A stretch of 64,000 nucleotides of DNA from Trypanosoma brucei (lineage: Eukaryota), in NCBI GenBank assembly GCA_000002445.1, contig AE017150.2:992001-1056000 (forward strand), in the 5' to 3' direction. Below, piece after piece: positions 1-64,000 of the stretch. The number at the start of each line of letters is the position of its first letter. Within the stretch, counting starts at the first letter, position 1. The position numbers were made by a program, and so were the translations under genes. Below the pieces are notes generated by a model. That model was not told the DNA's origin. It ran no database searches and worked only from the letters and a program-made list of their open reading frames with translations.

Positions 1-2193
1 AACAAACATGGCAACGTTCATGCCGCGGAGAAACTTTCCTTGAAGTTCCGCGAGTGTGACAGAGCACATATCATTGTCATCGGTGCATTCCAGGTATTCG
101 TCCACGCTAAAGAAGTGTGGCAAGCCCTGTGGAGGACAGACTTCTAGCGTACTCTCTCCGCGGAGGTTTACTGCCGTCTGCACATCATTCTGTCCCGTTC
201 CCGTTTTGTGGTTGAGTACAATCAAACGCACTCGGTTTGAAGGAACACTCTGTCGTTCCCTTGAAACCCTGATAATTGGTGACGACCCCCCCTCAACGAG
301 ACACATCCCATCTTCAGCCACTTTAACCGTATGAGACCCAGACACTCCACCAGTACTAAGCTCGCTGCACGGATGCCATCTCTTTCGGGAAACAACTGCA
401 GCCGGCGGGCGCACAAAGCTTTGAGATGCGGTAATGGACTCTGCACCCGCCACTAAACTGATCGATGACCCATTCATTCTCCCGGGGCCCTGAACTGCCT
501 TTTCCCTGGAACGCTTCTGAATGGAAAGTTGCTCGCTTCCACCCATACATACCCCCTGTCCTACACCTTGATTCTTATCTAGACTACAACTGGCTGACCT
601 GCATGTCGAACCTGGACGACTGTCGCCGCAACGAGCGATGCATGGGTTAATCGAACGAAGCTCCGTTCCGCATCGCAGATGCACACCCACAGAGCAGGAG
701 ATATGAGACTGCAGATATTGCTCACACTCCCTTTCCATGCCCACAGACACCCCCTCGGCAGACAAAATAGCCCCCTCACCCTCTTCCGCAGTACAAATCG
801 ACTGACGGGACGGCAAAGGTGAGCTTATAATCAAATTCGAGTCGCCTTTGAGGCCACTAAAGTACGGATACTCCATCCCCCCAATTAAACTATCCACCAA
901 AGAGTTACATGATGGAGTTCCAACCCTGCCACGTGCGCGGTCAGTAAGAATGGCAGATATGGGAAGAGCTTTCGACGGCAAACTGAGTCCGGTACCTTCT
1001 TTGACGTCCCCTAACGGCCCTTCGGCGCCCACAAAGTCAGAGGCTGCAGAAGGACATGAAAACGTTTTTGGTAGTACGTCGCCGACCATGGTGAGCTCAA
1101 CGTTACCGGAAGCTTTTCCTTCCTCGGTACGCAGAGGCTGCGCGTTCACGACTCCGGTGGGAGCACCTATGATGTCCTCGCTGCACCTCTGATATACCGC
1201 TCCACTCGTCCCATTTGTCAGGGCACCAGTTCCTCGATCATCATGTCGAGGAAACAGCATCAGTTCATTGTTGGATCCACTGTCCCCACGGCGCATAACT
1301 CCCATGCATATCTCACTAGCTTTTTGCGTGTGCCCCTCACTGCAACTTCCACTCGAGAGAACACCGGGAATCCCGTTGTCTGTGCAAAGTAGCCCCAATA
1401 CCATATCCACATCATAAAGGGAACTCTCACTCACACCTAAGGTATCACAGCCCCTTGTAGTGCCCTGCGGAAGATTGCATTTTCCGTCAAAGGCCCGGAA
1501 AGACCACCTCAGCCACCTCTCCGATGTTCCGTTAGGAGATGTTTTGCCCTGCAGACTGTTGGCCTCTCGCAGCACACCTACGTCGTTTCGGAGGGGACTC
1601 TCACTTGCTACCGTCAAACTCGACTGCAGCCCACCAAACTGGGCGAGCCTATTCGATTGGCCATCTAGAACCCGTGGTGGAGAGGTCGTCACGGTCGATT
1701 GCAGGGGCCAGGGACCCAGCCGCATTCCGTGAATGAAGGCATCAAGCCCATAATCGTGGCTATTCAGGTCGGCATGTTCACTCTGGAAAGCGTACGAGCA
1801 GACATAGTCGAGATCATAATACGGATAGTTTTCCCCCTCCAATGTCGCCGCTAGGTCGCTGGGCCTCGTATCAACTGTCAGGGCAACGTTGTCAATGGTT
1901 GAGCGCCCCTGAGCAACGGACACGGGCCCGTCTCCATCTTTGGCATCAAGATATATGGAAGACCTCCTCCTCCCTAAGTCTCCGTCATCAAGGCCATCCG
2001 ATCCAGTAGCCCACTCTGCAGTATTACAAACAATACTTCCACGGTCATTGTTTCCCGTTACATGAACACCAGTAGGGGAATTCCAGCCGTCGCTGAAGGT
2101 GTCTACTACCTCTTGGTGTTGCATTACCGCCTCGGACGCAAGAATATGGGACTCCACATTAGAAAAGCTTATCGAACCCTCAACATCGGACAT
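1..2193 (-). CDS. Inverted partial duplicate of the 5' ~730 codons of the 8506-14688 gene; start codon (CAT on + strand) at 2191-2193, reading frame runs off window at position 1. Status unclear: gene fragment, pseudogene or assembly artefact
   Basis: Mirror of 8506-10698 within the palindrome. It is absent from the ORF track only because no stop lies inside the window. It differs from the right-arm copy by two codons. Confidence 0.5.
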   Translation of the reverse strand, partial: MSDVEGSISFSNVESHILASEAVMQHQEVVDTFSDGWNSPTGVHVTGNNDRGSIVCNTAEWATGSDGLDDGDLGRRRSSIYLDAKDGDGPVSVAQGRSTIDNVALTVDTRPSDLAATLEGENYPYYDLDYVCSYAFQSEHADLNSHDYGLDAFIHGMRLGPWPLQSTVTTSPPRVLDGQSNRLAQFGGLQSSLTVASESPLRNDVGVLREANSLQGKTSPNGTSERWLRWSFRAFDGKCNLPQGTTRGCDTLGVSESSLYDVDMVLGLLCTDNGIPGVLSSGSCSEGHTQKASEICMGVMRRGDSGSNNELMLFPRHDDRGTGALTNGTSGAVYQRCSEDIIGAPTGVVNAQPLRTEEGKASGNVELTMVGDVLPKTFSCPSAASDFVGAEGPLGDVKEGTGLSLPSKALPISAILTDRARGRVGTPSCNSLVDSLIGGMEYPYFSGLKGDSNLIISSPLPSRQSICTAEEGEGAILSAEGVSVGMERECEQYLQSHISCSVGVHLRCGTELRSINPCIARCGDSRPGSTCRSASCSLDKNQGVGQGVCMGGSEQLSIQKRSREKAVQGPGRMNGSSISLVAGAESITASQSFVRPPAAVVSRKRWHPCSELSTGGVSGSHTVKVAEDGMCLVEGGSSPIIRVSRERQSVPSNRVRLIVLNHKTGTGQNDVQTAVNLRGESTLEVCPPQGLPHFFSVDEYLECTDDNDMCSVTLAELQGKFLRGMNVAMFV

Positions 2194-2693
2194 GTACGCT
2201 TGAAGATGGGGGAGGGGGGAAAGTGAACCTTGATACCTCACCCGTCACAGTTGGCTTCCTACACCAGCTCCTTCCTATATGTAGCGTGGAATACCCTTCA
2301 GCAGAGAGTGCAAGGATGCAGTGAAGTGGCGTAAAGAAGTAAGCAACACAGAAATATGAAGACAGAAACGGACGTGGCTCCATAATATTGCTACCTGAAG
2401 TTGCCGAGCATTGCTGACTATTAAAAAAAAAAAAAAACAGCGCCAGCACACTCGTATTGCCTTTATGCAGGACAATGGAGCCACGTGCGAATAGTGGGTT
2501 GTGAATGCAATGAAAAAGACATATATGTTTATAAACCAACAAAGATACATGCGCTTCTTGGTGGACGCAGACAGTCTTGTCAGCCCTGCCCACTCCCAAA
2601 CTACACTTCTATATAGTGCGAAGAAGGCATAACGCATCCAACAATAATCTGGACGTGCACAGTGAGGAGAGGAAGTTCTTACAAGGAAAAATA

Positions 2694-2694
<1 letters not shown>

Positions 2695-2729
<35 letters not shown>
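2695..2729. repeat. (TA)n microsatellite; longer than its right-arm partner
   Basis: Direct reading of tatatata... run. Confidence 0.9.
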
Positions 2730-2734
<5 letters not shown>

Positions 2735-4955
2735 CTACGCAAACAGTAGAATCATAACCCCCCCCCCGGTATTTTCCCCGCCGGGTGCCATCCACAACAA
2801 ACTAAAACCCGTTCTCACGGTAGAACGCCCGGATTCCGTTCCAGTAGTGATAATTCGAGTACTTGGTACAACATTTCTCTATCATGCCCTGATGACAAAT
2901 CAGTACAGCTCACCTAAGGAGAATAACAATAAATTCGTAGCTACTTTCTGAAGTGTAGTTTGGTAGACCGGGCCATGTTCCGCTCACAACATTCAGTGCC
3001 CAAATTTTCCATACATATGCAATTGGTCAGATGGTATATTGTCATCCAACTTTCTTGCGCCGTCGCGGGCAGCTGGATACCCCAGCAGACGGCAGTGTCT
3101 TTGTTGGAAACAATGTTATGTATGGGAAGGTGCGTACACACACAGGGTGGGGACCTTCATGGTTTTTTCCATGGCCCACTTCAATGCTACAAGTTAACCG
3201 ACCTGCTGTAGATGCAGTGGAAACCAACATACGTAAAAACTAATATGCCATGATAAATCCTTAGAGGAACACAACTGCTCAACGGTGTCATACGACCCCC
3301 ACACCTCCAGTAAACGTTTGAAATACTGATAAGTGCGTCCATGTATGGATCCACATCCCGAGACGCCGGCTGGCCGCCTTCAACAAGACACGGATTTCCA
3401 TTCAAGTACTAACACAGTAGCCAATACCGAGAGAAAATCCTCCACATAGTGTGCAACTAGAAACATCGGTTTCTCGCACCATGTTCGCATCGCAGCCGCC
3501 CCCCTCCAATCTCACCAAGAGGAAGTAGTGCATCACTGAGTCTGCCTTGTTGTACTTTCCACGCAGTCAAATAGTTATTACTCGCAGTTTCCTAGCGTTC
3601 AAACATAATCCAAGCTCCCCAATAGAAGGGTTGACGCTCGCACCCTGACAATCAGGTCAGTATGGCTAAGACAAATATGATGGTAACATAGAGCATATCG
3701 AATATAAATCATAGTATGATACTCACATTTCTACGCTGGGCAAACAGACGTTATTGAGACCCTTTTTTCTCACCAGAGGACGGGGATGAAAAGAAGAAAG
3801 CAAAGCACTCACTATTAACGCGGAAGGATATTGTGAAGGCGCACATATAGGTCTAAGATTGAGTTGTTTCGGATGCCTTCAAAGGGATTTGTGTCCAAAC
3901 AACTTCACATACACGGGATACGTATCCCATTCACGCACCTCCCAACCCCAACTTAGCGCACCCCAATGGGTTTACCACTCGGTGCATGCAACCTTTCGCC
4001 ATCTAAAAAATAAGTACTCGTTGTAGGTCATGGATCCTTGCTAAGCGCACCTCCTGAGGATATGCAACAACCTATCCATGGGTATACCACGGAACCGACG
4101 ACGTTAAAGATACGTAAACAAGGGAGAAAGATTATCTGAAGATTTCCTAACATGGTTTGAGTCGGTGACCAACAGCGTACATTCCCTTCCGTACCCCATC
4201 CCTAATAAAAACGTACACCCTTATCCCAGCCGTCCGCGATCACATCACTATTGCTATTTCTGTTTTTTAGAACTCTAAAACACATCAAGGGCCGTACTGA
4301 CAAACCTTCCGCACCCACCACCAAAACAGTGGCGAGGCCGCCGACCGCAGCAGTGGTAACCGGAAGAGGAAGGAAACAAACAATGGTGCGGTAGTAACCT
4401 GCTCTTCGAAATTCAGCAGTAGATGACAGATACTTGCTAGCTCTCTGCAAGTCCCACGCAGGATAGGCGTACGGCACAGTGCAACGTGTTACGGCTGCGC
4501 AGCAAGGTCAAGCACACGAAGTACCGGTTCGCTTCATCGTTGCATGACGCACGATCAGAAGATTCAATGGAATAATCGACACATAATATATTGGATCACC
4601 TAATTTTCTCTATACTGCCAATCCACCGTGGAAAACTGACGCACTTACAAAGGGTTAGAGGAAGTTCCACCGAAAAAAATATAGCATACTATGACCCGTG
4701 CTAAAAATCAGGGGCGGCTGCCACACCGTTATCGAACGCCCAGGCCGAACACGCACGCACGCACGCACGCACGTGACCGGCGCGGCAGAAACTTTGAGGC
4801 GCAGTAAATAAACCGACAGCGTCAGGCACCGACGGAAAGAGCACGTAAAACACCGCAAGTAGAATTTTACGTACCGGAAGGCTGTAAGTCACGCGAGAAC
4901 CGGGAAAGCAGCAGTACGCTCGGCCCGTATTAATCAAGTGTGCAGGCGACCTCTT

Positions 4956-4971
4956 GGGTTAGGGTTAGGGT
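4956..4971. repeat. Telomere-like hexamer block GGGTTAGGGTTAGGGT (2.5 x TTAGGG), interstitial
   Basis: Read directly. The mirror copy ACCCTAACCCTAACCC lies at 5737-5752. Each arm also has an adjacent (CGCA)n run (4741-4766 and partner). Confidence 0.85.
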
Positions 4972-5286
4972 CGGCCGCTTCAACCACCCACCGAAAATAC
5001 AACAAAAAAGGCAGAACTAGAAACAACAGCAGACCTCCACACGTGCGATGACACCCACAATAAAGGGCGACGTGGGCGGGGAAGGCGGTGGGGCTGAAGC
5101 GCGGAAGCGGCCGCACGAGGAGCCGTTCCTCGCCCTCCGCGTTTGGACGGACGGAAAGGGCACGGTTCCGCCGACGTCGCCCACACACAGCTATCCAGAC
5201 CCCTCTCACCCTCCAACAAGCGGGCGCAGGGCATCTAGACAACCAACCTCGTAGAACGAGGTGGGGAACCACATCCCCAACCCGGC

Positions 5287-5421
5287 CCAGCTGTCTAATT
5301 ATGCTATTAAAACCCAAAGTGCGGGAAGCGAGTCTCCGTACGCGAGTCCGATGGGTGCTTCTCGCAAGTTGAAAATGTTATGGTAACACGGCACCTCTGC
5401 CTTTACGTTTGGTTCCTTGGT
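5287..5421. other. Unique 135-bp spacer/loop at centre of palindrome (centre ~5354)
   Basis: The sequence between the arm ends has no reverse-complement partner. It is more AT-rich than the flanking GC-rich arm ends. Confidence 0.8.
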
Positions 5422-7972
5422 GCCGGGTTGGGGATGTGGTTCCCCACCTCGTTCTACGAGGTTGGTTGTCTAGATGCCCTGCGCCCGCTTGTTGGAGGGT
5501 GAGAGGGGTCTGGATAGCTGTGTGTGGGCGACGTCGGCGGAACCGTGCCCTTTCCGTCCGTCCAAACGCGGAGGGCGAGGAACGGCTCCTCGTGCGGCCG
5601 CTTCCGCGCTTCAGCCCCACCGCCTTCCCCGCCCACGTCGCCCTTTATTGTGGGTGTCATCGCACGTGTGGAGGTCTGCTGTTGTTTCTAGTTCTGCCTT
5701 TTTTGTTGTATTTTCGGTGGGTGGTTGAAGCGGCCGACCCTAACCCTAACCCAAGAGGTCGCCTGCACACTTGATTAATACGGGCCGAGCGTACTGCTGC
5801 TTTCCCGGTTCTCGCGTGACTTACAGCCTTCCGGTACGTAAAATTCTACTTGCGGTGTTTTACGTGCTCTTTCCGTCGGTGCCTGACGCTGTCGGTTTAT
5901 TTACTGCGCCTCAAAGTTTCTGCCGCGCCGGTCACGTGCGTGCGTGCGTGCGTGCGTGTTCGGCCTGGGCGTTCGATAACGGTGTGGCAGCCGCCCCTGA
6001 TTTTTAGCACGGGTCATAGTATGCTATATTTTTTTCGGTGGAACTTCCTCTAACCCTTTGTAAGTGCGTCAGTTTTCCACGGTGGATTGGCAGTATAGAG
6101 AAAATTAGGTGATCCAATATATTATGTGTCGATTATTCCATTGAATCTTCTGATCGTGCGTCATGCAACGATGAAGCGAACCGGTACTTCGTGTGCTTGA
6201 CCTTGCTGCGCAGCCGTAACACGTTGCACTGTGCCGTACGCCTATCCTGCGTGGGACTTGCAGAGAGCTAGCAAGTATCTGTCATCTACTGCTGAATTTC
6301 GAAGAGCAGGTTACTACCGCACCATTGTTTGTTTCCTTCCTCTTCCGGTTACCACTGCTGCGGTCGGCGGCCTCGCCACTGTTTTGGTGGTGGGTGCGGA
6401 AGGTTTGTCAGTACGGCCCTTGATGTGTTTTAGAGTTCTAAAAAACAGAAATAGCAATAGTGATGTGATCGCGGACGGCTGGGATAAGGGTGTACGTTTT
6501 TATTAGGGATGGGGTACGGAAGGGAATGTACGCTGTTGGTCACCGACTCAAACCATGTTAGGAAATCTTCAGATAATCTTTCTCCCTTGTTTACGTATCT
6601 TTAACGTCGTCGGTTCCGTGGTATACCCATGGATAGGTTGTTGCATATCCTCAGGAGGTGCGCTTAGCAAGGATCCATGACCTACAACGAGTACTTATTT
6701 TTTAGATGGCGAAAGGTTGCATGCACCGAGTGGTAAACCCATTGGGGTGCGCTAAGTTGGGGTTGGGAGGTGCGTGAATGGGATACGTATCCCGTGTATG
6801 TGAAGTTGTTTGGACACAAATCCCTTTGAAGGCATCCGAAACAACTCAATCTTAGACCTATATGTGCGCCTTCACAATATCCTTCCGCGTTAATAGTGAG
6901 TGCTTTGCTTTCTTCTTTTCATCCCCGTCCTCTGGTGAGAAAAAAGGGTCTCAATAACGTCTGTTTGCCCAGCGTAGAAATGTGAGTATCATACTATGAT
7001 TTATATTCGATATGCTCTATGTTACCATCATATTTGTCTTAGCCATACTGACCTGATTGTCAGGGTGCGAGCGTCAACCCTTCTATTGGGGAGCTTGGAT
7101 TATGTTTGAACGCTAGGAAACTGCGAGTAATAACTATTTGACTGCGTGGAAAGTACAACAAGGCAGACTCAGTGATGCACTACTTCCTCTTGGTGAGATT
7201 GGAGGGGGGCGGCTGCGATGCGAACATGGTGCGAGAAACCGATGTTTCTAGTTGCACACTATGTGGAGGATTTTCTCTCGGTATTGGCTACTGTGTTAGT
7301 ACTTGAATGGAAATCCGTGTCTTGTTGAAGGCGGCCAGCCGGCGTCTCGGGATGTGGATCCATACATGGACGCACTTATCAGTATTTCAAACGTTTACTG
7401 GAGGTGTGGGGGTCGTATGACACCGTTGAGCAGTTGTGTTCCTCTAAGGATTTATCATGGCATATTAGTTTTTACGTATGTTGGTTTCCACTGCATCTAC
7501 AGCAGGTCGGTTAACTTGTAGCATTGAAGTGGGCCATGGAAAAAACCATGAAGGTCCCCACCCTGTGTGTGTACGCACCTTCCCATACATAACATTGTTT
7601 CCAACAAAGACACTGCCGTCTGCTGGGGTATCCAGCTGCCCGCGACGGCGCAAGAAAGTTGGATGACAATATACCATCTGACCAATTGCATATGTATGGA
7701 AAATTTGGGCACTGAATGTTGTGAGCGGAACATGGCCCGGTCTACCAAACTACACTTCAGAAAGTAGCTACGAATTTATTGTTATTCTCCTTAGGTGAGC
7801 TGTACTGATTTGTCATCAGGGCATGATAGAGAAATGTTGTACCAAGTACTCGAATTATCACTACTGGAACGGAATCCGGGCGTTCTACCGTGAGAACGGG
7901 TTTTAGTTTGTTGTGGATGGCACCCGGCGGGGAAAATACCGGGGGGGGGTTATGATTCTACTGTTTGCGTAG

Positions 7973-7977
<5 letters not shown>

Positions 7978-8004
<27 letters not shown>
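7978..8004. repeat. (TA)n microsatellite, right-arm partner of 2695-2729
   Basis: Direct reading. The length difference accounts for the 9-bp shift in mirror coordinate sums. Confidence 0.9.
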
Positions 8005-8473
8005 CTATTTTTCCTTGTAAGAACTTCCTCTCCTCACTGTGCACGTCCAGATTATTGTTGGATGCGTTATGCCTTCTTCGCACTATATAGAAGTGTAGTT
8101 TGGGAGTGGGCAGGGCTGACAAGACTGTCTGCGTCCACCAAGAAGCGCATGTATCTTTGTTGGTTTATAAACATATATGTCTTTTTCATTGCATTCACAA
8201 CCCACTATTCGCACGTGGCTCCATTGTCCTGCATAAAGGCAATACGAGTGTGCTGGCGCTGTTTTTTTTTTTTTTTAATAGTCAGCAATGCTCGGCAACT
8301 TCAGGTAGCAATATTATGGAGCCACGTCCGTTTCTGTCTTCATATTTCTGTGTTGCTTACTTCTTTACGCCACTTCACTGCATCCTTGCACTCTCTGCTG
8401 AAGGGTATTCCACGCTACATATAGGAAGGAGCTGGTGTAGGAAGCCAACTGTGACGGGTGAGGTATCAAGGTT

Positions 8474-8500
8474 CACTTTCCCCCCTCCCCCATCTTCAAG
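8474..8500 (+). promoter_or_regulatory. Polypyrimidine tract plus AG (8499-8500): putative trans-splice acceptor for the 8506 gene
   Basis: ttcactttcccccctcccccatcttcaag lies immediately upstream of the first ATG. This is the typical kinetoplastid SL-addition context. Confidence 0.5.
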
Positions 8501-8505
8501 CGTAC

Positions 8506-11500
8506 ATGTCCGATGTTGAGGGTTCGATAAGCTTTTCTAATGTGGAGTCCCATATTCTTGCGTCCGAGGCGGTAATGCAACACCAAGAGGTAGTAGACAC
8601 CTTCAGCGACGGCTGGAATTCCCCTACTGGTGTTCATGTAACGGGAAACAATGACCGTGGAAGTATTGTTTGTAATACTGCAGAGTGGGCTACTGGATCG
8701 GATGGCCTTGATGACGGAGACTTAGGGAGGAGGAGGTCTTCCATATATCTTGATGCCAAAGATGGAGACGGGCCCGTGTCCGTTGCTCAGGGGCGCTCAA
8801 CCATTGACAACGTTGCCCTGACAGTTGATACGAGGCCCAGCGACCTAGCGGCGACATTGGAGGGGGAAAACTATCCGTATTATGATCTCGACTATGTCTG
8901 CTCGTACGCTTTCCAGAGTGAACATGCCGACCTGAATAGCCACGATTATGGGCTTGATGCCTTCATTCACGGAATGCGGCTGGGTCCCTGGCCCCTGCAA
9001 TCGACCGTGACGACCTCTCCACCACGGGTTCTAGATGGCCAATCGAATAGGCTCGCCCAGTTTGGTGGGCTGCAGTCGAGTTTGACGGTAGCAAGTGAGA
9101 GTCCCCTCCGAAACGACGTAGGTGTGCTGCGAGAGGCCAACAGTCTGCAGGACAAAACATCTCCTAACGGAACATCGGAGAGGTGGCTGAGGTGGTCTTT
9201 CCGGGCCTTTGACGGAAAATGCAATCTTCCGCAGGGCACTACAAGGGGCTGTGATACCTTAGGTGTGAGTGAGAGTTCCCTTTATGATGTGGATATGGTA
9301 TTGGGGCTACTTTGCACAGACAACGGGATTCCCGGTGTTCTCTCGAGTGGAAGTTGCAGTGAGGGGCACACGCAAAAAGCTAGTGAGATATGCATGGGAG
9401 TTATGCGCCGTGGGGACAGTGGATCCAACAATGAACTGATGCTGTTTCCTCGACATGATGATCGAGGAACTGGTGCCCTGACAAATGGGACGAGTGGAGC
9501 GGTATATCCGAGGTGCAGCGAGGACATCATAGGTGCTCCCACCGGAGTCGTGAACGCGCAGCCTCTGCGTACCGAGGAAGGAAAAGCTTCCGGTAACGTT
9601 GAGCTCACCATGGTCGGCGACGTACTACCAAAAACGTTTTCATGTCCTTCTGCAGCCTCTGACTTTGTGGGCGCCGAAGGGCCGTTAGGGGACGTCAAAG
9701 AAGGTACCGGACTCAGTTTGCCGTCGAAAGCTCTTCCCATATCTGCCATTCTTACTGACCGCGCACGTGGCAGGGTTGGAACTCCATCATGTAACTCTTT
9801 GGTGGATAGTTTAATTGGGGGGATGGAGTATCCGTACTTTAGTGGCCTCAAAGGCGACTCGAATTTGATTATAAGCTCACCTTTGCCGTCCCGTCAGTCG
9901 ATTTGTACTGCGGAAGAGGGTGAGGGGGCTATTTTGTCTGCCGAGGGGGTGTCTGTGGGCATGGAAAGGGAGTGTGAGCAATATCTGCAGTCTCATATCT
10001 CCTGCTCTGTGGGTGTGCATCTGCGATGCGGAACGGAGCTTCGTTCGATTAACCCATGCATCGCTCGTTGCGGCGACAGTCGTCCAGGTTCGACATGCAG
10101 GCCAGCCAGTTGTAGTCTAGATAAGAATCAAGGTGTAGGACAGGGGGTATGTATGGGTGGAAGCGAGCAACTTTCCATTCAGAAGCGTTCCAGGGAAAAG
10201 GCAGTTCAGGGCCCCGGGAGAATGAATGGGTCATCGATCAGTTTAGTGGCGGGTGCAGAGTCCATTACCGCATCTCAAAGCTTTGTGCGCCCGCCGGCTG
10301 CAGTTGTTTCCCGAAAGAGATGGCATCCGTGCAGCGAGCTTAGTACTGGTGGAGTGTCTGGGTCTCATACGGTTAAAGTGGCTGAAGATGGGATGTGTCT
10401 CGTTGAGGGGGGGTCGTCACCAATTATCAGGGTTTCAAGGGAACGACAGAGTGTTCCTTCAAACCGAGTGCGTTTGATTGTACTCAACCACAAAACGGGA
10501 ACGGGACAGAATGATGTGCAGACGGCAGTAAACCTCCGCGGAGAGAGTACGCTAGAAGTCTGTCCTCCACAGGGCTTGCCACACTTCTTTAGCGTGGACG
10601 AATACCTGGAATGCACCGATGACAATGATATGTGCTCTGTCACACTCGCGGAACTTCAAGGAAAGTTTCTCCGCGGCATGAACGTTGCCATGTTTGTTGC
10701 TGGAAGTGAGTCAGTACCACTGTCTGGCTGGTGTGCGGTTTTTGAGGTGATGAATCATGTGTTTCGTGACATCAATGATGAGTGCGAGTTGTTTATGTCC
10801 GTTGTCCTAATACGACAGGAGTCAGCACGGGATTTGCTTTCTGAGTCCGAAGGGGGGGTGCGAACTCTAAGTTCCTCCGTCATGGCTCCTTGGGTTGCCT
10901 TTGAAAACGTCACCCATATGAAACTGAAGAGCGCACATCACTTCATCACACTTTTATCGCGTGGTCTCGAAGTTGCCGATTTGAAGCACAATTGTGTCGG
11001 AAGTCGTGTAGTTTTGTCCGTCATGTTGAAACAAATTGATGTGAATGATGTAATTTTGTCGTCGATGCTTGTGACGGGTGGTGCTACCCCTAACGACCTT
11101 GATGTGCTACTGAGGGAAGGTGACCAAAGTGCACGAAAGCTATTCCATGAAGCGTTGGGTGGTCCTTATTTCACTGTTGTGGTTTCCTCACTCTGTGAAA
11201 GGGACAGAGACCTTCTGCAGCTTCTGAGCGCCCAACATAAGTTCACTTCCGTTGTCAACCAACCGTGTACCGTAGGAAGCGTGAGTCGGTTGATCGATAA
11301 TGCGGAGGCGGAGGTTGCTGGGTGTTCCACTGACGATCAAATTGTATTGGAAAGAAAACAATTCTTGCTTGAGCGCATAGCGCTTGCGAAACATATTATG
11401 TATAACCCCAAAGGGCTTTCACTGGTAGTTGACGTGGAGGAATCAGTACGACTTGAGAAGAGGGTTCATTGTGGTGTGAAATTTGACAAGCAACCGTTCC

Positions 11501-14500
11501 CTGGACCACAGTCCTCATCTGTGTCTGCTTGTGGCGGGGATTCCCACAACGCGGCGTCTGCGCTGTGTGTGGAGGAAGGGCAAAGTAGTAAGCAGAGACA
11601 AGAACCATGTCCAAAATTTTTCTCGGAGGCACAGTGGCTGAAACCAAGTAGCAAAGGCGACACTAGAGTTACGCTCATGGGTGGCGCGCCACCGTCATCG
11701 CTGCCACAACGCAATCATTATGGGGAGGGGAAAACACCCTCGTGCTTGCCCTGTGTTACCGCAGCAGGCATGCCCACTCCCCGAGATCCCCGACTGGAGC
11801 GCCAGGTGAGGCCATCCAGCAGAAGACTCAGCATTCCAGTGGAGCCGGATCAAGCTAGTTACGCAACGACTTGCAGTATGTCGGACCCCCAAAGGGGGGA
11901 GGGTTTGCCCTCCCTGGGCCCTTTGGCAACCACATGTGGAATGGAATTGGCGCCATCTACGCAGCGTAGAGCCCACCGTTGTTTTCCTTCCTCAGCTTCC
12001 TCCGACCACACGACATGTGCATACTCACAGCGGCTGTTCTCGCTAACCCCCGCTCGGGGGGCCTCGCATGATGCTGAGGTCTCCTGTAAGATTGACACAC
12101 CCGGTGTTCCTGATGCAGAAAAAGTTAGAACTTCTACCACGCCCGATGCTTTTTCATGCCCAGGTATAAGCACAAAGGTGAAATACGACCCTGGCCTTTC
12201 TCTCCCATCCTTGAAGGCAGCACGGGGACCACCGTGTTCCATGACATCTTGCTTCCCATTCGACCCAATCCTTACGGGACCCCCCGGTGTTGTGGAGCCC
12301 GTGGAGCACTGCGGAATCTCGCAGGGCCCAGCACTCTGCAGACAGAGGGAACAGCCACAACTGCCCGATGCCTCGGTTGCATGCTCTGGGGGCTCCCCAA
12401 CCCTCACTTGCAAGCAAGTGGCTCATGCGAGCCAAAACAGCGTGCACACCGACATCAAGAAGAAGCAAATTTCTGACGGCGGTAGTGACAGCAGCGCACG
12501 GAGCGCAGAAGGCAGCGAGGATGATGTGCTGCACAGTGCCATGTCTGCACCTTCTAAGGTGAGAACGCTTGTTGTGGTCGACCAGGGTTGTGGACACGTG
12601 ATTGGTGCCGGGAACGATGACGGTGGGCCTTTCCTAAGAACTGGCGGCTCTCATGAGGGATACGAGGTTGACGAGGTGGTGAAATGGGGCGATGGTTGCG
12701 GTGACGTGCCTTCGAAGGTGTTGGGTGAGCTGTTTGATGTTTTTGTTTTGGGTTGCAACGCTGCTATCCTTACTGCAGAGAGTGGTTCCTCAACCGTGTC
12801 ATCAACTGTGCTTAGGGGTCTCGTACGGAATGTGCTTTCAGAGGTTGTTGATGCTTCGGGCCTCCAGAATTCCAACCGTAGAGGATTGCTCAGCTTATCG
12901 ATTGTGAAATTGAGCGGAGAGCGCATGCTTGATCTGCTGGATGATAGCAGCGAGCCGGAGAGGTTGGTCATAGCTATGTCGCCGATCTTCGGCCCGTGTG
13001 TTCACAACGCCCGCCGGTTTCCTGTTAGCAGCTGCAGCGGGTTCGACTCGCTACTGGCATCAGCCCTTCGTCGCGCCAAGAACGCAGGGGTCGATGATGG
13101 GTTGGTGTTCGTCTCAGTTGTACTAAAGCAGAAGCTGAAAGCGGATGGGGATGTCCTTGTCTCATCTCTCGCAGTCAGTTTGGCAGGGGAAAACGTTGAC
13201 CTCTACACATCCGTGCTGAACCGTGTCTCGCGCGCACCGCGTGCGCTATTTCACTACGCATTGGGTGGACCGTGTTATACTGTAGCGTTGCTTAGTATTG
13301 ATGTCGCAACGACTCAGACCGAAAATATGCTGCGCGTGCAGAAGTGTATTGGAGAGGTGGTGAACCGGCCGATACACCGCGGAAGCATCGTGAAGTTTAT
13401 TAGCGGAATCCGGGATGATCTCGTGCCTAGTCTTCGTGAAAAGTTTCAAGGGTCGAATAAATGTGAGCCGTCAGATAATATATTGTACCGGCTCGAGGAA
13501 ATGGTGCGAGACGCAGAATTGCTTTTGGAGAATTTCGAGTCGAATGACCCCCGCGCATATCTTAGTGACAAAGAGACAAGGTCGCCTAAGGGGTGCGTGT
13601 CGCTCCTAGAGACCAAAGCCAGAACCGGGGACGAGGGGAGGGTTCATTCACTTTTATTCTTCGAGCAACGACTCCTTAGTGATGGTACCGCTGGTGTGCA
13701 AGGTAACTCCGTATTTACCCGAGCAGGGGCGATTACCCGCCGCTATGGCGTCGACGAGGTGGTGTTGCGTGGGCCCGACAGCGACAGTAATGCTACTCTG
13801 TGTTCACGTCTTCTTGATGAGCTCGTTCGGAAGTTTATGTCGGGGCATTGCACTGCTGTTCTTGCCGCAGATAGCCACAACTCCGCTTCCACACCGCTTA
13901 TCCTCCGCAAGATAGTGTACCTTATCCTGCAGAGTACGAAAGCAGGGGTGGGTTGCGGGCCGGTGGGTGGCGACTTGCTCCTCTCAATGGCGCTCGTTAA
14001 GAACGGTGTTACGGTGGATCTATTGGCAGCTGAAGAATCCGAGGCGGTTCACCGCTTCGGGGTGGAAATATCACCACTCTTCGACCGCCACGTACGGGGA
14101 GTGTCGCATCGCGTTGTCGCCGACACTGAGGCTTTTGACCGTTTTTTAGTTGGGGCTGTCGAGCACGTCGTACCCACCCTACAAGCCGAGGATCCCGGCC
14201 TGATGGTTGTTTCCTTAAAGTTAACACACCATGTGGAAGAACCTGTACACGACGTGTTTGTTTCCTCGCTCATGGTGACCACCGTATTCGATCACGTTTC
14301 CCACTACAGCGACATTTTGTCAAACCGCTCTAGTGAGCTCACGGACCTTTTCAAGCTCGCGTTGGGGGGGCCATGTTTCACTATCGTCGCGCTTGGATTG
14401 TGTGACGAAGATGATGATGCGGAAGCCTTGCTTTCCGTGCAAACTAAGCTTTCCCAGGTGCGAAACCTGCCGTCTCATCGCACGAGTGCTCTACGGCGCA

Positions 14501-14688
14501 TGGATGAACTTACGAAAACAATTCAGGTGCTGGGGGTCCAGCTTCAGGAAGAAGAAAGTGAGGAAGAAAAGGCCCAACTCCGCGTGAGGATCGTCCGTGC
14601 AAGGCGTTTCCTGCTAGAAGTTGAGTCACTCCTCAAGAACCCACCACGGGAAATGGGCTGCGTACGCGCTTACAAGTCGGTGCACTGA
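8506..14688 (+). CDS. Large (2060 aa) protein with a ~700-aa S/G-rich low-complexity N-terminus followed by three degenerate kinesin-motor-like modules (pseudokinesin-like); paralogue of the next two genes
   Basis: ORF track 8458..14688 starts at GTG; the first ATG is at 8506. Each module follows the kinesin motor skeleton with catalytic motifs degenerate: GSRVV in place of SSRSH, and LFHEALGGPYFTVVVSSLCERD resembling LLQDSLGGNSKTLMIATISP. Other module versions are ALGGPCYTVALLSI and ALGGPCFTIVALGLC. Modules end with coiled-coil plus [LM]L.[ND]P...Y motifs (LLENFESNDPRAY; LLKNPPREMGCVRAY). Confidence 0.6.
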   Translation: MSDVEGSISFSNVESHILASEAVMQHQEVVDTFSDGWNSPTGVHVTGNNDRGSIVCNTAEWATGSDGLDDGDLGRRRSSIYLDAKDGDGPVSVAQGRSTIDNVALTVDTRPSDLAATLEGENYPYYDLDYVCSYAFQSEHADLNSHDYGLDAFIHGMRLGPWPLQSTVTTSPPRVLDGQSNRLAQFGGLQSSLTVASESPLRNDVGVLREANSLQDKTSPNGTSERWLRWSFRAFDGKCNLPQGTTRGCDTLGVSESSLYDVDMVLGLLCTDNGIPGVLSSGSCSEGHTQKASEICMGVMRRGDSGSNNELMLFPRHDDRGTGALTNGTSGAVYPRCSEDIIGAPTGVVNAQPLRTEEGKASGNVELTMVGDVLPKTFSCPSAASDFVGAEGPLGDVKEGTGLSLPSKALPISAILTDRARGRVGTPSCNSLVDSLIGGMEYPYFSGLKGDSNLIISSPLPSRQSICTAEEGEGAILSAEGVSVGMERECEQYLQSHISCSVGVHLRCGTELRSINPCIARCGDSRPGSTCRPASCSLDKNQGVGQGVCMGGSEQLSIQKRSREKAVQGPGRMNGSSISLVAGAESITASQSFVRPPAAVVSRKRWHPCSELSTGGVSGSHTVKVAEDGMCLVEGGSSPIIRVSRERQSVPSNRVRLIVLNHKTGTGQNDVQTAVNLRGESTLEVCPPQGLPHFFSVDEYLECTDDNDMCSVTLAELQGKFLRGMNVAMFVAGSESVPLSGWCAVFEVMNHVFRDINDECELFMSVVLIRQESARDLLSESEGGVRTLSSSVMAPWVAFENVTHMKLKSAHHFITLLSRGLEVADLKHNCVGSRVVLSVMLKQIDVNDVILSSMLVTGGATPNDLDVLLREGDQSARKLFHEALGGPYFTVVVSSLCERDRDLLQLLSAQHKFTSVVNQPCTVGSVSRLIDNAEAEVAGCSTDDQIVLERKQFLLERIALAKHIMYNPKGLSLVVDVEESVRLEKRVHCGVKFDKQPFPGPQSSSVSACGGDSHNAASALCVEEGQSSKQRQEPCPKFFSEAQWLKPSSKGDTRVTLMGGAPPSSLPQRNHYGEGKTPSCLPCVTAAGMPTPRDPRLERQVRPSSRRLSIPVEPDQASYATTCSMSDPQRGEGLPSLGPLATTCGMELAPSTQRRAHRCFPSSASSDHTTCAYSQRLFSLTPARGASHDAEVSCKIDTPGVPDAEKVRTSTTPDAFSCPGISTKVKYDPGLSLPSLKAARGPPCSMTSCFPFDPILTGPPGVVEPVEHCGISQGPALCRQREQPQLPDASVACSGGSPTLTCKQVAHASQNSVHTDIKKKQISDGGSDSSARSAEGSEDDVLHSAMSAPSKVRTLVVVDQGCGHVIGAGNDDGGPFLRTGGSHEGYEVDEVVKWGDGCGDVPSKVLGELFDVFVLGCNAAILTAESGSSTVSSTVLRGLVRNVLSEVVDASGLQNSNRRGLLSLSIVKLSGERMLDLLDDSSEPERLVIAMSPIFGPCVHNARRFPVSSCSGFDSLLASALRRAKNAGVDDGLVFVSVVLKQKLKADGDVLVSSLAVSLAGENVDLYTSVLNRVSRAPRALFHYALGGPCYTVALLSIDVATTQTENMLRVQKCIGEVVNRPIHRGSIVKFISGIRDDLVPSLREKFQGSNKCEPSDNILYRLEEMVRDAELLLENFESNDPRAYLSDKETRSPKGCVSLLETKARTGDEGRVHSLLFFEQRLLSDGTAGVQGNSVFTRAGAITRRYGVDEVVLRGPDSDSNATLCSRLLDELVRKFMSGHCTAVLAADSHNSASTPLILRKIVYLILQSTKAGVGCGPVGGDLLLSMALVKNGVTVDLLAAEESEAVHRFGVEISPLFDRHVRGVSHRVVADTEAFDRFLVGAVEHVVPTLQAEDPGLMVVSLKLTHHVEEPVHDVFVSSLMVTTVFDHVSHYSDILSNRSSELTDLFKLALGGPCFTIVALGLCDEDDDAEALLSVQTKLSQVRNLPSHRTSALRRMDELTKTIQVLGVQLQEEESEEEKAQLRVRIVRARRFLLEVESLLKNPPREMGCVRAYKSVH

Positions 14689-16410
14689 GGCTGGTGTGCC
14701 TCCATTCTGACGTTTATTACTCCAAGCCTCATCTACTTGTCACTTTGTGTGCTAGCATGAAGGTACTTGTGCACTACTGCCGAACGCTCGCACCCCTATG
14801 GGTCCGGTTGAGCTGTGGAAGTGGGTACACACTTCTAGTATGTTGGGTTTCCCCACCTTAACACTACCTCTGGTTGCGTTGCCCATTCGGTGGCTCGGAT
14901 ACGCCAAAATTTGTGTGTGCGTCGTTATATAAATGTCATACACACGCGCGTATATATATATATATATATGTACCCCATAAGTGTTCCCTTCTCCCTGCTG
15001 GTGCACGCTGCTGCTACCAAGATACCGCTTGTTTACTTCGATAAATTTGCTTCTCCCACGTGCCGTTGAAGGGCGGTAAGGGTGAAAAGCGATACCTTTG
15101 TCTCGCTGCCGCGGGGGAGCTAGGGCGGGACTTCGCTTTACCTCTTTCTGAGGGTTTCTGTAAGCCGATCTCTCTTCCGCAGAGAGTGGTAAGTATAATG
15201 TGTGTGTGTGTGTTTAGTGTATTCCCTTCCTGCGCATCGTCTTAAGTGCTTAGTACATTTTTTAGTTTTTTTTCGTGTTGCCGTAAATTTATCTCTTTCT
15301 TTCATCGCCTTTGTTATCTGCAATGCGTCCGCATTTGGGAAAAGGTAGGAAGGAGTGTTCCCTTCGTGAACGTAGTGAGTGGTTGGAAATAAAGTGAGCC
15401 GTGTGTGCTGACCGTCACGCGCGTTTTTTTTTTGTGTGTGTGTGTGTGTTTATTTCAATTTTGCTGTGTTTTTGCGGTTATTCGATGGGAACCCACCCTT
15501 CCCCCCTCCCCTAGAGTTTTTTACACGTGTTGGGCGGAAGGTCATAGTAGCGACCCGAGGAAGTACCGACACAGCCTCTTTTTATTTTTTATATACCATT
15601 TACTTACGTGTTCTCCCCCTTTGTACCACTGCTACTGTTTTGGGGTCGCGCTCCGTTGACGCGGAGTCACTTACATCGATGAATAGCATGTGTGCCCATT
15701 GTATTTTTTTCCAGGTATCCTCTGCTTACTACTAATAATAATGAATGCACCGCGGAAACTAAATAGCGATCGCTTCATACGACTTGTTGTTGCGGTGACT
15801 AGGGCGCCCTTCCCAAGGGCAGCACGGAAGGTTTTGTCGGGATAACATCATGTCTTCATTCTTTCATTCCTTTTACTCTTGCACACCGATAACGTAGCAA
15901 GTCGCGAATAGGATCGGCAGCTTCACTGAGAAGGTCTTTGCAATGCACTGAGCAAAACCCCTGTGAGGGCACGCCGCTGAAACTGGTAATTATATTTCAG
16001 AGTGAGAAGATTCAACTGCCGAATCCACGGCTGCACAAGTCTCCGTATTGCATCTCGGTAAAATCTGAGCTGGCGCGGAGAATTCTGTGTGGGCTTGGGG
16101 AGCAGTTACATAGCATCTTTGGACGGGAATAATACCCCTTGTACCCAAGAAGGGATCCTGTCGGATGTGCTCCGACTTACTTTGTAGTCACGCACACACA
16201 CATGCTCGGCAATCTTCCTCATCTGTGTTGTCAGCACGGTTCCCAGACCTCTACGATACTTGTTTTTACCGTCGACGGCGTGGCGCCATGCCTCGGAGGT
16301 TACACGTTTCATGCGAGTCACATACGTTCTTGGGTTTGTCCCACTTTCCAACTTGGTGTAAGACGTTCCGTGGTCAGCCCGGCCTAGTTAGTTGTTCAAA
16401 CGCCTCTGTT

Positions 16411-16446
16411 TCCCTCCCCCTCTCCTATTTCTACGTTTCTCAAAAG
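16411..16446 (+). promoter_or_regulatory. Polypyrimidine tract plus AG: putative trans-splice acceptor for the 16515 gene
   Basis: cgcctctgtttccctccccctctcctatttctacgtttctcaaaag lies upstream of the first ATG at 16515. Confidence 0.45.
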
Positions 16447-16514
16447 CTGTCTTTGGTTTCAGAAAGAGGAGCGAAAGCAAGGGAAGTCAAGCAAGTAAGT
16501 TTTGTAACCGTAAA

Positions 16515-19500
16515 ATGATGAGAAAGAACTTGAACTCAAACGACGTCAGCCAGCCGCATTCTACTACAACATTGGACACAAACCCGGCATCGTACGGTAC
16601 GGTGCGTAACCCCCTGCATTCAGTGGTTGGGCCTACGGGTTACGGAGCACAACCACCCATATCGTCTCCAGCGACTTGGGTGAACAACCATTCGGCAGCC
16701 TTTGCCGCCCAGGGCCTGGGACCACACTGTGGAGCCCCCGGCGGTAGACCCTTCCCAGTGGTGCGTGGTTCAACGAATCGCGGAGATTCATATACAGAGC
16801 TTCAATGCCCAGTGGCAGGGTCAGGGCCAACCAACCCGTATGGGAATCGAACCGCGATCGACAAACTTCCTGGCTTGGAGGGCGGCCGATTTGATTGTGG
16901 AGGAGCCGGTCAGCGGCGCGGCCCATTACTCGGGGTATCGGGGGACCTCTATGGCGTGACAGGAATCAGTAATTCCACATCCAGAGGAAACGATCGACAC
17001 AACGGATCCATGTATGGCACGAACCCCACGTACAGCAAGACCTCGAGAACGGGTTCCATGTATGGCATGGGTTCCATGTATGGCAGAACATCGAGAATAG
17101 GTTCCATGTATGGCATGGGTTCCATGTATGGCAGAACATCAAGAACAGGTTCCATGTATGGCATGGGTTCCATGTATGGCAGAACATCGAGAATAGGTTC
17201 CATGTATGGCAGAACATCGAGAATAGGTTCCATGTATGGCAGAACATCAGGAACAGGTTCCATGTATGGGATGGGCTCAATTTATGGCATGGGTTCCATG
17301 TATGGCAGAACATCAAGAACAGGTTCCATGTATGGTCCGCGGATGGAATATGGCCCGATATACGGCGTGGGAGGGCCCATGGGTTCCATGTACGGTCCGC
17401 AGATGGGATACGGCCCGATATACGGTGTGGGAGGGCCCACGGGTTCCATGTACGGTCCGCAGATGGGATACGGCCCGATATACTGTGTGGGGCCCATGTA
17501 CGGCCGACCATCGAGGACAGATTCCGTGTACGGTCCGCAGATGGGACACGGCCCGATGTACTGTGTGGGAGGGCTGCTCTACAACAAAGCATTTCAGGAG
17601 GGTGACCCAGGCCGAGGCCCCACCGTACCTAAATCCGCGCCGTGCAACTCCAGCACTCCTTCCGCAGGAGTTACAACAAAGCCTGACGCGGAACCGGACA
17701 GGGAAGAGAAGGAGCCACGCGTTACTGGCGGAAAGAAGCCTACCACTTTCACCAACAAAGGACCCGCTGCCGAGACCGCCAAGAAACCCTGCGACCTGGA
17801 TTCTGGAAACGGGAAAGTAAAACACTCTCCTGTTGCTCAGGTTCCGCCTGACAACAGCGTTCGCACACTAATGGTGGTGAGCAGTGAGGCAGGACCGCAA
17901 GTAACAATAAAAGAGGAGGAGCGGAAGGTGGGCGTGGCGAGCAGTGGCGAGGAGGTCGTTTACTACGAAGGTGACGAGGTCGTGCACGGGGATGAGATCA
18001 CTGTGGAAAAGTCTGCACTTCTACAAATGATCGTCCAGCAGGTGGAACTGGGCCACAACACCGCTCTCATTTTGTCCGACAGTACACCGCAGCAGACTCT
18101 CTCTGCGTGCGTCACTACATCCGTAATGAAATCCATATTGGCGGCACTCAGGAAGGGTGAGACGGAAAATGGAACCAAATACGAGGTTTTGGCGACTGCA
18201 GCGGATGTGCCAACGATCGCGACCGCCAGAGATCTTCTGGCCGTGGAGAGCGAGGCAGTGAAAATTGCTCGATATGGCTCCAATCCCATGTTGGGTGCGT
18301 GCCTGATGGACCTGCAGGAGACAGTGCTACGGGACGATGCTGATGTCGATGTGTTTGTACAAGAGGCACTGAAAAAGTCATCGGGCACTGCGGCATTGGG
18401 TGTTATGCATGCGACGTTGAAGCAGATCAGAAAAACCAGCAGCGCTGCACCTACGGTGTACGTCTCCTCTTTCGTATGCCTGTTCGTGAAGGATGGGGTC
18501 GAACACCTCCAAGATCTTCTTGACATGAATGGGAAGGTTGTGCCTCTCCCACTTGCGAAGAGTGTTTTGGGCGGAGGCAGCTGTGTGGTTGCCGTGGTTG
18601 GTGCATCAGGTAAGGACGTGGCAGTGGACGCGAAGATCCTGAGCAACACCGCTGCGCTGCGGGGGGTAAAAAACACACCGCCACGGAGTGGTAACGTCGC
18701 CCGTTTTGTTGAGTTTGCGGAGACCCAGTTCACGGAATGTAAAGCTGCCATTGAACGTTCGAAGGAAGCGGCGGAGCGAGAGCGCCACGAGCGGACGCTT
18801 CGGAGGTTGGAGATCATGCTCTCGGACGCGCGGAAGCTGCTGTCGGACCCTGAGGAGACGCGGGCAAAAGTGTATCCACCAAGCCGAGAGTCAGTGAAGA
18901 ACGGCTCTGTCGAGAACGATGGCGGGAATGTGAGAAATGGTGCCTCCATAGAGGATGACAGACCCAGCGCCGCCACGTTAGCACCAGCTCCCGCGTCTGC
19001 TGATTCTCTGACCGAGCCAAAGGAGCAGGAGGTGATTGGGGCTCCTGCCCCAGCACACACCACAGAACCGTGGGAAAAGACCGCCAAAATCATTGTAACT
19101 GCGGGGTCGGGGCCCTCGAACGGCACCGCTGAGGTTGTTGCAGGAGGCGAGAAGAAAACTGACGAAGTTGATGAATATATCCAACGCACCGGCGTAAGAC
19201 CTGTGGATTCCGTTATTGCAAAGCGTATGGAGGGTATTCTTACCCAAGGATACAACGTAGCCCTCTTGTCTGCGGAGATGGTGCCTGACGAAGTTACAGG
19301 GGATCAGGTGACATGGAGTCTCGTGAAGGCGATCCTGAAGGGTGCACTAAGCAAAAAGGATGGCGTAACAAATGAGTGTACCCTGCAGATGAGCATCCTC
19401 AGAGGTGACAAAGTCGTGCTGGACCTGCTTGGATCGTCAGAAAAGCGACAGCTTGTTGTCGCAAGGTCTCCAATATTTGGTGTGACGGTACAGGGAGCTA

Positions 19501-21083
19501 CAACAAAGGTGGTGGGGAGTGCGGTACAAGTGGAACCTGTGCTCGAGGCCGCTTTGATGGAGGCGAAAGATGCCTTTAAGGACAGTGGATATATTGTCTT
19601 CACGGCAGTGCTGAAGCAGGTAACCGCCGCTGATGTAAGCGTTTCGTCATTATTTGTCGTGAGCGCTCCCGACATGCAGCCGTTCGTGGATGCGCTGGAG
19701 AAAAAGGAGACGCATCCGCATGCATTGTTCGCGCACGCACTCCTGGGTCCGTGTTCGTGTGCCCTACTCGTCAGCTATCGGGATGTGGATGACAATGTAC
19801 TTAAGGCTCTTGACGCGCACCGTGAAATAACGCTGAAGAACAACAAGCAACCGGGTGGAAGCGTCAGAAAGTTTGTTGGCGTGGTGGAGCAGTCCATAAC
19901 GGCTGCTGAAGAGAAACTAAAGAGTGTGGATGATGCAAAGGAGAGGGAGCGACATGAGCAAGTCTTGCGCGACAAGAAACAGGCTCTGCACGACGCACAA
20001 AAACTTCTGGAAAAGCCCAACGAAACACAGCCCGTCGCGTACGTTCCGTCGATATCCCAGGAGTCCGGAGGGGCCGATTCCACTGTTCGCGTGGTCGCAG
20101 TCCTCACCGATAAACGTGATGGAAAGAAGCGCAATGTTATTGCCAAGGACAACGGGTTCACGATCAAAACTTCTGTGGAGGAAACGGAGTTCCCAGCTGA
20201 TGAGGTGGTGAGGCGCATAGGTCAGGCAGCGAAAATCCGTTCATCTTCGGTCGATTTTCTCATTGATCACTTTGTAAAGGGGTACAACGTCGCCCTCCTC
20301 ACGGCCGATGTCGATGGTTTCTCGACAGGAGAGAACCTGTTGGAACACACGGTCCGCAGCGTCTTCACGAAGAAAAATGCGGACGGAGAACTGTTTGTTG
20401 TGCTTGCTTCTATCAAGGCTGATTGCTGCTCAGCGAAGGATCTGCAACGCGATGGCGCTACGTACGACCAACTGCAGTGCGCTTCTTCACCACTGTTCGG
20501 GCCCTGTGTTGCTGATGCGAAGTTTGAACTTGCGACAACTCCGGATACGCTGCTGCGGAAAGTGAGGTCCGCCATTCAGGTATGCGAGGCAGACAAATCT
20601 ACGCTTTTGTGTCTTTTTGTTTACAAGGAGCGGAAGCCCGCGGATGGTGACGTCTTCCTGTCTTCATTTTTCTTTTTCCTAGCCGGGAGTAGAGTGGATA
20701 TTTACACTCAAGCTCTGGAGAAGCGTCAGAAGGAACGGGGTCTGTTCCAGTATGCGCTTGGTGGTCCATGCCTCACTGCCTTCGCCCTCGGTCTCTCGAC
20801 GAGTAACAGCGATGTTGAAACAGCCACAGCCTTCGTTAGGCTGGCAAAAAAAGTTCGCGGGAGTAAAATCGGCACCATCCGCACTGGTGGTATACAACGC
20901 TTTGTGGCCTTCTCGACAAAGGCCCTTGAACAACTACGCGTCTTGCAGGAGAAGGCACCGGAGAGTGACAGGGGGCGACTCAGAGAGAGCAGTACGAACG
21001 TGGAAAAGGTGCTTGCTGACGCAGAGGAACTCTTGCGCAACCCAGAAGGTCGTGCACCACCACTCTACAAGCAAGAGCGATAA
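16515..21083 (+). CDS. Pseudokinesin-like protein (1522 aa) with N-terminal Y/G/M-rich tandem repeats and three degenerate kinesin-motor-like modules
   Basis: ORF track 16392..21083 starts at TTG; the first in-frame ATG is at 16515. Module motifs are GHNTALILSDS / GYNVALLSAEMVPDEVTG / GYNVALLTADVDGF and VLGGGSCVVAVVG / ALLGPCSCALLVSY / ALGGPCLTAFALGLS. Each module is followed by an ERERHE coiled coil and LLSDPEETRAKVY / LLEKPNETQPVAY / LLRNPEGRAPPLY. Confidence 0.6.
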   Translation: MMRKNLNSNDVSQPHSTTTLDTNPASYGTVRNPLHSVVGPTGYGAQPPISSPATWVNNHSAAFAAQGLGPHCGAPGGRPFPVVRGSTNRGDSYTELQCPVAGSGPTNPYGNRTAIDKLPGLEGGRFDCGGAGQRRGPLLGVSGDLYGVTGISNSTSRGNDRHNGSMYGTNPTYSKTSRTGSMYGMGSMYGRTSRIGSMYGMGSMYGRTSRTGSMYGMGSMYGRTSRIGSMYGRTSRIGSMYGRTSGTGSMYGMGSIYGMGSMYGRTSRTGSMYGPRMEYGPIYGVGGPMGSMYGPQMGYGPIYGVGGPTGSMYGPQMGYGPIYCVGPMYGRPSRTDSVYGPQMGHGPMYCVGGLLYNKAFQEGDPGRGPTVPKSAPCNSSTPSAGVTTKPDAEPDREEKEPRVTGGKKPTTFTNKGPAAETAKKPCDLDSGNGKVKHSPVAQVPPDNSVRTLMVVSSEAGPQVTIKEEERKVGVASSGEEVVYYEGDEVVHGDEITVEKSALLQMIVQQVELGHNTALILSDSTPQQTLSACVTTSVMKSILAALRKGETENGTKYEVLATAADVPTIATARDLLAVESEAVKIARYGSNPMLGACLMDLQETVLRDDADVDVFVQEALKKSSGTAALGVMHATLKQIRKTSSAAPTVYVSSFVCLFVKDGVEHLQDLLDMNGKVVPLPLAKSVLGGGSCVVAVVGASGKDVAVDAKILSNTAALRGVKNTPPRSGNVARFVEFAETQFTECKAAIERSKEAAERERHERTLRRLEIMLSDARKLLSDPEETRAKVYPPSRESVKNGSVENDGGNVRNGASIEDDRPSAATLAPAPASADSLTEPKEQEVIGAPAPAHTTEPWEKTAKIIVTAGSGPSNGTAEVVAGGEKKTDEVDEYIQRTGVRPVDSVIAKRMEGILTQGYNVALLSAEMVPDEVTGDQVTWSLVKAILKGALSKKDGVTNECTLQMSILRGDKVVLDLLGSSEKRQLVVARSPIFGVTVQGATTKVVGSAVQVEPVLEAALMEAKDAFKDSGYIVFTAVLKQVTAADVSVSSLFVVSAPDMQPFVDALEKKETHPHALFAHALLGPCSCALLVSYRDVDDNVLKALDAHREITLKNNKQPGGSVRKFVGVVEQSITAAEEKLKSVDDAKERERHEQVLRDKKQALHDAQKLLEKPNETQPVAYVPSISQESGGADSTVRVVAVLTDKRDGKKRNVIAKDNGFTIKTSVEETEFPADEVVRRIGQAAKIRSSSVDFLIDHFVKGYNVALLTADVDGFSTGENLLEHTVRSVFTKKNADGELFVVLASIKADCCSAKDLQRDGATYDQLQCASSPLFGPCVADAKFELATTPDTLLRKVRSAIQVCEADKSTLLCLFVYKERKPADGDVFLSSFFFFLAGSRVDIYTQALEKRQKERGLFQYALGGPCLTAFALGLSTSNSDVETATAFVRLAKKVRGSKIGTIRTGGIQRFVAFSTKALEQLRVLQEKAPESDRGRLRESSTNVEKVLADAEELLRNPEGRAPPLYKQER
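17005..17585 (+). repeat. Intragenic tandem repeats: 33/51-nt units (GSMYG[MGSMYG]RTSR[IT]G) then 60-nt units (GSMYGPQMGYGPIYGVGGPT)
   Basis: ggttccatgtatggcatgggttccatgtatggcagaacatcgagaataggt repeats directly. Overlapping alternate-frame and antisense ORFs (16949..17263-, 16966..17592-, 17236..17820+) are repeat shadows. Confidence 0.85.
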
Positions 21084-23114
21084 TCTTCATGCGTGTGGGT
21101 TAGGAAGCATATTATCATTGTACACGACTGGACACGCTTTTCTGGGGGTGGCATCCGTTGACCCAGCAGAAAAAGTGGTGTCTGTCAATTGCATCGTTAG
21201 AAAGTATGTTTGTACTTGCGCTATTATTATTATTATTATTTTGTGATTAGTACTAATTATCCTGAAGTGTGTAAAGAAAGGCTATTAAATTTCAGAGGAC
21301 ACCAATTCTCGATACTGTGCAGAAGTGCGAGTCGTGCTGAAATCTGCACTTGTTGGTGTGACGAAAGTAGTGGTGCCTGTTGAGCGGCGTTACACTCCGT
21401 TCAGACGCATCGCCAACCTACTTTTTCCTTTCTGTTCGTCACGTATGTTTTTCCACCTTTCCTTTTTCTTTGCACGTGGGGGGAGCGGATTAAACACGTG
21501 TCAATATTAAAATAACTCCATGAATGAAGCGGTGAGGTTGGGGGTTGTATCCGTGCGTCTGTGAGGGGTGTAATCAAAAGTGTCACAAGACTCTTTTCCC
21601 ACTGGTCTACTGCATTTGGCAGAATAATTCTTGTTTCTAACAAAGTAGGCAGATGCGATCAAAGATCAGCCCTCTGTCCGCTTTAGTTATTTGTTACTTT
21701 TTCTCTTTGTGTTTCATTTATCGCTTTGTTATTTTTATTCTCCTGCGGAGGCTCCTCCTCATGTGTCACGTCACATTGATTCTTTTCGTGAGGGTCGAAG
21801 CGGACGCGGCAGGCAGGTTGGGCGCAAGCCCCTCATCCTTTCGTCTGAGCAGCACCATGCGACTGTTTAATATGAAACAGTAAGTGATGAAAACGACGAA
21901 GAAGTTCCACCGAGTATGACAATTGTAGCAGCAGTCCTTCCCAATACCGAGTTTTATTTTTCACGGAATTTCGCGTCCGTTGTTTTACCAGTTATTTTAT
22001 TATTCCTCCCTCTGCTGTACTGTACATTCCCTGCTGTTTTTTTTTCCTTACTTCATTATCCTCTTTCTTTTTGCCCTGCAATATGTGTAGACAGTGGGTC
22101 TGCCGTCGGCATGCTGATGAGAGACCCGCTCTGCACTCGTATTATTTGTTTATTTTTTCGTTGGGAGTTACACAATTATCCTCAGTGTGTTGTTTTTGAT
22201 TATTTGTTTTTACATCCCCGTGGTAGTGTTGGTGATCCATTGGGGTGCATCCTGCACGCCTGACGGATGTGTATGTTTTCCACTCCATTACGCGCCCTTC
22301 GCTTCGAAGCTGGGCAAAGTGACTATGTTTCCCTCTTCCTTCCTCTACCACTCCTTCACCACGGCAGTCCCGCAGCTGCAATTCAAAGGCTCACGCTAGT
22401 CGATTACAGATCAGAGGACGCTCCGTAATGCTTCTTATGCAAAACTGAGTCCTTCGCAGGTCAACACCTGGCTGACTTGCAAATGCGATGTTTTGCTGGT
22501 GTGCAGTTGCATCTGCGCTAGTCACCGTGTTATCCCTGTGCCCAAACTGCGTGTGTGAACGGTAAAGAATCATGTTGGCAGGGAAACAAACATAGTAGTG
22601 CAGGGGCAGTGCGGTCCGAGGGATGTGTGAGTACTTGTTAATCTGTCCTCGCTCCCACAACTGTATAAATGTTCCTTCTTATCCGTCGAAGAGGTGTGTG
22701 GATAAGCGATTAGGGGGGGGGTGTGGAAGGAAATGTTTATGTTAAGTGGTACTTTCTCATCTTGGGCATCGTCTGCCTGTCGTTCCTCCCTTCCTATAAA
22801 CCCCCTCCGCCTGCTCGTAGTTGATATTGTGTACCTCTTACATGAGCATTGTTATCATGTGTTGCCCGTCGTCTCATCCCTGTTTTATGCTAGTTAGGTT
22901 GCTAACCTGAGGAAAGCACTGTTGTTACACCGCCGCCACCACCACTGCATACATTCAGGGAGCCTACATTAGAGGCGAACCTGCGCGTAGTAAGAGCGGA
23001 AAGCGAGTGGTCAAACAAGTGAAGATAATATACCTGACTGAAAGGCACTGTAACTGCAGAAGTTGGAAAAAGGGGCGGGACTGTGCGCAACAACAGCACC
23101 GTACGTGTGCTCCG

Positions 23115-23759
23115 ATGCTTCCGCACTCTCAGCCGCTGGTGCTCCCAATGGAACCCTCCAACTGGGCAGTGATGCCTCCGACGGGGGTGGAAATGCCCAT
23201 GGAGCCCGGAACGTTTGAAGATATCTCGACAGCGGGTTGGATAGGCCCTCGCCGGAGGTCGTTCTGCGGACCCCAGACGGAGGAAGAGTGGGAAGACCTG
23301 ATGATTCACCGCAGCTCCTTAAGACGTGAGAGTGGCCAAGGCACCGGAGTCGGGCTATCCGGGTCGGGCTGCCTTCTGGGAACAGATGATCCTGACCGTG
23401 ACGTTCTGTGTGAGTATTACGGTGACATGGCAAACCGAGACGAGAAGGTGCTCAGTTGTGGCCTGCGCGGTCAAGAAGGCCGAAGGGTATTGGGAAATAA
23501 ACCACTGCGGCAACGGCCCAATGGTCCAATGCGCGAGCGAACCAACTACGGATCACTGGCTAGTCGCCGTCAGCGGGTAATGGAGGAAGGTGGGGTGTGG
23601 GGCGACGTCGAGGTGTGCTGCGTCCCAGTCGAGCCGTGGCACCCAATGGACATGGTGTGCCTGGGAGAAGAAAGGCCCGAAGATGTGTGCGTGCTGCGGC
23701 AGACGGACACAGAGTTATATGGCACTGGGCGGGCCTTCGCGACCGATGGGAAGCCATAA
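23115..23759 (+). CDS. Hypothetical small protein (214 aa from first ATG), GC-rich, in the 4.4 kb interval between paralogues 2 and 3
   Basis: ORF 23007..23759 starts at GTG; the first ATG is at 23115. The region is covered by several overlapping antisense ORFs, the usual signature of a GC3-rich sense gene. No recognisable domains. Confidence 0.3.
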   Translation: MLPHSQPLVLPMEPSNWAVMPPTGVEMPMEPGTFEDISTAGWIGPRRRSFCGPQTEEEWEDLMIHRSSLRRESGQGTGVGLSGSGCLLGTDDPDRDVLCEYYGDMANRDEKVLSCGLRGQEGRRVLGNKPLRQRPNGPMRERTNYGSLASRRQRVMEEGGVWGDVEVCCVPVEPWHPMDMVCLGEERPEDVCVLRQTDTELYGTGRAFATDGKP

Positions 23760-24622
23760 GTAAGTAGTGAATGACGGCTATTTTCCAGACCGCCTCCCCA
23801 GGAGGTTTGAAGTATAGGAAGGGCACAACGACCGTTGCACGTACAGAGGCTCTGAGGTAAGCGATAGGTCATATGCGTCCGTGTTTGCGTGTGTACTCGT
23901 CTCGGTAGGACCGTTGGGGAGTTGTCGACGGACCCTGTGGCTAGTTTAGAGGTGTGCTCACAACCAGTTAACAGTAGTGCAAAAGAAGGTGAATTCCTGC
24001 AGCAGGAAGTTATACATGCGAATGATGGGCTAGTAACGTACAGTGATTGACATGAACGGGTGGTAGTTGGGGAGGGGGGGGGGGTTGCTGTACTGTGGTG
24101 CCAAACACCCTGGTGTTTCCTGGCATATCTATTACCCTACACACCGCTCCCTTGTTGTGTTTCTTCTGCACTTTCAAACATACAACGAGTGCCACCAAGT
24201 ACTGCCTATGGGGGCGTTCTCCTGTATGTAGCGCCATACCCTTCGCATATTGATTTCCTTCGACCCAAAATTCTCATCGCGTTTGTACATAACCCTTTTA
24301 TACGTCTCTTCCTTTATTAACATTACCAGGGAGGACGGTGGTTTGTGCTATTAATTGTGCCTTCTTGTGATTATTTATTTATTTATTGTGAAATGACTGC
24401 AGCCTGTTGCAACTACGTTGCTTATGGTGAGCTTCGCAGCTATATCAAGAGGTGTTTGAGTCGAGTGGAAGCGAATCCTCTGAACCAATCACTATACAGC
24501 CAGCTGCCCATAGTTAGGGAATTAAGTGGATTGACCATTGCTCCAGATGTTAGTGCCGTCCACCTAGTGATGTCTACTGCCTTTCTTTCGGAACCCTTTC
24601 CATTTGCTATTTCTATCAATAC

Positions 24623-24625
<3 letters not shown>

Positions 24626-24664
<39 letters not shown>

Positions 24665-24666
24665 TA
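24626..24666. repeat. (TTA)n microsatellite (~13 units)
   Basis: Direct reading. It produces poly-L/poly-Y/poly-N runs in the spurious ORFs 24345..24725+, 24604..24804+ and 24440..24709-. Confidence 0.9.
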
Positions 24667-25504
24667 TTCTCCCCCTCTTTTCTTCCCCATTGTACGTGCG
24701 TATTCCCATGTATTGGTTTCTTTGATTCGAGTTGTCCCGTTTTACTTCCCTTTTTTATTCAGCGTATTTTTAGGGTTAAAACGCTACCGAGCGTGTGGTG
24801 GTAAACTTTACTCTCCCAGTTGCGTGCTCACTGACCGTCGGGCATTGTTTTCATGTGCTGCTCAACTTTATCGCTTCCTGTTGATCTCTTTTCCCGGTAC
24901 CTTCTCTCATAGTATCGTTATGGTTAGGGAAGTCAAACAAGCGTCTCATTATACACCATCGGGGTGGACCGGAAGTGCTTGCTTTGTGTGATACACTGAA
25001 ACAACAATTCAACCCAGTATCACTGGTTGGGGCGCATTTCAACGTAACAGCGTCCGCTGCTCGACTTGTTGCAACCTACGGGCTGTACAACAGGTCCCGT
25101 CACTACGCAGCGAGTTGCCCTATCCCCTCCTTCTACTGGTCTTGTGTGATTAGAATGTTCATGGTCATCATACCGTTTGTAGGGCTGTGATGCCATCACG
25201 GTTGTGTGGCCGTGGACAGCGGCACTGTGTTAAACTCCACGGCCCACTCGTTACCCCGCTGTGCGTAGTGAAATGGTTTGTCGTTACCTTCCGCTATGGT
25301 TGTGCGTACTGTGGTTATCAATGATGGGCTTGCCACTGAATCACACAGATATGAAAGGATTTTTGCGATTTTTTTCTCTTCCCTCTTCCATATTTTGGTT
25401 TACTCCGTACAAACAAGGAGTGAGATTGTAAGGCAAATTTCCGTGTGACACGAGGAAGTTGTGTAAGCCACCCAGGTTTGGCCACGTGCTGATAAGCATT
25501 TGTA

Positions 25505-27799
25505 ATGTCCACGGTACAGGCAGCCGCCGCCGCACCAACAGGATCGATCCTTCAGTGCAGAAGTTCAGCACCGAAGTCGAAGATGGGAGAGAATGAGGAA
25601 AAACGTGGTGGCGCGAGCGAAGGAACTACACACACACAGAACCTTGTAACCGTTGACACTGCTCAGACCTCCCAACCATCCGCCACTCGACCACCAGCCC
25701 CCACGAGCGGCTTGGGTCAGGTGATCCCGATCTCACCACCGAATGGTCAATTGGGCAGCCGCAACACCGTACCACCTCAAAGACAGGGGTTGTTCCAGGG
25801 ACAGGGAGTCATGGGAAACATGCAGGAGCCTGCCGCAGGAGGGGGTGCCTATTGGGGGACAATGGGCGGGTATACGTATGGTGTCGCGCCGACGGGGTCT
25901 GCATCTAACGCATTTTATCCATCAGCAAGAAATGGAGGCTGTGTCTTCCCACCGCTGCAGGGGAGGATGGCCGGCTACCCCCCAGCTGTTCCGCCGCCGC
26001 CGAGTTTGTTTCAAGGGCAGTTTCCCTCCGGGGGCAGAGGGATTGTCGCCACTGGTTGTGGGGCACGGAGTGTGTGTGGATACGCTCTCGACGGGTTTGC
26101 GCGTGGCGGACGCGTGCGTCAACATACCACGGGAACGAGCGCACATGAGGGGGCAGTGTGTGAAAGTGTGCACGGACCTGCTCTGGGTGACGTGTCCAAC
26201 CCCCTCCCTTACTCAGTGTATGGGGAGGGTCATGCTTTTCCGTCGTTGCCAGGGAGGCTTGCTGGGCACTTGCCTCAACGGAGGAACTCATTCCAGCAGC
26301 AAGGGTCATTCCATAGCCAAAGGGAGCTCGGTGACCTGCATGCATCCGCCGCGGGAGAAAGTATCTATGGTGGATGTGGTTACGCCCTCAGTTTTCGTTG
26401 CTTTGTTCCCGGAACCTCAGACACGGGAGTATGTGGCTCAGCGGTGCATGATTCTTCTTATGGGAACCGTAATGGTATCTCACAGATGGGGAGCATATAT
26501 GGCAACGGAGTGGGTCGTGTGCCATCACCATTGAGGACCAGTTTGTGCCCCGTCATCGCAACCATCAAGGACCACGTGCCGCTGCAGAGAAGTGGACTGC
26601 GTGGTGGGAATGTTGTAGCCGTCGGGGCGGCCAAATGTGGTGGTGAGGGCCGGTCTGCGGATGAGCTGAAACCTGTGCTGGCTTCCCCTGGGAGATCCCT
26701 TGCTTCCCAGAGTGAGTGTTCCCCTGCCGGTGATGACTCGAGTGCACAGACCCTTGTACTCGAAAACTACAACATTCACTCGCTCGTCATTCTCGATAAG
26801 GATGAGGGACCCTCAGATAAGGTAGTTGTGACTGTGAAGGACCCTCGGACGGTGGTCTTCAGACGGAGCGATGGGGGAGAAGAGGAGCATGTTAACGATG
26901 AGTGCCTTGAGCGTAGCGAGGCGTCGGCATATGTGAACTCTGTGTTACTCAACGACCTCCGACTGAACTGGATAGCTGGCCGTACCTCTGCACTGCTTGT
27001 GGGGGCTGGGAGGAACTGTGGAGATACATCGGTGACTTTTGCGGGTGATTTTCTCCAAAGGTGCCTTGAGAGTGTGGAAGGCGCCAAGGAGAAGTGCAAG
27101 TATTTCGACGTAACTATAACGCTGGGTATGATGGAATCCTCTGACCGCATTCTTGATCTCCTCGACACTGAGAAGAAAGGCTACGAAAGGGTGCAGCTTG
27201 CATCCAATCCCGTGTACGGGCCGTGTTTGCTTGGGATGAAAACGAAGAAGGCAACCTCCTCTAAGGAGTGTATGGAGGTGTTTAACAGTGCTATGCAACT
27301 CGTTGATAATCCAAAGCACCTCATCGTCGGTTTTTTCGTCCTGAAACAACTGAAGAAAACTGCCAACGGTGGGGATGTATACCTCTCTTCGTTATGCATT
27401 GGGCTCGCTAAGGAAGAGGTCTCGCGGTTTGCCGCGTTGAAGGAGAAGGACACGTCCGAGCCACACCGGCTGTTCCGATACGCGATCGGTGGCGGCAGTG
27501 TTACAGTTTCCACCCTGATTCTCTCTCAATGTGACACGGGCGCTAGCGACAGTCTCGACGTCGAACGCAGGATGCGGGAAGTGAAAAACACTCCACCGCG
27601 GATCGGTAGTGTGCTTCGGTGTGTGGAATCAGCGAAAAAGGAGATAAACAGACAGCAGGAGAAGATGAAGGATATGGACAGCACCGGGAAGGAGCCCACG
27701 GCGAGACTGGTAAGCCGTATGGAGTCGATAGTAAGGGATGCGGAGGAGATGCTGGCTAATCCGATTACCACAGCGCCCAAGGGATACCTCATTGTTTAA
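25505..27799 (+). CDS. Pseudokinesin-like protein (764 aa): Q/G/P-rich low-complexity N-terminus plus a single degenerate kinesin-motor-like module; third member of the tandem family
   Basis: ATG at 25505. YFDVTITLGMMESSDRILDLLD has the kinesin f.v.vSylEIYnE.i.DLL shape. NPKHLIVGFFVLKQ stands in place of SSRSHai. LFRYAIGGGSVTVSTLILSQCD resembles LLQDSLGGN.KT.MIA.ISP. KNTPPRIGSVLRCVE follows, and the C-terminus is MLANPITTAPKGYLIV. Confidence 0.55.
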   Translation: MSTVQAAAAAPTGSILQCRSSAPKSKMGENEEKRGGASEGTTHTQNLVTVDTAQTSQPSATRPPAPTSGLGQVIPISPPNGQLGSRNTVPPQRQGLFQGQGVMGNMQEPAAGGGAYWGTMGGYTYGVAPTGSASNAFYPSARNGGCVFPPLQGRMAGYPPAVPPPPSLFQGQFPSGGRGIVATGCGARSVCGYALDGFARGGRVRQHTTGTSAHEGAVCESVHGPALGDVSNPLPYSVYGEGHAFPSLPGRLAGHLPQRRNSFQQQGSFHSQRELGDLHASAAGESIYGGCGYALSFRCFVPGTSDTGVCGSAVHDSSYGNRNGISQMGSIYGNGVGRVPSPLRTSLCPVIATIKDHVPLQRSGLRGGNVVAVGAAKCGGEGRSADELKPVLASPGRSLASQSECSPAGDDSSAQTLVLENYNIHSLVILDKDEGPSDKVVVTVKDPRTVVFRRSDGGEEEHVNDECLERSEASAYVNSVLLNDLRLNWIAGRTSALLVGAGRNCGDTSVTFAGDFLQRCLESVEGAKEKCKYFDVTITLGMMESSDRILDLLDTEKKGYERVQLASNPVYGPCLLGMKTKKATSSKECMEVFNSAMQLVDNPKHLIVGFFVLKQLKKTANGGDVYLSSLCIGLAKEEVSRFAALKEKDTSEPHRLFRYAIGGGSVTVSTLILSQCDTGASDSLDVERRMREVKNTPPRIGSVLRCVESAKKEINRQQEKMKDMDSTGKEPTARLVSRMESIVRDAEEMLANPITTAPKGYLIV

Positions 27800-29718
27800 G
27801 TTTCACTCCACCCGCATTCATAGGCGGCAAATGAGAACAGGGTTGAGGCCCAAACAAGTGTTAGTAGGTGGATGTGCGTATGTGTTCGTTCGTTGCTGCA
27901 TTAAGCAAAGCGAACTAGTGTGCACGCGCGGAGGCGAAATCGTAGGAGTCGCGAGAGTTAGATTCACCACAATCTTTGAACTTTCTGGTGACGCAAACCA
28001 GTGTCCACAGTAGGAACTATTTCGGTGCTGTCGTGACCAACTGCGCTGTGCACGCGAGTCCCATTTTCTTGGGTGTTGATAACTTTTGCGCGCTTGCCGT
28101 ATAAGGAGGTAGCGCACGCAAACAAGAAAGAATGAAAACGAAGGTCCAAATTCCAGGGTCGGTAGGCATTATTTATGTTTTCAAAGGGGTTTATGGGTGT
28201 ATACCGAATACCAAACTACCGTTCGCGGCGCTCAGGCCCTCGCTGCGGTCCTCACAACAGCACCCACGGGGGATCTGTGTGTAGACCCGTGTGGTGCCGA
28301 AACGAATGAACGAAATGTCGTCTTCCTCATATATATATATATATATATTACCTTGCAAAGCTGGGTTTGCTATATTCTGTTCTATTTTTAGTTCATGCTT
28401 GAGTATGTTAACTGCCCTTCCCCGTAGGACTTTGTTTTGTTTTGTATTTGCCTATAATGGAGGGTCCAATCGTCCAGTGCTTGGGGATGGAAGAGGATAT
28501 TTTATTTTGTACAAACTTTCTTCACAGTCATTCCTTTATGCACAAGGACTCATAGTAGCTGCTGCAGTCAGATGGCTGGCACCATTGTGGGCGCTAAAGC
28601 CCTTCATCGTTATTCCATTAATTAATCTATTTTTTTTATTTTTGTTTCTCCTCTCTGCCTGATGAGGCTCAATTGTGCCGGTACATCTTTCAATTTGTTG
28701 TTTGTCCCAATCATAACCCACGCGTGGGGTACCGTCATTCGCGTGTTTGGGAAAAAATGCAGTGTTTTATTCGACCATGTCAGACTCGCTGGGATTGAGC
28801 CGATGCTAGCGTATACTGGAGCTCCTGTAATGTGACCTCGCGACTCTCTTCCCTTTCCTCATCTTAACGGTAGACAAGGTCCTGTCAAAGCTGGCAGGCT
28901 CACGAAGGCAAGGTGTGGGTTCCGTTGGTTACATGCGCATAAGCAACTTTGTAAATTTTGTATTTTTTGCAGTGCGCTTGTGTGCGAAGCTTTCACATGT
29001 ATGTACGTTTAGTCACTTCTTCGTCGGTTTGCACTAGGTAGTAATTGGTGCAGATCTCTAGCTTTGCTGGGTGTGGAGGTGTTTCTACGAAAGGAATGTG
29101 TTAAAACAATTTTACAATTAATTTCTCCTTTGTTATTTAAAGGAAAGGAACTACTCTATTTTTCACGTGCAGATGCAGTGATCACAATCGAAATGTAATG
29201 TTGTAGGGGGAAAGGAGGGGCTTCCTTCAAAAAGTGAGCAATCGGGGTGTTGGTCTTGTCATCACTTGAATGAAGATTGGCCGCTGTCCTTATTTATTGT
29301 CGGTAACGAGGAGATTGTGTGGCACCCTTTTTTGCAACATATATTTACGTATTTGAGCTGTTTCTAGTGGCGTATGAGCGAGGTGAGTAAGAGTTTTCCT
29401 GAACGGGAGATACGGGAATGGAAATTGTGAGGTTGATGCTTGTTATCTTCTGTCCTCGTAGTTGTTCGCAATTGGTTCTCTTTAAGGCGGTAACTGTGTA
29501 TGTGTCCGTTTGTTTGTCTGACGTCTTTCTGACTCTTCCACTGCCGTAGGAAAGGAACGGGAAATATATACTTTAGTAAATAGATATCACTCTTTAACCG
29601 GTAAGGCGTCGGCTGTATCACTGTACGTCCCCAAAGGCACAGTTACTGGGGAAGGAAATAAGCACCACTCTTGAGAGGAAGAGGCCCATCAACAGCAAAT
29701 ATTTGTGGTACTGCGACC

Positions 29719-30501
29719 ATGGCGGTACTGAGCGAAGATGTCCTCTTATACCTCAAGGAGAAAAACATCCCCATGCTTTTTGAGCAAATCGTTCAGAATA
29801 TCATTTCCGATGCCCCGGAAAGGCCAATGAGTTACATCGGAGATCTGATGCGCCGCGGCATCCCTTTGCAAATATTCATTGCTGGTCCCGCCGGCAGCGG
29901 CAAGCGCACACAATGCAAAAACATCGCGGACCGGCTCGGTGTGGTGTTAATCTCTTCCGGCCAGGTTCTTACTCGCGGCGTGGAAAGTGGCAGCGAGACA
30001 AGCCAACTGGCACATTCCTATGTTTCACGTGGTGAGCGGGTGCCGGACACGCTGGTGTCAATGATAATGAAAGACCGATTGTCGCAAAGCGACGCGCGTG
30101 AGAAAGGTTGGTTGGTCGAGGGCTACCCACGCAACGCACAACAGGCACAGGCCGTGGAGGAGTGTGGTGTGATACCACAGGTCTTTATACTGTTGGATCT
30201 GCCTGAAGATTTGTCCTTCAGGCGCCTTGAGCATCGCCGCTACGACCCCGCCACCAATAAAGAGTACCACATGCTGGATAATCCACCACCGGCGGAGGAT
30301 GTCGCGTTATGCGAGCGGCTCGTGCAGAGGGATGCAGACTTTCATGAGTCAATCGCGAAGCGCCTGGCACAGTACTACGAAAGCATTGAGGGCGTTAAGA
30401 AGCACCTCGGGGCCGTTATTGAAGTAGTGGATGCCAGAAAATCTGTTGAGGATGTTGAGCGGGACATACTTGCCGCGGTGGAGAAGCACCGCTTTCGCTA
30501 A
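29719..30501 (+). CDS. Adenylate kinase (long-LID type) with a ~45-aa N-terminal DPY-30/RIIa-like extension
   Basis: ORF 29671..30501 starts at TTG; the first ATG is at 29719. P-loop IFIAGPAGSGKRTQC; GYPRNAQQAQA; LID segment RRLEHRRYDPATNKEYHMLDNPP. The N-terminal extension VLLYLKEKNIPMLFEQIVQNIISDAPERPMSYIGDLM matches the DPY-30/RIIa docking-helix pattern. Confidence 0.85.
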   Translation: MAVLSEDVLLYLKEKNIPMLFEQIVQNIISDAPERPMSYIGDLMRRGIPLQIFIAGPAGSGKRTQCKNIADRLGVVLISSGQVLTRGVESGSETSQLAHSYVSRGERVPDTLVSMIMKDRLSQSDAREKGWLVEGYPRNAQQAQAVEECGVIPQVFILLDLPEDLSFRRLEHRRYDPATNKEYHMLDNPPPAEDVALCERLVQRDADFHESIAKRLAQYYESIEGVKKHLGAVIEVVDARKSVEDVERDILAAVEKHRFR

Positions 30502-33500
30502 GAATCCAACGTTTCCCTAATATTCCCTGCGGGTCCCTTATACACCTTTAAAGTAAAATAAAGAAGAGTAAAGGAAGGTACGACATTATGGAACGTGCCA
30601 GACGAAGATGAAGGATATGTTATTTAAGATATTTTAACAGTTCGTATGTGCACAGTTTCTTTGTATGAGTAGCAGGTCAGCAGCAGCACTGCTACATCCC
30701 TTCTTCCCTTCCCCGTTGTACCTTTTATTTGCCTTCTTTTGTTGATGTTCTTGCGACAACTTTGTGCGGTTGCGACGTCATAGTGAAGCGGGGGTCGCTT
30801 TGTTCGCGCAATTTTGTAAGCAGCCTCGGTCCCCTCCCCAATGTCCAATATGCCTCTAAAGGGCACGTGAAGTGTATGTTCGTGTGCTCGTGCCGAAGGG
30901 CTGAATGTAAATATATACAAACCACGACGTGCGAGAGGCTTAAGAGAGGAACATACGATTACGTGGACCTGTTCATTTTTGCATGAAAGTTTAGACGGGC
31001 CCCTTGATGCCCTTTTTTATTTTCTCTCGAACTCACGAATTGTAACATGGGCGCCGCACAACCTTAGTGTGCCCTATCCTTACTGGCCACGCTCCCCACA
31101 ACCGGAGGGAAGCACTCACTTGCGCCTCTCTGTCCCTCATTTGTTTCTATTTTAGCACCATTTGGGTACTTTGTGTGGCTGCATGGAGTGGGTGTACTCT
31201 CCTGGCCAACTGTGAACACATGCATTGGCGTCCGCCCCCAGGGTGATAATAAGTAAATAGGGGTTTGCGCTCGGTGGAGAATGTGTTTCAAATGCCTCCA
31301 GAGTGTGTTAAAGGGATCTCCCGGTGCTCGAGAATGTAAGTAGTAGGGGGTACGTAGTTGGGGCGCAGCACATCACAACTTGTACGGCGTTTGCCGTCCC
31401 TGTTTCAGCTACGCCGTATTGAATGCGTGAAACTGTTACTAACAAGTGCACGGCTGCGAATGGGGGCCCCTTCCCCGTTTCAGTTCGTGGGAGACCGGTT
31501 GACCCACCATTTGTGTTGCCGCTAAAGCCCCTCACTTTAAGTGTCCCATATTATAACTGCTCAATTACCGTTCGCGACGAACGGTAAGAAACACACTGAA
31601 AACCACTAACGCAGCAGACGCATAGAATCGGCCAGGAAAAAGTGCCCACAAGCACCCTCTTCGCTGTTGTGATTATTACCGCGGCCAAATATCCAATGAC
31701 AAAGCAAAGAGAAAGGGGAGCTTTAGCGATATATTTTTTTAAAGGGCTGGCAAATAAAGGAAACAAGGTGGGGTATGCTTGCCGAGATGCCCTCAAGCCA
31801 ATTCGGGTTGCAGGACTGATGAACTCCTGCCACTCAGGTGTTGTGCCTATTCATTAGGGTCCGGTAACCCGATACTCTTCTGCATCAAGTTCCTTGATTA
31901 CATTTTTCCAACGCCATAACTTGTTCGTGTGGATACGACGGTGCCGGCGCTGTTGACGTTTAACTTGTTACACTTCATCAGAACTTAGGGTGTCCGTTCG
32001 CTCGGCATGAAGATGCAGTGCTCTCCCTTCGAGTGTGGTCGCGCCCCCACATTTCCCTGTAGACCTTGAACTGTCTAACTTTGCGATGTTCGGGCCTTCC
32101 AATCACCGAGGATAGGCGCGACAGCGCAGGCGGATACCCTCGCCGGAGGACCAAAATTTCGTGCCATTTTCTATTAATTACTGTTGTGGCAGTTAAAATC
32201 ATCACAACGCATAGCGAACCGTACGAACTCCGTCGGCAGCCTGCTGAACCGACAAGGTCCCTTTACTACGGACCACCGTCCGGCCTTCGCCAGCTGGTGA
32301 AACAACCATTCCTCAATCGGGGCGCGCTCCCTGCCATAGAGTGCTCAGTTCAATTTCACCGCAGTGACCGTCGCCGTAACCGCCGCCAGACTGCATCCAC
32401 ACGATAGAGGCACCAGGCTCCAACAGCCTGTTCAAAATTACCACCACAACCTGTAGTGGCGGTATCTTTCCAGGAAAGATTGGCCGCGTCTTGAGGCGCC
32501 GGGAGAAAAAAACATATGTACGGAGGTTCGAACCTGCGGCCCCCAAGACGTAAGCACGGAAGTGCAATTTACGACACCTGGTCCATTGCATCGACGGAGC
32601 CCACCCGAATATATAATTACTTATTGAATTTATTCTTCGGTATTTCCTAGCTTGTTGCAGCCTACGGAACTTTTGGATAAGGCGCTGCATATCTTCTCGG
32701 CTATTTAGCTAAGATCAAGTTATTAAACTGTTCTTATCAGAGTAACTCCTGATACGGGCCTTTGGCCCAAGGATCAAAACTGTTGGCTGTCCCGCGTTCT
32801 TCCGGGGTTCCACTTGTCCGGATGGAGCGCGACGGTCGCAAACGTTTTCCGACAAAACCAACCACTGAACGTTGTAAGGCAGTTATTGGAACGACCCGCA
32901 TTTCCCATCACTTTATTCTCGCTTGGTGTATACTTTAACGCCTCGGATCCGCCGTGCCCCACCCGGGTGAGCGTCCGCGTGGTTCGCTCCTCCCTCCGTT
33001 TGGTCCTTCAAGTTCACTCTCGCAGGTCGAAAACCTCCTTTCATACGCGCCCACATGTTCTCACTTTCCGAAAAGACAATCCATTCACCTTTTTAAACCT
33101 TACAATGCTGGGAAGGAACCGCGGCCCATACTTCAACTTAACTACACAGGGACTCGGTTCGCCACTCCTTCCTGCTGAATTAACCGGAAAGCAATTCACA
33201 GCTTGAAATCGGACGCCACTGATAGGTAAAAACTCCTTGGTACCGACGAGAACAGAGGGAATAATTCACTTTTGCAGACTAAAAAAAGTTACGTACGATG
33301 TTAAACATAGCTCTTCCCGCACTTGCGCATCAAGGGACAACGCGGCCCAGAAGGAAGAGGTCCTACAACCAGGGGGAGCGATATCAGACTGCACGACTTT
33401 AAGGACGAGATTTCTTTCGGTTCGAGGAGGTGAATCTGCTTACAAAAACGTATTCAATGTAAATGAGATGTCGCACCTGTGGTAGTAATGATTCAATTTA

Positions 33501-36500
33501 GTGTTAACTGAGTATTGGGCCGCGAAAGAAAATCAGTTTGTACGATGCCCTCTCCCTCACACTCCCTGATCCTGCACTGGCACTCCTTTCAACTCCGTTT
33601 TCACAATGGTCACGGCTCCTTCGAATACAACGTCGGGCGAAGCGCTGGTGGCATGCCACTGGGCAGCCAGTACTTCTCCCATACGAGGAACACTGCGCAT
33701 CCCGAAACTCCTTCAACCCTTTTCCATCGGTGCTCGTTTTTGTATTGTGCACAGCAGTGCCGCTTAGTCGGGATTTCGCTTCATACCCTGTACTTCCACC
33801 ACTTAAGGCTCACAACAGTGCCGACAGTCAACGCAACCGTCCTTAAGGGAGCCGAGGGGAAACAAAAGGAAATACAAAATTCGGGCCGTCCACGCTCGCG
33901 TACACAGAGGTTCAAAACGCCCACGAAAACGCATACCTCCATATATTTATATTCATCCTCCGGAGACCAAAGAGGTGTACAGACCCCGATAAAATAGTTC
34001 ACCCGGCCTTTAATGCAGGTAAAGCACAACAAAAGTAAAGATAAAACGGTTTACGGCACCGGTTGCGGCGATTCCAAACTCATTTAATAATCGTGCTGAA
34101 CAAAATAAAAGCTTACCGCTGTGGCGACTGTCTCTATTGGCGCAACCTTTGTCGACCGAAGCGCTTTCCTGAGCGGAGGTGCTTCCACCGGAAACGGTAT
34201 TTATGGTGGGAAGCCTCTTTTAATTCTGCCAAAGGAGAAAAACCATTATGACGTCAAGGGCTTAGACAAACAAATACTCTGCAAGTGTGTCCGGAGTGTA
34301 ATGTAGGAGTGGATCACTCAACACACCACCATCGAACGGAGGAGAGGGAATCCCCGCATTACACCCCCTCCAGCGTTACGGAAGGAATATACGCTGATTC
34401 CCCAACACCATTAAGCCAGTGTAAGTGACCGGGCGATTGACCATCCAAGCAGAAATTTATGAGTCCTCTCAAAACTTGCGGCTCTTTTGCCCCCACCCCC
34501 TCCCCAATATACACAAGCACCTAAAAAATCCCTAACCATGTTCTGAAGGCCCTTACTATCTCCGACGCCTGACTTGACAGACGCGGCGTCTCAGAGATAG
34601 CAAACAGGCGAGGAAATGTGACATAAAGAAAGGTACTGCGAGCCCCTTCTGGGGCCGATGGGTATCCTTTGAGGGAGAGGATCGAATTCGTTTTCGCATT
34701 ACCCTGGTTTCATCTTCTCGGCATGCACCGCTACGTGCATGTAGTCGTTTTCGCCGAATGCCTTGTTCGTTCCAAGAGGCAAGCAAAAGATTTGACCGTT
34801 TACACGTTTTAAGCCTTACCAAAATTAGGGATAGATGTGCGGCGCGTCGTTCAGCGCCGTATAATAGTAATTCACCAGTTGAGTTAGCGAACCATATTGC
34901 TTTACAATTATTTTATGCCAAAATTTTTTTCTTGCCGTGCCGCTTCCGCGGTGCATCACAGCGCCCAAATAGAGGGACACTCCTTTTGGTAGTTAAGATA
35001 GCTGTGCTCCCCAAGAAAAATACCTACAACGGGTTGCGACAGAACTTTTCCCCAGACAAGCGGAGAAAACTACTGCACTTAATAAGGGGGCACGAAGGGA
35101 GCGCCTATGCTGAGAATCTGAACGAAATTTGGAAAGGTAATGTGGAGGGCAGGCCCAATAGCCGCCGCCAAAGAAAACTATTTTCGATGCGCGTCAAGCG
35201 GCAAGGGAACAACTTAGGTGTTGATGAGCGCAGCGTAAAAAAAAATTGTGCGATGGCTGTCTGTGGCTGTTGGAAAGGGGGCCAATTGGGGAGGTCAATG
35301 GCCAAGACGCTTCTTTGTGTTGCGCCTGCGGTAAATCGCCTGTCGCCTTAACGGCACTGTGCGGCACCTCACTGTGCTCTCGGCGGCGGGTGATGTGTCT
35401 GGAGGACGAATCCTGGGTGCATCTCCCGAAAATGTAAACATACAAGTGCGCTCGCCCTCTGTCAGTACCTATGGCTTCTCAGAGGGAACGGCGGGCGGAT
35501 AACCGCTCCTTCCCCCCGTTAACAAATGGTTTGAACTCTCCCTGTAATACTTTGCCCGTAGTTTCAACACAAAACAAGAAAAAAACCGGTTCTTTGCAAG
35601 TCTAAAAAGGAGTCTGTGGTCCAAACACCGCAGGGTAAAGACGTCGCTCTAGGGGATCTGTTGGCGTTGCGGTCCCATAGTTTTTGACAGGCCTTCGCTT
35701 TCCCACCTCTAGCGAGCGGTGCTTGCGATGACATCTTGTGAGATGAGTCTTGCTAGGAGACCCTCAGGAAACTGAGCAACTTTTGGCAGTAAGTTTTGGA
35801 GTCCAAAACTGTTTGGTGGCTTGAGGAGCCAGGTGCCACACCCACCACATCACGCGGTTTGACAGCGGATCGTCTTCCAAGATATGCCCCAGAAGCACAT
35901 AATTCGAGGCGCGACCGTTCTTTCTACACTTTTTGAGATGTTTAAGCTACTGACGGGTTGCTATATTCTATACCTTTCCCCTCAGAAGTATGGAGACCTC
36001 CTGATGTCGGCATGTTAAGCTATTGCGTCGCCGATGTCTCTCCCGTTGCGGTGCATCGCGGTGTTCCGGCCCCCGATAAGTTTGCGGGGCTCGACTTACG
36101 AATTCGTTTTTGCGGATTGGAGCCTTTGCCCCCTCTGTATAAGCGGTTGCGTAATCACACGGGTTGTCGAAAGGAGGAGCGGCATTGTATTTTTTTTCCT
36201 GTTCTTTGAAGTGGTGCTCACCCGTTGTTGGGCCCGTAAAGGGGTTGGCGAAGCGGTGGAATACCCCGGCGTCTTCCTGCAGTTACATTTCCCTCAGCCC
36301 GGATTCGTGTGGGACTCGTGGGTGCCCCTTTTAGCGACGGCCGGGTAGTCTGTCACCCGGTTTTTTTTACCCGAGCTCTCGGTGTTCCCTTTCCAATATG
36401 TTGCTGTCGCTGGCGTTTCGTTTGCTTCACTCCACTTTTTTCCCCCGGCACCGTGTCGTAAGGGCCCGTCCCGGCTTCCGCCTATTTGGCAATCAAGCCC

Positions 36501-39500
36501 CGTTGTCGCTTAGCGGGGCGTCGCCCTCTCTGAAGGTGGCTACCCCCCCTTTCCAGGCATTAGGAAACTGGTACTTTCTGCTGGAGAGAGTTCTGACACT
36601 CGCTAGTGGCTCCTTGCGGTTGGTGCACGAATGTGGGCAATTGCTTGGCGGACTGCCGGGGTTCGAGGCGAAACCGCCGGCAGCGGCGCCCCGCAAGTTA
36701 TTCGGAGGTTTCACCCTTGATTTCCCGCGCCTCCCGTGTTCCCGCTTCTTTCAGGGGGAATGACCGACACCCCTGTGATGTTTGTTAAGCAGGCTCGGGG
36801 CCTGTAAGTGTAAGTGCAAGTGTATGGGTGCAGGTGTATATGCGCTGGAGCCTTCTATGAGTGGTTACGTGGCTCCCACTGAATGGGGCAGAGAATGCTT
36901 ACCGACTCAGTCACACAAAAATACGGGAGTTGTTGAGTTTGTCTACTGAAGCTGGTCTGCTGTGTCTCAAGGTTGGCCGCTTTAACTAGTTGTTCGCGGC
37001 CGTGCCGTGGACGGGTGCGGTGGGAGAGGCCCTCGCAAGTTTCATCCTGATCCTTCTTCGCCAGCTGTGATAAGCGGCCCCATTTCTGTTAATTAGTGAA
37101 GTGTGGCGTGTTCATTAGTTGCTTCGTACGTTCATCCGCTTGGTGAGTTTATGGGGTTTGTTGGTCTACTGAGGTGAATCACATAGTTTCTGTTTGCGGC
37201 ATCTTTTACGGGGTATTTCTGTCAGGCGGTGCACTCTCTTTTTGGAAAAGAAGATGCGAGGACCGACTTTTTTTTCTATTTTTCTTCGTGCTGAAAGGTG
37301 CAGTATTTGCTGTATTTTTGAGTGCTTTTAATTTCCGCTTTTTCGCAAATGATGCTATGGCTTGAGCAGAACCAACAGCATGCGGCAGTGATAAGTGCAC
37401 TTGGCTGCCACTAACCTGCGCTTTATTTATGAAACCCACTTCTGTTTCCTTTTTTAAACCATCGACGGATATACGCGTTCAATAGTGTATACGGATCACT
37501 TTCCCTTCAGCTAACACGAGTTTGCGTTGTTACCCGGTTTCGAGATTCCTCGTACGTTACCAAGAGAACTAGTATGGAGACCGCGTTCGTAGTTTGTCTC
37601 AGTTGTGGCAATTCGTTATTTTTTGTTCATTTTAGTGTTTTACGTTCATGAATTTATGTCCTTGGCGAGGGACTTAGTGACGGATTGTAAGCAAGTACTC
37701 TACTTTCGTTCGGTTCTAATATTTTCATTGATCACACTGGTTCACTTGCCCCGGAATCGCCGGACCAAAATCACATGTTTCCTTTCGTAGGAAAGGGGAT
37801 GTGCGAACGTGAAATAAAGTTTGTGCTCTATTCGTATGGTTACGTTTATATATATATATATATATATTACTGTTTAGTGAAGGCGTATCTTTCAGTGAGA
37901 GAGGGAGAGAGATGATAATGAGAGATATTCCGTATTTCCTGTTTAGGATTATACAAGCATCTTCACTTTTTGGTACGTGCCGAAGAAGGCAGTTTTGGAT
38001 AGGTACCAAGTTTTGCCTTTCTCGAGGGATCGTTCTGTGTGCATTTTTCTTTTTCTTTTTTGAAAAGACCATCGCACTACTTATTTCGCCGTCAAGTACC
38101 TTTTCTTGCGATTCATTCCTTCTGTTTACTCATATAGGAACTCTAGATTCCTCATACTGGAACCGGTAGTTTATTATTATTATTATTGTTGCATGCGTGT
38201 TTAATGTCTGTTAATAACTAATTATAATGGTTTAAAATGTTCATAGTTCTCGCGCTACTGGTCATGTTTCTAAGACACTGTGGGTATTCCAATAATAACA
38301 TCATTTTTTTTATAAAAAAGTGAACTATAATATCTCTTATCCACTTTATCCGTTGGCAGTTTTTTCTTTTTTTCTTTTTTTAAAAAGGAGAATACATATT
38401 TTTTTGTTGCTAACCGGTTATTTCGTTGCATGGTCTGGTGTGTATCCCTCGCGGAGATTGGGAGTTGAGGTGACGGGAAGTATTAAGATAAGCTGTTGTG
38501 GAGCAATGATATTTATAGACACCCTTTTTTTTGCTTTCGTTACCTGCTAAAAGGTGACAGTGGTGAGGATTCCCCCCCTCCAAAGCAAAGGAGAGCGAAA
38601 CTGTTTTTTACCTGTGGAGGCAGCGCCGTTGTACGCGAGGGCATCTCAATGAAATTCCCTACTTAGCGTAGCGATTAATATCTAAGAGATCAGGTGGGGA
38701 CATTGTGGAGAAATCTGTTTATTCTATTTTAGAGCTTGCTCGGTACTGTTTGTTAAAGGCATTGCTGATGCTCATGCAAAGTGTTTTAACGGAGGACGTT
38801 ACGGCCGTTTTAGTTTCGGATGTCGCTACAACTTTGTTGCTGATGGGCGGGTTTACTCCCTTTTCTCTACTTTTTAGTGAAAATGTGATTTATGTTCAGT
38901 AATACCGAAGCCAACTGAGTTCTGTGTAATCCGTATCTGAGTGTGAATGAGGATTGTTAATTTTTCAAGTTTCTCTTCTGTTGTTGTTTACCCTTAATTT
39001 TGTTAAAAATTCAATCCGGGAGTTCCACGATATTGTTTTATTGAGATATCTATTTTAATTCGAGCAGTGTAATACCGTTTTTTTTTCTTAAAATGAGATG
39101 AGCAAGAGTCGATGAACATGAATATTTTGATTTTAGCCTATTTGGCCACCAACAACGACATTTTTCCATTTTTAACTCAAGCCGTTCCCTTCTACGATTT
39201 GAAAAAAAAATGTTGGAGTTTTTTGCGTGTGATACAGTAGTGCGGAGGATTATTTTCTTATTTTCTGTTTTCGTTTTACCCACATGGCCTGGTGGATTTG
39301 GGTGATATGCAAAATATGTTTGGCGGCCACACAATTGTGCATCGGGGTGAATAGTATCTACTTTCTTCTGCTACCGTTGGAACGGCCCCGTCGTGCTTGC
39401 TATCCGAAGGTATCATATTACGTATGTAACCGTTGTAGTTTTTCGTTCTACCCTTCCTGTTGGTGTGCTTTGTTTTATTTTCATTGCTGTCATTGTTCGC

Positions 39501-39694
39501 ACAAATATCAATACCCCCCTCCAAAAGACATATCGGGCCGTAATTTATTTGTTTTACAGTTTCGTGAACCCGTGGTAGTCGTGATACTCCATTTTTAAGG
39601 ATTATCAATTGCAGTGAGGTTATTGGTTTCGAGTTGAATTTTAAATCGTACAACTTCATAATTTTGACCCTTTCCTCCCCGCTGTAACCGATTT

Positions 39695-39744
39695 TTCTCA
39701 CTCATTTTCAACATTCTCTCTTTAATTTTCTTTCCTCCCACCAG
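39695..39744 (+). promoter_or_regulatory. Long polypyrimidine tract plus AG upstream of TDP1: putative trans-splice acceptor region
   Basis: ttctcactcattttcaacattctctctttaattttctttcctcccaccag. Confidence 0.4.
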
Positions 39745-39967
39745 AAAGAGGGTATATATACGTTTTTGATACAAGTATACTTATAATTAGATTCATTAAA
39801 TTTAATGCCTTTATAATAGATAGTTCATCGTCACATTCACATCGTGACGTTTAATTTTTAGGTGGGTATAAAGCGGTTTGGTACATGCAAGTAGGTTTTA
39901 AGTCGACGTAGAATACATCCGCCGATTTTAAAAAAAAATTATTGTAGGCTGCGTGGAAAGAAAAAAA

Positions 39968-41629
39968 ATGGAGGAAACAAAGTTATGCCCATTTTGGGTT
40001 AGCAGAGTAAGCGGTTTAGCTACCGAGTCGCCGTCAGCCCTGACCCTATCCGATCTGCTACATTGTAATATTGAGGATCCAAGTGAGGTGTGGACGCATG
40101 TTGTGTTGGCAAATTACTTGATTGATTTGGAGTGGGTCTTCGATATGGCTACTTGCCTGCAACTCTCAAATTGTCATGTTATGATCGTTTCCGGTGAAGA
40201 GGGGTTAGCTGAGAGATATGCGGCGTCGCCTCTCGCTGGGTTACTCGGTAAGGAAAGAGTAGAAATAATTAAACCAAAACTTCCGTTACCATTCGGAGTT
40301 CATCATGGAAAATTGATATTGTGCGTAAATTCGAAAGGCGTAAGAATATCGGTGCTTACCGCAAATTTTATCGAGAGTGACTGGGGTAAAAAAACTCAAG
40401 GGATATACGTACAGGACTTTCCTCGTTTGGTTACATCATCTGCGAGTAGTAACTCGATGGGATCGTTGCAGGCCCTACGCAGATGCCGGGGAACAAGATT
40501 CAAAGAGGAAATAAAGCGGTACCTCAGCTGTATCGGTGCTATTTCTTCCACAACTGGGACGAATTGCATTCCACTATCTTTGCTAGATGAAGTTGATTAC
40601 AGCGGTGCGTGTGTGGAACTTGTTTCTTCTGTTCCGGGATGCCATCGCAACTCGGACGCCTATCGTTTCGGAATGGGCAGACTGCAGGAGGTCCTACGCG
40701 CCATGCAAATAAGCTCGCCGTCTGGTGAAAATTCTCCCACACTTGTATGGCAGTTTAGCTCCCAAGGGACGCTAACTAGCAATTTCCTAAGGTCTTTGGA
40801 GCGTGTTATGACTATCAGCACCGATAATACACCACTTCCAGATACGAAATCTCCAACGGTCCGGATCATTTATCCAACAGAAGCTGAAGTGAAGGGTTCG
40901 TTTGAGGGGTGGCATGGGGGACTATCGCTACCTGTTAGGCTGCGTTGCTGCCATCCCTACGTTAATGAAAGGCTGTATCGTTGGGGTCAGCGTCCGTACG
41001 CTGAGGGTGCTGACCGAGGGAGAAATAGGGCGATGCCCCATATAAAAACTTACATGCGCTTGACAGAAAATGGTGACGGACTGAAGTGGTTCATGCTAAC
41101 GAGTGCTAATCTGTCGCGGGCCGCTTGGGGGGAATGGCAAAAAGGCGGAACCCAGATCTTGATACGGTCCTATGAACTTGGGGTAGTGTATGGTACCGAT
41201 TCGTTTATTAACCCTGCGGATGGCGGACTATTCAGCGCGACACCTTCAAAACCGATACCGGTTCCGTCATCCATTGGTGGCGACGGTCTAGTGAGAGTGA
41301 AGATAAAAACTCTACCATCTGAATCAGATCGGGACGAACCAACACTCTTCTTGCCTTACAATCCCCTTAATCCTCAACCTTACGTAAGCACACTTCAGAT
41401 GCAGCAAAGAGAGCATAGACACACCGGCCATAGCTGTGTTTCCCAACTCAGCAGCCTTGATGTGCCCTGGCTAGTCGATCTACCTCATCGTGGGAAGGAC
41501 TGCTTGGGTAAGGAATTTCGTGATGTGTTGGAAGGTAGCAACCGCCGCGGGGAAGAGCCTGACCCGTTGAGGTCTGGAGGGTGTTGTGTTGGTGCGTTGG
41601 GGGAGAAACGAACCAACAGGGATGCGTGA
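39968..41629 (+). CDS. TDP1: Tyrosyl-DNA phosphodiesterase 1 (PLD superfamily, two HKD motifs)
   Basis: ORF 39953..41629 starts at GTG; the first ATG is at 39968. FGVHHGKLILCVNSKGVRISVLTANFIESDWGKKTQGIYVQDFP and MPHIKTYMRLTENGDGLKWFMLTSANLSRAAWG closely match the two conserved HxK...N motif blocks of Tdp1. Confidence 0.85.
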   Translation: MEETKLCPFWVSRVSGLATESPSALTLSDLLHCNIEDPSEVWTHVVLANYLIDLEWVFDMATCLQLSNCHVMIVSGEEGLAERYAASPLAGLLGKERVEIIKPKLPLPFGVHHGKLILCVNSKGVRISVLTANFIESDWGKKTQGIYVQDFPRLVTSSASSNSMGSLQALRRCRGTRFKEEIKRYLSCIGAISSTTGTNCIPLSLLDEVDYSGACVELVSSVPGCHRNSDAYRFGMGRLQEVLRAMQISSPSGENSPTLVWQFSSQGTLTSNFLRSLERVMTISTDNTPLPDTKSPTVRIIYPTEAEVKGSFEGWHGGLSLPVRLRCCHPYVNERLYRWGQRPYAEGADRGRNRAMPHIKTYMRLTENGDGLKWFMLTSANLSRAAWGEWQKGGTQILIRSYELGVVYGTDSFINPADGGLFSATPSKPIPVPSSIGGDGLVRVKIKTLPSESDRDEPTLFLPYNPLNPQPYVSTLQMQQREHRHTGHSCVSQLSSLDVPWLVDLPHRGKDCLGKEFRDVLEGSNRRGEEPDPLRSGGCCVGALGEKRTNRDA

Positions 41630-42073
41630 GATTGCATCGTGTTTTTTCTAAGTTATATTTAATTTTTAGAATTTCAGTTAATATTTTGTTTCATGACTTT
41701 ACGTGTTTGGGCACCAAATTCTCTCTTTACAGTGACCTCTTCCTTTACTGTCTTCTTGTTGCTCATTGCAACAAGGCGCACTTCCGTTCCTGCCGCAACG
41801 TGAAAGGATTATACGACTGACTCTGCCCCTCATCGTAGATTTTAGTGTCGTTTACCACCGTTACGTGTTCTTTCATGCTTCTCTACTTAATGTTTCCATT
41901 TCAATAGTTGTTTGATAGCCCAGAAACCACAAAAGAGTAAAGGGTTGAGGTGCAAAAGTTGATTTCACTTTGGAGCCGCATTGTTGACAGAGGGTAATCC
42001 TTTCGTTTTTGCTGTTAAAGGTGGCGTGCGCGGCAAGCCAAGGCCTGTATACAGTTTTCTGGGGGATCTGGCA

Positions 42074-45000
42074 ATGGGTGAAGCAGATGCGCCTTCTGGG
42101 GGTCAAGAATCAAACTACTTACCTGTGGCAGCCGTAGTGAACAGCGGAAGTGCATCAGGTTCAGGTGCTCACCGTGGTCCGAGACATCAACGTGAGAGAT
42201 CGGGCGGAAACGAAAACACTGAGAATGTACCTCCGCTGCCGAAGACTGGGCTAACCAATGCATCGTTCGTGAGGTTGGAGGATCCTCGTGATATTGGTGA
42301 GGCCACTTCTACCGAAATACTGTCTGAACCAGATGACGAAGAGGAACATTTGGTTACTTATCATGGCGTGAAGCTTAACGGGGACAATTGGGTTGACGTG
42401 CTGAGGGGATCGCGTGCTGTATTCGACGATGCCTTGGGTGCTGACGTATGCGATATGCTTGCGCTTCCTCGCAGTAGTGTGAGGGATGTAAAGGTGGGCG
42501 CTGATGGACAGTCGGTTATGTTTGGTGTGCGGCACCCCTTTTCACTACAAAAGGACGAAGTAAATAAGGCACTGGAGAGCTGCCGGTTTACCAGTACGTT
42601 GAAGTTGTACGATCTGCAAACTGATTCTGGTCCATTGGAAACTGACTCTCCCGTACTCAAGGCCTCTGAGAGTGCACCCCCATCGCTCCGTGACGAGGAG
42701 TCTTCACAGCATGGTGATATTAAGGGTGCCTCGTCTGTGAAAAAGATCAAACCTCGTAATCACAACATAGGTGCTTGTTCAATTACTGGCCATTCTGCTT
42801 CCGTTGAAGTGTTGTACGGTGCGATTTACGATGAAGACGCTGCCGTAACGCACCACCGCGTAAAGTTTAACGGCAACAATTGGGACTCTATTGTGCACCA
42901 CAAGGGTATGGCCATAAGGGAGGCGTTTGATACTGACGTGAGTAATGCGCTGGGTCTGCCCCGGGGCAGCGTGGAGGATGTGACATTGGCTCCTGATGGG
43001 CTTTCAATGAGTTTTAGTGTGCGACACCCAGCATCATTGCGGAGAAAAGATGTTAATAAAATTCTGGCGAAGTGCCCATTTGAGAACACATGGAGGTTAT
43101 ATGAATCAAAGAAATCTTTTAATAACTCCAGAGTTGCCTCTTTTGTGCTCAGATCGTCGGTGAACGCACCTCCATCGCTGAGGGCCGAAGAGGACGTAGG
43201 AGTGGTGCTGGGTGACTGGGACGCCAACCCACCCTTTGAATTTCTTGTCCCAGCTACTGCGTCACAGATGACGGTTGTGAGGCCCCCTAATGCAGCCAGT
43301 GGTGAATGTAACATTAACTCTATGCCCGATGATATCCTGATCAATACAGAAGGTGAAGGTTTTGGCACTGTAACACGTCATGAAGTAAAATTTGAGGGAG
43401 ACAATTGGGGTGTTGTGCATGAGAAGAAGCGTGTTGCATTTGATGAAGCATTCGACGCTGACATATGCGGTGCATTGGGCGTACCTCGGGGAAGTGTGGA
43501 GGATATGGTGTTAGCTTCTGATGGACAGTTGGTTTCGTTTGGTGTGCGGCATCCTGCCTCCTTAGGGAAAAAAGATATCAACAAAGCCCTATCGAGCTGC
43601 CCATTTGAAAACACATGGAAGTTGTATGAACCAAAGAAGTCCGCTTCTCCCTCGGAGCTCAACTCACCTGTTATGAAGGCCACTAAGGGTGAGCTTGCGC
43701 CACTGCGAGCGGGGGAAGTTGTGGGACCAACACCCTTGGAGGTAGGGGGGCCTCGTGACCTTGCTGCTGATGGTGCTACTGCAAAGACGTCCGGTCAACC
43801 CGTTGACGTAGAGACAAATGTACTAACGCGTCACCGTGTAAAGTTTCACGGAGACAATTGGGGTGTTGTGCATGAGAAGAAGCGTGTTGCATTTGATGAA
43901 GCATTCGACGCTGACATATGCGGTGCATTGGGCGTACCTCGGGGAAGTGTGGAGGATATGGTGTTAGCTTCTGATGGACAGTTGGTTTCGTTTGGTGTGC
44001 GGCATCCTGCCTCCTTAGGGAAAAAAGATATCAACAAAGCCCTATCGAGCTGCCCATTTGAAAACACATGGAAGTTGTATGAACCTAAGAAGTCCGCTTC
44101 TCCCTCGGAGCTCAACTCACCTGTTATGAAGGCCACTAAGGGTGAGCTTGCGCCACTGCGAGCGGGGGAAGTTGTGGGACCAACACCCTTGGAGGTAGGG
44201 GGGCCTCGTGACCTTGCTGCTGATGGTGCTACTGCAAAGACGTCCGGTCAACCCGTTGACGTAGAGACAAATGTACTAACGCGTCACCGTGTAAAGTTTC
44301 ACGGAGACAATTGGGGTGTTGTGCATGAGAAGAAGCGTGTTGCATTTGATGAAGCATTCGACGCTGACATATGCGGTGCATTGGGCGTACCTCGGGGAAG
44401 TGTGGAGGATATGGTGTTAGCTTCTGATGGACAGTTGGTTTCGTTTGGTGTGCGGCATCCTGCCTCCTTAGGGAAAAAAGATATCAACAAAGCCCTATCG
44501 AGCTGCCCATTTGAAAACACATGGAAGTTGTATGAACCAAAGAAGTCCGCTTCTCCCTCGGAGCTCAACTCACCTGTTATGAAGGCTACTAAGGGTGAGC
44601 TTGCGCCACTGCGAGCGGGGGAAGTTGTGGGACCAACACCCTTGGAGGTAGGGGGGCCTCGTGACCTTGCTGCTGATGGTGCTACTGCAAAGACGTCCGG
44701 TCAACCCGTTGAACGAGAGGATGGATGTGTAACTTCCCATGCTTTGAAGCTTGAGGGAGACAATTGGGGTGCTGTGTATGAAAAGAAGCGTGCTGCATTT
44801 GATGAAGCATTCGACGCTGACATATGTGATACACTGGGCGTACCTCGGGGAAGTGTGGAGGATATGGTGTTAGCTTCTGATGGACAGTTGGTTTCGTTTG
44901 GCGTGCGGCATCCTGCCTCCTTAGGGAAAAAAGATATCAACAAAGCCCTTTCGAGCTGCCCATTTGAAAACACATGGAAGTTGTATGAACCAAAGAAGTC

Positions 45001-48000
45001 CGCTTCTCCCTCGGAGCTCAACTCACCTGTTATGAAGGCCACTAAGGGTGAGCTTGCGCCACTGCGAGCGGGGGAAGTTGTGGGACCAACACCCTTGGAG
45101 GTAGGGGGGCCTCGTGACCTTGCTGCTGATGGTGCTACTGCAAAGACGTCCGGTCAACCCGTTGAACGAGAGGATGGATGTGTAACTTCCCATGCTTTGA
45201 AGCTTGAGGGAGACAATTGGGGTGCTGTGTATGAAAAGAAGCGTGCTGCATTTGATGAAGCATTCGACGCTGACATATGTGATACACTGGGCGTACCTCG
45301 GGGAAGTGTGGAGGATATGGTGTTAGCTTCTGATGGACAGTTGGTTTCGTTTGGTGTGCGGCATCCTGCCTCCTTAGGGAAAAAAGATATCAACAAAGCC
45401 CTTTCGAGCTGCCCATTTGAAAACACATGGAAGTTGTATGAACCTAAGAAGTCCGCTTCTCCCTCCAGGTTTGACTCTCTTGTTCTGATGACCACTAAGG
45501 GTGAGCTTGCGCCACTGCGAGCAGAGGAAGAGGCTGCCGGACCACTGCCCGATGCTTCCGATGCTTTTCCTTCAGCGACAGCCGCGGTATCTAATTTGTT
45601 GCCTGCAAAGGCAATAAGATCACGTTATTTTTCAAGTGGTGAGTGTAACATCACCACTAGTGGTGCTACCCCTATAGCCCTATATGGAGCGTTGTGTGAC
45701 AGTGACACTGTTGTCACACGGCACCGTGTGAGGTTTAATGGGGAAAACTGGGATTTGGTTTTACAACGCAGACGTGCAGAACTGGACGACGCGTTGGATG
45801 CTGATGTGAGCGAAGCGTTGGACCTGCCTCGAGGAAGCGTTAGTGATATTGAGTATGTACCCGACGGCCTTACTGCGTCGTTTGGTGTGCGGCATCCCGC
45901 GGCGTTCCGTAGGCGGGACATCGCGCGTTTACTTTCGAAGGGTCAGTTTGCGAATTTGTGGAAGATGTACCCACGCAGCAGAAATATTGATACTTTAGGG
46001 CCTTCGTTGTCCTCGTTGAAGGCATCGGAAAAAGCCCCGCCGAACATAGTAGGGGGGGAAGTCGTACCACCGGTCCCCAATTTTTGTCAGAGCCGTGCTA
46101 AGGTTGACGCGGCAGGACTTCCTACTCGCGCATCTGATACGGTTACTCCATCGGACTACACCAATGGTCAACAGTCAGTTATGAAAACGGAGAAGCGCGG
46201 CAGTGTTGTTGATGGAGGTGATACCATTATTACTTGCCACCGCGTAAAGCTGAGTGGAGCCAACTGGGTCGAGGTAGTTGAGACGAAACGGGCTGCATTC
46301 GACGAAGCATTCGATACCGATGTGTGTGAGGCATTGGGCTTCCCCTTGGGTTGTGTGGAGGATGTGCTGTTAGGTCCCGATGGTCATTCGGTTACGTTTG
46401 CGGTGCGCCACTCAGCCTCTTTGCAAAAGAGTGACGTCAAAAAGGTTCTTCGTCTTTGCCCATTTGCTAACACATTGCAGTTATACCATTCACGGAGAAC
46501 TCTCCCTTCTTCTGAGGTTGCATCCACCGTGCTTCGAGCAACTGAAAAGGAAAAACCTGCGCCGACACCGCGAAGCCACGGTTCAGCCAAACCTTCGACC
46601 GTAAAGGTGGCGGCGTCTTGTGACCTCGAGGGAAGGGGTGCTGACGGTGATCCAGCCTTCGTTGAAGTATTTAATGGACTGATCAGCGACGAAGATACCT
46701 TGGTAACACGCCATGGCGTACTGCTCAACGGAGAAAATTGGCTTAAATTACATGAAAGCAAATCTGCAGCGTTTAATGACGCATTCGATGCTGATGTGTG
46801 CGAGGCGCTGGGTCTTCCATGCGGCAATGTTGAAGGTATAAAGTTGAATCCCGACGGCCACCTAGTTACCTTCGGCGTTCGTCATCCTATTTCACAGCGG
46901 AGGGAGGATATCAACAGAGCTCTTGGAAAATGCAGATATCAGAATCTGATGAAATTGTACAACTCCCGTTCTGCTGTTTATTCCTGTGTCGCCACATCCC
47001 CCATGCTTAGAGCAACAGAGACGGCGCGCGCGGCGTTAGCGACCCAAGAGTCGATCTCACAACCTGCGGTCTCCGAGGTAGCCAATACAACATCGGTAGG
47101 GGTGGCGAAGTCGCGCAACCTTCTGGACGGAAGCGCGGCTGCGAGTAACTCTGCTTCTGTAGCCGGATTGCATGCTTTCCTTTCAGATCAGCCGGTTGTA
47201 ACCCAGCACGGTATAAAATTCAGCGGGGCCAACTGGGCTGATGTGATTGAAGGCCGTGCAATGTTTGACGACGCGCTTGATGCTGATGTGTGTGAGGCGG
47301 TGGGTCTTCCTCGAGGGAGCGTTGAAGACATACTACTAAGCTCTGATGGACGCTCCGTCGCCTTTGGTGTACGCCATCCTGCTTCCATAAGCAAAGGGGA
47401 TATCAATCAAGCACTTGATAACTGCAGATTTGTCAACACTTTGAGGTTGTATAATATGCGTTCTGCTGTTTATTCCTGTGTCGCCAAATCCCCCATGCTT
47501 AGAGCAACAGAGACGGCGCGCGCGGCGTTAGCGACCCAAGAGTCGATCTCACAACCTGCGGTCTCCGAGGTAGCCAATACAACATCGGTAGGGGTGGCGA
47601 AGTCGCGCAACCTTCTGGACGGAAGCGCGGCTGCGAGTAACTCTGCTTCTGTAGCCGGATTGCATGCTTTCCTTTCAGATCAGCCGGTTGTAACCCAGCA
47701 CGGTATAAAATTCAGCGGGGCCAACTGGGCTGATGTGATTGAAGGCCGTGCAATGTTTGACGACGCGCTTGATGCTGATGTGTGTGAGGCGGTGGGTCTT
47801 CCTCGAGGGAGCGTTGAAGACATACTACTAAGCTCTGATGGACGCTCCGTCGCCTTTGGTGTACGCCATCCTGCTTCCATAAGCAAAGGGGATATCAATC
47901 AAGCACTTGATAACTGCAGATTTGTCAACACTTTGAGGTTGTACGTCTCGCGATGCCCTCCCGTTGTTTATGAAGCCAGTCGACCACCACTAAAGGCTGC

Positions 48001-51000
48001 TGAGGCTGAGCAATTGTCACTAAAGGCTGCTGAAACGAAGCGACCACCACTAAAGGCTGCTGAGGCTGAGCAATCGTCACTAAAGGCTGCTGAAACGAAG
48101 CGACCACCACTAAAGGCTACTGAGGCTGAGCAATCGTCACTAAAGGCTGCTGAAACGAAGCGACCACCACTAAAGGCTGCTGAGGCTGAGCAATCGTCAC
48201 TAAAGGCTGCTGAAACGAAGCGACCACCACTAAAGGCTGCTGAGGTTGGGCGACCACCACTAAAAGCTACTGAGGCTGAGCAATCGTCACTAAAGGCTGC
48301 TGAAACGAAGCGACCACCACTAAAGGCTGCTGAGGTTGGGCGACCACCACTAAAAGCTACTGAGGCTGAGCAATCGTCACTAAAGGCTGCTGAAACGAAG
48401 CGACCACCACTAAAAGCTACTGAGGCTGAGCAATCGCCACTAAAGGTTACTGAAGCTAGGCGTGCACCACCAGCAAGAGCCACTGAGGTTGAGCGACCAC
48501 CTCTAAAAGTGGTGGAGATTAGCTCGCCAACGAGTTTCGTGGCGGGACCGAGGTCCGTGGGGCTCGTTAACCCCCCAAGTCTTGTGGATACAGGCATTAT
48601 TGGAAGTAGCTCTGCTTCATTTGACATACTGTATGGCTCCCTGAAAGACGAAGGGGCTGTGGTAACCGAATACCGTGCCAAGTTGAACGGGAGTCACTGG
48701 CGTGTTTTGCTGCAACACAGGTTCCTGGAGTTCGAGGAGGCCTTTTACGGTGATGTGTGTGATGCGCTGAGTCTTACGAAGGGGAGCGTGGACAACATGG
48801 AACTAGACTCTGATATGCAGGCATTTTCTTTTGGTGTGCGACATCGCAGGTCACTTGAACCGAGTGCTGTGTTACGTCAGTTGGGAGAATATCATTTTTC
48901 TAAAACTCGGGAATTTTGTGACTCACAAAAACGGTTTGGTGTCGTTGTTGATGATCATGACCAGCTCCTCACCCTAGAAATTGCTTCGAAACAGGAACTA
49001 CCGGAGGCTGATGATGGTTGCGACGAAGACTTGCGGCACTTGCAGACTTCAGGACGTAGTGATCTGCCTTCTTCGCCTTCGTCCCCACTGTGCATCAAGA
49101 AGACAAATACACGAACAATGCACTTTGGCAATACCGGTGCCGGCGCTGTACGTTTACCGAAGACCAGGAAATACGAGGCCGCTCCCGCGAACGCCACTGT
49201 GACGCAACACCGAGTTCAATTTGTCGCCGAGAACTGCGGTCATGTTGCCGATGAGACGCGGGAGAAGGTCCCCCAAGCACTGAATCTTGACGTCTGCGAC
49301 GCACTGGGCATTTCTTGGAAGTGCGTGGAGGAGGTAACGCTCAGCCCTGATGGAAGACTTGTGACATTTGGTGTGCGTCATTCGCCGAAAATGAGCCGTG
49401 CCGATGTGAGGAGCGCGCTCATAGCACACGATTTCCCATACACATGGAAAGTTTATGAACCGGATACGCTAGTTGAGTTCGAAAGCGGAGTTGAACGTAC
49501 TACCGCGGAACAAAAGTCACAAGCAACCCCGAAAGCAACGAGTACATCATCCATATATTTCTCTCCTTCTTCCGTCCCACCGTTCGTGAGAGTTGCTGAG
49601 CCTCAAAATTTTGTTAAGGACAGCTTTACTATAAGTAACACTGCCTCTTTGGAGGTGCTTCACACTGCAATCGGCGATGGCACTGTCGTAACAAAGCACC
49701 GTGTCAAATTCAATGGGGACAATTGGGGTGCTGTGCTTGAGAAGAAGCGTGCTGCATTTGATGAGGCGTTTGATGCCGACGTGTGTGATGCGTTAGACCT
49801 TCCTCGGGGAAGTGTGGAGGGGATAACGTTGGGCTCAGATGGCCTCTCAATTGACTTCGGTGTGAGACACCCCGCTTCGTTGCACAAGGATGAGGTGGAT
49901 CATTTTCTGTCGACCTCTGAGTTTCCTGCGATGTGGAACCTTTATGAGCCGAAGAAGAAGGTCTTGTCATCGATTGTCATGGGGGACACCGAAGAGCGTG
50001 AGACAACCTCTTTTAGTACTTCGCTGCCCCAACGCGCCTCTCCCGTCAGCGCCAAGGAGTTCCCATCTTGTTTGCACCCCGCTCCCGGGGTTGCGTCCAG
50101 CTCCGTTCCAATGGACCGCGCTGATGGTGCATCGGGTTCGGGTAATGTGTGCCACTTATACCGTGTTGGATTTGTGGGGGGTTTCTGGAGCGGCATCGTT
50201 GACAAGCGCTTTACTGCAGCAGTGGACTGCTTTATGCGTGATGCGGCTGTCGGAGAGGGTCTAGTCCCACGTAGTGTGGAGAGGGTTGTGTCGCTCGACT
50301 CTGGTAATGTTGTGTTTTCCGTCTGGATGGAGCATGCGGCTGCTCTGTCGCAGAGTGAAGTGTGCACAGCGATGGACAACGCCCCCTTTCCATCCATGTG
50401 GAAGCTATATGACGACTTGATCAATGAAGGTGTTGTCGGGCGGACCACGACGTTGCATCGCGTGGGTTTGGTGGGGTCTGAGTGGGCGCATGTGGCAAAC
50501 GTTGATCTGGTCAAAGAGGTATTTATCCAGGATGTTGCAGAGGCACTTCGCCTCAGTCCTGAGGATATAAATGTTAACGAGTACACAGTTAACGATAAGC
50601 TCGTCATCGGGTTCTACGTGAGCCATTCCCACACCTTAACAGAAGTAGATATCGACGATATGTTGGCTAATGCTCCACTCTCGCGTGTGTGGGGATTATG
50701 CCCGGTCCCTGGAACAAATTCCTGGAAAGCTGCACACTGCAAGGGTTCGGCAAGAAGCAACTCCGGTTCCTTTCCACATACCGAGCCCCTTCGTGGTGGC
50801 CGGTTTCGCGACCTTTCTCCAATACCCTTGTCGGGTGGGATTCCCGCTGAAACTCCGCACGACCGACGCTCAAATTCTCAATATCGGCGGTCGTTGGGAC
50901 CTCTTCAAGGCGTTGTATCCCCGCCGATGCGAAGGTATGATGGCCATAACCAGCACTCCGGCCGGTTCTATCAGGCAAATAAGCGGTCGCCGGGTCAATT

Positions 51001-51301
51001 CTCCCCCCCTAACCAACCAGTGGTGAATACGAAGGGAGTACATGCCATGAGAATGTCTCCACAAAGCGGCAGGTTTAAGGCAGGGAGCGCACGGGGCGGA
51101 GGGTCGCTGATTGCCGGATCTGACCCCGTTCGCGCATCGCTTCCCCGAGTGGATCTTTTGAAGGTGGGTGAGTTGCTTGCGCTGATGCGCCGGCGACAGT
51201 TGGAAGAGGGGTCCACTCGCCTTCCACCTTTGACTGGGAGGGCACAACCCTACCCCAGTTGTGCCCCCAGTACCGTAAAGCGATATGTGGGATCAAAGTG
51301 A
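42074..51301 (+). CDS. FLAM8: Giant repetitive protein (3075 aa) built from ~17 copies of a ~80-aa domain (HRVKFNGDNW...FDEAFDADVC.ALGLPRGSVED..L..DG..V.FGVRHPAS....DIN.AL..C.F.NT..LY) plus a 20-aa repeat block; FLAM8-like by size and context (from memory)
   Basis: ORF 41981..51301 starts at TTG; the first ATG is at 42074, giving 3075 codons. The domain recurs from about aa 120 to 2900. The flagellar-member-8 assignment rests on recalled size and synteny only, with no diagnostic catalytic motif. Confidence 0.5.
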   Translation: MGEADAPSGGQESNYLPVAAVVNSGSASGSGAHRGPRHQRERSGGNENTENVPPLPKTGLTNASFVRLEDPRDIGEATSTEILSEPDDEEEHLVTYHGVKLNGDNWVDVLRGSRAVFDDALGADVCDMLALPRSSVRDVKVGADGQSVMFGVRHPFSLQKDEVNKALESCRFTSTLKLYDLQTDSGPLETDSPVLKASESAPPSLRDEESSQHGDIKGASSVKKIKPRNHNIGACSITGHSASVEVLYGAIYDEDAAVTHHRVKFNGNNWDSIVHHKGMAIREAFDTDVSNALGLPRGSVEDVTLAPDGLSMSFSVRHPASLRRKDVNKILAKCPFENTWRLYESKKSFNNSRVASFVLRSSVNAPPSLRAEEDVGVVLGDWDANPPFEFLVPATASQMTVVRPPNAASGECNINSMPDDILINTEGEGFGTVTRHEVKFEGDNWGVVHEKKRVAFDEAFDADICGALGVPRGSVEDMVLASDGQLVSFGVRHPASLGKKDINKALSSCPFENTWKLYEPKKSASPSELNSPVMKATKGELAPLRAGEVVGPTPLEVGGPRDLAADGATAKTSGQPVDVETNVLTRHRVKFHGDNWGVVHEKKRVAFDEAFDADICGALGVPRGSVEDMVLASDGQLVSFGVRHPASLGKKDINKALSSCPFENTWKLYEPKKSASPSELNSPVMKATKGELAPLRAGEVVGPTPLEVGGPRDLAADGATAKTSGQPVDVETNVLTRHRVKFHGDNWGVVHEKKRVAFDEAFDADICGALGVPRGSVEDMVLASDGQLVSFGVRHPASLGKKDINKALSSCPFENTWKLYEPKKSASPSELNSPVMKATKGELAPLRAGEVVGPTPLEVGGPRDLAADGATAKTSGQPVEREDGCVTSHALKLEGDNWGAVYEKKRAAFDEAFDADICDTLGVPRGSVEDMVLASDGQLVSFGVRHPASLGKKDINKALSSCPFENTWKLYEPKKSASPSELNSPVMKATKGELAPLRAGEVVGPTPLEVGGPRDLAADGATAKTSGQPVEREDGCVTSHALKLEGDNWGAVYEKKRAAFDEAFDADICDTLGVPRGSVEDMVLASDGQLVSFGVRHPASLGKKDINKALSSCPFENTWKLYEPKKSASPSRFDSLVLMTTKGELAPLRAEEEAAGPLPDASDAFPSATAAVSNLLPAKAIRSRYFSSGECNITTSGATPIALYGALCDSDTVVTRHRVRFNGENWDLVLQRRRAELDDALDADVSEALDLPRGSVSDIEYVPDGLTASFGVRHPAAFRRRDIARLLSKGQFANLWKMYPRSRNIDTLGPSLSSLKASEKAPPNIVGGEVVPPVPNFCQSRAKVDAAGLPTRASDTVTPSDYTNGQQSVMKTEKRGSVVDGGDTIITCHRVKLSGANWVEVVETKRAAFDEAFDTDVCEALGFPLGCVEDVLLGPDGHSVTFAVRHSASLQKSDVKKVLRLCPFANTLQLYHSRRTLPSSEVASTVLRATEKEKPAPTPRSHGSAKPSTVKVAASCDLEGRGADGDPAFVEVFNGLISDEDTLVTRHGVLLNGENWLKLHESKSAAFNDAFDADVCEALGLPCGNVEGIKLNPDGHLVTFGVRHPISQRREDINRALGKCRYQNLMKLYNSRSAVYSCVATSPMLRATETARAALATQESISQPAVSEVANTTSVGVAKSRNLLDGSAAASNSASVAGLHAFLSDQPVVTQHGIKFSGANWADVIEGRAMFDDALDADVCEAVGLPRGSVEDILLSSDGRSVAFGVRHPASISKGDINQALDNCRFVNTLRLYNMRSAVYSCVAKSPMLRATETARAALATQESISQPAVSEVANTTSVGVAKSRNLLDGSAAASNSASVAGLHAFLSDQPVVTQHGIKFSGANWADVIEGRAMFDDALDADVCEAVGLPRGSVEDILLSSDGRSVAFGVRHPASISKGDINQALDNCRFVNTLRLYVSRCPPVVYEASRPPLKAAEAEQLSLKAAETKRPPLKAAEAEQSSLKAAETKRPPLKATEAEQSSLKAAETKRPPLKAAEAEQSSLKAAETKRPPLKAAEVGRPPLKATEAEQSSLKAAETKRPPLKAAEVGRPPLKATEAEQSSLKAAETKRPPLKATEAEQSPLKVTEARRAPPARATEVERPPLKVVEISSPTSFVAGPRSVGLVNPPSLVDTGIIGSSSASFDILYGSLKDEGAVVTEYRAKLNGSHWRVLLQHRFLEFEEAFYGDVCDALSLTKGSVDNMELDSDMQAFSFGVRHRRSLEPSAVLRQLGEYHFSKTREFCDSQKRFGVVVDDHDQLLTLEIASKQELPEADDGCDEDLRHLQTSGRSDLPSSPSSPLCIKKTNTRTMHFGNTGAGAVRLPKTRKYEAAPANATVTQHRVQFVAENCGHVADETREKVPQALNLDVCDALGISWKCVEEVTLSPDGRLVTFGVRHSPKMSRADVRSALIAHDFPYTWKVYEPDTLVEFESGVERTTAEQKSQATPKATSTSSIYFSPSSVPPFVRVAEPQNFVKDSFTISNTASLEVLHTAIGDGTVVTKHRVKFNGDNWGAVLEKKRAAFDEAFDADVCDALDLPRGSVEGITLGSDGLSIDFGVRHPASLHKDEVDHFLSTSEFPAMWNLYEPKKKVLSSIVMGDTEERETTSFSTSLPQRASPVSAKEFPSCLHPAPGVASSSVPMDRADGASGSGNVCHLYRVGFVGGFWSGIVDKRFTAAVDCFMRDAAVGEGLVPRSVERVVSLDSGNVVFSVWMEHAAALSQSEVCTAMDNAPFPSMWKLYDDLINEGVVGRTTTLHRVGLVGSEWAHVANVDLVKEVFIQDVAEALRLSPEDINVNEYTVNDKLVIGFYVSHSHTLTEVDIDDMLANAPLSRVWGLCPVPGTNSWKAAHCKGSARSNSGSFPHTEPLRGGRFRDLSPIPLSGGIPAETPHDRRSNSQYRRSLGPLQGVVSPPMRRYDGHNQHSGRFYQANKRSPGQFSPPNQPVVNTKGVHAMRMSPQSGRFKAGSARGGGSLIAGSDPVRASLPRVDLLKVGELLALMRRRQLEEGSTRLPPLTGRAQPYPSCAPSTVKRYVGSK
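43350..45610 (+). repeat. Five near-identical tandem 453-bp (151-aa) units inside the giant gene
   Basis: The anchor acaattgggg recurs at 43401, 43854, 44307, 44760 and 45213, exactly 453 bp apart. Antisense ORFs 43378..43683-, 43846..44136-, 44299..44568-, 44701..45042- and 45154..45495- have identical or near-identical translations. Confidence 0.9.
46960..47943 (+). repeat. Two near-identical tandem 492-bp (164-aa) units inside the giant gene
   Basis: ctgctgttta occurs at 46971 and 47463. Antisense ORFs 47188..47406- and 47680..47898- have identical translations. Confidence 0.9.
47975..48480 (+). repeat. ~8 x 60-nt (20-aa) tandem repeats RPPLKAAEAEQSSLKAAETK with 30-nt subrepeat variants
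   Basis: ccaccactaaaggctgctgaggctgagcaatcgtcactaaaggctgctgaaacgaagcga recurs directly. Confidence 0.9.
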
Positions 51302-52978
51302 TGGTACCAAGGAGGAAGGGGGGGAAAAAAGTAGAATCGTGTAGTTTCTGTACAAACACGCGTGGTGCACGCTAATGTATATACTGTTCCCTTTCTTCAC
51401 CTGAAGCGGTTACTCTTTCTTCCTTTCTTTTTTCCTTTTCTCATGGCAAGGTGTTTTTGCCGCCGAATATATATATATATATGTTTCCCGTGTCCCCGCC
51501 TCTGATATTTCTACCCCAACAATGCTTTGTACTCTCCTTCGGTCACTAATGCGTTTTATCGCACGCCTACTGATTTTCTGTTCTTGTCCTCCATTTTTTT
51601 TCCCCCACTCTGTCGTTTGGCGTTTATTTCTTTTTTTTTTTTTCGTTGGTTTGTTTGCGTGCTTCTTTCTTTATCCGAAAGAGTAAAATGAAGACTCGGG
51701 GGAGCGGCGGTTGCGAAACAGAAACAAGCAAGAAAGTGTGTGAGGGAAACTTATTGCCATTGGGGAAAAAGGGGGATGGCGGGAAACAATGGGTAGAGGG
51801 GTGGTAAGTTTGTGTGTTTTGTAATTACGTGCGTGTGGAGGGAACCCCATTGCTTACAAATGGGTGGATAGGTGTGTGAGTGCTGTAAACGCCTTTTTTT
51901 TTCCTTGTCTCATTACCCCTTTCCACTTTATATATGTATATGTGTTTATATTTATATCTCTGTGTACATGCGCATGTGCATATACATACGTATAAATATA
52001 AATAAATAAATAAATATATATATATATATATATATATATCTAACTTTTTTAGTTTTAATTTGTAAACGTGGGCATATGTTTTGCTCGGTGTGCTGAACGG
52101 CGTGTGTATGTGCGTATGCGTATGTGTGTATGCATGAACGACACTCGTGTAAAGAAAGCGGTGGTTATATAAAAATGGCATGTGTTTCAAATTAGACAAA
52201 AGGGATGAAGAGAAGAGAAAAGAGGAGAGGGAAAAGGAAGAGGAAGAGAGGTTGGGGGGCAGGGGAAGACTTGTGGGAGCAGTTGTCAACGAGATGACTT
52301 ATGAAATAAATTCAACAATATGGATTGAGAGTCAGGGAAATAGGCGCTCAGGAGATCTTTAACACCAAAGAAAGAGGAGGTACAACACATGTGCGTGTGT
52401 ATGAAGGAAGAAAACAATTGGTTCCAAAAGGTACATATAAATATATAAACGAAAAATATATTTGTATACATATATAGACGTGTGTATACGAAAGGGAAAT
52501 GTCAGATCCTCCAGTGGCATGGGTGTACATATGAACATATTTTTACGGTTCTAAACATGTTGTATTGTCTTCCTTTTCGTCTGTTTCCACCGTGCCTTCA
52601 CGATATCAGATGAAATAAATAAGTCGATACACACATATGCATTTGTGTGTTTATATATATATATATATATATATATACGTATATATATGCATATATTTGT
52701 ATGTATTTTTTGTTTTTCACTCCTTTTTTTAATATCCCCACTTCATCTGAAGTATCAATGTACTCCCTCTCCCTCCCCTTACCTCCAAAGCGTGTACCGC
52801 CTTAGACTCGTTTTTTAATATGAAAAATAATATATTAGTAAATAAATATATATATATACTTGAAATAAGCGGGGCGACGCGTATGTAAAAATAAATGACA
52901 GAATAAAGGGAAGGTAATGTGTAGAGACCGATATGGGGGAAGTCAAAGGAAGAAAGTGTAGATATGAAAATGTGTATG

Positions 52979-53013
<35 letters not shown>

Positions 53014-54356
53014 TTATTTATTTACTTATATTCTCTTCTTTTTTCCACAAAAAGAAAGGGTTTTACTTCCCCCCTTTATGTTAAAGAAGCGACCCTTCTC
53101 TTCATTTTTTTTACCTTCTATATTTTTCTTTTTCTTTCTCTTTCCAGCTACTGCCTTGCAATCTTGTGACCACTGCGCGTTTGCAACAGGTTTGAGCAGG
53201 TGACGAATAGCGAGGCTACGGTAAGCGGGAAAAAAGAAATTAAGAAATAAAACGAACGAAAGAAAAAGGGATGCAATAAAAAAAATATTATGAACGCTTT
53301 TATTCTCCCGAGATTTGTTGTTTTATCTACACAAACTGCGGAAACGTTGTTTGCTGTCGTTGTGTGGGCACCTTCACGAGGACGCGATGGAATATGCGGC
53401 ACAGGGCCGTTTTTTTTCTCTGTTCTAAATATATAAATATTTCGACTATTTTTCGTTCTCTTTTTTTTTTTGTAAAGTTTTTTTTTTTTTACCGCGTGCG
53501 TATGTGTGTGTTGTGGGGAGGGAAAGGGGGAAATATGATGATGTGTGAAGGTAAACGGGCGGCCTTTTTTTTTTTTTTTGAAAAACTGGAGGGGAGGAAC
53601 AGCGGTGGTATTGACTTCACGTCGCCAAGCATGTCTTTCGCAGTTGACAGCTTTTATCAGCTCCCCTCCGATCTTTTTCTTTTATTTTGTTTTTCACCAT
53701 ACCCCACGTGTTTTGTCTCATTATCATTTCAGGTTTAGGATCACTTTTTCCGTCTTTATTTGCCGTTCTTCCATTTTTTTTCCCTAGAGAGTCCCAATTC
53801 GCAAACGCGCTGATTCACACAAATATGCACACTAGGGGTGCTTTCTTTTTTCTTTTTAATATATATTTCAGTGCAACACTTGTCGGGTGGGATGGTTTCG
53901 TTCTTTTTCTTTTTTTCACTTCCTTTCTTGTACTTCCTCCTCTTTGTGCTGTCGGCTGATGGGCTTAAAAAAAAAGAAAAAGAAAAACAGGTTAACTTGG
54001 TTCATTGTTGGCCCATACCCATTTTCCCAAGTATACATAATTCTACAAATATATATATATATATATATATGTGCATGCGTCTTCGCAGCCAGTGGCATTA
54101 CTATATGAATACACGTCCGCACTGCACGGCATTATGATTGCAACTGTTCGTGGACCTCTGTTACTTTCCTTCTTTCTTTATTTTTCTTTGTTAGTTTTTC
54201 AAAAAAAAAAAAGTCTAAAAGGAGGTACTTTCTCTTCTATTTCTTCTATTTCTTTCCTTATCTACTTTCTTTCTCTCCTTCGCTGGCTTGCTACTGGGAC
54301 TGTCACGCCCGTTACAGGGGTTCCCTTTCACTCAACCTTTCGTGGAAAGGGAGAAT
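51302..54356. repeat. ~3 kb AT-rich low-complexity interval packed with (AT)n, (TAAA)n and poly(T)/poly(A) microsatellites; presumably a long 3' UTR and intergenic region
   Basis: Runs at about 51470, 52010-52040, 52650-52675, 52985-53010 and 54046-54070; aaataaataaataaat at about 52000. No credible ORFs. Confidence 0.8.
54225..54317 (+). promoter_or_regulatory. Polypyrimidine tract plus AG (54316-54317): putative trans-splice acceptor for the phosphatase gene
   Basis: ctttctcttctatttcttctatttctttccttatctactttctttctctccttcgctggcttgc ... ttacag lies upstream of the ATG at 54357. Confidence 0.5.
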
Positions 54357-55355
54357 ATGATGCGACAAAATCTGACAAGTGACTCATTAATTACAGACAC
54401 ACTCCGTAAGGCCGGTGTCCCGTGTGATGTTGTTGGTATTGTGGAGACTGTTGCCGGTGCATGCCGTGCAATCGCTGCTGGGCTTCGCAATGACGGCGTG
54501 ACGGCCGCCAAGAGTAAGAATAACTTTGGTGATGACGTCCTCTCCGTCGATGTAATGGCTGACAAAATTATATCGGAGGCTCTCAACAGTTGCCAACATG
54601 TGGCTTCTTATGTTTCGGAAGAGTCCCCGTCATTGGCTTCTACCGCGCATAGCGGCAAGGCAACATATTCAGTTTCGTACGACCCACTGGATGGTAGCAG
54701 CATCATCACCTCTAATTTTACTGTCGGTTCTATCTTTGCGGTGTGGCCTGGGAACACACCCATCGGCCTTACCGTCCGTGATATGGCGGCAAGTGTTGTT
54801 GCTGTTTATGGCCCGCGTGTGGTGCTTTTCGTGGGGCAGGAGGAGTTGGGAGTGGCAGAATTCTTCTGTGGGGCGGATGGGGAATGGAAATTGGCTAAGC
54901 GCGTGTGGGCGGGAGTTTGTACGCCGCGAACTGCCACCGTGACGGCAGCGGGACGTGGTGTTAAACTGAAGGCAACGGTGTTTTCCCCCGGTAACCTTCG
55001 CGCCGTCCGCCACTTACCGTGGTATAAACAGCTGATAACTATGTATATGCAAGAAGGTGCCACATTACGTTACACGGGTGGGATGGTGCCGGATGTGTGC
55101 CAAATCATTGTGAAGGGCGACGGCATATATATGACGCCAGCGAGTCCACAACATAAGATGAAGCTAAGGTTATTGTTTGAAGCTGCACCAATGGCGTTTC
55201 TCATTCACTGCGCGGGCGGGCGTTCAACAACGGGGTTGACGAACATGATGAATGTGCGTGTAGTGAGTATGGAGCAAACGACGCCGATTGCCCTTGGTTG
55301 TGCACGAGATGTGGAGAGGTATGAGCGCATGTGTCGCGGGTGCAGCAAACTATAG
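54357..55355 (+). CDS. FBPase/SBPase-family sugar bisphosphatase (332 aa), likely sedoheptulose-1,7-bisphosphatase, with C-terminal -SKL (PTS1, glycosomal)
   Basis: ORF 54288..55355 starts at TTG; the first ATGs are at 54357 and 54360. YDPLDGSSII is the FBPase-family metal-binding motif. The protein ends in CRGCSKL. SBPase rather than FBPase is inferred from size and recalled synteny only. Confidence 0.7.
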   Translation: MMRQNLTSDSLITDTLRKAGVPCDVVGIVETVAGACRAIAAGLRNDGVTAAKSKNNFGDDVLSVDVMADKIISEALNSCQHVASYVSEESPSLASTAHSGKATYSVSYDPLDGSSIITSNFTVGSIFAVWPGNTPIGLTVRDMAASVVAVYGPRVVLFVGQEELGVAEFFCGADGEWKLAKRVWAGVCTPRTATVTAAGRGVKLKATVFSPGNLRAVRHLPWYKQLITMYMQEGATLRYTGGMVPDVCQIIVKGDGIYMTPASPQHKMKLRLLFEAAPMAFLIHCAGGRSTTGLTNMMNVRVVSMEQTTPIALGCARDVERYERMCRGCSKL

Positions 55356-55427
55356 TTTTTTCTTCTTGTTTTTATTTTTGTGCCGCACAAGGTGATGGTC
55401 CGATCTAAAGTCAGAAAGGGAAGGTTG

Positions 55428-55461
<34 letters not shown>
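55428..55461. repeat. (AT)n(TG)n compound microsatellite
   Basis: atatatatatatatgtgtgtgtgtgtgtgtgtg. Confidence 0.9.
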
Positions 55462-56218
55462 CGTACTTAATTACTTCGTTTCCTTTAATTCGTTAGTTCA
55501 TTTTATTTAATACGTGGTCGTAATGTGCTCTGACTTCTATCTTAACGGACAGAAAGTCTCATTGCAATTGCACTGAAGCCAAATGGAGTGGAGATCCTCT
55601 CGACTCGACTCCCGCTTTTTCTCTTGTTTTGTGTTTTCTTTTTTCTTTTTTGTTCTTTTGGCTGCGTCTATTTTCACTTGACTACGACCAAGTAAGTGTG
55701 TGTCTGCGTTTGCGTTTGCGTTTGTAGTTTTTTTTTTTGCCTTTTGTGCTCCTGGTTACCAGCTTGGAACCTTTAATTCATCTCTGAATATACATATATA
55801 TGTAGCGCCTACAAACATGTGGTAGCACAATCGAAAAATTCTAATGATGCATTTGATATTTGGCGACCGTTCTACTCCTCATTTCTGTTGTGCTTTCGCA
55901 ACATTTTTTTTTGTTTTTATGCACTGAACTGTAACAGCAGTAGTGGAGGGAAGGGGTTTAAATAAGCAGTAGTAAAGAGAAGTGGGTCGAAGTGAGAGAA
56001 GAAAGGAAGGAGGATAAGTACGGTGCTGCAGTGATTGAGCGAGGAGGGAAAGGGGCGGCGAGGGCGTATACTCACTGTAGAGACCTACCGTAGGTTAAAA
56101 GACTTTTTTTTTTTTAAAGGCAAAGTAAGGTGGAAGGAAGGAGAAAAGGACCTTGGTTGAATATAGTAGCAGATTGCAAGGTGATTGTGACGTAGCCTGT
56201 AAGCTAATTAGCATTGAA

Positions 56219-59200
56219 ATGGAGGATATCAATTCCGAAGTGGGTGTTCAGCCCACATATCCAACAAGGGAGGAGCTTTTATCAAAGATCATGTGGGTAG
56301 CGGACGTTACCGACCCCGCGCTTTACCTGGAGCAATTACATGGTGCATTTGAGGATGTTATATTCTCCCGTGTCCAGGAGGAGGTGGAGAAGGAGGAGGA
56401 TGATGAAGGGTTGAAAGGTACAAGACGTCTCAAAACGGTAGCTGACCGTATGCGTGAGGAAAAACGGAAGGAAGTGCTCCGTCGGGAGTTGATGGAGCTG
56501 CAGGATGATACTTCTGTTGACGAAGATGGGAGCGCAGGGGAACACACAGCAGGAGATGTTGACGATGACCTGAATGTCGACGAGGAATTTTTAGAAGAGT
56601 CTGATTTTATGGATGATAGGGAGTTTCTTTCATGGATACACCGGAATGATGCTCTACCACGGGAGGATCAAGCGGAGATGGTACTTAAAGAGGATGTACC
56701 CGCTGCTGCCGGGCTGGAACTCGAGTTACACCGTGTAGGTCTCCGTGAAGAAACCGAACTTGAAACAAGAGAAGCGTTACCAGAGCGTCTACAGGCCATT
56801 GCGGAGCGTGAGCGTCGACCACGACTTCAATCACGCAAGATTTCTCCCTCCCAGTCCTACAAAATTCGCCTTGGTCGTGAGGCATTTTGGATAATTTGTC
56901 AATTGCGTGGTGCTGGGCAACCGTTGGCTCACAATACAAGCATCTGTGCCCTGGCTATGCTGCCGTTTTCAGAGGTGGAAAACCACCCTGTCGTTAAGGC
57001 AGTGGAATATGCTCTCAAAAAAATGACGCAGGAGTTCCTAGAGCCCGCACACTTGATGCTCTATCATCAAACCGCGTTACAACCACTACTCTGTGCACTA
57101 TTAGAAACTTCACCTCTTGTGGAGGCAGCGGAGCGTAGTCTGCCCGTAGCTTCGTATGCGTACAGTACGCGGACCGGGAGGCGTCAGAGGCCTCTGATTT
57201 CAGATAGTTATGTTGGGTTTAGTGCGAGGGGGGATGAGAGGGCCATTGGTTTCGGTGACCCTGCATGGGACAAGGATGCGCAGCGCTCCAATGGCGATGC
57301 TGCAGCCGCATTGGATAGGATGGATTTCGCGCAGCGCAAACCCTGTTTCATAGAGCTTGGTCGTCTCCTCCTACGCATTCTTGAGCTTGATGTGTTGTGC
57401 CACAGGCTCGAGTGGCAGAGGTGGCAAATGTTGTTGAAATTGGGCAGTAGCACAGAGCCTGACGTGGGGCAGGAAGGAGCGGCATTGCGACAAATGATGT
57501 TTTTTAGCGCGATTGAAGCCGACTTCTGGCAGTCATTTGTAAGTCAACATGTCTCCGGAAGCAATGGTCGAGCCACGCGGACGATAAAATCTTTAGGTCT
57601 TGAGAGTGCGTTCGAGCAGTACACCATAGCGGGTACACAATACCAAGAAAATTTGCGTGCAAATGCACCCATTCGTGTCTGTCCACCGCCGCAATCGGTT
57701 TCTTTGCTGGAGTGGACGAGCCGTGTCGGTGCTTCTTTAAATCCACCGCGCTGTGGCGAAACCGTGCTTTGGTTATTCAACCAAGCAATAACGGAGCAGT
57801 TTACGCGGCTCCCTGTTCTGCGTACCCGACTATTCAATGTGTTCTGTGCGGAGGGAGACCTGATTGTTTCTTACAAAAACTCGAAGAAAGCAGATGACGT
57901 ATATCCACTCGCAAGTTTTTTCGTTGAGCATTCACGTCACTACTTGGACCTTCTGGAGCGTGAGCGACAGGGCACGATTGACTTGTTTTATGTTCTTAAC
58001 GACGAACTGGTACGCGGTGTGGCGAAATTCGGCCAACTGTACGATCCGTCTTTCAATAACGCTGTTGGAATCTCCCAACGGGACGAGTGGCTGACGAGTC
58101 GGCGAGACGTGATGGAGTTGGTTTTAATCCGGCTCGTCGAAGGGTTGACTCCGAAAGTAAAAGCAGAGCTCAGCCAGTTCGCCAGTCGGTGTGCCCATAC
58201 GCAATGCGCTGAACGATTTGGGCTCTTGTGTGCCCAGGGCCCCTACGAACGTACGTGGTTAAATATTGCTGCATACGATGACGAGGCACTCGTGTGGGAA
58301 CCTGAATGGAATGTGGTAGAGGCCCTGCCACGGCGGCCTGCCGGTTTGCCCGTAACAAGCAGTTATGGGTGCAAGCCTCCTGCGCGCGTGTGTGCGGTGT
58401 ATGGCGGTGAAGGTGGTTTGGCACACATTTGCTTTATCGATGAGAATGGGTTACTAGTCGGAACCATGCGATGGGTGAGTTGCGCTCTAACCTCTGAAAG
58501 TGGGCGGACGGCTGATTTGCTGCAGAACATTCAGTTGGAGAACCAGTTTGACCGATGCAATCCCGGCGTCGTTGTTGTTGGTGCTTCCAGCACGGCCTCC
58601 TTGGGTTTGATGCGTTCGATGCAGCGGTTTCTCCGTGAACGTGCGGAAGCCAATCTTCGCGCACACGTGCCCATCGTATGGGCTCCCGTAGAAGTTGCCA
58701 GGTTGTACAGCGGCACAACGTATGCTGACAGTGAGATGCCGGATGCGGATAGCCTTTCGCGTACGGCGCTCGCCCTCGCTCGTTATGTCCAAGATCCACT
58801 GGGCGCCATCAGTGTTTTATTTGACAGCAGACGCACAGCCCTCCGACTCTCACTGGGAAGAGTAGCGAATATCACCAGCGAGCAGGAGGAACAGCTTTAT
58901 TTGCGACTCTGTTGGGAGATGAGCCTATGGGTTACAGCATGTGGAGTTTGGGTCGACCACTGTCTGACGCGCTCGAACAGCACGGCACTGTTGCAGTTCA
59001 TTTCAGGGTTTGGACCTGTGCGCGCGCGCAAGCTGCAGCAACTTCTGTTTTTGCGCAGACCTATCAATAAGGATGAGTGTGAAAAAATGATTACCAATGC
59101 TTTTGGGATGCATGTGGCACAAAATGCCGTTTCCTCACTTAGAATCGGACCACCAATGGACAGTGACAGGGAGGTGGGGACTGGTGAAGACGGATCGTTA

Positions 59201-60850
59201 AAGTCGGGTCGCTGGACGTTGCTGGACCAGACGTTGTTGCCAGTCGCATGGTACAGCACTGCAGCTTGCATTGCATGTGCTGCATTGAAGCGTGCCACTT
59301 CTCCGCACGTAATAACAATAAGGAGAACTGTTGCTGCTCTTTTAGTTGCCGATTTTATGCAGCGACCTGCCGATGAGAGGCGTGGTTGCATGGATCGCGA
59401 CGTACGTGTACAGGAAATAACAAGAACGATGCGGCTCGAGGTACGCTCGACGTGGAGCGGCTTGCTGGGGAGGAGGGAGGTGGAATTTGTGCAGGATGAG
59501 ATGATCGCTTCCGGTCAGTCATTCATGCGGCGGCCGTACCGTCGTATTTCCAATCGGGAGCTGATGACATATGTAACAGGTATTACGTACTGTACAAACC
59601 AAGATGCACCTTTTCTGCACCGTGGTGTAGAAACAATGTCTCTCATTGTTTGTGAGGGCGAGTACATTGCAGGTGTGGTGCAGAGCGTGCGTGGTAAGTT
59701 AGCCGCCGCTTCTGGCGTACCTTCAATCCGGCTCACGACATCGCGTGGTCTAAATGCCACCATATCAGCTGATGACATCGACGATGAAACAATGAAGCGA
59801 GAGTTCCTCGAATACGAGGAGGCCTTGAGTGCGTTGGGTGAGGAGGGGAGAGCCATTGGACCTCCACCGAATCGACCGCAATGGCTCTGCCGAGGTGCCC
59901 TGATACAGGGTATCGTGATTAACTGCCATTGGGAGCGATGTGAGCTTCGCCTCCGCTGGTGTCGTCCCCGTGGTGGGGAGCCAGATTCCCGTCGTATGCA
60001 AAAGAAAAGTGCGGCGCGTCGCAAAACTCGTGAGTCTCGTGCTGACGTTGGTGACCCCGCCGTCAGCGACGGCGATGGTACAGATATAGGTAGACATTAC
60101 CTATCGTACACGGCATCCGTGCGTGATGCAACGAGTTGCAACAGTTCCCTTCGGACGGAACGTCTTGACATAGATGCACGGGTGTTTGCCACCAAAGTAT
60201 CCCGTCATTCGCTATTCCGTGATGTCAACAGCACTAAAGCAGTCGAGTTCCTGCAAAACAAAAAGATTGGTGAGGTACTGCTCCGCCCAGCCTCTGGACA
60301 CCGCAACAAAGCAGTTGCCGTGGTTAAGATAGGTGAGTGGTCCACTTGCAATTGGCTCATCAGTGAAGACCGGCGCTCAAATGGATCGATATACTACCGG
60401 CTTTCAGACCAAGTGGAAAAACGTGAGATTGAGTTTAACGATGTGGACGAGTTTTTGACCAATTTCATAGCCCCTATGGTGTCGCTTGCCCAGGACATTC
60501 GGGCGCACCGGCGGTTTGTAGGGAGCACGCGTGACGTTCTCGGTGCACTTGATGCACAGCAGAAGAGCGCTGCCAGCAGAACCGGCACGAATGGATCTAA
60601 TTTCATTGCGTATGTGTTCGTTGAGGCAGAGCAGCAATCACGGCCGTCTTTTTATCGTGTCGTTACGCGCGTCGGCACAAGGGAGCGAAGTTTCTACCTT
60701 CATATAAGCGACAGATATATATACATACGTGTTCCTCTCCGGACCAAGGACGCCAGCGCTGAGGGTTCTAGGGCTGGTATGGTGCTGTTGAAGTGCCGTA
60801 ACGCAGAACACGTGAGCCAGGTCGTAAAGGAGCTTGTGCATCGGTGTTAG
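56219..60850 (+). CDS. SPT6: Transcription elongation factor SPT6-like (1543 aa)
   Basis: ORF 56153..60850 starts at TTG; the first ATG is at 56219. Acidic N-terminus (EEVEKEEDDEG, DDDLNVDEEFLEESDFMDD). YqgF-like VCAVYGGEGGLAHICFIDENGLLVG. Tex/Spt6 motif RTALALARYVQDPLGAIS. C-terminal SH2-like AVEFLQNKKIGEVLLRPASGH. Confidence 0.8.
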   Translation: MEDINSEVGVQPTYPTREELLSKIMWVADVTDPALYLEQLHGAFEDVIFSRVQEEVEKEEDDEGLKGTRRLKTVADRMREEKRKEVLRRELMELQDDTSVDEDGSAGEHTAGDVDDDLNVDEEFLEESDFMDDREFLSWIHRNDALPREDQAEMVLKEDVPAAAGLELELHRVGLREETELETREALPERLQAIAERERRPRLQSRKISPSQSYKIRLGREAFWIICQLRGAGQPLAHNTSICALAMLPFSEVENHPVVKAVEYALKKMTQEFLEPAHLMLYHQTALQPLLCALLETSPLVEAAERSLPVASYAYSTRTGRRQRPLISDSYVGFSARGDERAIGFGDPAWDKDAQRSNGDAAAALDRMDFAQRKPCFIELGRLLLRILELDVLCHRLEWQRWQMLLKLGSSTEPDVGQEGAALRQMMFFSAIEADFWQSFVSQHVSGSNGRATRTIKSLGLESAFEQYTIAGTQYQENLRANAPIRVCPPPQSVSLLEWTSRVGASLNPPRCGETVLWLFNQAITEQFTRLPVLRTRLFNVFCAEGDLIVSYKNSKKADDVYPLASFFVEHSRHYLDLLERERQGTIDLFYVLNDELVRGVAKFGQLYDPSFNNAVGISQRDEWLTSRRDVMELVLIRLVEGLTPKVKAELSQFASRCAHTQCAERFGLLCAQGPYERTWLNIAAYDDEALVWEPEWNVVEALPRRPAGLPVTSSYGCKPPARVCAVYGGEGGLAHICFIDENGLLVGTMRWVSCALTSESGRTADLLQNIQLENQFDRCNPGVVVVGASSTASLGLMRSMQRFLRERAEANLRAHVPIVWAPVEVARLYSGTTYADSEMPDADSLSRTALALARYVQDPLGAISVLFDSRRTALRLSLGRVANITSEQEEQLYLRLCWEMSLWVTACGVWVDHCLTRSNSTALLQFISGFGPVRARKLQQLLFLRRPINKDECEKMITNAFGMHVAQNAVSSLRIGPPMDSDREVGTGEDGSLKSGRWTLLDQTLLPVAWYSTAACIACAALKRATSPHVITIRRTVAALLVADFMQRPADERRGCMDRDVRVQEITRTMRLEVRSTWSGLLGRREVEFVQDEMIASGQSFMRRPYRRISNRELMTYVTGITYCTNQDAPFLHRGVETMSLIVCEGEYIAGVVQSVRGKLAAASGVPSIRLTTSRGLNATISADDIDDETMKREFLEYEEALSALGEEGRAIGPPPNRPQWLCRGALIQGIVINCHWERCELRLRWCRPRGGEPDSRRMQKKSAARRKTRESRADVGDPAVSDGDGTDIGRHYLSYTASVRDATSCNSSLRTERLDIDARVFATKVSRHSLFRDVNSTKAVEFLQNKKIGEVLLRPASGHRNKAVAVVKIGEWSTCNWLISEDRRSNGSIYYRLSDQVEKREIEFNDVDEFLTNFIAPMVSLAQDIRAHRRFVGSTRDVLGALDAQQKSAASRTGTNGSNFIAYVFVEAEQQSRPSFYRVVTRVGTRERSFYLHISDRYIYIRVPLRTKDASAEGSRAGMVLLKCRNAEHVSQVVKELVHRC

Positions 60851-61844
60851 CGTCGGTGTGGGGGAAAGAGGATGGATGGTAAGGAATATTATCACGTGCG
60901 CTTGTATGCGTGTGGGTAACTCTTCCAGTATCCTTTTTCTAGCCCTTACTTCCTCCACTCGTCGATGATCCGTGCCGTACACTCCTTCCTCAGCACCACT
61001 ACTTCCCCCTCTTTTCTTTGTATTCGTTATGGTTTCCCGCCATATTGCTCAGCACATCACTCCACCGCTACTTCCCGAGTGGCTTATGCTTGAGCACGCG
61101 GTGCCATTTGCACCGATGAGGGACCGCGCGTGGAGGGGGGGCGGGAGTGGAGTCCGTGCTGTAATGTGCTGTAAACTTTTCTGACAGTTCAGATGTGAGG
61201 AACAAGGACGCATTGATTTGGGAGGAGGGAATAGTGGAACTTAGCTTTTTTTTCTTTTTGTAACCTACACTTTCAACTGTAGGACAAAATCTGTTGAGTT
61301 AATACTGACCTTTCCTTTACCTCTGTTTTCAGGGGTGTCGAGCTCACTCACGCGTGTGTTCATTTCGGAAAGTGTGCACGATTCCTTGTACCTCTTAGTG
61401 TTTCAGCGACGGAAGGGTGGAGCACTCTTGATTCAACTAACCCTCTTCTTTTCAAAAACAACTCTATCTCATTAAATGTGAACTCGTTTTTATTTTAAAT
61501 GTCGAAGAGACTATTTGAGCGCCAAAAAGTGTTGTGAAGAACAATAGTGTGAGGGTGTGTCGGACCTGCATTCTCGGAGGCCGTTGTGAACGTGGAGTGG
61601 AACGGTCGCTGTTCGTTGCCGCGCGGTGCGTGCGTTTGTGTGCAATCGTACGAGCGTAACGACATTAGCACTGAACAACTTCGTGCGCAAACAGCTGCGA
61701 AGTACCTCCAAATTAGAAACGGTAAAACTGTGCTCTAAAGCGAGTGCGTGGGGTTGATATTTTGTTGGTGTGTGGCGACCGGCTTGGAGAGGCAAATAGC
61801 TCTGCAGTTGAATTCAGGTCCACCGTTGTGTTATTTGAAGCGCA

Positions 61845-64000
61845 ATGGGGCGGCAGCGAGCATTGTTTCTTTTGGGGCTGTTGCAGCGGCAACACCCTGA
61901 GGCACACAAAAATCTTACCCGTGAGGTTGAGCGTGTGGAAAGGGAGGCCCGAAGCGACGGGGATCTCGTTCGCCTGCGTGAGAGCTGCCGCGTGGTCCTG
62001 CATTTACTCAATGAACACCGAGAGTTCTTGCCGTTCGTTGCTCAGGGTTGTCCATCGTGTCTCTCCGCCGTGTTGTCTCAAGTAGGGAAAGGGGGGATTA
62101 CTGACAACGCTGGTGATGCCGATAGAAACGACGGCGATGAGAGCTGCATGGAAGATATTGACATGCTGCGTCTCGCTGCATTGCTGTCGACGTCAGGGTC
62201 ACCGGTTGATGCCCTCGCCGACGGCGTGAGTAAGAGCCTCGAGCCGATGACGAGGCTCGTGTTTTCAACCAACTCAGAGGTGGGGGAGTTGGCGTTGTCG
62301 TTGCTCGGTCGTGCCGTAAGGCTGTCTGCGGATAGCGAGAGGCTTGCAGGAAGTTTGCTTGGTAACGAAAAATTTTGGGTGAGGTTTGCACGAGCGTTCT
62401 TTGGCGATAGCAGTAGGGCAAATCATCTCGACAAGGAAGCAAGGTTGTGCACTACCTCTTCCCCACCCTCGGTGCTTGCAAGTGTGCTGGGGTTACTGCG
62501 CCGCTGTTGCATGGTGAGTAGGGTGGGGCGCGACGCATCGTTCCGTTCCTTGCTGGTGCGTGTCTGCACCGCTGTTACTTTGAAAAACGATGCGCGCCTG
62601 CGAGAAGAGGCGGTTCTTCTTCTTTACACGCTGCGCATCACCTCCAGTACGGATGAGACTGAATGTTTGCGTGAATGCATTGCGGTGTTGGCCCCAGCCA
62701 CGCCAGGAAGCGAGGATGATTGTGCTAATGTCGCCCGCAACGGGAGTGACCCCGGGTTTGTTGACCGACTGGTGGGTGACCGCAATATTATGTATGCCAA
62801 CTCCCTGATGAATGCCCTCATTTCGTTGCAGAAGAACCAATTTGAAAGCAGCGCCCGTCTTAGGGATCTTGAGCGCATTGCGAAATTGTTGTTCGACCCC
62901 CATGTTCCTTGCGGTGCAGCAGCGGCATTGGTATTGCTTCCTGGTGCCGTGACGTCTGTGTTCGCAGCCGCCAGCGACGTGGAGGAGAAAATCAGTGCTT
63001 TCGCTTGTGCCCTGTTTTCCTCCGCTATTGAGGGTTTGGAGGAGATGTTAAGCTCTCCAATGAACCTTGGCGCAACTGAGCAAGAGGGAGCGCTGAGGGA
63101 ATCTGACATCTGCTCTTACCGAAGATGTTTAGTGGAGGATTTTCTGTCGCTAGGTGGTATGGTTCTGCTGGAGGATCTGTTACTGGACTACAGCAGTGGT
63201 GTGGTTTCCACGGCGACTCGCTTGGTTCGTTCACTGATGCGCTTTTCTAGCGGGACGCGCAACCTCGTACTGGCTTCTAGGTGCTTTCCAAACCTTTATA
63301 AAGCGCTAGAGGGTGTTAGCGGGGAGTCAAATATTTCCGAGTCACTGCGGTGCGGTGCTGAAGACGGCGTTTGCGCAATGCTGCACATAGCACTTGATAC
63401 CTTTTCCCTTCTCGGTAGCGACACTGCATGGGTGCTTCCTGAGTCTGCTGTCGGTTGCGTTAGCATGATTGCCACAGAATCGCGGAACAACGTCAGCGTG
63501 CTTGCCGCAGCACTTCGTACCCTTTCGGTGCTGGCAGCGTCTCACCCCATGGCGGCAACCGTTGTTCTGGACTACGATTACATTAATAGCGTTTTGGGGA
63601 TGGAGGGGGACGCTGCTGTGAACTCTGATGGCGAGGAGGCGAAGGAGCCTTGGGTACTGAATGATACAGATGCTGCGTATATTTGTGGTTCCTTTGACAT
63701 CATGTCGGCAGTAGTTTCGCAGGAACCTTCTTGTGTTACCTTCGAATGGATTGAAACATTGATCATGGCGACAAAGAGGGCGCAGCATTGGCAGGATGAG
63801 GTGCCACGGTTCGCCCGACCACTTTGGAATGTTGTAGTGAAAACTGTTACCATCTCGGAGGAGGGGCGCACGTATCTGTTGGAAGATACCGAGTTTGTTG
63901 ATGTTTTGCTTAATACCATGGCATCGTGCTGCTCGTATATGACTCGTGGCTGCGAAAGCGAGCGTATAAGGCACAGTGCCGAAAATATCGGCACTGACAA
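61845..64000 (+). CDS. 3'-truncated ORF (at least 718 codons, no stop before window end); leucine-rich, probably alpha-helical-repeat hypothetical protein
   Basis: Hand translation from the ATG at 61845 (in-frame TGA at 61836-61838 just upstream) found no stop to position 64000. All minus-strand ORFs across 62098-64000 overlap one another in mixed frames, the usual antisense-shadow pattern. It is absent from the ORF track because no stop lies in the window. Confidence 0.55.
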   Translation, partial: MGRQRALFLLGLLQRQHPEAHKNLTREVERVEREARSDGDLVRLRESCRVVLHLLNEHREFLPFVAQGCPSCLSAVLSQVGKGGITDNAGDADRNDGDESCMEDIDMLRLAALLSTSGSPVDALADGVSKSLEPMTRLVFSTNSEVGELALSLLGRAVRLSADSERLAGSLLGNEKFWVRFARAFFGDSSRANHLDKEARLCTTSSPPSVLASVLGLLRRCCMVSRVGRDASFRSLLVRVCTAVTLKNDARLREEAVLLLYTLRITSSTDETECLRECIAVLAPATPGSEDDCANVARNGSDPGFVDRLVGDRNIMYANSLMNALISLQKNQFESSARLRDLERIAKLLFDPHVPCGAAAALVLLPGAVTSVFAAASDVEEKISAFACALFSSAIEGLEEMLSSPMNLGATEQEGALRESDICSYRRCLVEDFLSLGGMVLLEDLLLDYSSGVVSTATRLVRSLMRFSSGTRNLVLASRCFPNLYKALEGVSGESNISESLRCGAEDGVCAMLHIALDTFSLLGSDTAWVLPESAVGCVSMIATESRNNVSVLAAALRTLSVLAASHPMAATVVLDYDYINSVLGMEGDAAVNSDGEEAKEPWVLNDTDAAYICGSFDIMSAVVSQEPSCVTFEWIETLIMATKRAQHWQDEVPRFARPLWNVVVKTVTISEEGRTYLLEDTEFVDVLLNTMASCCSYMTRGCESERIRHSAENIGTD

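What the first reader, a model, noticed from the sequence alone, without database searches (positions are those of the whole stretch)
1..10698. 10.7 kb near-perfect palindrome capturing the 5' third of a gene and its upstream region
Positions 1-5286 are the reverse complement of 5422-10698 around a 135-bp unique spacer. The arms differ only by two SNPs (both change a codon in the duplicated gene segment: T/A and P/S on the left-arm reading) and a (TA)n length change. The left arm runs to the window edge, so the true arm may be longer. A real structure of this kind would be a very recent inverted duplication (fold-back replication or a breakage-fusion-bridge product) and would be prone to hairpin or cruciform formation. 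It could equally be a long-read fold-back chimera or an assembly artefact at a contig end. The arm differences argue weakly for two genuine copies.
Basis: seen in the sequence. Interest (0 to 1): 0.8.

Follow-up and report, generated by a model that had tools for sequence, protein, structure and literature searches.

The report
Conserved 47-kb trypanosome chromosome palindrome
The 10.7-kb mirror repeat is the inner part of a real palindrome of about 47 kb on Trypanosoma brucei chromosome 2, cut short by the window edge; it duplicates four whole genes, occurs in several subspecies, is kept near-identical by copying between its arms, and is not an assembly error or a brand-new event.

Summary
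The inverted repeat is real: 1-5286 is the reverse complement of 5422-10698 around a 135-nt spacer. The arms differ by three SNPs (not two), a four-unit (TA)n change and a C10/G9 change.

The window matches T. b. brucei TREU927 chromosome 2, which I recall as a Sanger/BAC reference. The "5' third of a gene" is a window-edge effect. The left copy is a full 2060-aa gene (XP_951714). The next three genes are mirrored too.

The right arm runs to window 28955, so arms are about 23.5 kb and the palindrome about 47 kb. It forms a divergent strand-switch region.

Other assemblies support it:
- T. b. equiperdum IVM-t1 has both arms, the spacer and both flank junctions.
- A T. equiperdum OVI contig stops 32 nt past the spacer.
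- T. b. gambiense DAL972 has the left arm, the spacer and the right outer junction.

Strain-specific variants sit on both arms (22 and 79 sites), against 0-11 arm-to-arm differences. That indicates concerted evolution, not recency.

One T. congolense contig has the gene unduplicated, with U2 snRNA 6.5 kb upstream. This suggests the right arm is the derived copy.

The locus is probably Tb927_02_IR2 of Tschudi et al. 2012. It is ordinary and largely known.

The parts
1..5286 (-). Inner 5.3 kb of the left arm, truncated by the window edge. It holds the upstream region plus the first 731 codons of the left kinesin-like gene copy (XP_951714).
   Evidence: reverse complement of 5422-10698; the translation of rc(1-2193) equals the N-terminal 731 aa of XP_951714 exactly.
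5287..5421 (.). Unique 135-nt spacer at the palindrome centre and the centre of the divergent strand-switch region.
   Evidence: conserved in OVI, IVM-t1 and DAL972. It is written in the opposite orientation in the IVM-t1 assembly; no unusual self-structure (z = -0.53).
5422..28955 (+). Complete right arm (23,534 nt): 3.08-kb upstream region plus four genes.
   Evidence: homology of the IVM-t1 left-arm locus (L005) and the OVI contig (L002/L003) to the window ends sharply at 28955. Beyond it they continue into a different flank (880-aa gene, ABC transporter).
1..2193 (-). Left copy of the kinesin-like/KIAP4-family gene, 5' part only (the rest lies left of the window).
8506..14688 (+). Right copy of the kinesin-like gene (2060 aa, identical to XP_951715). 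It differs from the left copy at aa 216, 335 and 533 only.
16515..21083 (+). POMP22 copy (1522 aa). Two identical copies are annotated in TREU927 (XP_951713 and XP_951716; Tb927.2.5530/5610).
   Evidence: (PMC7952579).
23115..23759 (+). 214-aa conserved hypothetical gene. Two identical copies in TREU927 (AAQ16008, AAQ16021).
25505..27799 (+). 764-aa gene (XP_951718), the outermost gene of the arm. Its mirror copy XP_951711 differs by one residue (Q5K).
2695..2728 (.). (TA)17 microsatellite in the left arm; the mirror at 7978-8003 is (AT)13. This is a length difference between the arms.
7941..7949 (.). G9 homopolymer in the right arm; the mirror at 2758-2767 is C10.
5738..5752 (+). Telomere-type 15-mer CCCTAACCCTAACCC, 317 nt from the spacer; its mirror is at 4956-4970.
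   Evidence: 0 expected in shuffles; conserved in IVM-t1, DAL972 and OVI.
28955..28956 (.). Outer junction between the right arm and the right flank. I infer this to be the novel joint made by the duplication.
   Evidence: alignment of both flanks in TREU927, IVM-t1 and OVI. DAL972 is aligned continuously across it.
32689..32837 (+). U2 snRNA gene in the right flank. It is not part of the palindrome; it serves as the synteny marker that polarises the duplication.
   Evidence: its T. congolense orthologue lies 6.5 kb upstream of, and divergent from, the kinesin-like gene. It is absent from the 8.8 kb of left flank in IVM-t1 and OVI.

Best explanation
The finding is the inner part of a genuine chromosomal palindrome of about 47 kb on Trypanosoma brucei chromosome 2. 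It has two arms of about 23.5 kb around a 135-nt spacer.

Each arm carries about 3.1 kb of upstream region and four complete genes: a 2060-aa kinesin-like protein, POMP22, a 214-aa protein and a 764-aa protein. Transcription must run outward from the centre on both arms, so the centre is a divergent strand-switch region and both polycistronic units begin with the same four genes.

Shown here:
- The structure exists in several Trypanozoon assemblies with identical boundaries.
- The arms evolve in concert. Strain-specific substitutions are found on both arms, while arm-to-arm differences are 10-20 times rarer.

Inferred:
- Homogenisation is by arm-to-arm gene conversion or recombination, as in sex-chromosome palindromes.
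- The duplication arose after the split from T. congolense, by an inverted copy of the originally single, leftward-transcribed segment being laid down on the other side of the 135-nt piece. This would be fold-back or template-switch synthesis, with the loop becoming the spacer, followed by joining to the right flank at 28955/28956.
- The consequences are doubled dosage of four genes and a duplicated transcription-start region.
For: Identity of the window:
- Six proteins encoded downstream of the kinesin-like ORF are exact matches to TREU927 chromosome 2 proteins on a 1,193,948-bp record.
- The right kinesin-like ORF equals XP_951715. The left partial copy equals the first 731 aa of XP_951714.

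Mirror gene order in TREU927:
- The accession pairs are XP_951711/718, 713/716 and 714/715.
- They show 1, 0 and 3 amino-acid differences respectively.

Independent assemblies:
- IVM-t1 chromosome 2 carries the 764-aa gene twice in inverted orientation, 42.5 kb apart, with different outer flanks.
- An ungapped IVM-t1 stretch runs left arm, spacer, then 5.4 kb of right arm.
- The OVI contig ends 32 nt past the spacer, inside the other arm, as expected of a collapsed palindrome.
- DAL972 has the arm plus spacer, and separately the right outer junction.
- The outer boundary is sharp at 28955.

Concerted evolution:
- Inner 4 kb: 22 sites are fixed between both TREU927 arms and both IVM-t1 arms. 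One site differs between the TREU927 arms and none between the IVM-t1 arms.
- Outer 13.5 kb: 79 sites are shared by both IVM-t1 arms against TREU927 and OVI, versus 11 IVM-t1 arm-to-arm differences.

Polarity of the duplication:
- The T. congolense contig has no inverted repeat in 7 kb upstream of the orthologue.
- It has U2 snRNA divergent at 6.5 kb. In T. brucei, U2 is only in the right flank.

Strand-switch region: GC skew changes sign at the centre.

Literature: Tschudi et al. 2012 list a near-identical multi-kb inverted repeat on chromosome 2 at about 994-1,000 kb, named IR2.
Against: - The TREU927 left arm beyond the window could not be retrieved as DNA. Its extent rests on annotated protein pairs and on other strains.
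- Arms longer than the reads can be partly homogenised by assemblers and polishers, which would exaggerate arm identity.
- The IVM-t1 chromosome is scaffolded, with a 100-N gap 5.4 kb into the right arm.
- DAL972 lacks the right arm (a gap) and shows 172 nt of unrelated sequence after only 16 nt of inverted repeat beyond the spacer. This is unexplained.
- T. congolense has a second 98.8%-identical copy or allele of the gene on another contig that I could not inspect.
- No read-level, depth or wet-lab evidence was available.
Confidence: 0.85

Rival explanations
1. Assembly artefact. A fold-back chimeric read or a misjoin at a contig end created a false palindrome in this assembly.
For: The left arm runs to the window edge. 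Palindromes are hard to clone and assemble. The OVI and DAL972 assemblies fail at this locus.
Against: The window proteins match TREU927 chromosome 2 exactly; that this is a Sanger/BAC reference is my own knowledge. The left copy continues as full-length genes in mirror order. IVM-t1, which has its own SNPs on both arms, shows both arms, the spacer and both distinct flank junctions. The same outer arm end joined to two different unique flanks requires two inverted copies. The spacer is genomic sequence conserved in four assemblies, not an adapter.
Confidence: 0.03
2. A very recent inverted duplication (fold-back or breakage-fusion-bridge product) whose arms are near-identical simply because there has been no time to diverge. 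No homogenisation is involved.
For: There are only 3 SNPs and 2 repeat-length changes in 5.3 kb. The structure appears absent from the T. congolense contig, so it is not ancient on the genus scale.
Against: The same palindrome with identical junctions is shared by strains whose arms differ from each other at 0.55-0.65% of sites. Within each strain the arms differ at 0-0.08%. Without homogenisation, arm divergence should be at least as large as strain divergence. Both arms are embedded between unique chromosomal flanks, so this is not a terminal breakage-fusion-bridge product.
Confidence: 0.07
3. The structure is polymorphic. Some haplotypes or strains (for example one DAL972 homologue) still carry the unduplicated ancestral arrangement, with only a 16-nt inverted repeat flanking the 135-nt piece. 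The palindrome is then present, absent or heterozygous in the population.
For: In DAL972 the sequence beyond the spacer matches the arm for 16 nt (15/16) and then continues into 172 nt unrelated to the arm, before an assembly gap. This sequence is not E. coli or plasmid DNA.
Against: The 172 nt lie at a contig end next to a gap and may be a poor or chimeric Sanger read. They match nothing in the window or any fetched locus. DAL972 also has the derived right outer junction.
Confidence: 0.15

Closest known systems
Long inverted repeats of the T. brucei TREU927 genome catalogued by Tschudi et al. 2012 (BMC Genomics 13:427, PMC3447711), specifically Tb927_02_IR2
   Same: Both are on chromosome 2, are multi-kb and about 99% identical, and sit at about 994-1,000 kb. 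The midpoint of the printed range, minus the centre's offset in the window (5354), gives about 992,096. That is within 100 nt of 31 x 32,000, a plausible window start. The position also agrees with the distance from the right chromosome end in IVM-t1 (about 209 kb, against about 197 kb). The paper reports AGO1-bound small RNAs from IR2 (8,681 reads).
   Different: The paper gives a repeat length of 10,011 bp with 14 mismatches, and the end coordinate is misprinted ('100060'). Here the arms are about 23.5 kb. IR2 was not among the repeats verified by PCR. The paper does not describe the conservation across subspecies, the concerted evolution or the gene content. My identification with IR2 is inferred from coordinates, not proven.
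Gene-conversion-maintained ampliconic palindromes of mammalian sex chromosomes (human Y P1-P8, X palindromes); comparison from my own knowledge
   Same: Both have long inverted arms around a short unique spacer and carry intact genes in the arms. Arm-to-arm identity (at least 99.9%) is far higher than the divergence between lineages that share the structure. There is also a possible spacer inversion between lineages.
   Different: This one is in a protist with polycistronic transcription, and its centre doubles as a divergent transcription start region. It is much smaller than P1. There is no evidence of tissue-specific gene enrichment. The conversion mechanism was not tested.
Inverted-repeat-mediated linear amplicons of Leishmania, and fold-back or breakage-fusion-bridge inverted duplications (e.g. 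PMC4256157, PMC4028189)
   Same: Both are inverted duplications in a trypanosomatid with a short spacer at the fold-back point. Fold-back or template-switch synthesis is a plausible origin for both.
   Different: The Leishmania products are extrachromosomal, stress-selected, unstable amplicons ending in telomeres. This palindrome is a stable, inherited, intrachromosomal structure joined to unique flanks on both sides.
Fold-back chimeric reads and contig-end palindromes in long-read assemblies
   Same: A near-perfect inverted repeat that reaches the edge of the sequence inspected.
   Different: The edge is a window edge, not a contig end. The spacer is conserved genomic DNA. Independent assemblies reproduce the structure.

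Membership tests
Fold-back chimera / contig-end assembly artefact | The palindrome sits at a sequence end and one arm has no independent continuation | tested here: not met
   The left copy continues as the full 2060-aa XP_951714. Beyond it lie mirror copies of POMP22, the 214-aa gene and the 764-aa gene on a 1.19-Mb chromosome record.
Fold-back chimera / contig-end assembly artefact | Not reproduced in independent assemblies of the species | tested here: not met
   IVM-t1 has both arms, the spacer and both flank junctions. OVI runs 32 nt into the second arm. DAL972 has the arm, the spacer and the right junction.
Fold-back chimera / contig-end assembly artefact | The turn-around point is an adapter or has no genomic spacer | tested here: not met
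   The 135-nt spacer is conserved in four assemblies, with strain-specific substitutions.
Fold-back chimera / contig-end assembly artefact | Read depth is single-copy and no reads span both arms | not testable with these tools
   No read data were available.
Gene-conversion-maintained large palindrome (sex-chromosome type) | Two long inverted arms around a short unique spacer, both embedded in the chromosome | tested here: met
Gene-conversion-maintained large palindrome (sex-chromosome type) | Arm-to-arm identity far exceeds divergence between lineages sharing the structure, with lineage-specific variants on both arms | tested here: met
   Shared-on-both-arms fixed differences number 22 (inner 4 kb) and 79 (outer 13.5 kb). 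Arm-to-arm differences number 0-1 and 11. Caveat: assembler homogenisation is possible.
Gene-conversion-maintained large palindrome (sex-chromosome type) | Intact genes are carried in both arms | tested here: met
   Four ORF pairs, full length in both copies in TREU927.
Gene-conversion-maintained large palindrome (sex-chromosome type) | Spacer inversion polymorphism from arm-arm crossover | tested here: inconclusive
   The spacer is written in the opposite orientation in IVM-t1 relative to TREU927 and DAL972. No assembly can phase the spacer to the flanks across 23.5 kb of near-identical arm.
T. brucei siRNA-producing long inverted repeats (Tschudi 2012, IR1-IR7) | This is the same locus as a catalogued repeat (IR2) | tested here: inconclusive
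   The chromosome, approximate position and near-identity agree. The printed length (10,011 bp) and end coordinate do not fit exactly. The window's absolute coordinates are inferred.
T. brucei siRNA-producing long inverted repeats (Tschudi 2012, IR1-IR7) | Produces AGO1-bound small RNAs | not testable with these tools
   Known only from the paper's table for IR2.
Divergent strand-switch region / RNA polymerase II transcription start region of trypanosomatids | Gene orientation and strand compositional skew diverge from a central non-coding region | tested here: met
   GC skew is negative left of about 5.3 kb and positive to the right. All long ORFs to the right are on the + strand, and the left copy is on the - strand. 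The central non-coding region is 6.3 kb.
Divergent strand-switch region / RNA polymerase II transcription start region of trypanosomatids | H2A.Z/H2B.V/H4K10ac chromatin and mapped transcription starts | not testable with these tools
   No chromatin or RNA data. G+T content on the sense strand is only mildly raised, at 0.51-0.61.
Leishmania-type linear amplicon / breakage-fusion-bridge product | Terminal or extrachromosomal, with arms ending in telomeres or a broken end | tested here: not met
   Both arms join unique flanks: the 880-aa gene and ABC transporter on the left, adenylate kinase and U2 on the right. Only a 15-nt telomere-like motif lies near the centre.

The most novel reading that the evidence does not exclude
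The DAL972 contig may preserve the pre-duplication allele: left arm, the 135-nt piece, an imperfect 16-nt inverted repeat, then unrelated sequence. If so, it shows directly that the 47-kb palindrome was seeded by fold-back priming at a 16-bp inverted repeat whose loop became the spacer. It would also mean the palindrome still segregates as a presence/absence or heterozygous variant in T. b. gambiense. Together with the opposite spacer orientation in IVM-t1, this would make the locus a tractable natural system. It could be used to study palindrome birth, flip-flop inversion and arm-to-arm conversion at a trypanosome transcription start region.
Probability: 0.12. Interest if true: 0.5.

Novelty: already known. 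Interest (0 to 1): 0.25.

Why it matters
Mainly as a correction. The repeat is not a misassembly and not a fresh rearrangement. It is a stable feature of a reference chromosome, with annotated paralogue pairs (e.g. Tb927.2.5530/5610), and was very probably listed as an inverted repeat in 2012.

Practical consequences:
- Reads, RNAi or CRISPR reagents and expression measurements for the four genes cannot distinguish the copies.
- Short-read and even PacBio assemblies collapse or break here.
- The orientation of the spacer and the assignment of arm-specific SNPs in any assembly are unreliable.

Biologically it is a clean, small example of a gene-bearing palindrome evolving in concert in a protist, centred on a divergent transcription start region. 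One T. congolense contig suggests which arm is the copy.

Tried and rejected
1. Fetching the TREU927 left flank directly failed. Exact-protein look-ups of XP_951713/716 (P0020), XP_951711 (P0015) and the window kinesin-like ORF found no record. The left arm's extent in TREU927 therefore rests on protein pairs.

2. Looking for independent short-read contigs across the spacer through an ORF that starts in it (window 4934-5317, minus strand) found nothing. The Logan contigs found through the kinesin-like protein start only 93-117 nt upstream of the ATG.

3. Word-index homologue searches with the kinesin-like and 764-aa proteins returned only the T. brucei clusters. The exhaustive HMMER search was needed to reach outgroups.

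4. The T. grayi orthologue contig begins 92 nt upstream of the gene, so it is uninformative about the centre.

5. El-Sayed et al. 2003 (chromosome II paper) is not held. The T. b. gambiense genome paper does not mention this locus. Gene-ID and phrase searches for a description of the palindrome found nothing beyond Tschudi 2012.

6. Spacer self-structure is no better than shuffles.

7. The DAL972 172-nt odd sequence does not match the window, any fetched locus, E. coli genomes or plasmids. It stays unexplained.

8. siRNA from a hairpin transcript: I considered this and judged it unlikely as a primary role. Transcription diverges from the centre, so no single sense transcript should contain both arms. 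The paper nevertheless reports small RNAs from IR2.

Full report
**1. The observation.** An inverted-repeat scan and a global alignment confirm that window 1-5286 is the reverse complement of 5422-10698 around a 135-nt spacer at 5287-5421. The arms differ at three single bases, not two:
- 597/10102
- 1190/9509
- 1547/9152

They also differ by a four-unit (TA)n length change (34 nt at 2695-2728 against 26 nt at 7978-8003) and by a C10/G9 homopolymer (2758-2767 against 7941-7949). All three SNPs are non-synonymous in the duplicated ORF. Right versus left they read D216G, P335Q and P533S. There is no T/A change.

**2. Where the window comes from.** A U2 spliceosomal RNA at 32689-32837 shows the sequence is eukaryotic. 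Pfam hits include the FAZ1 conserved domain and TDP1. Exact-sequence look-ups place six proteins encoded downstream of the kinesin-like ORF in Trypanosoma brucei brucei TREU927, on a record of 1,193,948 bp, which is chromosome 2. From my own knowledge, not a tool result, this is a BAC-based Sanger reference (El-Sayed et al. 2003; the paper is not in the library). A long-read fold-back chimera is therefore not an available explanation for this assembly.

**3. The palindrome is much larger than the finding.** The accession lists show mirror-ordered pairs in TREU927:

| Gene | Left copy | Right copy | Differences |
|---|---|---|---|
| 764-aa | XP_951711 | XP_951718 | 1 residue |
| 214-aa | AAQ16008 | AAQ16021 | identical |
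| POMP22 | XP_951713 | XP_951716 | identical |
| kinesin-like, 2060 aa | XP_951714 | XP_951715 | 3 residues |

The right ORF (8506-14688) equals XP_951715. The left partial ORF (rc 1-2193) equals the first 731 residues of XP_951714. All three differences between the two full-length proteins fall inside the window. So "capturing the 5' third of a gene" is an effect of the window edge.

Alignment of loci from other strains shows that arm homology ends sharply at window 28955. After it, the left copy continues into an 880-aa gene and an ABC transporter. The right copy continues into adenylate kinase and U2. The arms are therefore about 23.5 kb and the whole structure about 47 kb.

**4. Independent assemblies.**
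- **T. b. equiperdum IVM-t1** (GCA_003543875.1, CM010673.1). The 764-aa gene occurs twice in inverted orientation, 42.5 kb apart, each copy with its own flank. An ungapped stretch runs left arm, spacer, then 5.4 kb of right arm, and is followed by a 100-N scaffold gap.
- **T. equiperdum OVI.** Contig CZPT02000137.1 carries one arm and the spacer, and stops 32 nt into the other arm. This is what a collapsed palindrome gives in a short-read graph.
- **T. b. gambiense DAL972.** It has one arm, the spacer and a gap. A second contig starts 1.5 kb inside the arm's outer end and runs continuously across the 28955/28956 junction into the right flank.

The same outer arm end joined to two different unique flanks cannot be satisfied by one copy. 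This is the strongest sequence-level argument that there are two inverted copies.

**5. Not recent: concerted evolution.**
- **Inner 4 kb**, six-way alignment of both TREU927 arms, both IVM-t1 arms, DAL972 and OVI. At 22 sites, both TREU927 arms share one base and both IVM-t1 arms share another. At 24 sites, DAL972 differs from both TREU927 arms. One site differs between the TREU927 arms and none between the IVM-t1 arms.
- **Outer 13.5 kb.** At 79 sites, both IVM-t1 arms differ together from the TREU927 right arm and OVI. Only 11 sites differ between the IVM-t1 arms.

Divergence between strains (about 0.55-0.65%) is thus 10-20 times the divergence between arms (0-0.08%), although the strains share the structure with identical boundaries. 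Two of the three TREU927 arm SNPs are derived on the right arm and one on the left, judged against the other strains.

The simplest reading is continuing arm-to-arm homogenisation by gene conversion. One caveat applies. The arms are longer than the reads, so assemblers and polishers can blur arm-specific variants. Random read assignment should hide only about half of the true differences, which would not close a 10-fold gap.

**6. Orientation and origin.** GC skew switches sign at the centre. All long ORFs to the right are on the + strand, and the left copy is on the - strand. The 6.3 kb between the two kinesin-like start codons is therefore a divergent strand-switch region, and both polycistronic units start with the same four genes.

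An exhaustive HMMER search found orthologues of the kinesin-like protein across trypanosomatids.
- In T. grayi the gene order kinesin-like, then a POMP22-like gene, is kept, but the contig starts at the gene.
- In T. congolense IL3000 (CAEQ01001942.1) there are 7 kb upstream of the orthologue with no inverted repeat. The U2 snRNA gene lies 6.5 kb upstream in divergent orientation.

In T. brucei, U2 is found only in the right flank. It is absent from 8.8 kb of left flank. Removing the right arm would put U2 about 7 kb from the left kinesin-like start.

I infer that the ancestral single copy was the leftward-transcribed one (the present left arm). I also infer that the right arm is the derived inverted copy, laid down between the 135-nt piece and the right flank. 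This is the product expected of fold-back or template-switch synthesis, with the loop becoming the spacer and a second joint forming at 28955/28956.

This step is inference.

**7. Unexplained details.**
- In DAL972 the sequence beyond the spacer matches the arm for 16 nt (15/16) and then becomes 172 nt unrelated to anything fetched, just before the gap. It is not E. coli or plasmid DNA. It may be a bad Sanger read at a palindrome centre. More interestingly, it may be a surviving unduplicated allele with the short inverted repeat that seeded the fold-back.
- The spacer is written in the opposite orientation in IVM-t1 compared with TREU927 and DAL972. This could be a real flip by arm-arm crossover or simply unphaseable assembly.
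- Each arm carries a telomere-type 15-mer (CCCTAACCCTAACCC) 317 nt from the spacer. It is conserved in all four assemblies and not expected by chance. I did not pursue its meaning.
- The spacer itself has no special fold.

**8. What is known.** Tschudi et al. 2012 surveyed TREU927 for large inverted repeats and listed seven. On chromosome 2 they give Tb927_02_IR2 at "994300/100060" with these properties:
- repeat length 10,011 bp
- 99% identity with 14 mismatches
- 8,681 AGO1-bound small-RNA reads

The midpoint of 994,300-1,000,600, minus the centre's offset in the window, gives about 992,096, within 100 nt of 31 x 32,000. The distance from the right chromosome end agrees with IVM-t1. I therefore think IR2 is this palindrome, with its length under-reported. 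The authors PCR-verified IR3 and IR4, not IR2.

The POMP22 pair is annotated as Tb927.2.5530/5610. I found no paper describing the full 23.5-kb arms, the conservation across subspecies or the concerted evolution. The library does not hold most subscription papers.

**9. Verdict.** The structure is a genuine palindrome of about 47 kb, conserved in Trypanozoon and evolving in concert, at a divergent strand-switch region of a well-studied reference chromosome. It is not an artefact and not a very recent event.

It belongs to a well-known kind (large gene-bearing palindromes homogenised by gene conversion), and the locus itself has very probably been catalogued. Interest is low to moderate. The only route to something more is the DAL972 oddity as a possible relic of the founding fold-back event.

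Noticed in passing
window 32689-32837 (+); L012 384-527 (-): U2 snRNA gene (83 bits, short trypanosomatid form). Its T. congolense orthologue (87% identical) lies 6.5 kb upstream of the kinesin-like orthologue. ARAGORN finds no tRNA genes in the window.
   Followed up: partly
window 5738-5752 (+) and 4956-4970 (-): Telomere-type 15-mer CCCTAACCCTAACCC once per arm, 317 nt from the spacer, with the C-rich strand reading away from the centre. None is expected in shuffles, and it is conserved in IVM-t1, DAL972 and OVI. It could be a relic of how the palindrome formed or a protein-binding site.
   Followed up: partly
L007 6610-6781 (DAL972 FN554965.1, next to the 100-N gap): 172 nt of sequence that follows the spacer plus a 16-nt inverted repeat but is unrelated to the arm, the window, the other loci, E. 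coli or plasmids. It shows only a weak 33-nt resemblance to arm positions about 5466-5500, in the non-palindromic orientation.
   Followed up: partly
window 8506-14688, 16515-21083, 25505-27799; L005 15880-18522: The kinesin-like protein, POMP22, the 764-aa protein and the left-flank 880-aa protein are paralogues sharing a degenerate kinesin-motor-like domain. A 2026 paper calls POMP22B a KIAP4 paralogue. The locus is therefore an old tandem family array, part of which was later duplicated in inverted form.
   Followed up: partly
window 17043-17491: Imperfect 18/30/48/60-nt tandem repeats inside POMP22. The protein length varies between strains (1522, 1512, 1488 and 1195 aa), so this is a repeat-length polymorphism or an assembly problem.
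   Followed up: no
window 42074-51301: FLAM8 (3075 aa, Tb927.2.5760) with 17 FAZ1-type repeat domains and internal tandem DNA repeats (43.4-45.5 kb at 93-97% identity; 46.8-48.5 kb). It is fragmented in the OVI assembly and shorter in DAL972 (2964 aa).
   Followed up: no
window 38001-40000 and 52001-54000: Two AT-rich intergenic stretches (GC 0.37 and 0.36, against about 0.50 elsewhere) within the rightward transcription unit.
   Followed up: no
L001, L008, L009 (Logan contigs of runs ERR7929162, ERR7929163, ERR7929159): Three independent short-read contigs carrying the kinesin-like gene all begin 93-117 nt upstream of its ATG. This suggests a recurrent graph break there, equivalent to about window 8390-8410.
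   Followed up: no
L006 9555-9654 and flanking sequence (IVM-t1 CM010673.1): A scaffold gap in the right arm with about 2.2 kb of redundant sequence on either side (window equivalents 8628-10851 appear twice). The kinesin-like gene is split into four frameshifted gene models in this PacBio assembly.
   Followed up: no

What the first reader, a model, noticed from the sequence alone, without database searches (positions are those of the whole stretch)
4700..6010. Telomere-like TTAGGG hexamers and (CGCA)n in a GC-rich block flanking the palindrome centre
Each arm carries GGGTTAGGGTTAGGGT (4956-4971; mirror 5737-5752) about 400 bp from the centre, and a (CGCA)n run about 600 bp out. Both sit in an unusually GC-rich 330-bp block (about 4955-5286 and 5422-5753) with no credible ORF. 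A 16-nt telomere-repeat match at a palindrome centre is unlikely by chance. It suggests a past telomere-healing or chromosome-end fusion event, or a conserved interstitial telomeric element.
Basis: partly seen in the sequence, partly recalled or inferred. Interest (0 to 1): 0.55.

Follow-up and report, generated by a model that had tools for sequence, protein, structure and literature searches.

The report
Short telomere-like repeat in a promoter region
A real 16-base telomere-like run sits in the non-coding start region between two diverging gene clusters on Trypanosoma brucei chromosome 2; it appears twice only because that region is the centre of a genuine 47-kb mirror-image duplication, and nothing shows it marks an old chromosome end.

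Summary
GGGTTAGGGTTAGGGT is at 4956-4971 and its mirror at 5737-5752. (CGCA)5 lies at 4752-4771 and 5937-5956. A 62% GC block with no credible ORF flanks a 135-nt unique spacer.

The window is T. brucei TREU927 chromosome 2, 992,001-1,056,000. The palindrome is real, not an assembly artefact. Its arms are about 23.5 kb (right arm 5422-28955) and it is seen in four independent assemblies. The two telomere-like runs are therefore one element copied by the duplication. They are separated by 765 bp of non-telomeric DNA and lie at none of the duplication junctions.

The centre is a published divergent RNA polymerase II start region between Tb927.2.5540 and Tb927.2.5600. The repeat, the GC block and the microsatellite all lie between the 5' ends of the two outward transcripts.

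T. congolense has a single-copy layout, with no inverted repeat and no telomere-like 9-mer in the 7 kb upstream of its orthologue. T. theileri and T. vivax loci also lack the run.

Best reading: a short interstitial telomeric sequence, probably neutral, inside a dispersed promoter. Telomere healing or fusion is not supported but not strictly excluded. Interest is low to moderate.

The parts
4956..4971 (+). Interstitial telomere-like run GGGTTAGGGTTAGGGT (2.5 units), left-arm copy. The G-strand points towards the centre.
   Evidence: Identical in L009 (T. b. equiperdum PacBio assembly).
5737..5752 (-). Mirror copy (ACCCTAACCCTAACCC on the + strand), right arm.
   Evidence: Identical in L002 (DAL972), L005 (T. 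equiperdum OVI) and L009.
4752..4771 (.). (CGCA)5 microsatellite, left arm.
   Evidence: 5 units in TREU927 and T. equiperdum OVI, 4 units in DAL972 and L009. This is ordinary length polymorphism.
5937..5956 (.). (TGCG)5 microsatellite, right-arm mirror.
4955..5286 (.). GC-rich non-coding block, left arm (61.7% GC).
5422..5753 (.). GC-rich non-coding block, right arm. Sense-strand G+T is 0.617 over 5422-5721 (96th percentile).
5287..5421 (.). 135-nt unique spacer at the palindrome centre (49% GC).
   Evidence: It is written in the opposite orientation in L009 and L002.
1..5286 (-). Inner 5.3 kb of the left arm, which runs off the window start. It carries the 5' part of Tb927.2.5540 (complement of 1-2193).
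   Evidence: it carries the three residues that distinguish XP_951714.
5422..28955 (+). Right arm of the inverted duplication (23.5 kb): Tb927.2.5600, POMP22B (Tb927.2.5610), a 214-aa gene and a 764-aa gene.
   Evidence: duplicated TREU927 accessions up to the 764-aa gene, single for adenylate kinase. (sharp boundary at 28955).
2413..4614 (-). Tb2.NT.59, a published transcript for which no spliced-leader site is tabulated, leaving the centre leftwards.
   Evidence: Kolev 2010 supplementary file 23, converted with the offset 992,000.
6940..8296 (+). Tb2.NT.60, the published counterpart on the right.
8404..14688 (+). Tb927.2.5600 mRNA from its mapped spliced-leader acceptor (AG at 8402-8403); the CDS is 8506-14688.

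Best explanation
The telomere-like run is a short interstitial telomeric sequence of 2.5 TTAGGG units. It lies in the non-coding core of a divergent strand-switch region, which is an RNA polymerase II transcription start region, between Tb927.2.5540 and Tb927.2.5600 on T. brucei chromosome 2.

It is seen twice in mirror image because, in the T. brucei lineage, a 23.5-kb segment was copied in inverted orientation. That segment comprised the upstream region plus four genes. The copy was inserted next to a 135-nt spacer, making a 47-kb palindrome whose centre is now the start region.

Each arm brings its own copy of the GC-rich, mildly GT-rich dispersed promoter sequence. Polymerase leaves outwards from both copies. 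The first mapped transcripts begin about 340 bp beyond the telomere-like run.

The (CGCA)n run is an ordinary polymorphic microsatellite.

Shown: the sequence features, the reality and extent of the palindrome, its absence next to the T. congolense orthologue, and the published start-region status.

Inferred: that the run itself is selectively neutral. It may be a leftover of telomerase action at an internal break, or of slippage, and is not a working telomere-related element.
For: Identity of the locus:
- The right-arm ORF is identical to XP_951715. The left-arm copy carries the three differences of XP_951714.
- Spliced-leader sites from Kolev 2010 fix the window at chr2:992,001-1,056,000, with AG exactly at 8402-8403.

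The palindrome is real:
- TREU927 has paired accessions for three further genes, and a single accession for adenylate kinase.
- The PacBio assembly CM010673.1 shows arm-spacer-arm.
- The T. equiperdum OVI contig ends 32 nt into the other arm.
- DAL972 has a gap where the second arm belongs.

Start region:
- Kolev 2010 Table S14 lists the units Tb927.2.5540->5410 (-) and Tb927.2.5600->5660 (+) as 'Divergent'.
- Transcripts Tb2.NT.59 and Tb2.NT.60 start outside the run.
- Start regions in T. brucei are broad, lack motifs and are GT-rich on the coding strand (PMC5579346). Here G+T is 0.617, the 96th percentile.

One element, not two: the arms are more than 99.9% identical.

Not a gene: no homologue, no Pfam match, no Rfam match and no notable RNA fold around the run.

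Lineage-specific: the T. congolense upstream 7 kb has no inverted repeat and no telomere-like 9-mer. It carries U2 snRNA in the divergent orientation, which matches the left arm's layout.
Against: A 16-nt exact telomere match is expected only 0.09 times in the whole core genome, so 'neutral' does not mean 'chance'. Some process put it there, and I cannot say which.

The GT-richness is modest, and no promoter assay exists for this block.

RNA-seq reads cannot be assigned between two identical arms, so the published transcript ends are approximate.

Divergence among the T. brucei assemblies is about 1%. This gives no power to detect constraint on 16 nt.

I could not scan the whole genome for other internal runs or for other copies of the block.
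Confidence: 0.6

Rival explanations
1. Relic of telomere healing or of an end-to-end or sister-chromatid fusion. An eroded chromosome end carrying a few TTAGGG units fused, and the palindrome is the product of that event.
For: In each arm the G-strand points towards the centre, which is the orientation expected for head-to-head ends. The locus is rearranged in the T. brucei lineage relative to T. congolense, T. vivax and T. theileri. An exact 16-mer is not chance.
Against: The two runs are copies of one element. There are 765 bp of non-telomeric DNA between them. None of the duplication junctions read has telomeric repeats: not the two inner ones (5286/5287, 5421/5422) nor the outer ones, the left arm's being read only in L008. 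No degenerate repeats and no subtelomeric elements are nearby. The site is about 197 kb from the chromosome end. The T. congolense layout explains the structure as a simple inverted insertion into an existing strand-switch region.
Confidence: 0.1
2. Functional cis-element. It could be a binding site for a duplex-TTAGGG Myb protein (TbTRF) or a seed for base J. It would act as a promoter or insulator element like plant telo-boxes or yeast Tbf1 sites. Alternatively, it could be a fork barrier that provoked the fold-back duplication about 315 bp away.
For: The run lies between the diverging transcripts, roughly 340 bp upstream of the first mapped transcript end. It is invariant in four assemblies.
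Against: There is only one full TRF-type half-site plus a partial one. No other start region was available for comparison. The run is not detectable in T. congolense. Invariance over 16 nt at 1% divergence is uninformative. My searches found no report of internal TTAGGG sites in T. brucei start regions.
Confidence: 0.12
3. Template of a telomerase-RNA-like or other non-coding RNA. The sense strand of each outward unit reads CCCUAACCCUAACCC, which contains the TbTR template CCCUAACCCUA.
For: The sequence itself. A polypyrimidine tract (5672-5715) and an AG (5729-5730) lie 6 nt upstream and could serve as a splice acceptor (read directly).
Against: TbTR is transcribed from a single locus on chromosome 11 (PMC4229120, PMC5175330). 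There is no Rfam match. The fold z-score for the window holding the run is +1.1. The published tables read here list no spliced-leader site or transcript over it.
Confidence: 0.03
4. Assembly artefact: a fold-back chimeric read or a collapsed repeat.
For: The arms are nearly identical. They differ at a microsatellite and a homopolymer, as sequencing errors would.
Against: The palindrome is supported by BAC-based Sanger, whole-genome Sanger, Illumina and PacBio assemblies of four strains. The central spacer is not an adapter.
Confidence: 0.01

Closest known systems
Short interstitial telomeric sequences, as described in mammals (from my own knowledge of that literature)
   Same: A few exact telomere hexamers at an internal site, with unique flanks and no degenerate array.
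   Different: No empty orthologous site could be aligned to show insertion at a break. Trypanosomes lack classical end-joining, so the insertion route would differ.
Divergent strand-switch regions / dispersed Pol II start regions of T. brucei (Kolev 2010, PMC2936537; Wedel 2017, PMC5579346)
   Same: It lies between diverging gene clusters, is listed as 'Divergent' in Table S14, has no defined motif, and is mildly GT-rich on the coding strand.
   Different: Here the two halves are exact mirror copies because the region is the centre of a 47-kb inverted duplication, and it carries a telomere-like run.
Head-to-head telomere fusion sites such as human 2q13 (from my own knowledge)
   Same: TTAGGG on one side and CCCTAA on the other, pointing at each other.
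   Different: The runs do not abut, are only 2.5 units long, are copies of each other, and are flanked by identical rather than different chromosome ends.
Fold-back inverted duplications with a short non-palindromic centre: the Tetrahymena rDNA palindrome (from my own knowledge) and Leishmania linear amplicons (PMC4256157, seen)
   Same: Long, near-identical inverted arms around a short unique spacer.
   Different: This one is chromosomal, interstitial with unique flanks on both sides, and fixed in the T. brucei group, not an extrachromosomal amplicon.
T. brucei telomerase RNA template (PMC8643685)
   Same: Contains CCCUAACCCUA on the transcribed strand.
   Different: Different chromosome, no shared structure found, and no evidence of a stable RNA.

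Membership tests
Short interstitial telomeric sequence | Tandem exact telomere hexamers at a chromosome-internal site | tested here: met
   16 nt, 2.5 units, at chr2:996,956 and 997,737 of a 1.19-Mb chromosome.
Short interstitial telomeric sequence | Present in independent assemblies, so not a sequencing artefact | tested here: met
   Identical in TREU927, DAL972, T. equiperdum OVI and T. b. equiperdum PacBio.
Short interstitial telomeric sequence | Insertion relative to an 'empty' orthologous site | tested here: inconclusive
   The T. congolense upstream region has no telomere-like 9-mer, but its non-coding DNA does not align with T. brucei.
Head-to-head telomere fusion site | Inverted TTAGGG/CCCTAA arrays abutting at the junction | tested here: not met
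   765 bp of non-telomeric DNA, including a 135-nt unique spacer, lie between them.
Head-to-head telomere fusion site | The two sides derive from two different chromosome ends with subtelomeric sequence | tested here: not met
   The sides are more than 99.9% identical copies. No other TTAGGG dimer occurs in the window or in the flanking loci L007 and L008.
Divergent Pol II transcription start region (T. brucei) | Lies between gene clusters on opposite strands pointing away from each other | tested here: met
   ORF orientation. The left copy is on the - strand.
Divergent Pol II transcription start region (T. brucei) | Experimental enrichment of primary-transcript 5' ends | not testable with these tools
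   Taken from Kolev 2010 Table S14, which lists both units as 'Divergent'. No raw data were read here.
Divergent Pol II transcription start region (T. brucei) | GT-rich coding strand | tested here: inconclusive
   G+T is 0.617 over 5422-5721, the 96th percentile, and 0.55-0.60 further out against a mean of 0.539. This is modest.
Telomerase RNA | Template complementary to the telomere repeat on the transcribed strand | tested here: met
   ACCCTAACCCTAACCC lies on the sense strand of the right unit.
Telomerase RNA | Located at the known single TbTR locus, with conserved helices and a C/D box | tested here: not met
   TbTR is on chromosome 11. There is no Rfam match and no significant fold. The TbTR sequence itself was not available for alignment.
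Fold-back inverted duplication | Long inverted arms of near identity around a short unique spacer, with sharp outer ends | tested here: met

The most novel reading that the evidence does not exclude
The internal telomere-like run is not inert. It would be bound by telomere-repeat proteins or modified with base J inside a Pol II start region. There it would act as a promoter or insulator element, or as the replication-fork barrier that triggered the nearby fold-back which created the 47-kb palindrome in the T. brucei lineage.
Probability: 0.1. Interest if true: 0.55.

Novelty: new member of a known kind. Interest (0 to 1): 0.25.

Why it matters
Mostly as a clarification. The mirror-image 'telomere repeats' at a palindrome centre look like the scar of a chromosome fusion. 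They are in fact one short internal telomere-like run that was copied when a promoter region and four genes were duplicated in inverted orientation.

The locus is still a neat natural case. A start region for two gene clusters is built from two identical, back-to-back copies of one promoter half. It arose after the split from T. congolense.

If the run turned out to bind telomere proteins, it would be a handle on how trypanosome start regions are marked.

Tried and rejected
- **Assembly artefact.** Rejected: four independent assemblies show the palindrome.
- **Telomerase RNA gene or paralogue.** Rejected on location: TbTR is a single locus on chromosome 11. There is also no RNA-family match or fold signal. 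I could not obtain the TbTR sequence; PMC3616428 is not held.
- **Protein-coding block.** Rejected: no homologue and no Pfam match.
- **Canonical G-quadruplex.** No four-tract motif occurs in 4300-6400.
- **Dispersed repeat.** No further copy in the window or in any fetched locus. A genome-wide test was not possible.
- **Short-read Logan contigs.** They start near the splice acceptor at about 8407-8413 and do not reach the centre.
- **El-Sayed 2003 chromosome II paper.** Not held.
- **Literature searches.** Searches for internal TTAGGG sites in T. brucei found nothing specific.
- **Alignment with T. congolense.** Alignment of the T. congolense and T. brucei intergenic DNA failed, apart from U2 and a (TA)n run.
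- **T. grayi.** The contig starts 92 nt before the gene.
- **Bacterial promoter/terminator scan.** Not applicable to this organism.
Full report
**What is in the sequence**

The window reads GGGTTAGGGTTAGGGT at 4956-4971 and ACCCTAACCCTAACCC at 5737-5752. (CGCA)5 is at 4752-4771 and its mirror at 5937-5956.

These features lie in an inverted repeat, 1-5286 against 5422-10698. It surrounds a 135-nt unique spacer at 5287-5421. The two arms differ by three substitutions (left-arm positions 597, 1190, 1547), four TA units and one C.

The block next to the spacer is 61.7% GC, with a core of 65.8%, against 46-50% in the flanks. That is the 99.5th percentile of 300-nt windows here, although coding peaks reach 63%.

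The ORFs that cross the block have no homologue and no Pfam match.

An exact 16-nt match to the telomere repeat in any register is expected 2.2e-4 times per window and 0.09 times per 26-Mb core genome. The (CGCA)n run lies outside the GC block. The two runs are not independent.

**Where the window comes from**

- The 2060-aa ORF at 8506-14688 is identical to XP_951715 of T. brucei brucei TREU927.
- The partial mirror copy carries exactly the three residues that distinguish XP_951714.
- Spliced-leader sites in the supplement of Kolev et al. 2010 (PMC2936537) place Tb927.2.5600 and Tb927.2.5610 so that window position 1 is chr2:992,001. The acceptor AG sits at 8402-8403 as predicted.
- The genes are Tb927.2.5540 (left) and Tb927.2.5600 (right), followed by POMP22-1 and POMP22B (PMC7952579).

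**The palindrome is real and large**

- TREU927 has paired accessions for the genes at 16515-21083, 23115-23759 and 25505-27799. It has a single accession for adenylate kinase at 29719-30501.
- In the PacBio assembly of T. b. equiperdum (CM010673.1), locus L009 shows arm, spacer and arm. The left copy (L008) stops matching the window sharply at 28955.
- The T. equiperdum OVI contig (L005) runs through the spacer and ends 32 nt into the other arm, as a short-read assembler does at a collapsed inverted repeat.
- DAL972 (L002) has degraded sequence and a 100-N gap where the second arm belongs, and it resumes at window 27445.

The arms are therefore about 23.5 kb and the whole structure about 47 kb. 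The telomere-like run is identical in all four assemblies. The tetranucleotide run has 5 or 4 units.

**What the centre does**

Kolev et al. list the units Tb927.2.5540->5410 (-) and Tb927.2.5600->5660 (+) as 'Divergent' Pol II transcription units (Table S14).

They also list two transcripts for which no spliced-leader site is tabulated. Tb2.NT.59 is window 4614->2413 on the - strand. Tb2.NT.60 is 6940->8296 on the + strand.

The telomere-like run, the GC block and the microsatellite therefore sit in the roughly 1.5 kb between the outward transcripts. The run is about 340 bp upstream of the mapped end of Tb2.NT.59.

T. brucei start regions are broad, lack motifs and are GT-rich on the coding strand (Wedel 2017, PMC5579346). 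Here the coding-strand G+T is 0.617 over 5422-5721, the 96th percentile, and 0.55-0.60 further out against a mean of 0.539. This is consistent but modest.

One caveat applies: reads cannot be assigned between identical arms, so the transcript ends are approximate.

**Is it an RNA gene?**

- Rfam finds only U2 snRNA at 32689-32837. The centre has nothing at permissive thresholds.
- Only the window 5422-5571 folds better than shuffles (z = -3.2). The window holding the run has z = +1.1.
- The sense strand does contain the telomerase RNA template CCCUAACCCUA. However, TbTR is transcribed from a single locus on chromosome 11 (PMC4229120, PMC8643685, PMC5175330).

**Evolution**

The T. theileri orthologue lies inside a gene cluster with same-strand neighbours and no telomere-like run. 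In T. vivax, adenylate kinase is followed on the same strand by a family member, again with no run.

A profile-free search of representatives plus cluster names led to a T. congolense contig, L015. The 7 kb upstream of its orthologue have no inverted repeat and not even a GGGTTAGGG 9-mer. They do carry a U2 snRNA gene in the opposite orientation.

That layout matches the T. brucei left arm once the right arm is removed. The right arm (5422-28955) is therefore the inserted inverted copy, and the event post-dates the split from T. congolense.

Non-coding DNA of the two species does not align, so there is no empty-site test for the run. T. congolense also has other near-identical gene copies on contigs that I could not read, so a duplication elsewhere in that species is not excluded.

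**Verdict on the interpretation**

The 'mirror' telomere repeats are one element duplicated with its surroundings.

- They are 765 bp apart.
- They lie at none of the duplication junctions.
- They are not flanked by degenerate repeats or subtelomeric sequence.

This fails the defining features of a fusion site. A healing or fusion origin for the single ancestral run cannot be excluded, but nothing here calls for it.

I commit to a short interstitial telomeric sequence, probably neutral, embedded in a dispersed bidirectional promoter that was doubled by a fold-back type inverted duplication. My confidence in the whole statement is about 0.6. The structural parts are close to certain; the neutrality is the weak part.

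Noticed in passing
window 1-28955 (the left arm continues beyond the window start): A 47-kb inverted duplication with 23.5-kb arms and a sharp outer boundary at 28955/28956. The arms are so alike that the 764-aa gene copies differ by one residue and the POMP22 and 214-aa copies are identical. I found no description of it in the searchable literature.
   Followed up: yes
window 5287-5421; L009 6798-6925; L002 6798-6932: The 135-nt central spacer is written in the opposite orientation in the T. b. equiperdum PacBio and DAL972 assemblies compared with TREU927. This is either flip-flop recombination between the arms or an orientation that no assembly could phase across 23.5-kb identical arms.
   Followed up: partly
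L015 384-527 versus window 32686-32830: In T. congolense the U2 snRNA gene lies 6.5 kb upstream of the kinesin-like gene in the divergent orientation, with no adenylate kinase gene detectable between them. This fixes which T. brucei arm is ancestral.
   Followed up: yes
window 8506-14688, 16515-21083, 25505-27799; L008 15880-18522: The genes in the arms, and the 880-aa gene beyond the left arm, share repeated inactive kinesin-like NTPase-like domains. A 2026 paper (PMC13416946) treats Tb927.2.5610 (POMP22B) as one of the T. brucei KIAP4 paralogues, a family linked to insect-vector adhesion; the other genes' membership is my inference from the shared domains.
   Followed up: partly
window 5672-5736: A polypyrimidine tract followed by AG at 5729-5730 lies 6 nt before the C-strand telomere-like run. 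This is a potential trans-splice acceptor. The published spliced-leader tables I read list no site there.
   Followed up: no
window 5422-5571: A cluster of local hairpins directly beside the spacer folds better than all 200 shuffles (z = -3.2). Such short inverted repeats could have seeded the fold-back.
   Followed up: no
window 2695-2729 versus 7978-8004, and 2759-2767 region: The only length differences between the arms are a (TA)n run (17.5 against 13.5 units) and one C in a poly-C run. T. congolense also has a (TA)n run just upstream of its orthologue (L015 6893-6913).
   Followed up: partly
window 24918-24929: TTATGGTTAGGG, a one-mismatch telomere-like 12-mer inside the right arm. This is at chance level.
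   Followed up: no
window 43385-45530 and 46967-48457: Long in-frame tandem repeats (453-bp unit x 4.7, 492-bp x 2, and 60/90-bp units) inside the 3075-aa ORF at 42074-51301.
   Followed up: no
L002 6610-6797: In DAL972 the sequence left of the spacer decays into a poor, partly arm-like stretch before a 100-N gap. This looks like read failure through the palindrome rather than a real difference.
   Followed up: partly

What the first reader, a model, noticed from the sequence alone, without database searches (positions are those of the whole stretch)
8506..27799. Tandem array of three paralogous multi-module pseudokinesin-like genes (3, 3 and 1 modules)
Three consecutive + strand genes (8506-14688, 16515-21083, 25505-27799) together contain seven copies of a module of about 300 aa. 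The module tracks the kinesin motor-domain skeleton but lacks the P-loop, switch I and switch II, so it is predicted to be ATPase-dead. Compare LFHEALGGPYFTVVVSSLCERD with kinesin LLQDSLGGNSKTLMIATISP, GSRVV with SSRSH, and GYNVALL with GSNIFAYGQTGSGKT. Each module is followed by an ERERHE-type coiled coil and a short conserved tail of the form [LM]L-x-[ND]-P-x(5-8)-Y. Each gene carries a long low-complexity N-terminus. A tandem family of motor-dead kinesin-fold proteins with a shared terminal linear motif is not a feature I can assign to a named family.
Basis: partly seen in the sequence, partly recalled or inferred. Interest (0 to 1): 0.7.

Follow-up and report, generated by a model that had tools for sequence, protein, structure and literature searches.

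The report
Dead-kinesin (ARND/KIAP4-family) gene array, T. brucei
The three genes do encode seven copies of a kinesin-shaped but enzymatically dead module, but this family was named and partly characterised in July 2026 as the ARND/KIAP4 family, which trypanosomatid parasites use to glue their flagellum to the insect vector, so the finding is correct and no longer new.

Summary

However, Owino et al. [quoted passage not shown] Its canonical member is Leishmania KIAP4. They report a kinesin best fold match, no Walker A and eight T. brucei paralogues, and they name Tb927.2.5610 (POMP22B).

Details I did not find in that paper: the tail motif, the loss of the switches and alpha4, positional orthology of the modules, and a perfect palindromic duplication of the locus.

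The parts
8506..14688 (+). G1: 2060-aa protein (XP_951715) with three kinesin-like dead modules. Its N-terminal region (aa 1-651) has no recognised domain. An S/P-rich linker (aa ~1011-1324) separates modules 1 and 2.
   Evidence: Exact match to the deposited protein. Pfam Kinesin 31.8 bits at aa 1384-1523. Three HMM modules. Composition.
10459..11478 (+). G1 module 1 (aa 652-991), the most divergent module. Its tail motif is degenerate (HIMYNPKGLSLVV, no Tyr).
12550..13572 (+). G1 module 2 (aa 1349-1689). Tail DAELLLENFESNDPRAY at 13510-13560.
13669..14685 (+). G1 module 3 (aa 1722-2060). Tail EVESLLKNPPREMGCVRAY at 14617-14673.
16515..21083 (+). G2: 1522-aa protein (XP_951716, identical to XP_951713), named POMP22 in UniProt. 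It is most likely Tb927.2.5610 (POMP22B), judged from neighbouring gene numbers. It has three modules.
17043..17491 (+). Tandem repeats in the G2 N-terminus encoding Gly/Ser/Met/Tyr-rich units (GSMYGRTSR, GSMYGPQMGYGPIYGVGGP).
17850..18887 (+). G2 module 1 (aa 446-791). Tail DARKLLSDPEETRAKVY at 18825-18875.
19068..20051 (+). G2 module 2 (aa 852-1179). Tail DAQKLLEKPNETQPVAY at 19992-20042.
20091..21080 (+). G2 module 3 (aa 1193-1522). Tail DAEELLRNPEGRAPPLY at 21018-21068.
25505..27799 (+). G3: 764-aa protein (XP_951718). It has a G/S/A/P-rich N-terminus (aa 1-419) and one module. Among the window genes it is the closest to the single-module Leishmania proteins of KIAP4-like architecture.
26765..27793 (+). 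G3 module (aa 421-763). Modelled at pLDDT 94.4. Tail DAEEMLANPITTAPKGY at 27737-27787.
1..2193 (-). 5' part of the mirror-image twin of G1 (probably XP_951714). It runs off the left end of the window and includes the start of its module 1.
   Evidence: 100% inverted repeat 1-2721 / 7978-10698. HMM hit on the minus-strand ORF 1-2244.
2194..8505 (.). Divergent strand-switch region between the two G1 copies. It is a perfect palindrome (arms 2759-5286 / 5422-7949) around a 135-nt unique centre at 5287-5421.

Best explanation
G1, G2 and G3 are T. brucei members of the trypanosomatid ARND (Adhesion Related NTPase-like Domain) family, whose canonical member is Leishmania KIAP4.

Each module is a kinesin motor domain that has lost catalysis: Walker A, switch I, switch II and the RxRP motif are all gone. 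It has also lost most of the L11/alpha4 element, the part that contacts microtubules in kinesins. Each core is followed by a two-helix hairpin and a conserved DAxxLLxNPx4PxxY tail, which probably packs back on the core. One to three such rigid modules are strung on flexible linkers behind a disordered N-terminal region, which is Gly/Tyr-rich in G2 and G3.

The most likely role is non-enzymatic. The modules would act as protein-protein interaction and scaffold units that help build the cytoskeletal attachment plaque by which the flagellum of tsetse-stage epimastigotes adheres to insect tissue. G2 (POMP22B) additionally, or instead, associates with the mitochondrial outer membrane in procyclic forms.

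Shown here: family identity, the fold, the loss of the motifs, conservation of the tail, and the beads-on-a-string architecture.
Taken from the literature: the adhesion role of relatives in Leishmania and T. congolense, up-regulation after RBP6 induction, and the mitochondrial signal for POMP22B.
Inferred: the adhesion role of these particular T. brucei genes, docking of the tail, and loss of microtubule binding.
For: Identity. All three proteins match deposited T. brucei proteins exactly, and G2 is named POMP22. PMC13416946 names Tb927.2.5610 (POMP22B) as one of eight T. brucei KIAP4 paralogues. It defines the family by a kinesin-like NTPase-like domain without Walker A, plus coiled coil and disorder. 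G1 and G3 share the module with G2 (E 2.6e-43 and 7e-21).

Dead site. Of 113 modules, 0 have Walker A, 0 have switch I and 0 have switch II. One has RxRP.

Shortened alpha4 region. Between the same anchor points the profile has 51 positions, against 84-90 residues in kinesin-4 and kinesin-8. Only two short helices of 7 and 4 residues lie between beta7 and beta8.

Tail. Family-wide conservation is D 87/113, L 84/112, P 81/112, P 72/100 and Y 78/105. pLDDT over the tail is 88-93, and DSSP shows a beta-bridge at the Tyr in all three modelled modules.

Beads on a string. The tandem model has pLDDT 89.3 but pTM 0.57, and its inter-module linker has pLDDT below 50.

Function. KIAP4 deletion abolishes Leishmania adhesion, and three T. 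congolense paralogues localise to the adhered flagellum. Four of the eight T. brucei paralogues rise after RBP6 overexpression. POMP22-1 and POMP22B mRNAs are listed among transcripts with normal RBP6-induced up-regulation.

No membrane anchor. The most hydrophobic 19-residue windows all lie inside the folded core.
Against: No localisation or knockout data exist for G1-G3 in adherent T. brucei epimastigotes. The text I could read names only Tb927.2.5610, so which four of the eight paralogues are up-regulated is unknown to me (that is in a figure). POMP22B is clearly mitochondrial in procyclic TrypTag data, which points to another function, at least in that stage. The paper itself says that not all ARND members need be adhesion proteins, and none was up-regulated in adherent Crithidia. 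Tail docking and loss of microtubule binding rest on AF2 secondary-structure and confidence output only. I could not inspect coordinates.
Confidence: 0.6

Rival explanations
1. G2 (POMP22B/POMP22-1), and perhaps its neighbours, is primarily a peripheral protein of the mitochondrial outer membrane. It would act in organelle shape or positioning, and its kinship to adhesion proteins would be only historical.
For: [quoted passage not shown] TrypTag shows clear mitochondrial localisation in procyclics, according to PMC13416946.
Against: There is no hydrophobic segment outside the folded core. The transcripts rise on RBP6 induction, as do other vector-stage genes. T. congolense family members, one of which may be the G2 orthologue (P0020, 55-67% identical per module), localise to the adhered flagellum. 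The two roles are not mutually exclusive.
Confidence: 0.25
2. The modules are non-motor microtubule binders, like the Vik1/Cik1 motor-homology domain or the KIF26/KIF7-type degenerate kinesins. They would tether structures to axonemal or subpellicular microtubules.
Against: The L11-alpha4-L12 element, which is the main tubulin contact in kinesins (established knowledge), is cut down to two short helices and is about 33-39 residues shorter. The Leishmania proteins sit in the membrane-proximal plaque with KIAP3, not on the axoneme.
Confidence: 0.12
3. The modules are still NTPases that use a highly divergent active site.
For: G3 keeps a Gly-rich loop at the P-loop position (GAGRNCGDT).
Against: The Walker lysine is Asp in G3, and the loop is unrelated in the other six modules. 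None of the 113 modules keeps Walker A, switch I or switch II. The published analysis of the Leishmania members reaches the same conclusion.
Confidence: 0.02
4. The genes are decaying duplicates (pseudogenes) with no function.
For: The catalytic motifs are lost, and the genes are annotated only as 'hypothetical protein, conserved'.
Against: The ORFs are intact, at 764-2060 codons. Orthologues with the same module number and order exist in T. theileri, T. congolense, Phytomonas and Lotmaria. Position-equivalent modules are 42-67% identical, against about 30% between different positions. The modules fold with very high model confidence.
Confidence: 0.01

Closest known systems
ARND (Adhesion Related NTPase-like Domain) family; canonical member Leishmania mexicana KIAP4, LmxM.32.2940 (Owino et al., PNAS 2026, PMC13416946)
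   Same: Both have one or more kinesin-fold NTPase-like domains without Walker A, plus helical or coiled-coil segments and disordered regions. Both are arrayed genes conserved across trypanosomatids. The paper names Tb927.2.5610 (G2 or its identical twin) as a paralogue. A Leishmania single-module protein (P0081, 650 aa) matches G3 at E 8e-30 and shares the Gly/Ser/Met/Tyr-rich N-terminus and the tail motif.
   Different: Nothing contradicts membership. In searches of the paper's main text I found no mention of the switch motifs, microtubules, tandem modules or an inverted duplication, and its only 'motif' is Walker A. The following therefore appear not to be described there: loss of switch I/II, truncation of alpha4, the DAxxLLxNPx4PxxY tail, positional orthology of the modules, and the palindromic duplication in T. 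brucei. An adhesion function has not been tested for the T. brucei genes.
Kinesin superfamily motor domain (Pfam PF00225), with a weak lean towards kinesin-3 (KIF13B, KIF1A, KIF14, KIF16B, KLP-6)
Vik1/Cik1 motor-homology domain (yeast Kar3 partners; PDB 2o0a, 4gkq)
   Different: Vik1 is a single C-terminal domain that heterodimerises with a real motor and still binds microtubules (established knowledge). Here the modules are repeated up to three times per protein, no partner motor is known, and the alpha4 region is truncated. Sequence identity is only 6-9%.
Degenerate-ATPase kinesins (KIF7/Costal2, KIF26A/B, NOD)
   Different: Those proteins keep recognisable nucleotide pockets and microtubule binding (established knowledge). 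The ARND modules keep neither at sequence level.
Kinetoplastid calpain-like pseudo-protease family (analogy drawn by Owino et al.)
   Same: An enzyme fold has been expanded in kinetoplastids, has lost its catalytic residues, and is used in cytoskeletal morphogenesis.
   Different: The fold is unrelated. The resemblance is an analogy of evolutionary logic only.

Membership tests
ARND / KIAP4 family | NTPase-like domain whose best structural match is a kinesin | tested here: met
   [not shown]
ARND / KIAP4 family | Walker A motif not conserved | tested here: met
   0 of 113 modules, including all 7 in the window, have GxxxxGK[ST].
ARND / KIAP4 family | Predicted coiled-coil or helical region and intrinsically disordered regions | tested here: met
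   Each core is followed by a two-helix hairpin. The N-termini are G/S/P-rich and G2 carries tandem repeats. The inter-module linker has pLDDT below 50. No dedicated disorder predictor was run.
ARND / KIAP4 family | Sequence homology to the L. mexicana ARND proteins (iterative BLAST in the paper) | tested here: inconclusive
Indirect evidence is strong. The paper names Tb927.2.5610/POMP22B as a paralogue, and G2 carries that name. Leishmania martiniquensis P0081 and Leptomonas proteins match the module profile at E 5e-44 to 2e-191.
ARND / KIAP4 family | Localisation to, or requirement for, the adhered flagellum | not testable with these tools
   This needs tagging or knockout in adherent T. brucei epimastigotes. 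Literature data exist only for L. mexicana and T. congolense relatives.
Kinesin motor (catalytic member of the superfamily) | Kinesin motor-domain fold | tested here: met
Kinesin motor (catalytic member of the superfamily) | N1 P-loop GQTxxGK[ST] | tested here: not met
   The alignment to KIF13B places 'AdsesstlS' opposite 'YGQTGSGKS'.
Kinesin motor (catalytic member of the superfamily) | N2 switch I (NxxSSRSH) and N3 switch II (DLAGSE) | tested here: not met
   0 of 113 modules have SSR or DxxGxE in the corresponding segments. Nine keep an 'LAG' remnant.
Kinesin motor (catalytic member of the superfamily) | Full-length L11-alpha4-L12-alpha5 microtubule-binding element | tested here: not met
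   The beta7-to-LGG segment is 41-43 aa in 102 of 113 modules. The profile has 51 positions against 84-90 residues in kinesins. The model shows only helices of 7 and 4 residues there. Actual microtubule binding was not tested.
Kinesin motor (catalytic member of the superfamily) | Pfam PF00225 gathering score | tested here: inconclusive
   G1 scores 31.8 bits against the 29.3 cut-off. G2 scores 13.6 bits (below the cut-off). G3 has no hit.
POMP (mitochondrial outer-membrane proteome) proteins | Detection in purified outer-membrane fractions or mitochondrial localisation | not testable with these tools
   There is only the source name and the paper's statement on TrypTag data. POMP is a proteomic list, not a sequence family.
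Vik1/Cik1-type motor-homology domain | Kinesin fold without a nucleotide site, heterodimerised with a catalytic kinesin through a coiled coil | tested here: inconclusive
   The fold and the lack of a nucleotide site are met. A partner motor and heterodimerisation could not be tested. The helices after the core are modelled as an intramolecular hairpin, not a dimerising coiled coil.

The most novel reading that the evidence does not exclude
Each ARND module would be a 'frozen' auto-inhibited kinesin-3-like head. The post-core helical hairpin would correspond to the neck coil and CC1 folded back on the motor, as in KIF13B (6a20) and KLP-6 (7wrg). The conserved DAxxLLxNPx4PxxY tail would be a permanently docked neck-linker or cover-strand-like latch. 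With the alpha4 microtubule interface deleted, the exposed surfaces would have been re-used to polymerise, together with the Gly/Tyr-rich N-termini, into the filamentous attachment plaque. The published description of the family does not propose this structural origin or assembly mechanism.
Probability: 0.25. Interest if true: 0.5.

Novelty: already known. Interest (0 to 1): 0.3.

Why it matters
The ARND/KIAP4 family is the first sizeable set of components of the hemidesmosome-like plaque that anchors trypanosomatid flagella to insect tissue. That anchoring step is needed for transmission of Leishmania and probably of African trypanosomes.

The window shows the T. brucei locus in full: an ancient 3+3+1-module trio, mirrored in a perfect palindrome. 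It also adds structural detail that could guide experiments, namely complete loss of the three nucleotide motifs, truncation of the microtubule-binding helix, and a conserved tail that seems to latch onto the core.

As a discovery claim it adds little, because the family, its kinesin fold and its dead Walker A are already published.

Tried and rejected
- The search for homologous proteins with full-length G3 returned only the protein itself, because the low-complexity N-terminus saturated the word index. With the 7-module alignment it returned nothing. The index-free representative search solved this.
- phmmer of G3 alone against PDB sequences gave only noise: eL30 at E about 1. The profile was needed.
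I did not rely on it. Motif mapping uses the HMMER alignments to PDB kinesins and direct motif counts.
- The other long ORFs in the window were tested as possible family members and carry no module. They are adenylate kinase, TDP1, FLAM8-like, an FBPase/SBPase-family protein and SPT6.
- T. brucei gene IDs were searched for in the paper's supplements and none were found in the text held. The eight IDs appear to be in a figure only.
- A transmembrane anchor that might explain the POMP22 name was not found.
The partner of the tail beta-bridge therefore could not be identified.

Full report
**Source and coordinates**

All three are found by exact look-up as Trypanosoma brucei brucei TREU927 proteins on a 1,193,948-bp contig, which from its size I take to be chromosome 2.
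- G1 is 8506-14688, 2060 aa, XP_951715. A near-identical twin is XP_951714.
- G2 is 16515-21083, 1522 aa, XP_951716. [quoted passage not shown]
- G3 is 25505-27799, 764 aa, XP_951718. A paralogous copy more than 90% identical is XP_951711.

Downstream genes fix the position. An adenylate kinase ORF (29671-30501) fits Tb927.2.5660, ADKA. A 3075-aa ORF with FAZ1_cons repeats (from the ATG at 42074) fits FLAM8, Tb927.2.5760. The G2 in the window is therefore most likely Tb927.2.5610 (POMP22B). This is an inference from gene numbering.

BLASTP among the three proteins gives module-on-module matches with E from 2.6e-43 to 5.7e-05. Seven segments of about 340 aa align over their whole length, with 13 invariant columns. 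An HMM built from them finds exactly 3, 3 and 1 modules in G1, G2 and G3. Among all six-frame ORFs of the window it finds nothing else, apart from the truncated start of a mirror copy of G1 on the minus strand.

The tail motif is specific. A pattern for it matches six times in the three proteins, always at a module end. G1 module 1 has a degenerate version.

Several details need correcting.
- 'ERERHE' occurs in only two modules.
- Only G2 has a genuinely low-complexity N-terminus (GSMYG-type tandem repeats at 17043-17491). The G3 N-terminus is compositionally biased, and the G1 N-terminus has normal entropy.
- A 214-aa ORF lies between G2 and G3 and is called as a gene in a T. equiperdum assembly.

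**The fold is kinesin**

Pfam's Kinesin model scores 31.8 bits on G1 (cut-off 29.3) but fails on G2 and G3. A profile of the seven modules hits 97 PDB sequences, and the best 60 are all kinesin motor domains (best E 9.4e-12, KIF13B). A 51-sequence family profile gives the same picture (best E 1.3e-12).

**The active site is gone**

I extracted 106 further modules from homologues found by an index-free HMM search of 1.84 billion representatives. That search gave 609 hits at E<=1e-3 and 139 at E<=1e-10. Among all 113 modules:
- none has GxxxxGK[ST];
- none has SSR in the switch I segment;
- none has DxxGxE in the switch II segment;
- one has RxRP.

In G3 the loop at the P-loop position reads GAGRNCGDT, with Asp in place of the Walker lysine.

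The region between beta7 and the conserved LGG is 41-43 residues in 102 of 113 modules. Between the same anchor points the family profile has 51 positions, where kinesin-4 and kinesin-8 have 84-90 residues. The model shows only two short helices there, of 7 and 4 residues. In kinesins, L11, alpha4 and L12 are the principal tubulin contact (established knowledge). I therefore infer that canonical microtubule binding is lost too. This was not tested.

**What follows the core**

Both models show a two-helix hairpin of about 19 and 26 residues after the last core helix, rather than a long coiled coil. The tail D-A-x-x-[LM]-L-x-x-P-x4-P-x-x-Y is conserved family-wide: D 87/113, L 84/112, first P 81/112, second P 72/100 and Y 78/105. 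It includes a Leishmania member, whose tail reads LQRHPRKETAKVY.

In all three modelled modules the tail has pLDDT 88-93, and DSSP assigns a beta-bridge at the Tyr. An isolated bridge residue lies just before beta1. I read this as the tail packing on the core, possibly against the N-terminal strand.

The tandem model of G2 modules 2-3 has well-folded modules (pLDDT 89.3). However, its pTM is 0.57 and its linker has pLDDT below 50, which means beads on a string.

**The family is conserved and ancient**

Named homologues come from T. congolense, T. theileri, T. cruzi, T. grayi, T. conorhini, T. melophagium, Leptomonas, Lotmaria, Phytomonas, Angomonas and Leishmania martiniquensis. Proteins carry one to five modules.

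Each module in the window is most similar to the module at the same position in its orthologues. For example, G1 module 2 is 53% identical to T. theileri module 2 and 43% to Phytomonas module 2. G2 modules 1-3 are 55-67% identical to the corresponding T. congolense modules. Identity to modules at other positions is about 30%. The intragenic triplications therefore predate the split between Trypanosoma and the Leishmaniinae/Phytomonas lineage. Gly-rich, Tyr-enriched N-termini recur in G2-type and G3-type orthologues.

**Comparison with what is known**

A full-text search for POMP22 led to Owino et al., PNAS, 20 July 2026 (PMC13416946). Using TurboID-KIAP3 proximity labelling in adherent Leishmania mexicana haptomonads, they found an arrayed gene family on chromosome 32. 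[quoted passage not shown]

They report the following.
- Every domain's best Foldseek match is a kinesin, mostly KIF16B, and Walker A is never conserved.
- The family is present across kinetoplastids except Bodo saltans and T. rangeli.
- Three T. congolense paralogues localise to the adhered flagellum.
- KIAP4 deletion abolishes adhesion and colonisation of the stomodeal valve.
- T. brucei has eight KIAP4 paralogues, four of which are up-regulated after RBP6 overexpression. Tb927.2.5610 (POMP22B) is the exception, with a mitochondrial TrypTag signal.

An independent RNA-seq study lists Tb927.2.5530 (POMP22-1) and Tb927.2.5610 among transcripts with normal RBP6-induced up-regulation.

The paper's main text does not mention the switch motifs, microtubules, a tail motif, tandem modules or an inverted duplication.

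**Mechanism**

The best-supported reading is that G1-G3 are non-enzymatic scaffold proteins. Rigid dead-kinesin modules would serve as interaction units, joined by flexible linkers behind disordered N-termini. They would contribute to the flagellar attachment plaque of tsetse-stage epimastigotes. G2 may have a separate or additional association with the mitochondrial outer membrane in procyclics.

The identity, fold and dead-site parts are essentially certain. The adhesion role for these particular genes is extrapolated from Leishmania and T. congolense relatives and from expression data. I give the whole statement 0.6.

The rivals are as follows.
- A primarily mitochondrial role for G2: 0.25, and not exclusive of the main reading.
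- Vik1-like or KIF26-like non-motor microtubule binding: 0.12. The truncation of alpha4 weakens it.
- A cryptic NTPase: 0.02.
- Pseudogenes: 0.01.

**Verdict**

The feature is already known as the ARND/KIAP4 family. The residual value lies in the structural details and in the locus architecture.

Noticed in passing
window 1-10698 (arms 1-2721 / 7978-10698 and 2759-5286 / 5422-7949; centre 5287-5421): A perfect (100%) palindrome surrounds a 135-nt unique centre. It places a mirror copy of G1 on the minus strand, with its start codon at about 2193. The order of protein accessions (G3', ?, G2, G1 | G1, G2, ?, G3) suggests that the whole trio is inverted-duplicated around a divergent strand-switch region. 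Such perfect identity could reflect gene conversion or an assembly artefact.
   Followed up: partly
window ~28955; L001 13464: A T. equiperdum contig (CZPT02000137) is collinear with window 15195-28955 at 98.7-99.6% identity. It then diverges to an 880-aa gene and an ABC transporter, instead of the window's adenylate kinase. This may mark the outer boundary of the duplicated arm, or a collapsed assembly.
   Followed up: partly
window 23115-23759 (+): A 214-aa ORF lies between G2 and G3. It is called as a gene in the T. equiperdum assembly, is identical in sequence, and has no Pfam match. Its function is unknown.
   Followed up: partly
window 17043-17491: Nested tandem repeats (periods 18, 30, 48, 60, 66 and 96 nt) encode GSMYG(R/M)TSR- and GSMYGPQMGYGPIYGVGGP-type units in the G2 N-terminus. 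Similar Gly/Ser/Met/Tyr-rich N-termini occur in Leishmania and Leptomonas relatives. They are reminiscent of [G/S]Y[G/S] low-complexity domains that self-associate.
   Followed up: partly
window 41981-51301 (+), ATG at 42074: This giant ORF is 3075 aa from its first ATG and has 17 matches to Pfam FAZ1_cons (PF23398). It contains about five near-identical 453-nt repeats and a 30-nt repeat array at 47851-48570. Its length and gene-number position fit FLAM8 (Tb927.2.5760), a flagellar protein.
   Followed up: partly
window 29671-30501, 39953-41629, 54288-55355, 56153-60850 (+): The other genes of the same transcription direction are an adenylate kinase (fits ADKA, Tb927.2.5660, a paraflagellar-rod component), tyrosyl-DNA phosphodiesterase, an FBPase/SBPase-family protein and an SPT6-like protein.
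   Followed up: partly
window 30500-39950; 38001-40000; 52001-54000: About 9.4 kb has no ORF of 200 aa or more on either strand. There are two AT-rich stretches (GC 0.37 and 0.36) and a local reversal of GC skew at 32-34 kb. These were not examined for degenerate retroelements or pseudogenes.
   Followed up: no
[not shown]
   Followed up: no
window 24627-24664: A perfect (TTA)12.7 microsatellite lies in the intergenic region upstream of G3.
   Followed up: no

What the first reader, a model, noticed from the sequence alone, without database searches (positions are those of the whole stretch)
29719..29880. Adenylate kinase carries an N-terminal DPY-30/RIIa-like docking helix
The kinase core (P-loop at about residue 57) is preceded by VLLYLKEKNIPMLFEQIVQNIISDAPERPMSYIGDLM. 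This matches the hydrophobic periodicity and conserved Pro of DPY-30/RIIa dimerisation-docking domains. Such domains tether adenylate kinases to axonemal structures (radial spokes or central pair) in flagellated eukaryotes. The match predicts a flagellum-anchored ATP-regenerating isoform. Trypanosome ADK isoforms with N-terminal extensions are known to be flagellar.
Basis: partly seen in the sequence, partly recalled or inferred. Interest (0 to 1): 0.5.

Follow-up and report, generated by a model that had tools for sequence, protein, structure and literature searches.

The report
Docking domain on trypanosome flagellar adenylate kinase

Summary
Observation confirmed. Window 29719-30501 (+) encodes a 260-aa adenylate kinase. 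Residues 1-50 precede the P-loop (G55-K61) and contain the quoted peptide.

Identity: the protein is residue-for-residue T. b. brucei TREU927 XP_951719.1/Q586D5 on chromosome 2. That is TbADKA (Tb927.2.5660), a paraflagellar-rod (PFR) enzyme. Published work shows its ~55-aa N-terminal extension is translated and is necessary and sufficient for PFR localisation.

Fold: the extension belongs to the RIIa clan of docking/dimerisation (D/D) domains, in the RI-like "R1D2" subgroup rather than DPY-30 proper.
- The single sequence gives no Pfam RIIa or Dpy-30 hit.
- Its best PDB match is the PKA RIalpha D/D domain (E 0.075).
- A profile of 52 homologous extensions hits AK8 (1e-12), FAP385, EFCAB10 and RIalpha (5.5e-7). 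DPY30 scores only 0.02-0.2.
- It has the R1D2 hallmarks: an N-flank helix with Y11-L12 and a P33-x-x-P36 loop.
- AlphaFold2 with an alignment (pLDDT 91.7) gives helices 6-14, 17-31 and 36-46.

Likely mechanism (inferred): the domain dimerises and docks on an amphipathic helix of a PFR protein, as AK8-EFCAB10 docks on RSPH3. PFC1 and PFC15 are candidate anchors.

Verdict: the reading is correct, the system is essentially known, and interest is low to moderate.

The parts
29719..30501 (+). Complete CDS of adenylate kinase TbADKA (260 aa plus stop).
   Evidence: ORF and sequence. Exact identity to T. b. brucei TREU927 XP_951719.1/Q586D5 on a 1.19-Mb contig. ADKA = Tb927.2.5660.
29719..29868 (+). 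N-terminal R1D2-type docking/dimerisation (D/D) domain, residues 1-50. This is the published 'N-terminal extension' and flagellar targeting signal.
   Evidence: The best PDB match of residues 1-54 is the PKA RIalpha D/D domain. Family profiles hit AK8, FAP385, EFCAB10 and RIalpha/beta. It scores 32.3 bits against a non-euglenozoan AK8 D/D profile, with 0 of 20,000 shuffles reaching that score.
29734..29760 (+). N-flanking helix (residues 6-14), with consecutive aromatic and hydrophobic residues Y11-L12.
   Evidence: AF2 model helix H6-14. Y11 is >=90% conserved. This is an R1D2 hallmark according to Dahlin et al. 2021.
29767..29811 (+). D/D helix I (residues 17-31).
   Evidence: AF2 model helix H17-31, pLDDT about 83-92. 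It aligns with RIalpha NIQALLKDSIVQLCT.
29815..29826 (+). PxxP loop (P33-E-R-P36) between helices I and II.
   Evidence: P33 is invariant and P36 is >=90% conserved. The PERPM string is identical to RIalpha. The PxxP loop defines R1D2.
29824..29856 (+). D/D helix II (residues 36-46).
   Evidence: AF2 model helix H36-46. Aligned to RIalpha and AK8 helix II.
29866..30498 (+). Long-type adenylate kinase core with LID insertion (residues 50-260).
   Evidence: Pfam ADK 1.8e-28. Maize AK 1zak at 4.5e-42 by sequence. Foldseek against 1zak E 1e-18 over about 213 columns.
29881..29901 (+). P-loop GPAGSGK (residues 55-61).
   Evidence: Read directly from the sequence. Aligned to the P-loop of maize AK and AK8.
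29659..29661 (+). In-frame TAA that closes the reading frame 60 nt upstream of the start codon.
   Evidence: No ATG in any frame between 29501 and 29718.

Best explanation
The gene is T. brucei ADKA, a catalytically intact long-type adenylate kinase. Its first ~50 residues form an R1D2 (PKA-RI-like) docking/dimerisation domain made of an N-flank helix, helix I, a PxxP loop and helix II.

Shown here: the sequence identity, the family membership and the predicted fold.
Shown by others: the extension is part of the mature protein, it is necessary and sufficient for paraflagellar-rod localisation, and ADKA is lost from flagella when PFR2, PFC1 or PFC15 is depleted.
Inferred: the domain pairs with a second D/D protomer (another ADKA, ADKB, or an EFCAB10-like protein) into an X-type four-helix bundle. 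The groove of that bundle then clamps an amphipathic helix of a PFR scaffold protein. This would hold the enzyme along the flagellum so that 2 ADP <-> ATP + AMP runs next to the dynein ATPases. Mammalian AK8 works this way: its D/D domain dimerises with EFCAB10 and docks on RSPH3.
For: - Identity: the protein has exactly the sequence of XP_951719.1/Q586D5 on a 1.19-Mb contig, and the T. congolense orthologue is on chromosome 2. ADKA = Tb927.2.5660, with a 55-aa extension.
- D/D membership, PDB searches: the top PDB hit of residues 1-54 is the RIalpha D/D domain at E 0.075, aligned over residues 9-43 with an identical PERPM. A six-sequence Euglenozoa-only profile gives RIalpha 0.0069 and AK8 0.019 as its top hits out of 177,635 sequences. 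The 52-sequence profile gives AK8 1e-12, FAP385 1.2e-11, EFCAB10 2.5e-7, RIalpha 5.5e-7, RIbeta 7.5e-5 and flagellar enolase 1.6e-3.
- D/D membership, Pfam: homologous extensions match Tex55 and DUF5586 (38 of 52 each), Dpy-30 (26 of 52, best 5e-5) and RIIa (11 of 52).
- Non-circular test: 32.3 bits against a non-euglenozoan profile, with 0 of 20,000 shuffles reaching it.
- R1D2 hallmarks are present.
- AF2 with an alignment gives pLDDT 91.7 and helices 6-14, 17-31 and 36-46, followed by the AK core.
- Mechanistic precedent: the AK8 D/D domain dimerises with EFCAB10 and docks on RSPH3, seen by cryo-EM and co-IP/pull-down.
- Function of the extension and dependence on PFC1 and PFC15.
- The kinase core is intact.
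Against: - The single sequence gives no Pfam RIIa or Dpy-30 hit even at E<=10. Its only weak hits are Tex55 (0.15) and DUF5586 (0.24).
- The single-sequence PDB E-value of 0.075 is not significant on its own.
- Dimerisation and amphipathic-helix binding were not tested, and no T. brucei partner has been identified.
- The fold search matched only the kinase core, so the D/D fold rests on sequence profiles and the AF2 secondary structure.
- Unlike AK8, this enzyme has one kinase domain and sits in the PFR, so the AK8 partners cannot simply be transferred to it.
- The primary papers (Pullen 2004, Ginger 2005) could not be read. Their content is quoted from later papers by the same group.
Confidence: 0.75

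Rival explanations
1. The extension is specifically a DPY-30-type domain, like the C-terminal domain of AK7 or NME5, and docks as DPY-30 domains do on CFAP91- or ASH2L-like helices.
For: Half of the homologous extensions (26 of 52) give weak to moderate Pfam Dpy-30 hits, best 5.1e-5. NME5 scores 5.8e-5 and DPY30 proteins 0.02-0.2 against the family profile.
Against: RIalpha, RIbeta, EFCAB10, FAP385 and AK8 all score better than DPY30 proper. The single-sequence PDB search lists RIalpha and no DPY30 chain at E<=10. The PxxP loop and the aromatic-hydrophobic N-flank helix are the R1D2 signature.
Confidence: 0.08
2. The extension acts mainly as an import signal, an IFT or cargo-adaptor recognition motif, rather than as a retention or docking module. 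The resemblance to D/D domains would then be structural only.
For: A 2025 review lists it among flagellar targeting motifs in the context of IFT, with no fold or mechanism named. The extension alone suffices to bring a reporter into the flagellum.
Against: ADKA is lost from detergent-extracted flagella when PFR2, PFC1 or PFC15 is depleted, which means stable binding to a structure. The homologous AK8 domain is seen physically docked in the radial-spoke neck. Import and docking are not mutually exclusive.
Confidence: 0.1
3. ADKA is anchored like AK8 in the radial-spoke neck (axoneme), and its PFR dependence is indirect.
For: AK8 is the nearest solved relative over the full length (1.8e-55). The Chlamydomonas spoke-neck protein FAP385 matches the extension profile at 1.2e-11. 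AK8 and Ak8A/B are spoke components in mammals and Tetrahymena.
Against: Tagged ADKA decorates the PFR. ADKA and flagellar AK activity are lost in the PFR2 RNAi mutant, whose axoneme remains. ADKA also depends on the PFR proteins PFC1 and PFC15.
Confidence: 0.05
4. The extension is not translated, and the true start is a downstream Met (M19, M37 or M44). The T. congolense orthologue is annotated from the residue equivalent to M37.
For: T. congolense P0003 is annotated from the residue that aligns with M37. In-frame ATGs exist at 29773, 29827 and 29848.
Against: 29719 is the first ATG after an in-frame stop, and no other upstream ATG occurs in 218 nt. T. vivax conserves residues 1-50 better than the core, with many synonymous changes. 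The domain is conserved from diplonemids to animals. Peptides from the extension were detected by MS/MS.
Confidence: 0.02

Closest known systems
TbADKA (Tb927.2.5660) and its paralogue TbADKB, the paraflagellar-rod adenylate kinases of T. brucei (Pullen et al. 2004; Portman et al. 2009)
   Same: It is this very gene. The protein sequence is identical to the TREU927 chromosome-2 protein. It has the ~55-aa N-terminal extension ahead of an intact AK core, and that extension is necessary and sufficient for PFR targeting.
   Different: Nothing differs in the sequence. The papers I could read describe the extension as an unusual conserved targeting sequence and do not name its fold. The D/D assignment made here is the only addition.
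Adenylate kinase 8 (AK8) of metazoa and other ciliated eukaryotes, and the Chlamydomonas radial-spoke-neck protein FAP385
   Same: An N-terminal R1D2 D/D domain sits directly in front of an adenylate kinase domain. AK8 is the best solved relative over the full length (1.8e-55), and the alignment runs into the extension from residue 16. The extension profile hits AK8 at 1e-12 and FAP385 at 1.2e-11. In AK8 the domain tethers the enzyme inside the flagellum.
   Different: AK8 has two tandem kinase domains (about 480 aa), while ADKA has one (260 aa). AK8 docks with EFCAB10 on RSPH3 in the radial-spoke neck, while ADKA is reported in the extra-axonemal PFR and depends on PFC1 and PFC15.
PKA regulatory subunit RIalpha/RIbeta D/D domain (PDB 2ezw, 3im3, 4f9k)
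   Same: It is the best non-kinase match. It shares the layout of N-flank helix, helix I, PxxP loop and helix II, and the PERPM string is identical. It is the archetype that forms an X-type four-helix bundle binding an AKAP amphipathic helix.
   Different: The two RIalpha cysteines in the aligned region (in RECELY and QLCTARP) are replaced in ADKA. These are the inter-chain disulfide cysteines, which I state from my own knowledge. The cargo is an adenylate kinase rather than cAMP-binding domains. No AKAP partner is known.
DPY-30 domain kinases of cilia (AK7, NME5/RSP23)
   Same: They follow the same logic. A nucleotide-metabolising enzyme is fused to an RIIa-clan D/D module that docks on a spoke scaffold helix. 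They show weak profile similarity.
   Different: They belong to a different subgroup (DPY-30), and the domain is C-terminal in AK7 and NME5. Similarity scores are lower than for R1D2 proteins.

Membership tests
RIIa-clan D/D domain, R1D2 (PKA-RI-like) subgroup (Dahlin et al. 2021) | Helix I - loop - helix II core of about 45 residues | tested here: met
   AF2 with a 26-sequence alignment gives helices H17-31 and H36-46, with N-terminal pLDDT 83-92. This is a prediction, not a solved structure.
RIIa-clan D/D domain, R1D2 (PKA-RI-like) subgroup (Dahlin et al. 2021) | Flanking N-terminal helix with consecutive aromatic and hydrophobic residues | tested here: met
   Helix H6-14 contains Y11-L12. 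Y11 is >=90% conserved. It aligns with Y-V of RIalpha.
RIIa-clan D/D domain, R1D2 (PKA-RI-like) subgroup (Dahlin et al. 2021) | PxxP motif in the inter-helix loop (R2D2 has Pxx[LIV]) | tested here: met
   P33-E-R-P36. P33 is invariant and P36 is >=90% conserved in 52 homologues.
RIIa-clan D/D domain, R1D2 (PKA-RI-like) subgroup (Dahlin et al. 2021) | Significant sequence or profile similarity to experimentally established D/D domains | tested here: met
   The family profile hits RIalpha at 5.5e-7, EFCAB10 at 2.5e-7 and RIbeta at 7.5e-5. The Euglenozoa-only profile hits RIalpha at 0.0069 as its top hit. The single sequence reaches only 0.075, though that is also the top hit.
RIIa-clan D/D domain, R1D2 (PKA-RI-like) subgroup (Dahlin et al. 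2021) | Match of the window sequence itself to Pfam RIIa (PF02197) or Dpy-30 (PF05186) above the curated cut-off | tested here: not met
   Neither family is listed even at E<=10. The only weak hits are Tex55 (0.15) and DUF5586 (0.24). TEX55 is itself an R1D2 protein. Among homologous extensions, 26 of 52 match Dpy-30 and 11 of 52 match RIIa at E<=1.
RIIa-clan D/D domain, R1D2 (PKA-RI-like) subgroup (Dahlin et al. 2021) | Dimerises into an X-type antiparallel four-helix bundle | not testable with these tools
   Only monomer prediction is available. This needs AF-multimer, SEC-MALS or a crystal structure.
RIIa-clan D/D domain, R1D2 (PKA-RI-like) subgroup (Dahlin et al. 2021) | Binds an amphipathic helix of an anchoring protein | not testable with these tools
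   No T. brucei partner sequence could be fetched. PFC1 and PFC15 dependence is known only from the literature.
AK8-type adenylate kinases | N-terminal D/D domain homologous to that of AK8 | tested here: met
   32.3 bits against a profile of 46 non-euglenozoan AK8-type N-termini, with 0 of 20,000 shuffles reaching it. The AK8 alignment starts at residue 16.
AK8-type adenylate kinases | Two tandem adenylate kinase domains | tested here: not met
   The protein is 260 aa with a single ADK domain at residues 54-226. AK8 matches it in two stretches because AK8 has two domains. It is therefore a single-domain relative, not an AK8 orthologue in architecture.
AK8-type adenylate kinases | Anchored in the radial-spoke neck through EFCAB10 and RSPH3 | not tested
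   Published data place ADKA in the PFR.
Adenylate kinase (PF00406), long type | ADK domain above the Pfam cut-off, with P-loop, GYPR, RR-D and R-D-x-D motifs and a LID insertion | tested here: met
   100 bits against a cut-off of 26.8. The alignment to maize AK 1zak covers GPAGSGK, EGYPRN, HRRYDP and QRDAD. Foldseek against 1zak gives E 1e-18.
TbADKA (Tb927.2.5660) | Sequence identity with the T. brucei chromosome-2 adenylate kinase that carries a ~55-aa N-terminal extension | tested here: met
   Exact match to XP_951719.1/AAQ16024.1/Q586D5 on a 1,193,948-bp contig. The locus tag itself is not printed by any tool, so that last link is inferred.

The most novel reading that the evidence does not exclude
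The 'flagellar targeting signal' of TbADKA/ADKB is a radial-spoke-type AK8 docking module that kinetoplastids have redeployed to the extra-axonemal paraflagellar rod. On this reading the PFR contains an unrecognised AKAP-like amphipathic-helix scaffold. The EF-hand protein PFC1 and/or the IQ protein PFC15 would play the roles that EFCAB10 (an EF-hand D/D partner) and RSPH3 (the helix donor) play for AK8. The trypanosome papers I could read do not state this, and it would give a structural mechanism for how enzymes are assembled onto the PFR.
Probability: 0.3. Interest if true: 0.45.

Novelty: already known. Interest (0 to 1): 0.22.

Why it matters
The finding connects two bodies of work. In 2004 the trypanosome field showed that this extension targets ADKA to the flagellum and noted homologues in human and worm kinases. 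In 2021-2025 the cilia field showed that the equivalent AK8 N-terminus is an RI-type D/D domain that heterodimerises with EFCAB10 and docks on RSPH3. Put together, a poorly understood 'targeting motif' (still listed that way in a 2025 review) becomes a defined docking module. That yields testable predictions: interface mutants, a D/D partner, and an amphipathic-helix anchor in the PFR. It does not reveal a new kind of system.

Tried and rejected
- Pfam scan of the single extension found no RIIa or Dpy-30 hit. It lacks sensitivity for a 50-aa divergent domain, so I replaced it with homologue profiles.
- Single-sequence AlphaFold2 was unusable, with pLDDT 40. I repeated it with an alignment.
- The Foldseek search of the whole model against the PDB aligned only the kinase core, about 213 columns. 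It gives no independent fold evidence for the D/D part, and the model cannot be trimmed with these tools.
- The word-indexed homologue search returned only 5 proteins. The exhaustive representative search supplied the family.
- Pullen et al. 2004 and Ginger et al. 2005 are not held. Their results are cited second-hand.
- I looked for papers that link the trypanosome ADK extension to RIIa or D/D domains, or that give more detail on PFC1 and PFC15, and found none. The supplement of Dahlin et al. lists no trypanosomatid.
- The T. congolense locus, wanted to check the truncated annotation, is not on record.
- I rejected the downstream-start reading.
- I rejected DPY-30-proper membership because R1D2 proteins score higher and the PxxP loop is present.

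Full report
**What is in the sequence.**
The window carries a 260-codon ORF on the + strand, from the ATG at 29719 to the stop at 30499-30501. The finding's coordinates, 29719-29880, are residues 1-54. The quoted peptide is residues 8-44, and the P-loop GPAGSGK is residues 55-61. Residues 54-226 match Pfam ADK at 1.8e-28, with 100 bits against a cut-off of 26.8. The core aligns with maize adenylate kinase 1zak at 4.5e-42, and the alignment includes the GYPR, RR-D and R-D-x-D motifs and a long LID insertion. A high-confidence AlphaFold2 model (pLDDT 91.7, pTM 0.83) superposes on solved adenylate kinases (Foldseek, 1zak E 1e-18).

**Is the extension really translated?**
- An in-frame TAA lies at 29659, 60 nt upstream of the start. 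No ATG occurs in any frame between 29501 and 29718.
- The T. vivax orthologue starts at the same Met and has no indel.
- It is more conserved over residues 1-50 (64%) than over the kinase core (55%).
- In the extension, 21 codons differ only synonymously and 18 differ non-synonymously. That is the pattern of a protein under purifying selection.
- The literature reports MS/MS peptides from the extension.
The downstream-start objection is therefore rejected.

**Which gene it is.**
The protein has exactly the sequence of T. b. brucei TREU927 XP_951719.1/AAQ16024.1/Q586D5 (also T. equiperdum), on a 1,193,948-bp contig. The T. b. gambiense protein differs at one residue. The T. congolense orthologue is TCIL3000_2_1430, which places it on chromosome 2. 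The chromosome-2 adenylate kinase is Tb927.2.5660 = TbADKA.

Published work, quoted, shows the following:
- ADKA and ADKB carry ~55-aa N-terminal extensions.
- The extensions are retained in the mature protein.
- Truncation abolishes paraflagellar-rod (PFR) localisation, and the extension is necessary and sufficient for it.
- Flagellar AK activity is lost when PFR2 is depleted.
- ADKA is lost when PFC1 (an EF-hand protein) or PFC15 (an IQ-motif protein) is depleted.
- Homologous N-terminal sequences were already noted in human and C. elegans putative adenylate kinases.

**What the extension is.**
Scanned alone, residues 1-54 give no Pfam RIIa or Dpy-30 hit even at E<=10. The only weak matches are Tex55 (0.15) and DUF5586 (0.24). 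TEX55 is itself classed as an RI-type D/D protein.

Against all PDB sequences, the top hit of residues 1-54 is the D/D domain of PKA RIalpha (2ezw). The E-value is 0.075, the alignment covers residues 9-43, and the PERPM string is identical. Over the full length, the best solved relative is AK8 (1.8e-55), and that alignment runs into the extension from residue 16.

An exhaustive search of 1.84 billion representatives returned many proteins with a homologous N-terminus in front of one or two AK domains. The named examples are from Trypanosoma melophagium, Phytomonas, the diplonemids Diplonema and Artemidia, a choanoflagellate, the orthonectid Intoshia (named AK8) and a chytrid. In an alignment of 52 such extensions, Pro33 is invariant and Tyr11 and Pro36 are >=90% conserved.

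| Profile searched against PDB | Hits (E-value) |
|---|---|
| 52-sequence family profile | AK8 1e-12; Chlamydomonas spoke-neck FAP385 1.2e-11; EFCAB10 2.5e-7; PKA RIalpha 5.5e-7; NME5 5.8e-5; RIbeta 7.5e-5; flagellar enolase 1.6e-3; DPY30 proteins 0.02-0.2 |
| 6-sequence Euglenozoa-only profile | RIalpha 0.0069 (first); AK8 0.019 (second) |

- As a non-circular test, a profile built from the 46 non-euglenozoan sequences scores the window's extension at 32.3 bits. None of 20,000 shuffles exceeded 14.3 bits.
- When every member of the 52-sequence alignment was scanned on its own against Pfam, 38 matched Tex55, 38 DUF5586, 26 Dpy-30 (best 5e-5) and 11 RIIa.
- The AlphaFold2 model places helices at 6-14, 17-31 and 36-46, immediately before the first strand of the kinase.
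- Dahlin et al. 2021 define the R1D2 subgroup by an N-flanking helix with consecutive aromatic and hydrophobic residues and a PxxP inter-helix loop. Here these are Y11-L12 and P33-E-R-P36.

The extension is therefore an RIIa-clan D/D domain of the RI-like (R1D2) subgroup, the same subgroup to which AK8 and AK5 were assigned. DPY-30 proper is only a distant relative.

**How it most likely works.**
- Shown here: identity, family membership and predicted fold.
- Shown by others: the function of the extension in PFR localisation and its dependence on PFR2, PFC1 and PFC15. In mammals, the AK8 D/D domain dimerises with the EF-hand protein EFCAB10, and the pair docks on the amphipathic helix of RSPH3 in the radial-spoke neck (cryo-EM; co-IP and GST pull-down).
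- Inferred: ADKA's domain pairs with another D/D protomer and clamps an amphipathic helix of a PFR protein. This would fix an ADP-recycling enzyme along the flagellum.

The parallel between EF-hand EFCAB10 and EF-hand PFC1 is suggestive but untested. I could not obtain the PFC1 or PFC15 sequences.

**Comparison with what is known, and novelty.**
This is the known gene TbADKA with its known targeting extension. The homologous AK8 domain is already classified and structurally resolved. ADKA differs from AK8 in having one kinase domain and in being reported in the PFR rather than on the spokes.

In the papers I could search, none names the fold of the trypanosome extension. A 2025 review still lists it simply as a 55-aa flagellar motif. 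The D/D assignment is thus a useful link between two literatures, but it is not a new kind of system. I could not check whether domain databases already annotate it.

The corrections are these:
- The gene is the already characterised ADKA.
- The reported site is the PFR, not the spokes or central pair.
- The subtype is RI-like rather than DPY-30.
- It is a three-helix module, not a single helix.
- Single-sequence Pfam fails and homologue profiles are needed.

**Limits.**
- Dimerisation and helix binding were not tested.
- The fold search informed only on the kinase core.
- The primary 2004 and 2005 papers were unavailable.
- The link from protein accession to the locus tag Tb927.2.5660 is inferred from the chromosome, the contig size and the published description.

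Noticed in passing
window 1-64000: All long ORFs that look like genes lie on the + strand, as expected for one trypanosomatid polycistronic unit. Pfam finds a weak kinesin-motor match in the 2076-aa ORF at 8458-14688, tyrosyl-DNA phosphodiesterase at 39953-41629 (9e-94), an FBPase-family enzyme at 54288-55355, and an SPT6-like protein (SH2_2 + YqgF) at 56153-60850.
   Followed up: partly
window 16392-21083, 23007-23759, 25505-27799, 34758-35351, 41981-51301: Four ORFs (1563, 250, 764 and 197 aa) have no Pfam match at E<=0.001. The 3106-aa ORF at 41981-51301 was not scanned. In T. vivax the gene just upstream of the ADKA orthologue is a 258-aa CHAP-domain protein. Whether the 250-aa window ORF is its counterpart was not checked.
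   Followed up: no
P0003 (T. congolense TCIL3000_2_1430), aligned to window 29827 onward: The T. congolense orthologue is annotated as 224 aa starting at the Met equivalent to M37. It therefore lacks the N-flank helix and helix I of the D/D domain. This is either a mis-annotated start, an assembly gap, or a real loss of docking. The locus DNA is not on record.
   Followed up: partly
window 30097-30099 (codon 127): The window protein has Arg127 where the T. b. gambiense DAL972 protein has Cys. This is the only difference between them. The window sequence is identical to T. b. brucei TREU927 and T. equiperdum.
   Followed up: no
homologues P0074, P0084, P0079, P0086, P0128: Longer proteins of about 850-1060 aa with up to 4-6 matched adenylate-kinase stretches, including one from a chytrid, carry a related N-terminal D/D-like segment with a variant loop (for example P-x-x-H in P0084 and P0079). 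The D/D-AK fusion therefore exists in several architectures across flagellated eukaryotes.
   Followed up: no

What the first reader, a model, noticed from the sequence alone, without database searches (positions are those of the whole stretch)
42330..50700. Giant protein assembled from ~17 diverged copies of one ~80-aa domain, with very recent 453-bp and 492-bp unit duplications
The domain (W-rich N-part, FDEAFDADVC, LGLPRGSVED, DG..V.FGVRHPAS, C.F.NT..LY) recurs along 2800 aa with graded divergence. Five units (43.35-45.61 kb) are identical or near-identical at the DNA level, as are two 492-bp units (46.96-47.94 kb). This indicates ongoing expansion or gene conversion. The fold and function of this domain are, to my knowledge, undescribed. 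Exact unit number here is assembly-sensitive.
Basis: partly seen in the sequence, partly recalled or inferred. Interest (0 to 1): 0.5.

Follow-up and report, generated by a model that had tools for sequence, protein, structure and literature searches.

The report
Trypanosome flagellar scaffold gene FLAM8
The giant repeat protein is the already studied Trypanosoma brucei flagellar-tip scaffold FLAM8, built from 17 copies of a catalogued trypanosomatid-only domain, so the repeats are real and still changing in number but the gene is not new.

Summary
One ORF (first ATG 42074, stop 51301; 3075 aa) carries 17 copies of a ~93-aa domain. It includes a 453-bp array (4.7 units by TRF; the fifth unit is partial; 92-99% identical) and a 492-bp pair (99% identical).

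The protein is identical to T. brucei brucei TREU927 XP_951724.1 / Q586D0. This is FLAM8 (Tb927.2.5760, 3,075 aa), a published cytoskeletal flagellar-tip scaffold that positions the CARP3-adenylate cyclase signalling complex. The domain is Pfam PF23398 (FAZ1_cons). It was earlier reported as Pfam-B PB000506 in FAZ1, FAZ4, FAZ6, FAZ8, FAZ10, GB4, PFC20 and FLAM8.

The 453-bp unit count is 5, 4 and 6 in three Trypanozoon assemblies, with variants shared in a mosaic pattern, and a fourth assembly breaks inside the repeat-rich part of the gene. This supports unequal recombination and gene conversion, and it confirms assembly sensitivity. Near-identical arrays of this domain are common across trypanosomatids.

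Verdict: already known, low interest.

The parts
42074..51301 (+). FLAM8 coding sequence (3075 aa plus stop), T. brucei brucei TREU927 chromosome 2
   Evidence: ORF. Exact match to XP_951724.1 / Q586D0. The 3,075-aa length matches the literature.
42074..42346 (+). N-terminal 91-aa region with no domain. It is non-hydrophobic and has no signal-peptide-like stretch.
   Evidence: Sequence; no Pfam hit.
42347..42625 (+). FAZ1_cons domain 1
42839..43117 (+). FAZ1_cons domain 2
   Evidence: AF2 model of the unit: core folded, flanks disordered.
43364..43642 (+). FAZ1_cons domain 3 (first unit of the 453-bp array, type A)
43817..44095 (+). FAZ1_cons domain 4 (453-bp unit, type B)
44270..44548 (+). 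FAZ1_cons domain 5 (453-bp unit, type B)
44723..45001 (+). FAZ1_cons domain 6 (453-bp unit, type C)
45176..45454 (+). FAZ1_cons domain 7 (last, partial 453-bp unit, type C')
43385..45530 (+). Near-identical 453-bp (151-aa) tandem array: 4.7 units, each a domain plus a 58-aa linker
   Evidence: TRF; blastn 92-99%; periodicity 43382-45537
45707..45985 (+). FAZ1_cons domain 8
46223..46501 (+). FAZ1_cons domain 9
46697..46975 (+). FAZ1_cons domain 10
47189..47467 (+). FAZ1_cons domain 11 (first 492-bp unit)
47681..47959 (+). FAZ1_cons domain 12 (second 492-bp unit)
46967..47943 (+). 492-bp (164-aa) tandem duplication, 2.0 units, 99% identical
   Evidence: TRF; 7 mismatches in 492 and a 456-bp exact run; present as two units in all three assemblies
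47981..48457 (+). Short-period repeat (30/60/90 bp) encoding RPPLKAAEAE / QSSLKAAETK decapeptides. It resembles the motif that follows most domains.
   Evidence: TRF; sequence; 17 motifs here versus 21 in DAL972
48656..48934 (+). FAZ1_cons domain 13
49193..49471 (+). FAZ1_cons domain 14
49682..49960 (+). FAZ1_cons domain 15 (best Pfam match; modelled by AF2, pLDDT 91.7)
50141..50713 (+). Divergent back-to-back domains 16 and 17 (5-aa spacer). This didomain is conserved in other trypanosomatid proteins and marks likely orthologues.
   Evidence: Didomain identity: 57% T. congolense, 45% T. conorhini, 41% T. theileri, about 32% T. vivax / Leptomonas / Leishmania.
50714..51298 (+). C-terminal 195-aa tail, rich in Ser, Arg, Pro and Gly, with no domain
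   Evidence: Sequence; 33% identical tail in T. congolense P0039

Best explanation
This is the FLAM8 gene (FLAgellar Member 8, Tb927.2.5760) of Trypanosoma brucei brucei TREU927, on chromosome 2 between Tdp1 and glycosomal sedoheptulose-1,7-bisphosphatase.

Architecture. The protein is laid out as beads on a string. Seventeen ~93-aa FAZ1_cons (PF23398) alpha/beta modules are separated by linkers that are mostly 58-86 aa long. The linker flanks modelled around domain 2 are predicted disordered, and the others are assumed to be similar. The chain ends in a conserved back-to-back didomain followed by a basic tail.

Function shown by others. FLAM8 resists detergent extraction and stays with the flagellar cytoskeleton. 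It sits at the axoneme distal tip in procyclic forms and along the whole flagellum in bloodstream forms. It is required to concentrate CARP3, and with it the adenylate cyclase complex, at the tip. Knockouts lose social motility and salivary-gland colonisation, and show reduced extravascular dissemination.

Inferred here. The repeated FAZ1_cons modules are multivalent protein-protein or cytoskeleton-binding units. The flexible linkers let the scaffold reach from the axoneme tip interior towards membrane-proximal CARP3.

Shown here at the DNA level. The array evolves by unequal crossing-over and gene conversion between units. This produces near-identical 453-bp and 492-bp units and differences in copy number between strains.
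For: Identity:
- The 3075-aa translation is an exact match to XP_951724.1 / Q586D0 on a 1,193,948-bp TREU927 contig.
- T. equiperdum members of the same 90% cluster are named 'Flagellar Member 8'.
- The literature gives FLAM8 = Tb927.2.5760, 3,075 aa.
- The flanking genes Tdp1 and SBPase (C-terminal SKL) are confirmed.

Domain:
- PF23398 matches 17 times, with 1349 bits against a cut-off of 27.5.
- The literature notes 'the repetition of PFAMB506 domains' in FLAM8 and lists the same domain in FAZ1/4/6/8/10, GB4 and PFC20.

Structure:
- AF2 on a single domain gives pLDDT 91.7 and pTM 0.82.
- In the full 155-aa unit only the core is confident; the flanks have pLDDT below 50.

Function: PMC9481589, PMC10769064, PMC8459223.

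Array dynamics:
- The 453-bp unit occurs 5 times in the window, 4 times in DAL972 and 6 times in GCA_003543875.1. The 492-bp unit occurs twice in all three.
- Unit types read A,B,B,C,C' versus A,B,B,C' versus A,B,B,B,B,C'. S/P and GA/DT variant patches are shared in a mosaic pattern between units and strains.
- The DAL972 protein is 2964 aa, with 16 domains and 40 extra residues of decapeptide repeat.
- The OVI assembly breaks inside the repeat-rich part of the gene.
Against: - No database available here links XP_951724.1 directly to the TriTrypDB identifier Tb927.2.5760. That link rests on the name in the cluster, the identical length and chromosome 2.
- No experiment shows what a FAZ1_cons domain binds. 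FLAM8 was not recovered in one tip immunoprecipitation (Varga 2017, cited).
- Part of the copy-number difference between assemblies could be repeat collapse or expansion during assembly rather than biology.
- The GCA_003543875.1 copy carries a 1-bp frameshift in unit 4, which is probably a sequencing error.
Confidence: 0.88

Rival explanations
1. The near-identical units are mostly an assembly artefact. The true gene would have a different number of 453-bp units, possibly constant across strains, and no real ongoing turnover.
For: The T. equiperdum OVI short-read assembly breaks inside the repeat-rich part of the gene. Many family members in other species are 'partial'. The copy in GCA_003543875.1 carries a frameshift.
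Against: Three independent chromosome-scale assemblies each contain at least four units and exactly two 492-bp units at the same position. The units are not identical: types A, B and C are distinguishable and appear in a consistent order. Mosaic variants are hard to produce by collapse alone.
Confidence: 0.1
2. The domain is a divergent SEA-type (mucin or adhesion-receptor) module, and the protein is a MUC16-like tandem-SEA surface molecule.
Confidence: 0.05
3. The repeats serve as an immunodominant tandem-repeat antigen or decoy, as in many parasite repeat proteins, rather than as a scaffold.
For: PF23398 is enriched among repeat proteins of protozoan parasites. Near-identical arrays are common in the family.
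Against: The protein is intracellular and cytoskeletal. Knockout phenotypes are explained by CARP3 mislocalisation. The units are folded domains, not short low-complexity epitopes.
Confidence: 0.03

Closest known systems
FLAM8 (FLAgellar Member 8, Tb927.2.5760), T. brucei
   Same: Identical sequence, identical length of 3,075 aa, and the same reported repetition of the PB000506/FAZ1_cons domain.
   Different: Nothing differs; it is this gene. The literature read here does not describe the near-identical 453/492-bp units, the 4/5/6 copy-number differences, the C-terminal didomain or the linker motifs.
FAZ1 and other PB000506 / PF23398 proteins (FAZ4, FAZ6, FAZ8, FAZ10, GB4, PFC20, Tb927.10.870)
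   Same: They share the same ~93-aa domain and are all cytoskeleton-associated. The family is restricted to trypanosomatids among the named hits.
   Different: These are paralogues at other loci, with other partner regions such as 14-aa repeats, WD or coiled coil. In the profile search most family members matched over one to a few stretches, whereas FLAM8 has 17; I did not count copies in the T. brucei paralogues themselves.
T. vivax KAH8609260.1 (P0165) and Leishmania sp. Ghana KAG5494507.1 (P0017), with long FAZ1_cons arrays
   Same: Both have tandem arrays with near-identical copies: 26 domains at 97% median identity, and 15 domains at 98%. P0017 carries the C-terminal didomain at about 32% identity.
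   Different: The periods differ: 94 aa without a linker in T. vivax, and 137-383 aa in Leishmania. The expansions are therefore lineage-specific rather than inherited.
SEA / ferredoxin-like alpha+beta sandwich modules (for example MUC16 SEA5, 7sa9)
   Different: There is no sequence or profile relationship. Only three strands are predicted. The protein is intracellular. The similarity is at fold level only and is weak.

Membership tests
FLAM8 (Tb927.2.5760) | Amino-acid sequence identical to the TREU927 reference protein | tested here: met
   Exact look-up: XP_951724.1 / AAX79000.1 / Q586D0, 3075 aa, on a 1,193,948-bp contig
FLAM8 (Tb927.2.5760) | Published length of 3,075 aa and the name 'Flagellar Member 8' on orthologues | tested here: met
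   Length. T. equiperdum SCU72578.1 and SCU70495.1 in the same 90% cluster are named Flagellar Member 8.
FLAM8 (Tb927.2.5760) | Direct mapping of XP_951724.1 to the TriTrypDB identifier Tb927.2.5760 | not testable with these tools
   No TriTrypDB access. The mapping is inferred from name, length and chromosome 2. The neighbouring SBPase being Tb927.2.5800 is from memory.
FLAM8 (Tb927.2.5760) | Conserved synteny: Tdp1 upstream, SBPase and SPT6 downstream | tested here: met
   Window, T. equiperdum contigs, DAL972 locus L002
Pfam PF23398 FAZ1_cons | Score above the curated gathering cut-off (27.5 bits) | tested here: met
   1349.4 bits, E=0, 17 stretches, best stretch covering profile positions 1-92 of 93
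Pfam PF23398 FAZ1_cons | Equivalence with Pfam-B PB000506 of Sunter et al. 2015 | tested here: inconclusive
   Both are reported in FAZ1 and repeated in FLAM8. The old Pfam-B alignment itself could not be compared.
SEA domain | Significant sequence-profile match to SEA (Pfam) | tested here: not met
   No SEA family among Pfam hits at E up to 1
SEA domain | Extracellular context (signal peptide or transmembrane segment, mucin-type linkers) | tested here: not met
   N-terminus MGEADAPSGGQESNY... has no hydrophobic leader. Published work shows the protein is cytoskeletal, intraflagellar and not on the membrane.

The most novel reading that the evidence does not exclude
Two short motifs flank the domains and are conserved in other Trypanosoma proteins of this family. 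One follows the domain: P-[VPA]-[LM]-[KR]-A-[ST]-E...PP-x-L-R. The other precedes it: [VF]-E-[VI]-L-[YH]-G-x-[IL]-x-D-E-D. AlphaFold2 places the motif-bearing flanks of the one unit modelled (domain 2) in low-confidence regions (pLDDT below 50). They could be linear docking motifs for a partner such as CARP3 or calpain 1.3. The decapeptide repeat at 47981-48457 would then be a runaway amplification of the first motif. On this reading, strain differences in unit number (4/5/6 units; 17 versus 21 decapeptide motifs) would tune the valency of the flagellar cAMP-signalling scaffold, and possibly social motility or tissue dissemination.
Probability: 0.1. Interest if true: 0.45.

Novelty: already known. 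Interest (0 to 1): 0.15.

Why it matters
FLAM8 matters biologically: it positions the adenylate cyclase/CARP3 complex needed for tsetse transmission and for tissue dissemination. That role is already published.

This analysis adds modest detail:
- an exact domain map;
- evidence that the array gains and loses units between Trypanozoon lineages;
- a conserved C-terminal didomain that marks orthologues;
- conserved linker motifs;
- a confident predicted fold with no solved relative.

Two practical consequences follow. FLAM8 length in short-read assemblies cannot be trusted, and constructs or RNAi fragments should avoid the 43.4-45.5 kb and 47.0-48.5 kb regions.

Tried and rejected
- The word-indexed protein search found nothing with the whole protein, probably because the repeats saturated the candidate list. 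With the domain profile it returned only two partial hits. The exhaustive HMM search was needed.
- The afdb50 fold library was not available.
- I first took the downstream FBPase-like gene for FBPase on chromosome 9. I then looked at GB4 and PFC20 as candidate identities. GB4 I set aside from memory, having recalled that it lies on chromosome 1; I did not open the paper listed. PFC20 is on chromosome 10. The downstream gene is the glycosomal SBPase.
- Profile and sequence searches of the PDB gave only low-complexity matches to the decapeptide region (eIF3a, designed beta-solenoids) or nothing.
- The Pfam DUF5893 hit (31 bits, no independent stretch) was not pursued.
Full report
**Observation.** The region holds one long ORF on the + strand, 41981-51301. 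Its first ATG is at 42074, giving 3075 aa. Pfam reports 17 stretches of a single family, PF23398 'FAZ1, conserved domain', with E=0 and 1349 bits against a 27.5-bit cut-off. I mapped all 17 copies at 93 aa each. Copies are 30-63% identical to domain 15, and the last two are the most divergent.

Tandem Repeats Finder gives a 453-bp array at 43385-45530 (4.7 copies, 96% matches). It also gives a 492-bp duplication at 46967-47943 (2.0 copies, 99%) and a 30/60/90-bp repeat at 47981-48457. Relative to unit 43817-44269, the other four 453-bp units are 99.1, 99.1, 96.3 and 92.4% identical, and the last is partial. Exact runs reach 452 bp at period 453 and 456 bp at period 492. The only corrections are that the domain is about 93 aa rather than 80, and that it has one conserved Trp.

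**Identity.** The window has the layout of a trypanosomatid polycistron: all large ORFs lie on one strand and the spacers are AT-rich. The neighbours are a Tdp1 homologue upstream, and downstream an FBPase-family protein ending in SKL followed by SPT6. An exact-sequence look-up shows the 3075-aa protein is XP_951724.1 / AAX79000.1 / UniProt Q586D0 of Trypanosoma brucei brucei TREU927, on a 1,193,948-bp contig. Members of the same 90% cluster from T. equiperdum are named 'Flagellar Member 8'. The downstream gene is annotated as sedoheptulose-1,7-bisphosphatase. [quoted passage not shown] The finding is therefore the FLAM8 gene.

**What is already known.**
- FLAM8 was found in a proteome of intact procyclic flagella. 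It concentrates at the tip of the axonemal microtubules and stays there after detergent extraction.
- It needs intraflagellar transport to remain at the tip, and it spreads along the whole flagellum in bloodstream and some tsetse stages.
- It is required for tip localisation of CARP3, which binds and regulates several adenylate cyclases. Super-resolution imaging places FLAM8 in the tip interior and CARP3 near the membrane. CARP3 BioID enriches FLAM8 125-fold.
- flam8 knockouts lose social motility and never colonise tsetse salivary glands.
- In mice the knockout shows reduced extravascular dissemination.
- The domain was noted in 2015 as Pfam-B PB000506. It occurs in nine T. brucei proteins, all cytoskeletal: FAZ1, FAZ8, GB4, PFC20, FLAM8, Tb927.10.870 and others. 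Later tables add FAZ4, FAZ6 and FAZ10.
- A 2026 preprint lists PF23398 among signatures enriched in parasite repeat proteins.

**Structure.** AlphaFold2 on domain 15, using the 14 distinct paralogous copies as the alignment, gives a confident model (pLDDT 91.7, pTM 0.82). Its order of elements is strand, two helices, a strand hairpin, then two helices. In a model of a full 155-aa unit (26 residues upstream of domain 2 and 36 downstream), only the core is confident and both flanks have pLDDT below 50. By my domain map, about 1,580 residues are folded domain and about 1,490 are linker or tail. Only one unit's flanks were modelled.

**Array dynamics.** Loci were fetched through the conserved Tdp1 neighbour.

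| Assembly | 453-bp units | 492-bp units | Unit types |
|---|---|---|---|
| TREU927 (window) | 5 | 2 | A,B,B,C,C' |
| T. b. gambiense DAL972 (FN554965.1) | 4 | 2 | A,B,B,C' |
| GCA_003543875.1 (CM010673.1; from memory T. b. equiperdum IVM-t1) | 6 | 2 | A,B,B,B,B,C' |

The counts are and the unit types. Variant patches (Ser/Pro in ...LA[S/P]DGQ..., GA/DT in ...DADIC[GA/DT]LG...) are distributed in a mosaic pattern among units and strains. The annotated DAL972 protein is 2964 aa. It has 16 domains and 40 extra residues in the decapeptide repeat, with 21 motifs against 17. The T. equiperdum OVI assembly breaks inside the repeat-rich part of the gene and leaves two gene fragments of 615 and 834 aa. 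The first fragment ends in the second 453-bp unit and the second begins within domain 13. The GCA_003543875.1 copy has a 1-bp frameshift in unit 4, probably a sequencing error. Together these results support unequal crossing-over plus gene conversion.

**Family context.** An exhaustive profile search of 1.84 billion representative proteins finds 268 proteins at E of 0.001 or better and 124 at 1e-10 or better, with up to 24 matched stretches per protein. Every hit for which a name could be retrieved is from Trypanosomatidae: Trypanosoma, Leishmania, Porcisia, Leptomonas, Angomonas and Lotmaria.

Near-identical arrays are common in the family. T. vivax KAH8609260.1 has 26 domains at a 94-aa period with 97% median identity. 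Leishmania sp. Ghana KAG5494507.1 has 15 domains at 98%. The differing periods imply independent, lineage-specific expansions.

The divergent back-to-back domains 16 and 17 are conserved as a pair. Identity is 57% in T. congolense (where the tail is also conserved), 45% in T. conorhini, 41% in T. theileri, and about 32% in T. vivax, Leptomonas and Leishmania. In the longest near-complete proteins (Leishmania sp. Ghana P0017 and Leptomonas P0019) the pair lies about 250 aa from the C-terminus. It is a plausible orthologue marker, and possibly the anchoring or targeting part of the protein.

**Mechanism.** Steps shown by others: cytoskeletal tip scaffold, CARP3 dependence, and the knockout phenotypes. 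Steps shown here: domain map, predicted fold, predicted disorder in the modelled flanks, and array turnover. Inferred: the FAZ1_cons modules act as multivalent binding units for cytoskeletal or signalling partners, and the long flexible chain bridges the tip interior and the membrane-proximal CARP3 pool. No experiment yet assigns a ligand to the domain.

**Verdict.** The feature is real and the description of the sequence is accurate. The gene, the domain family and the repetitive architecture are all already described. Novelty: already known. Interest: low (0.15). The residual open points are the domain's biochemical function, its experimental structure, and whether copy-number variation or the conserved linker motifs have functional consequences.

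Noticed in passing
window 47981-48457 (aa 1970-2128 of FLAM8): The decapeptide repeat RPPLKAAEAE / QSSLKAAETK resembles the motif found just after most domains (for example SPVLKASESAPPSLR, SPVMKATKGELAPLR, SPMLRATE) and looks like an amplification of it. It has 17 motifs in TREU927 and 21 in DAL972.
   Followed up: partly
window, linkers after domains 1-12 (for example 42650-42700, 43150-43200); also proteins P0030, P0028, P0014: A post-domain linker motif matches the pattern [LM]-[KR]-[AS]-[ASTV]-[EK] and is often followed by PP.LR. It occurs after 10 of 17 FLAM8 domains. It also occurs in other Trypanosoma FAZ1_cons proteins: P0030 in 7 of 7 domains, P0028, and a T. rangeli fragment. The background rate is 0.6% per random 35-aa window. 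AF2 gives pLDDT below 50 for the flank that carries it in the modelled unit.
   Followed up: partly
window, about 20 aa upstream of domains 2, 8, 10, 11, 12, 13 and 15 (for example 42785-42835, 49625-49680): A conserved pre-domain motif, [SA]-[VF]-[ED]-[VI]-L-[YH]-G-[AS]-[IL]-x-D-E-[DG], lies outside the Pfam model. It is also present in P0028 (SVEVLRGALYDEN, FIEVYNGACVEED). In the one AF2 model made it was not confidently folded onto the domain.
   Followed up: partly
window 50141-50713: Domains 16 and 17 are back to back with a 5-aa spacer and are only about 30% identical to the other copies. As a pair they are conserved across trypanosomatids and lie about 250 aa from the C-terminus in the longest near-complete proteins (P0017, P0019). 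They may be the oldest, functionally distinct part of FLAM8.
   Followed up: partly
L003 (GCA_003543875.1 CM010673.1), about 14850: A 1-bp deletion in the fourth 453-bp unit splits the FLAM8 ORF into 969 aa and 2152 aa, and no gene is called there. This is probably a long-read homopolymer error rather than a pseudogene.
   Followed up: no
L001 (T. equiperdum CZPT02001887.1), plus the contig holding P0003: FLAM8 is split across two contig ends (615-aa N-terminal and 834-aa C-terminal fragments). Domains 5-12 and parts of domains 4 and 13 are missing from the assembly.
   Followed up: yes
window 54357-55355: An FBPase-family protein ending in SKL (a peroxisomal/glycosomal PTS1-type tripeptide) is annotated as sedoheptulose-1,7-bisphosphatase. 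It is 100% identical in T. equiperdum.
   Followed up: yes
window 8458-14688 and 16392-21083: There are two further very large ORFs on the same strand. The 2076-aa ORF has only a weak, partial kinesin-motor match (31.7 bits, no independent stretch). The 1563-aa ORF has no Pfam hit.
   Followed up: no
window 51980-52039, 52648-52708, and GC dips at 38-40 kb and 52-54 kb: (TA)n and ATAT microsatellites sit in AT-rich (about 36-37% GC) intergenic spacers flanking the gene, as is typical of trypanosome inter-CDS regions.
   Followed up: no
FLAM8 aa 325-360 (window about 43046-43153): There is a weak Pfam DUF5893 match (31.4 bits against a cut-off of 25, no independent stretch) overlapping the end of domain 2 and its linker. 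Its relation to FAZ1_cons is unclear.
   Followed up: no
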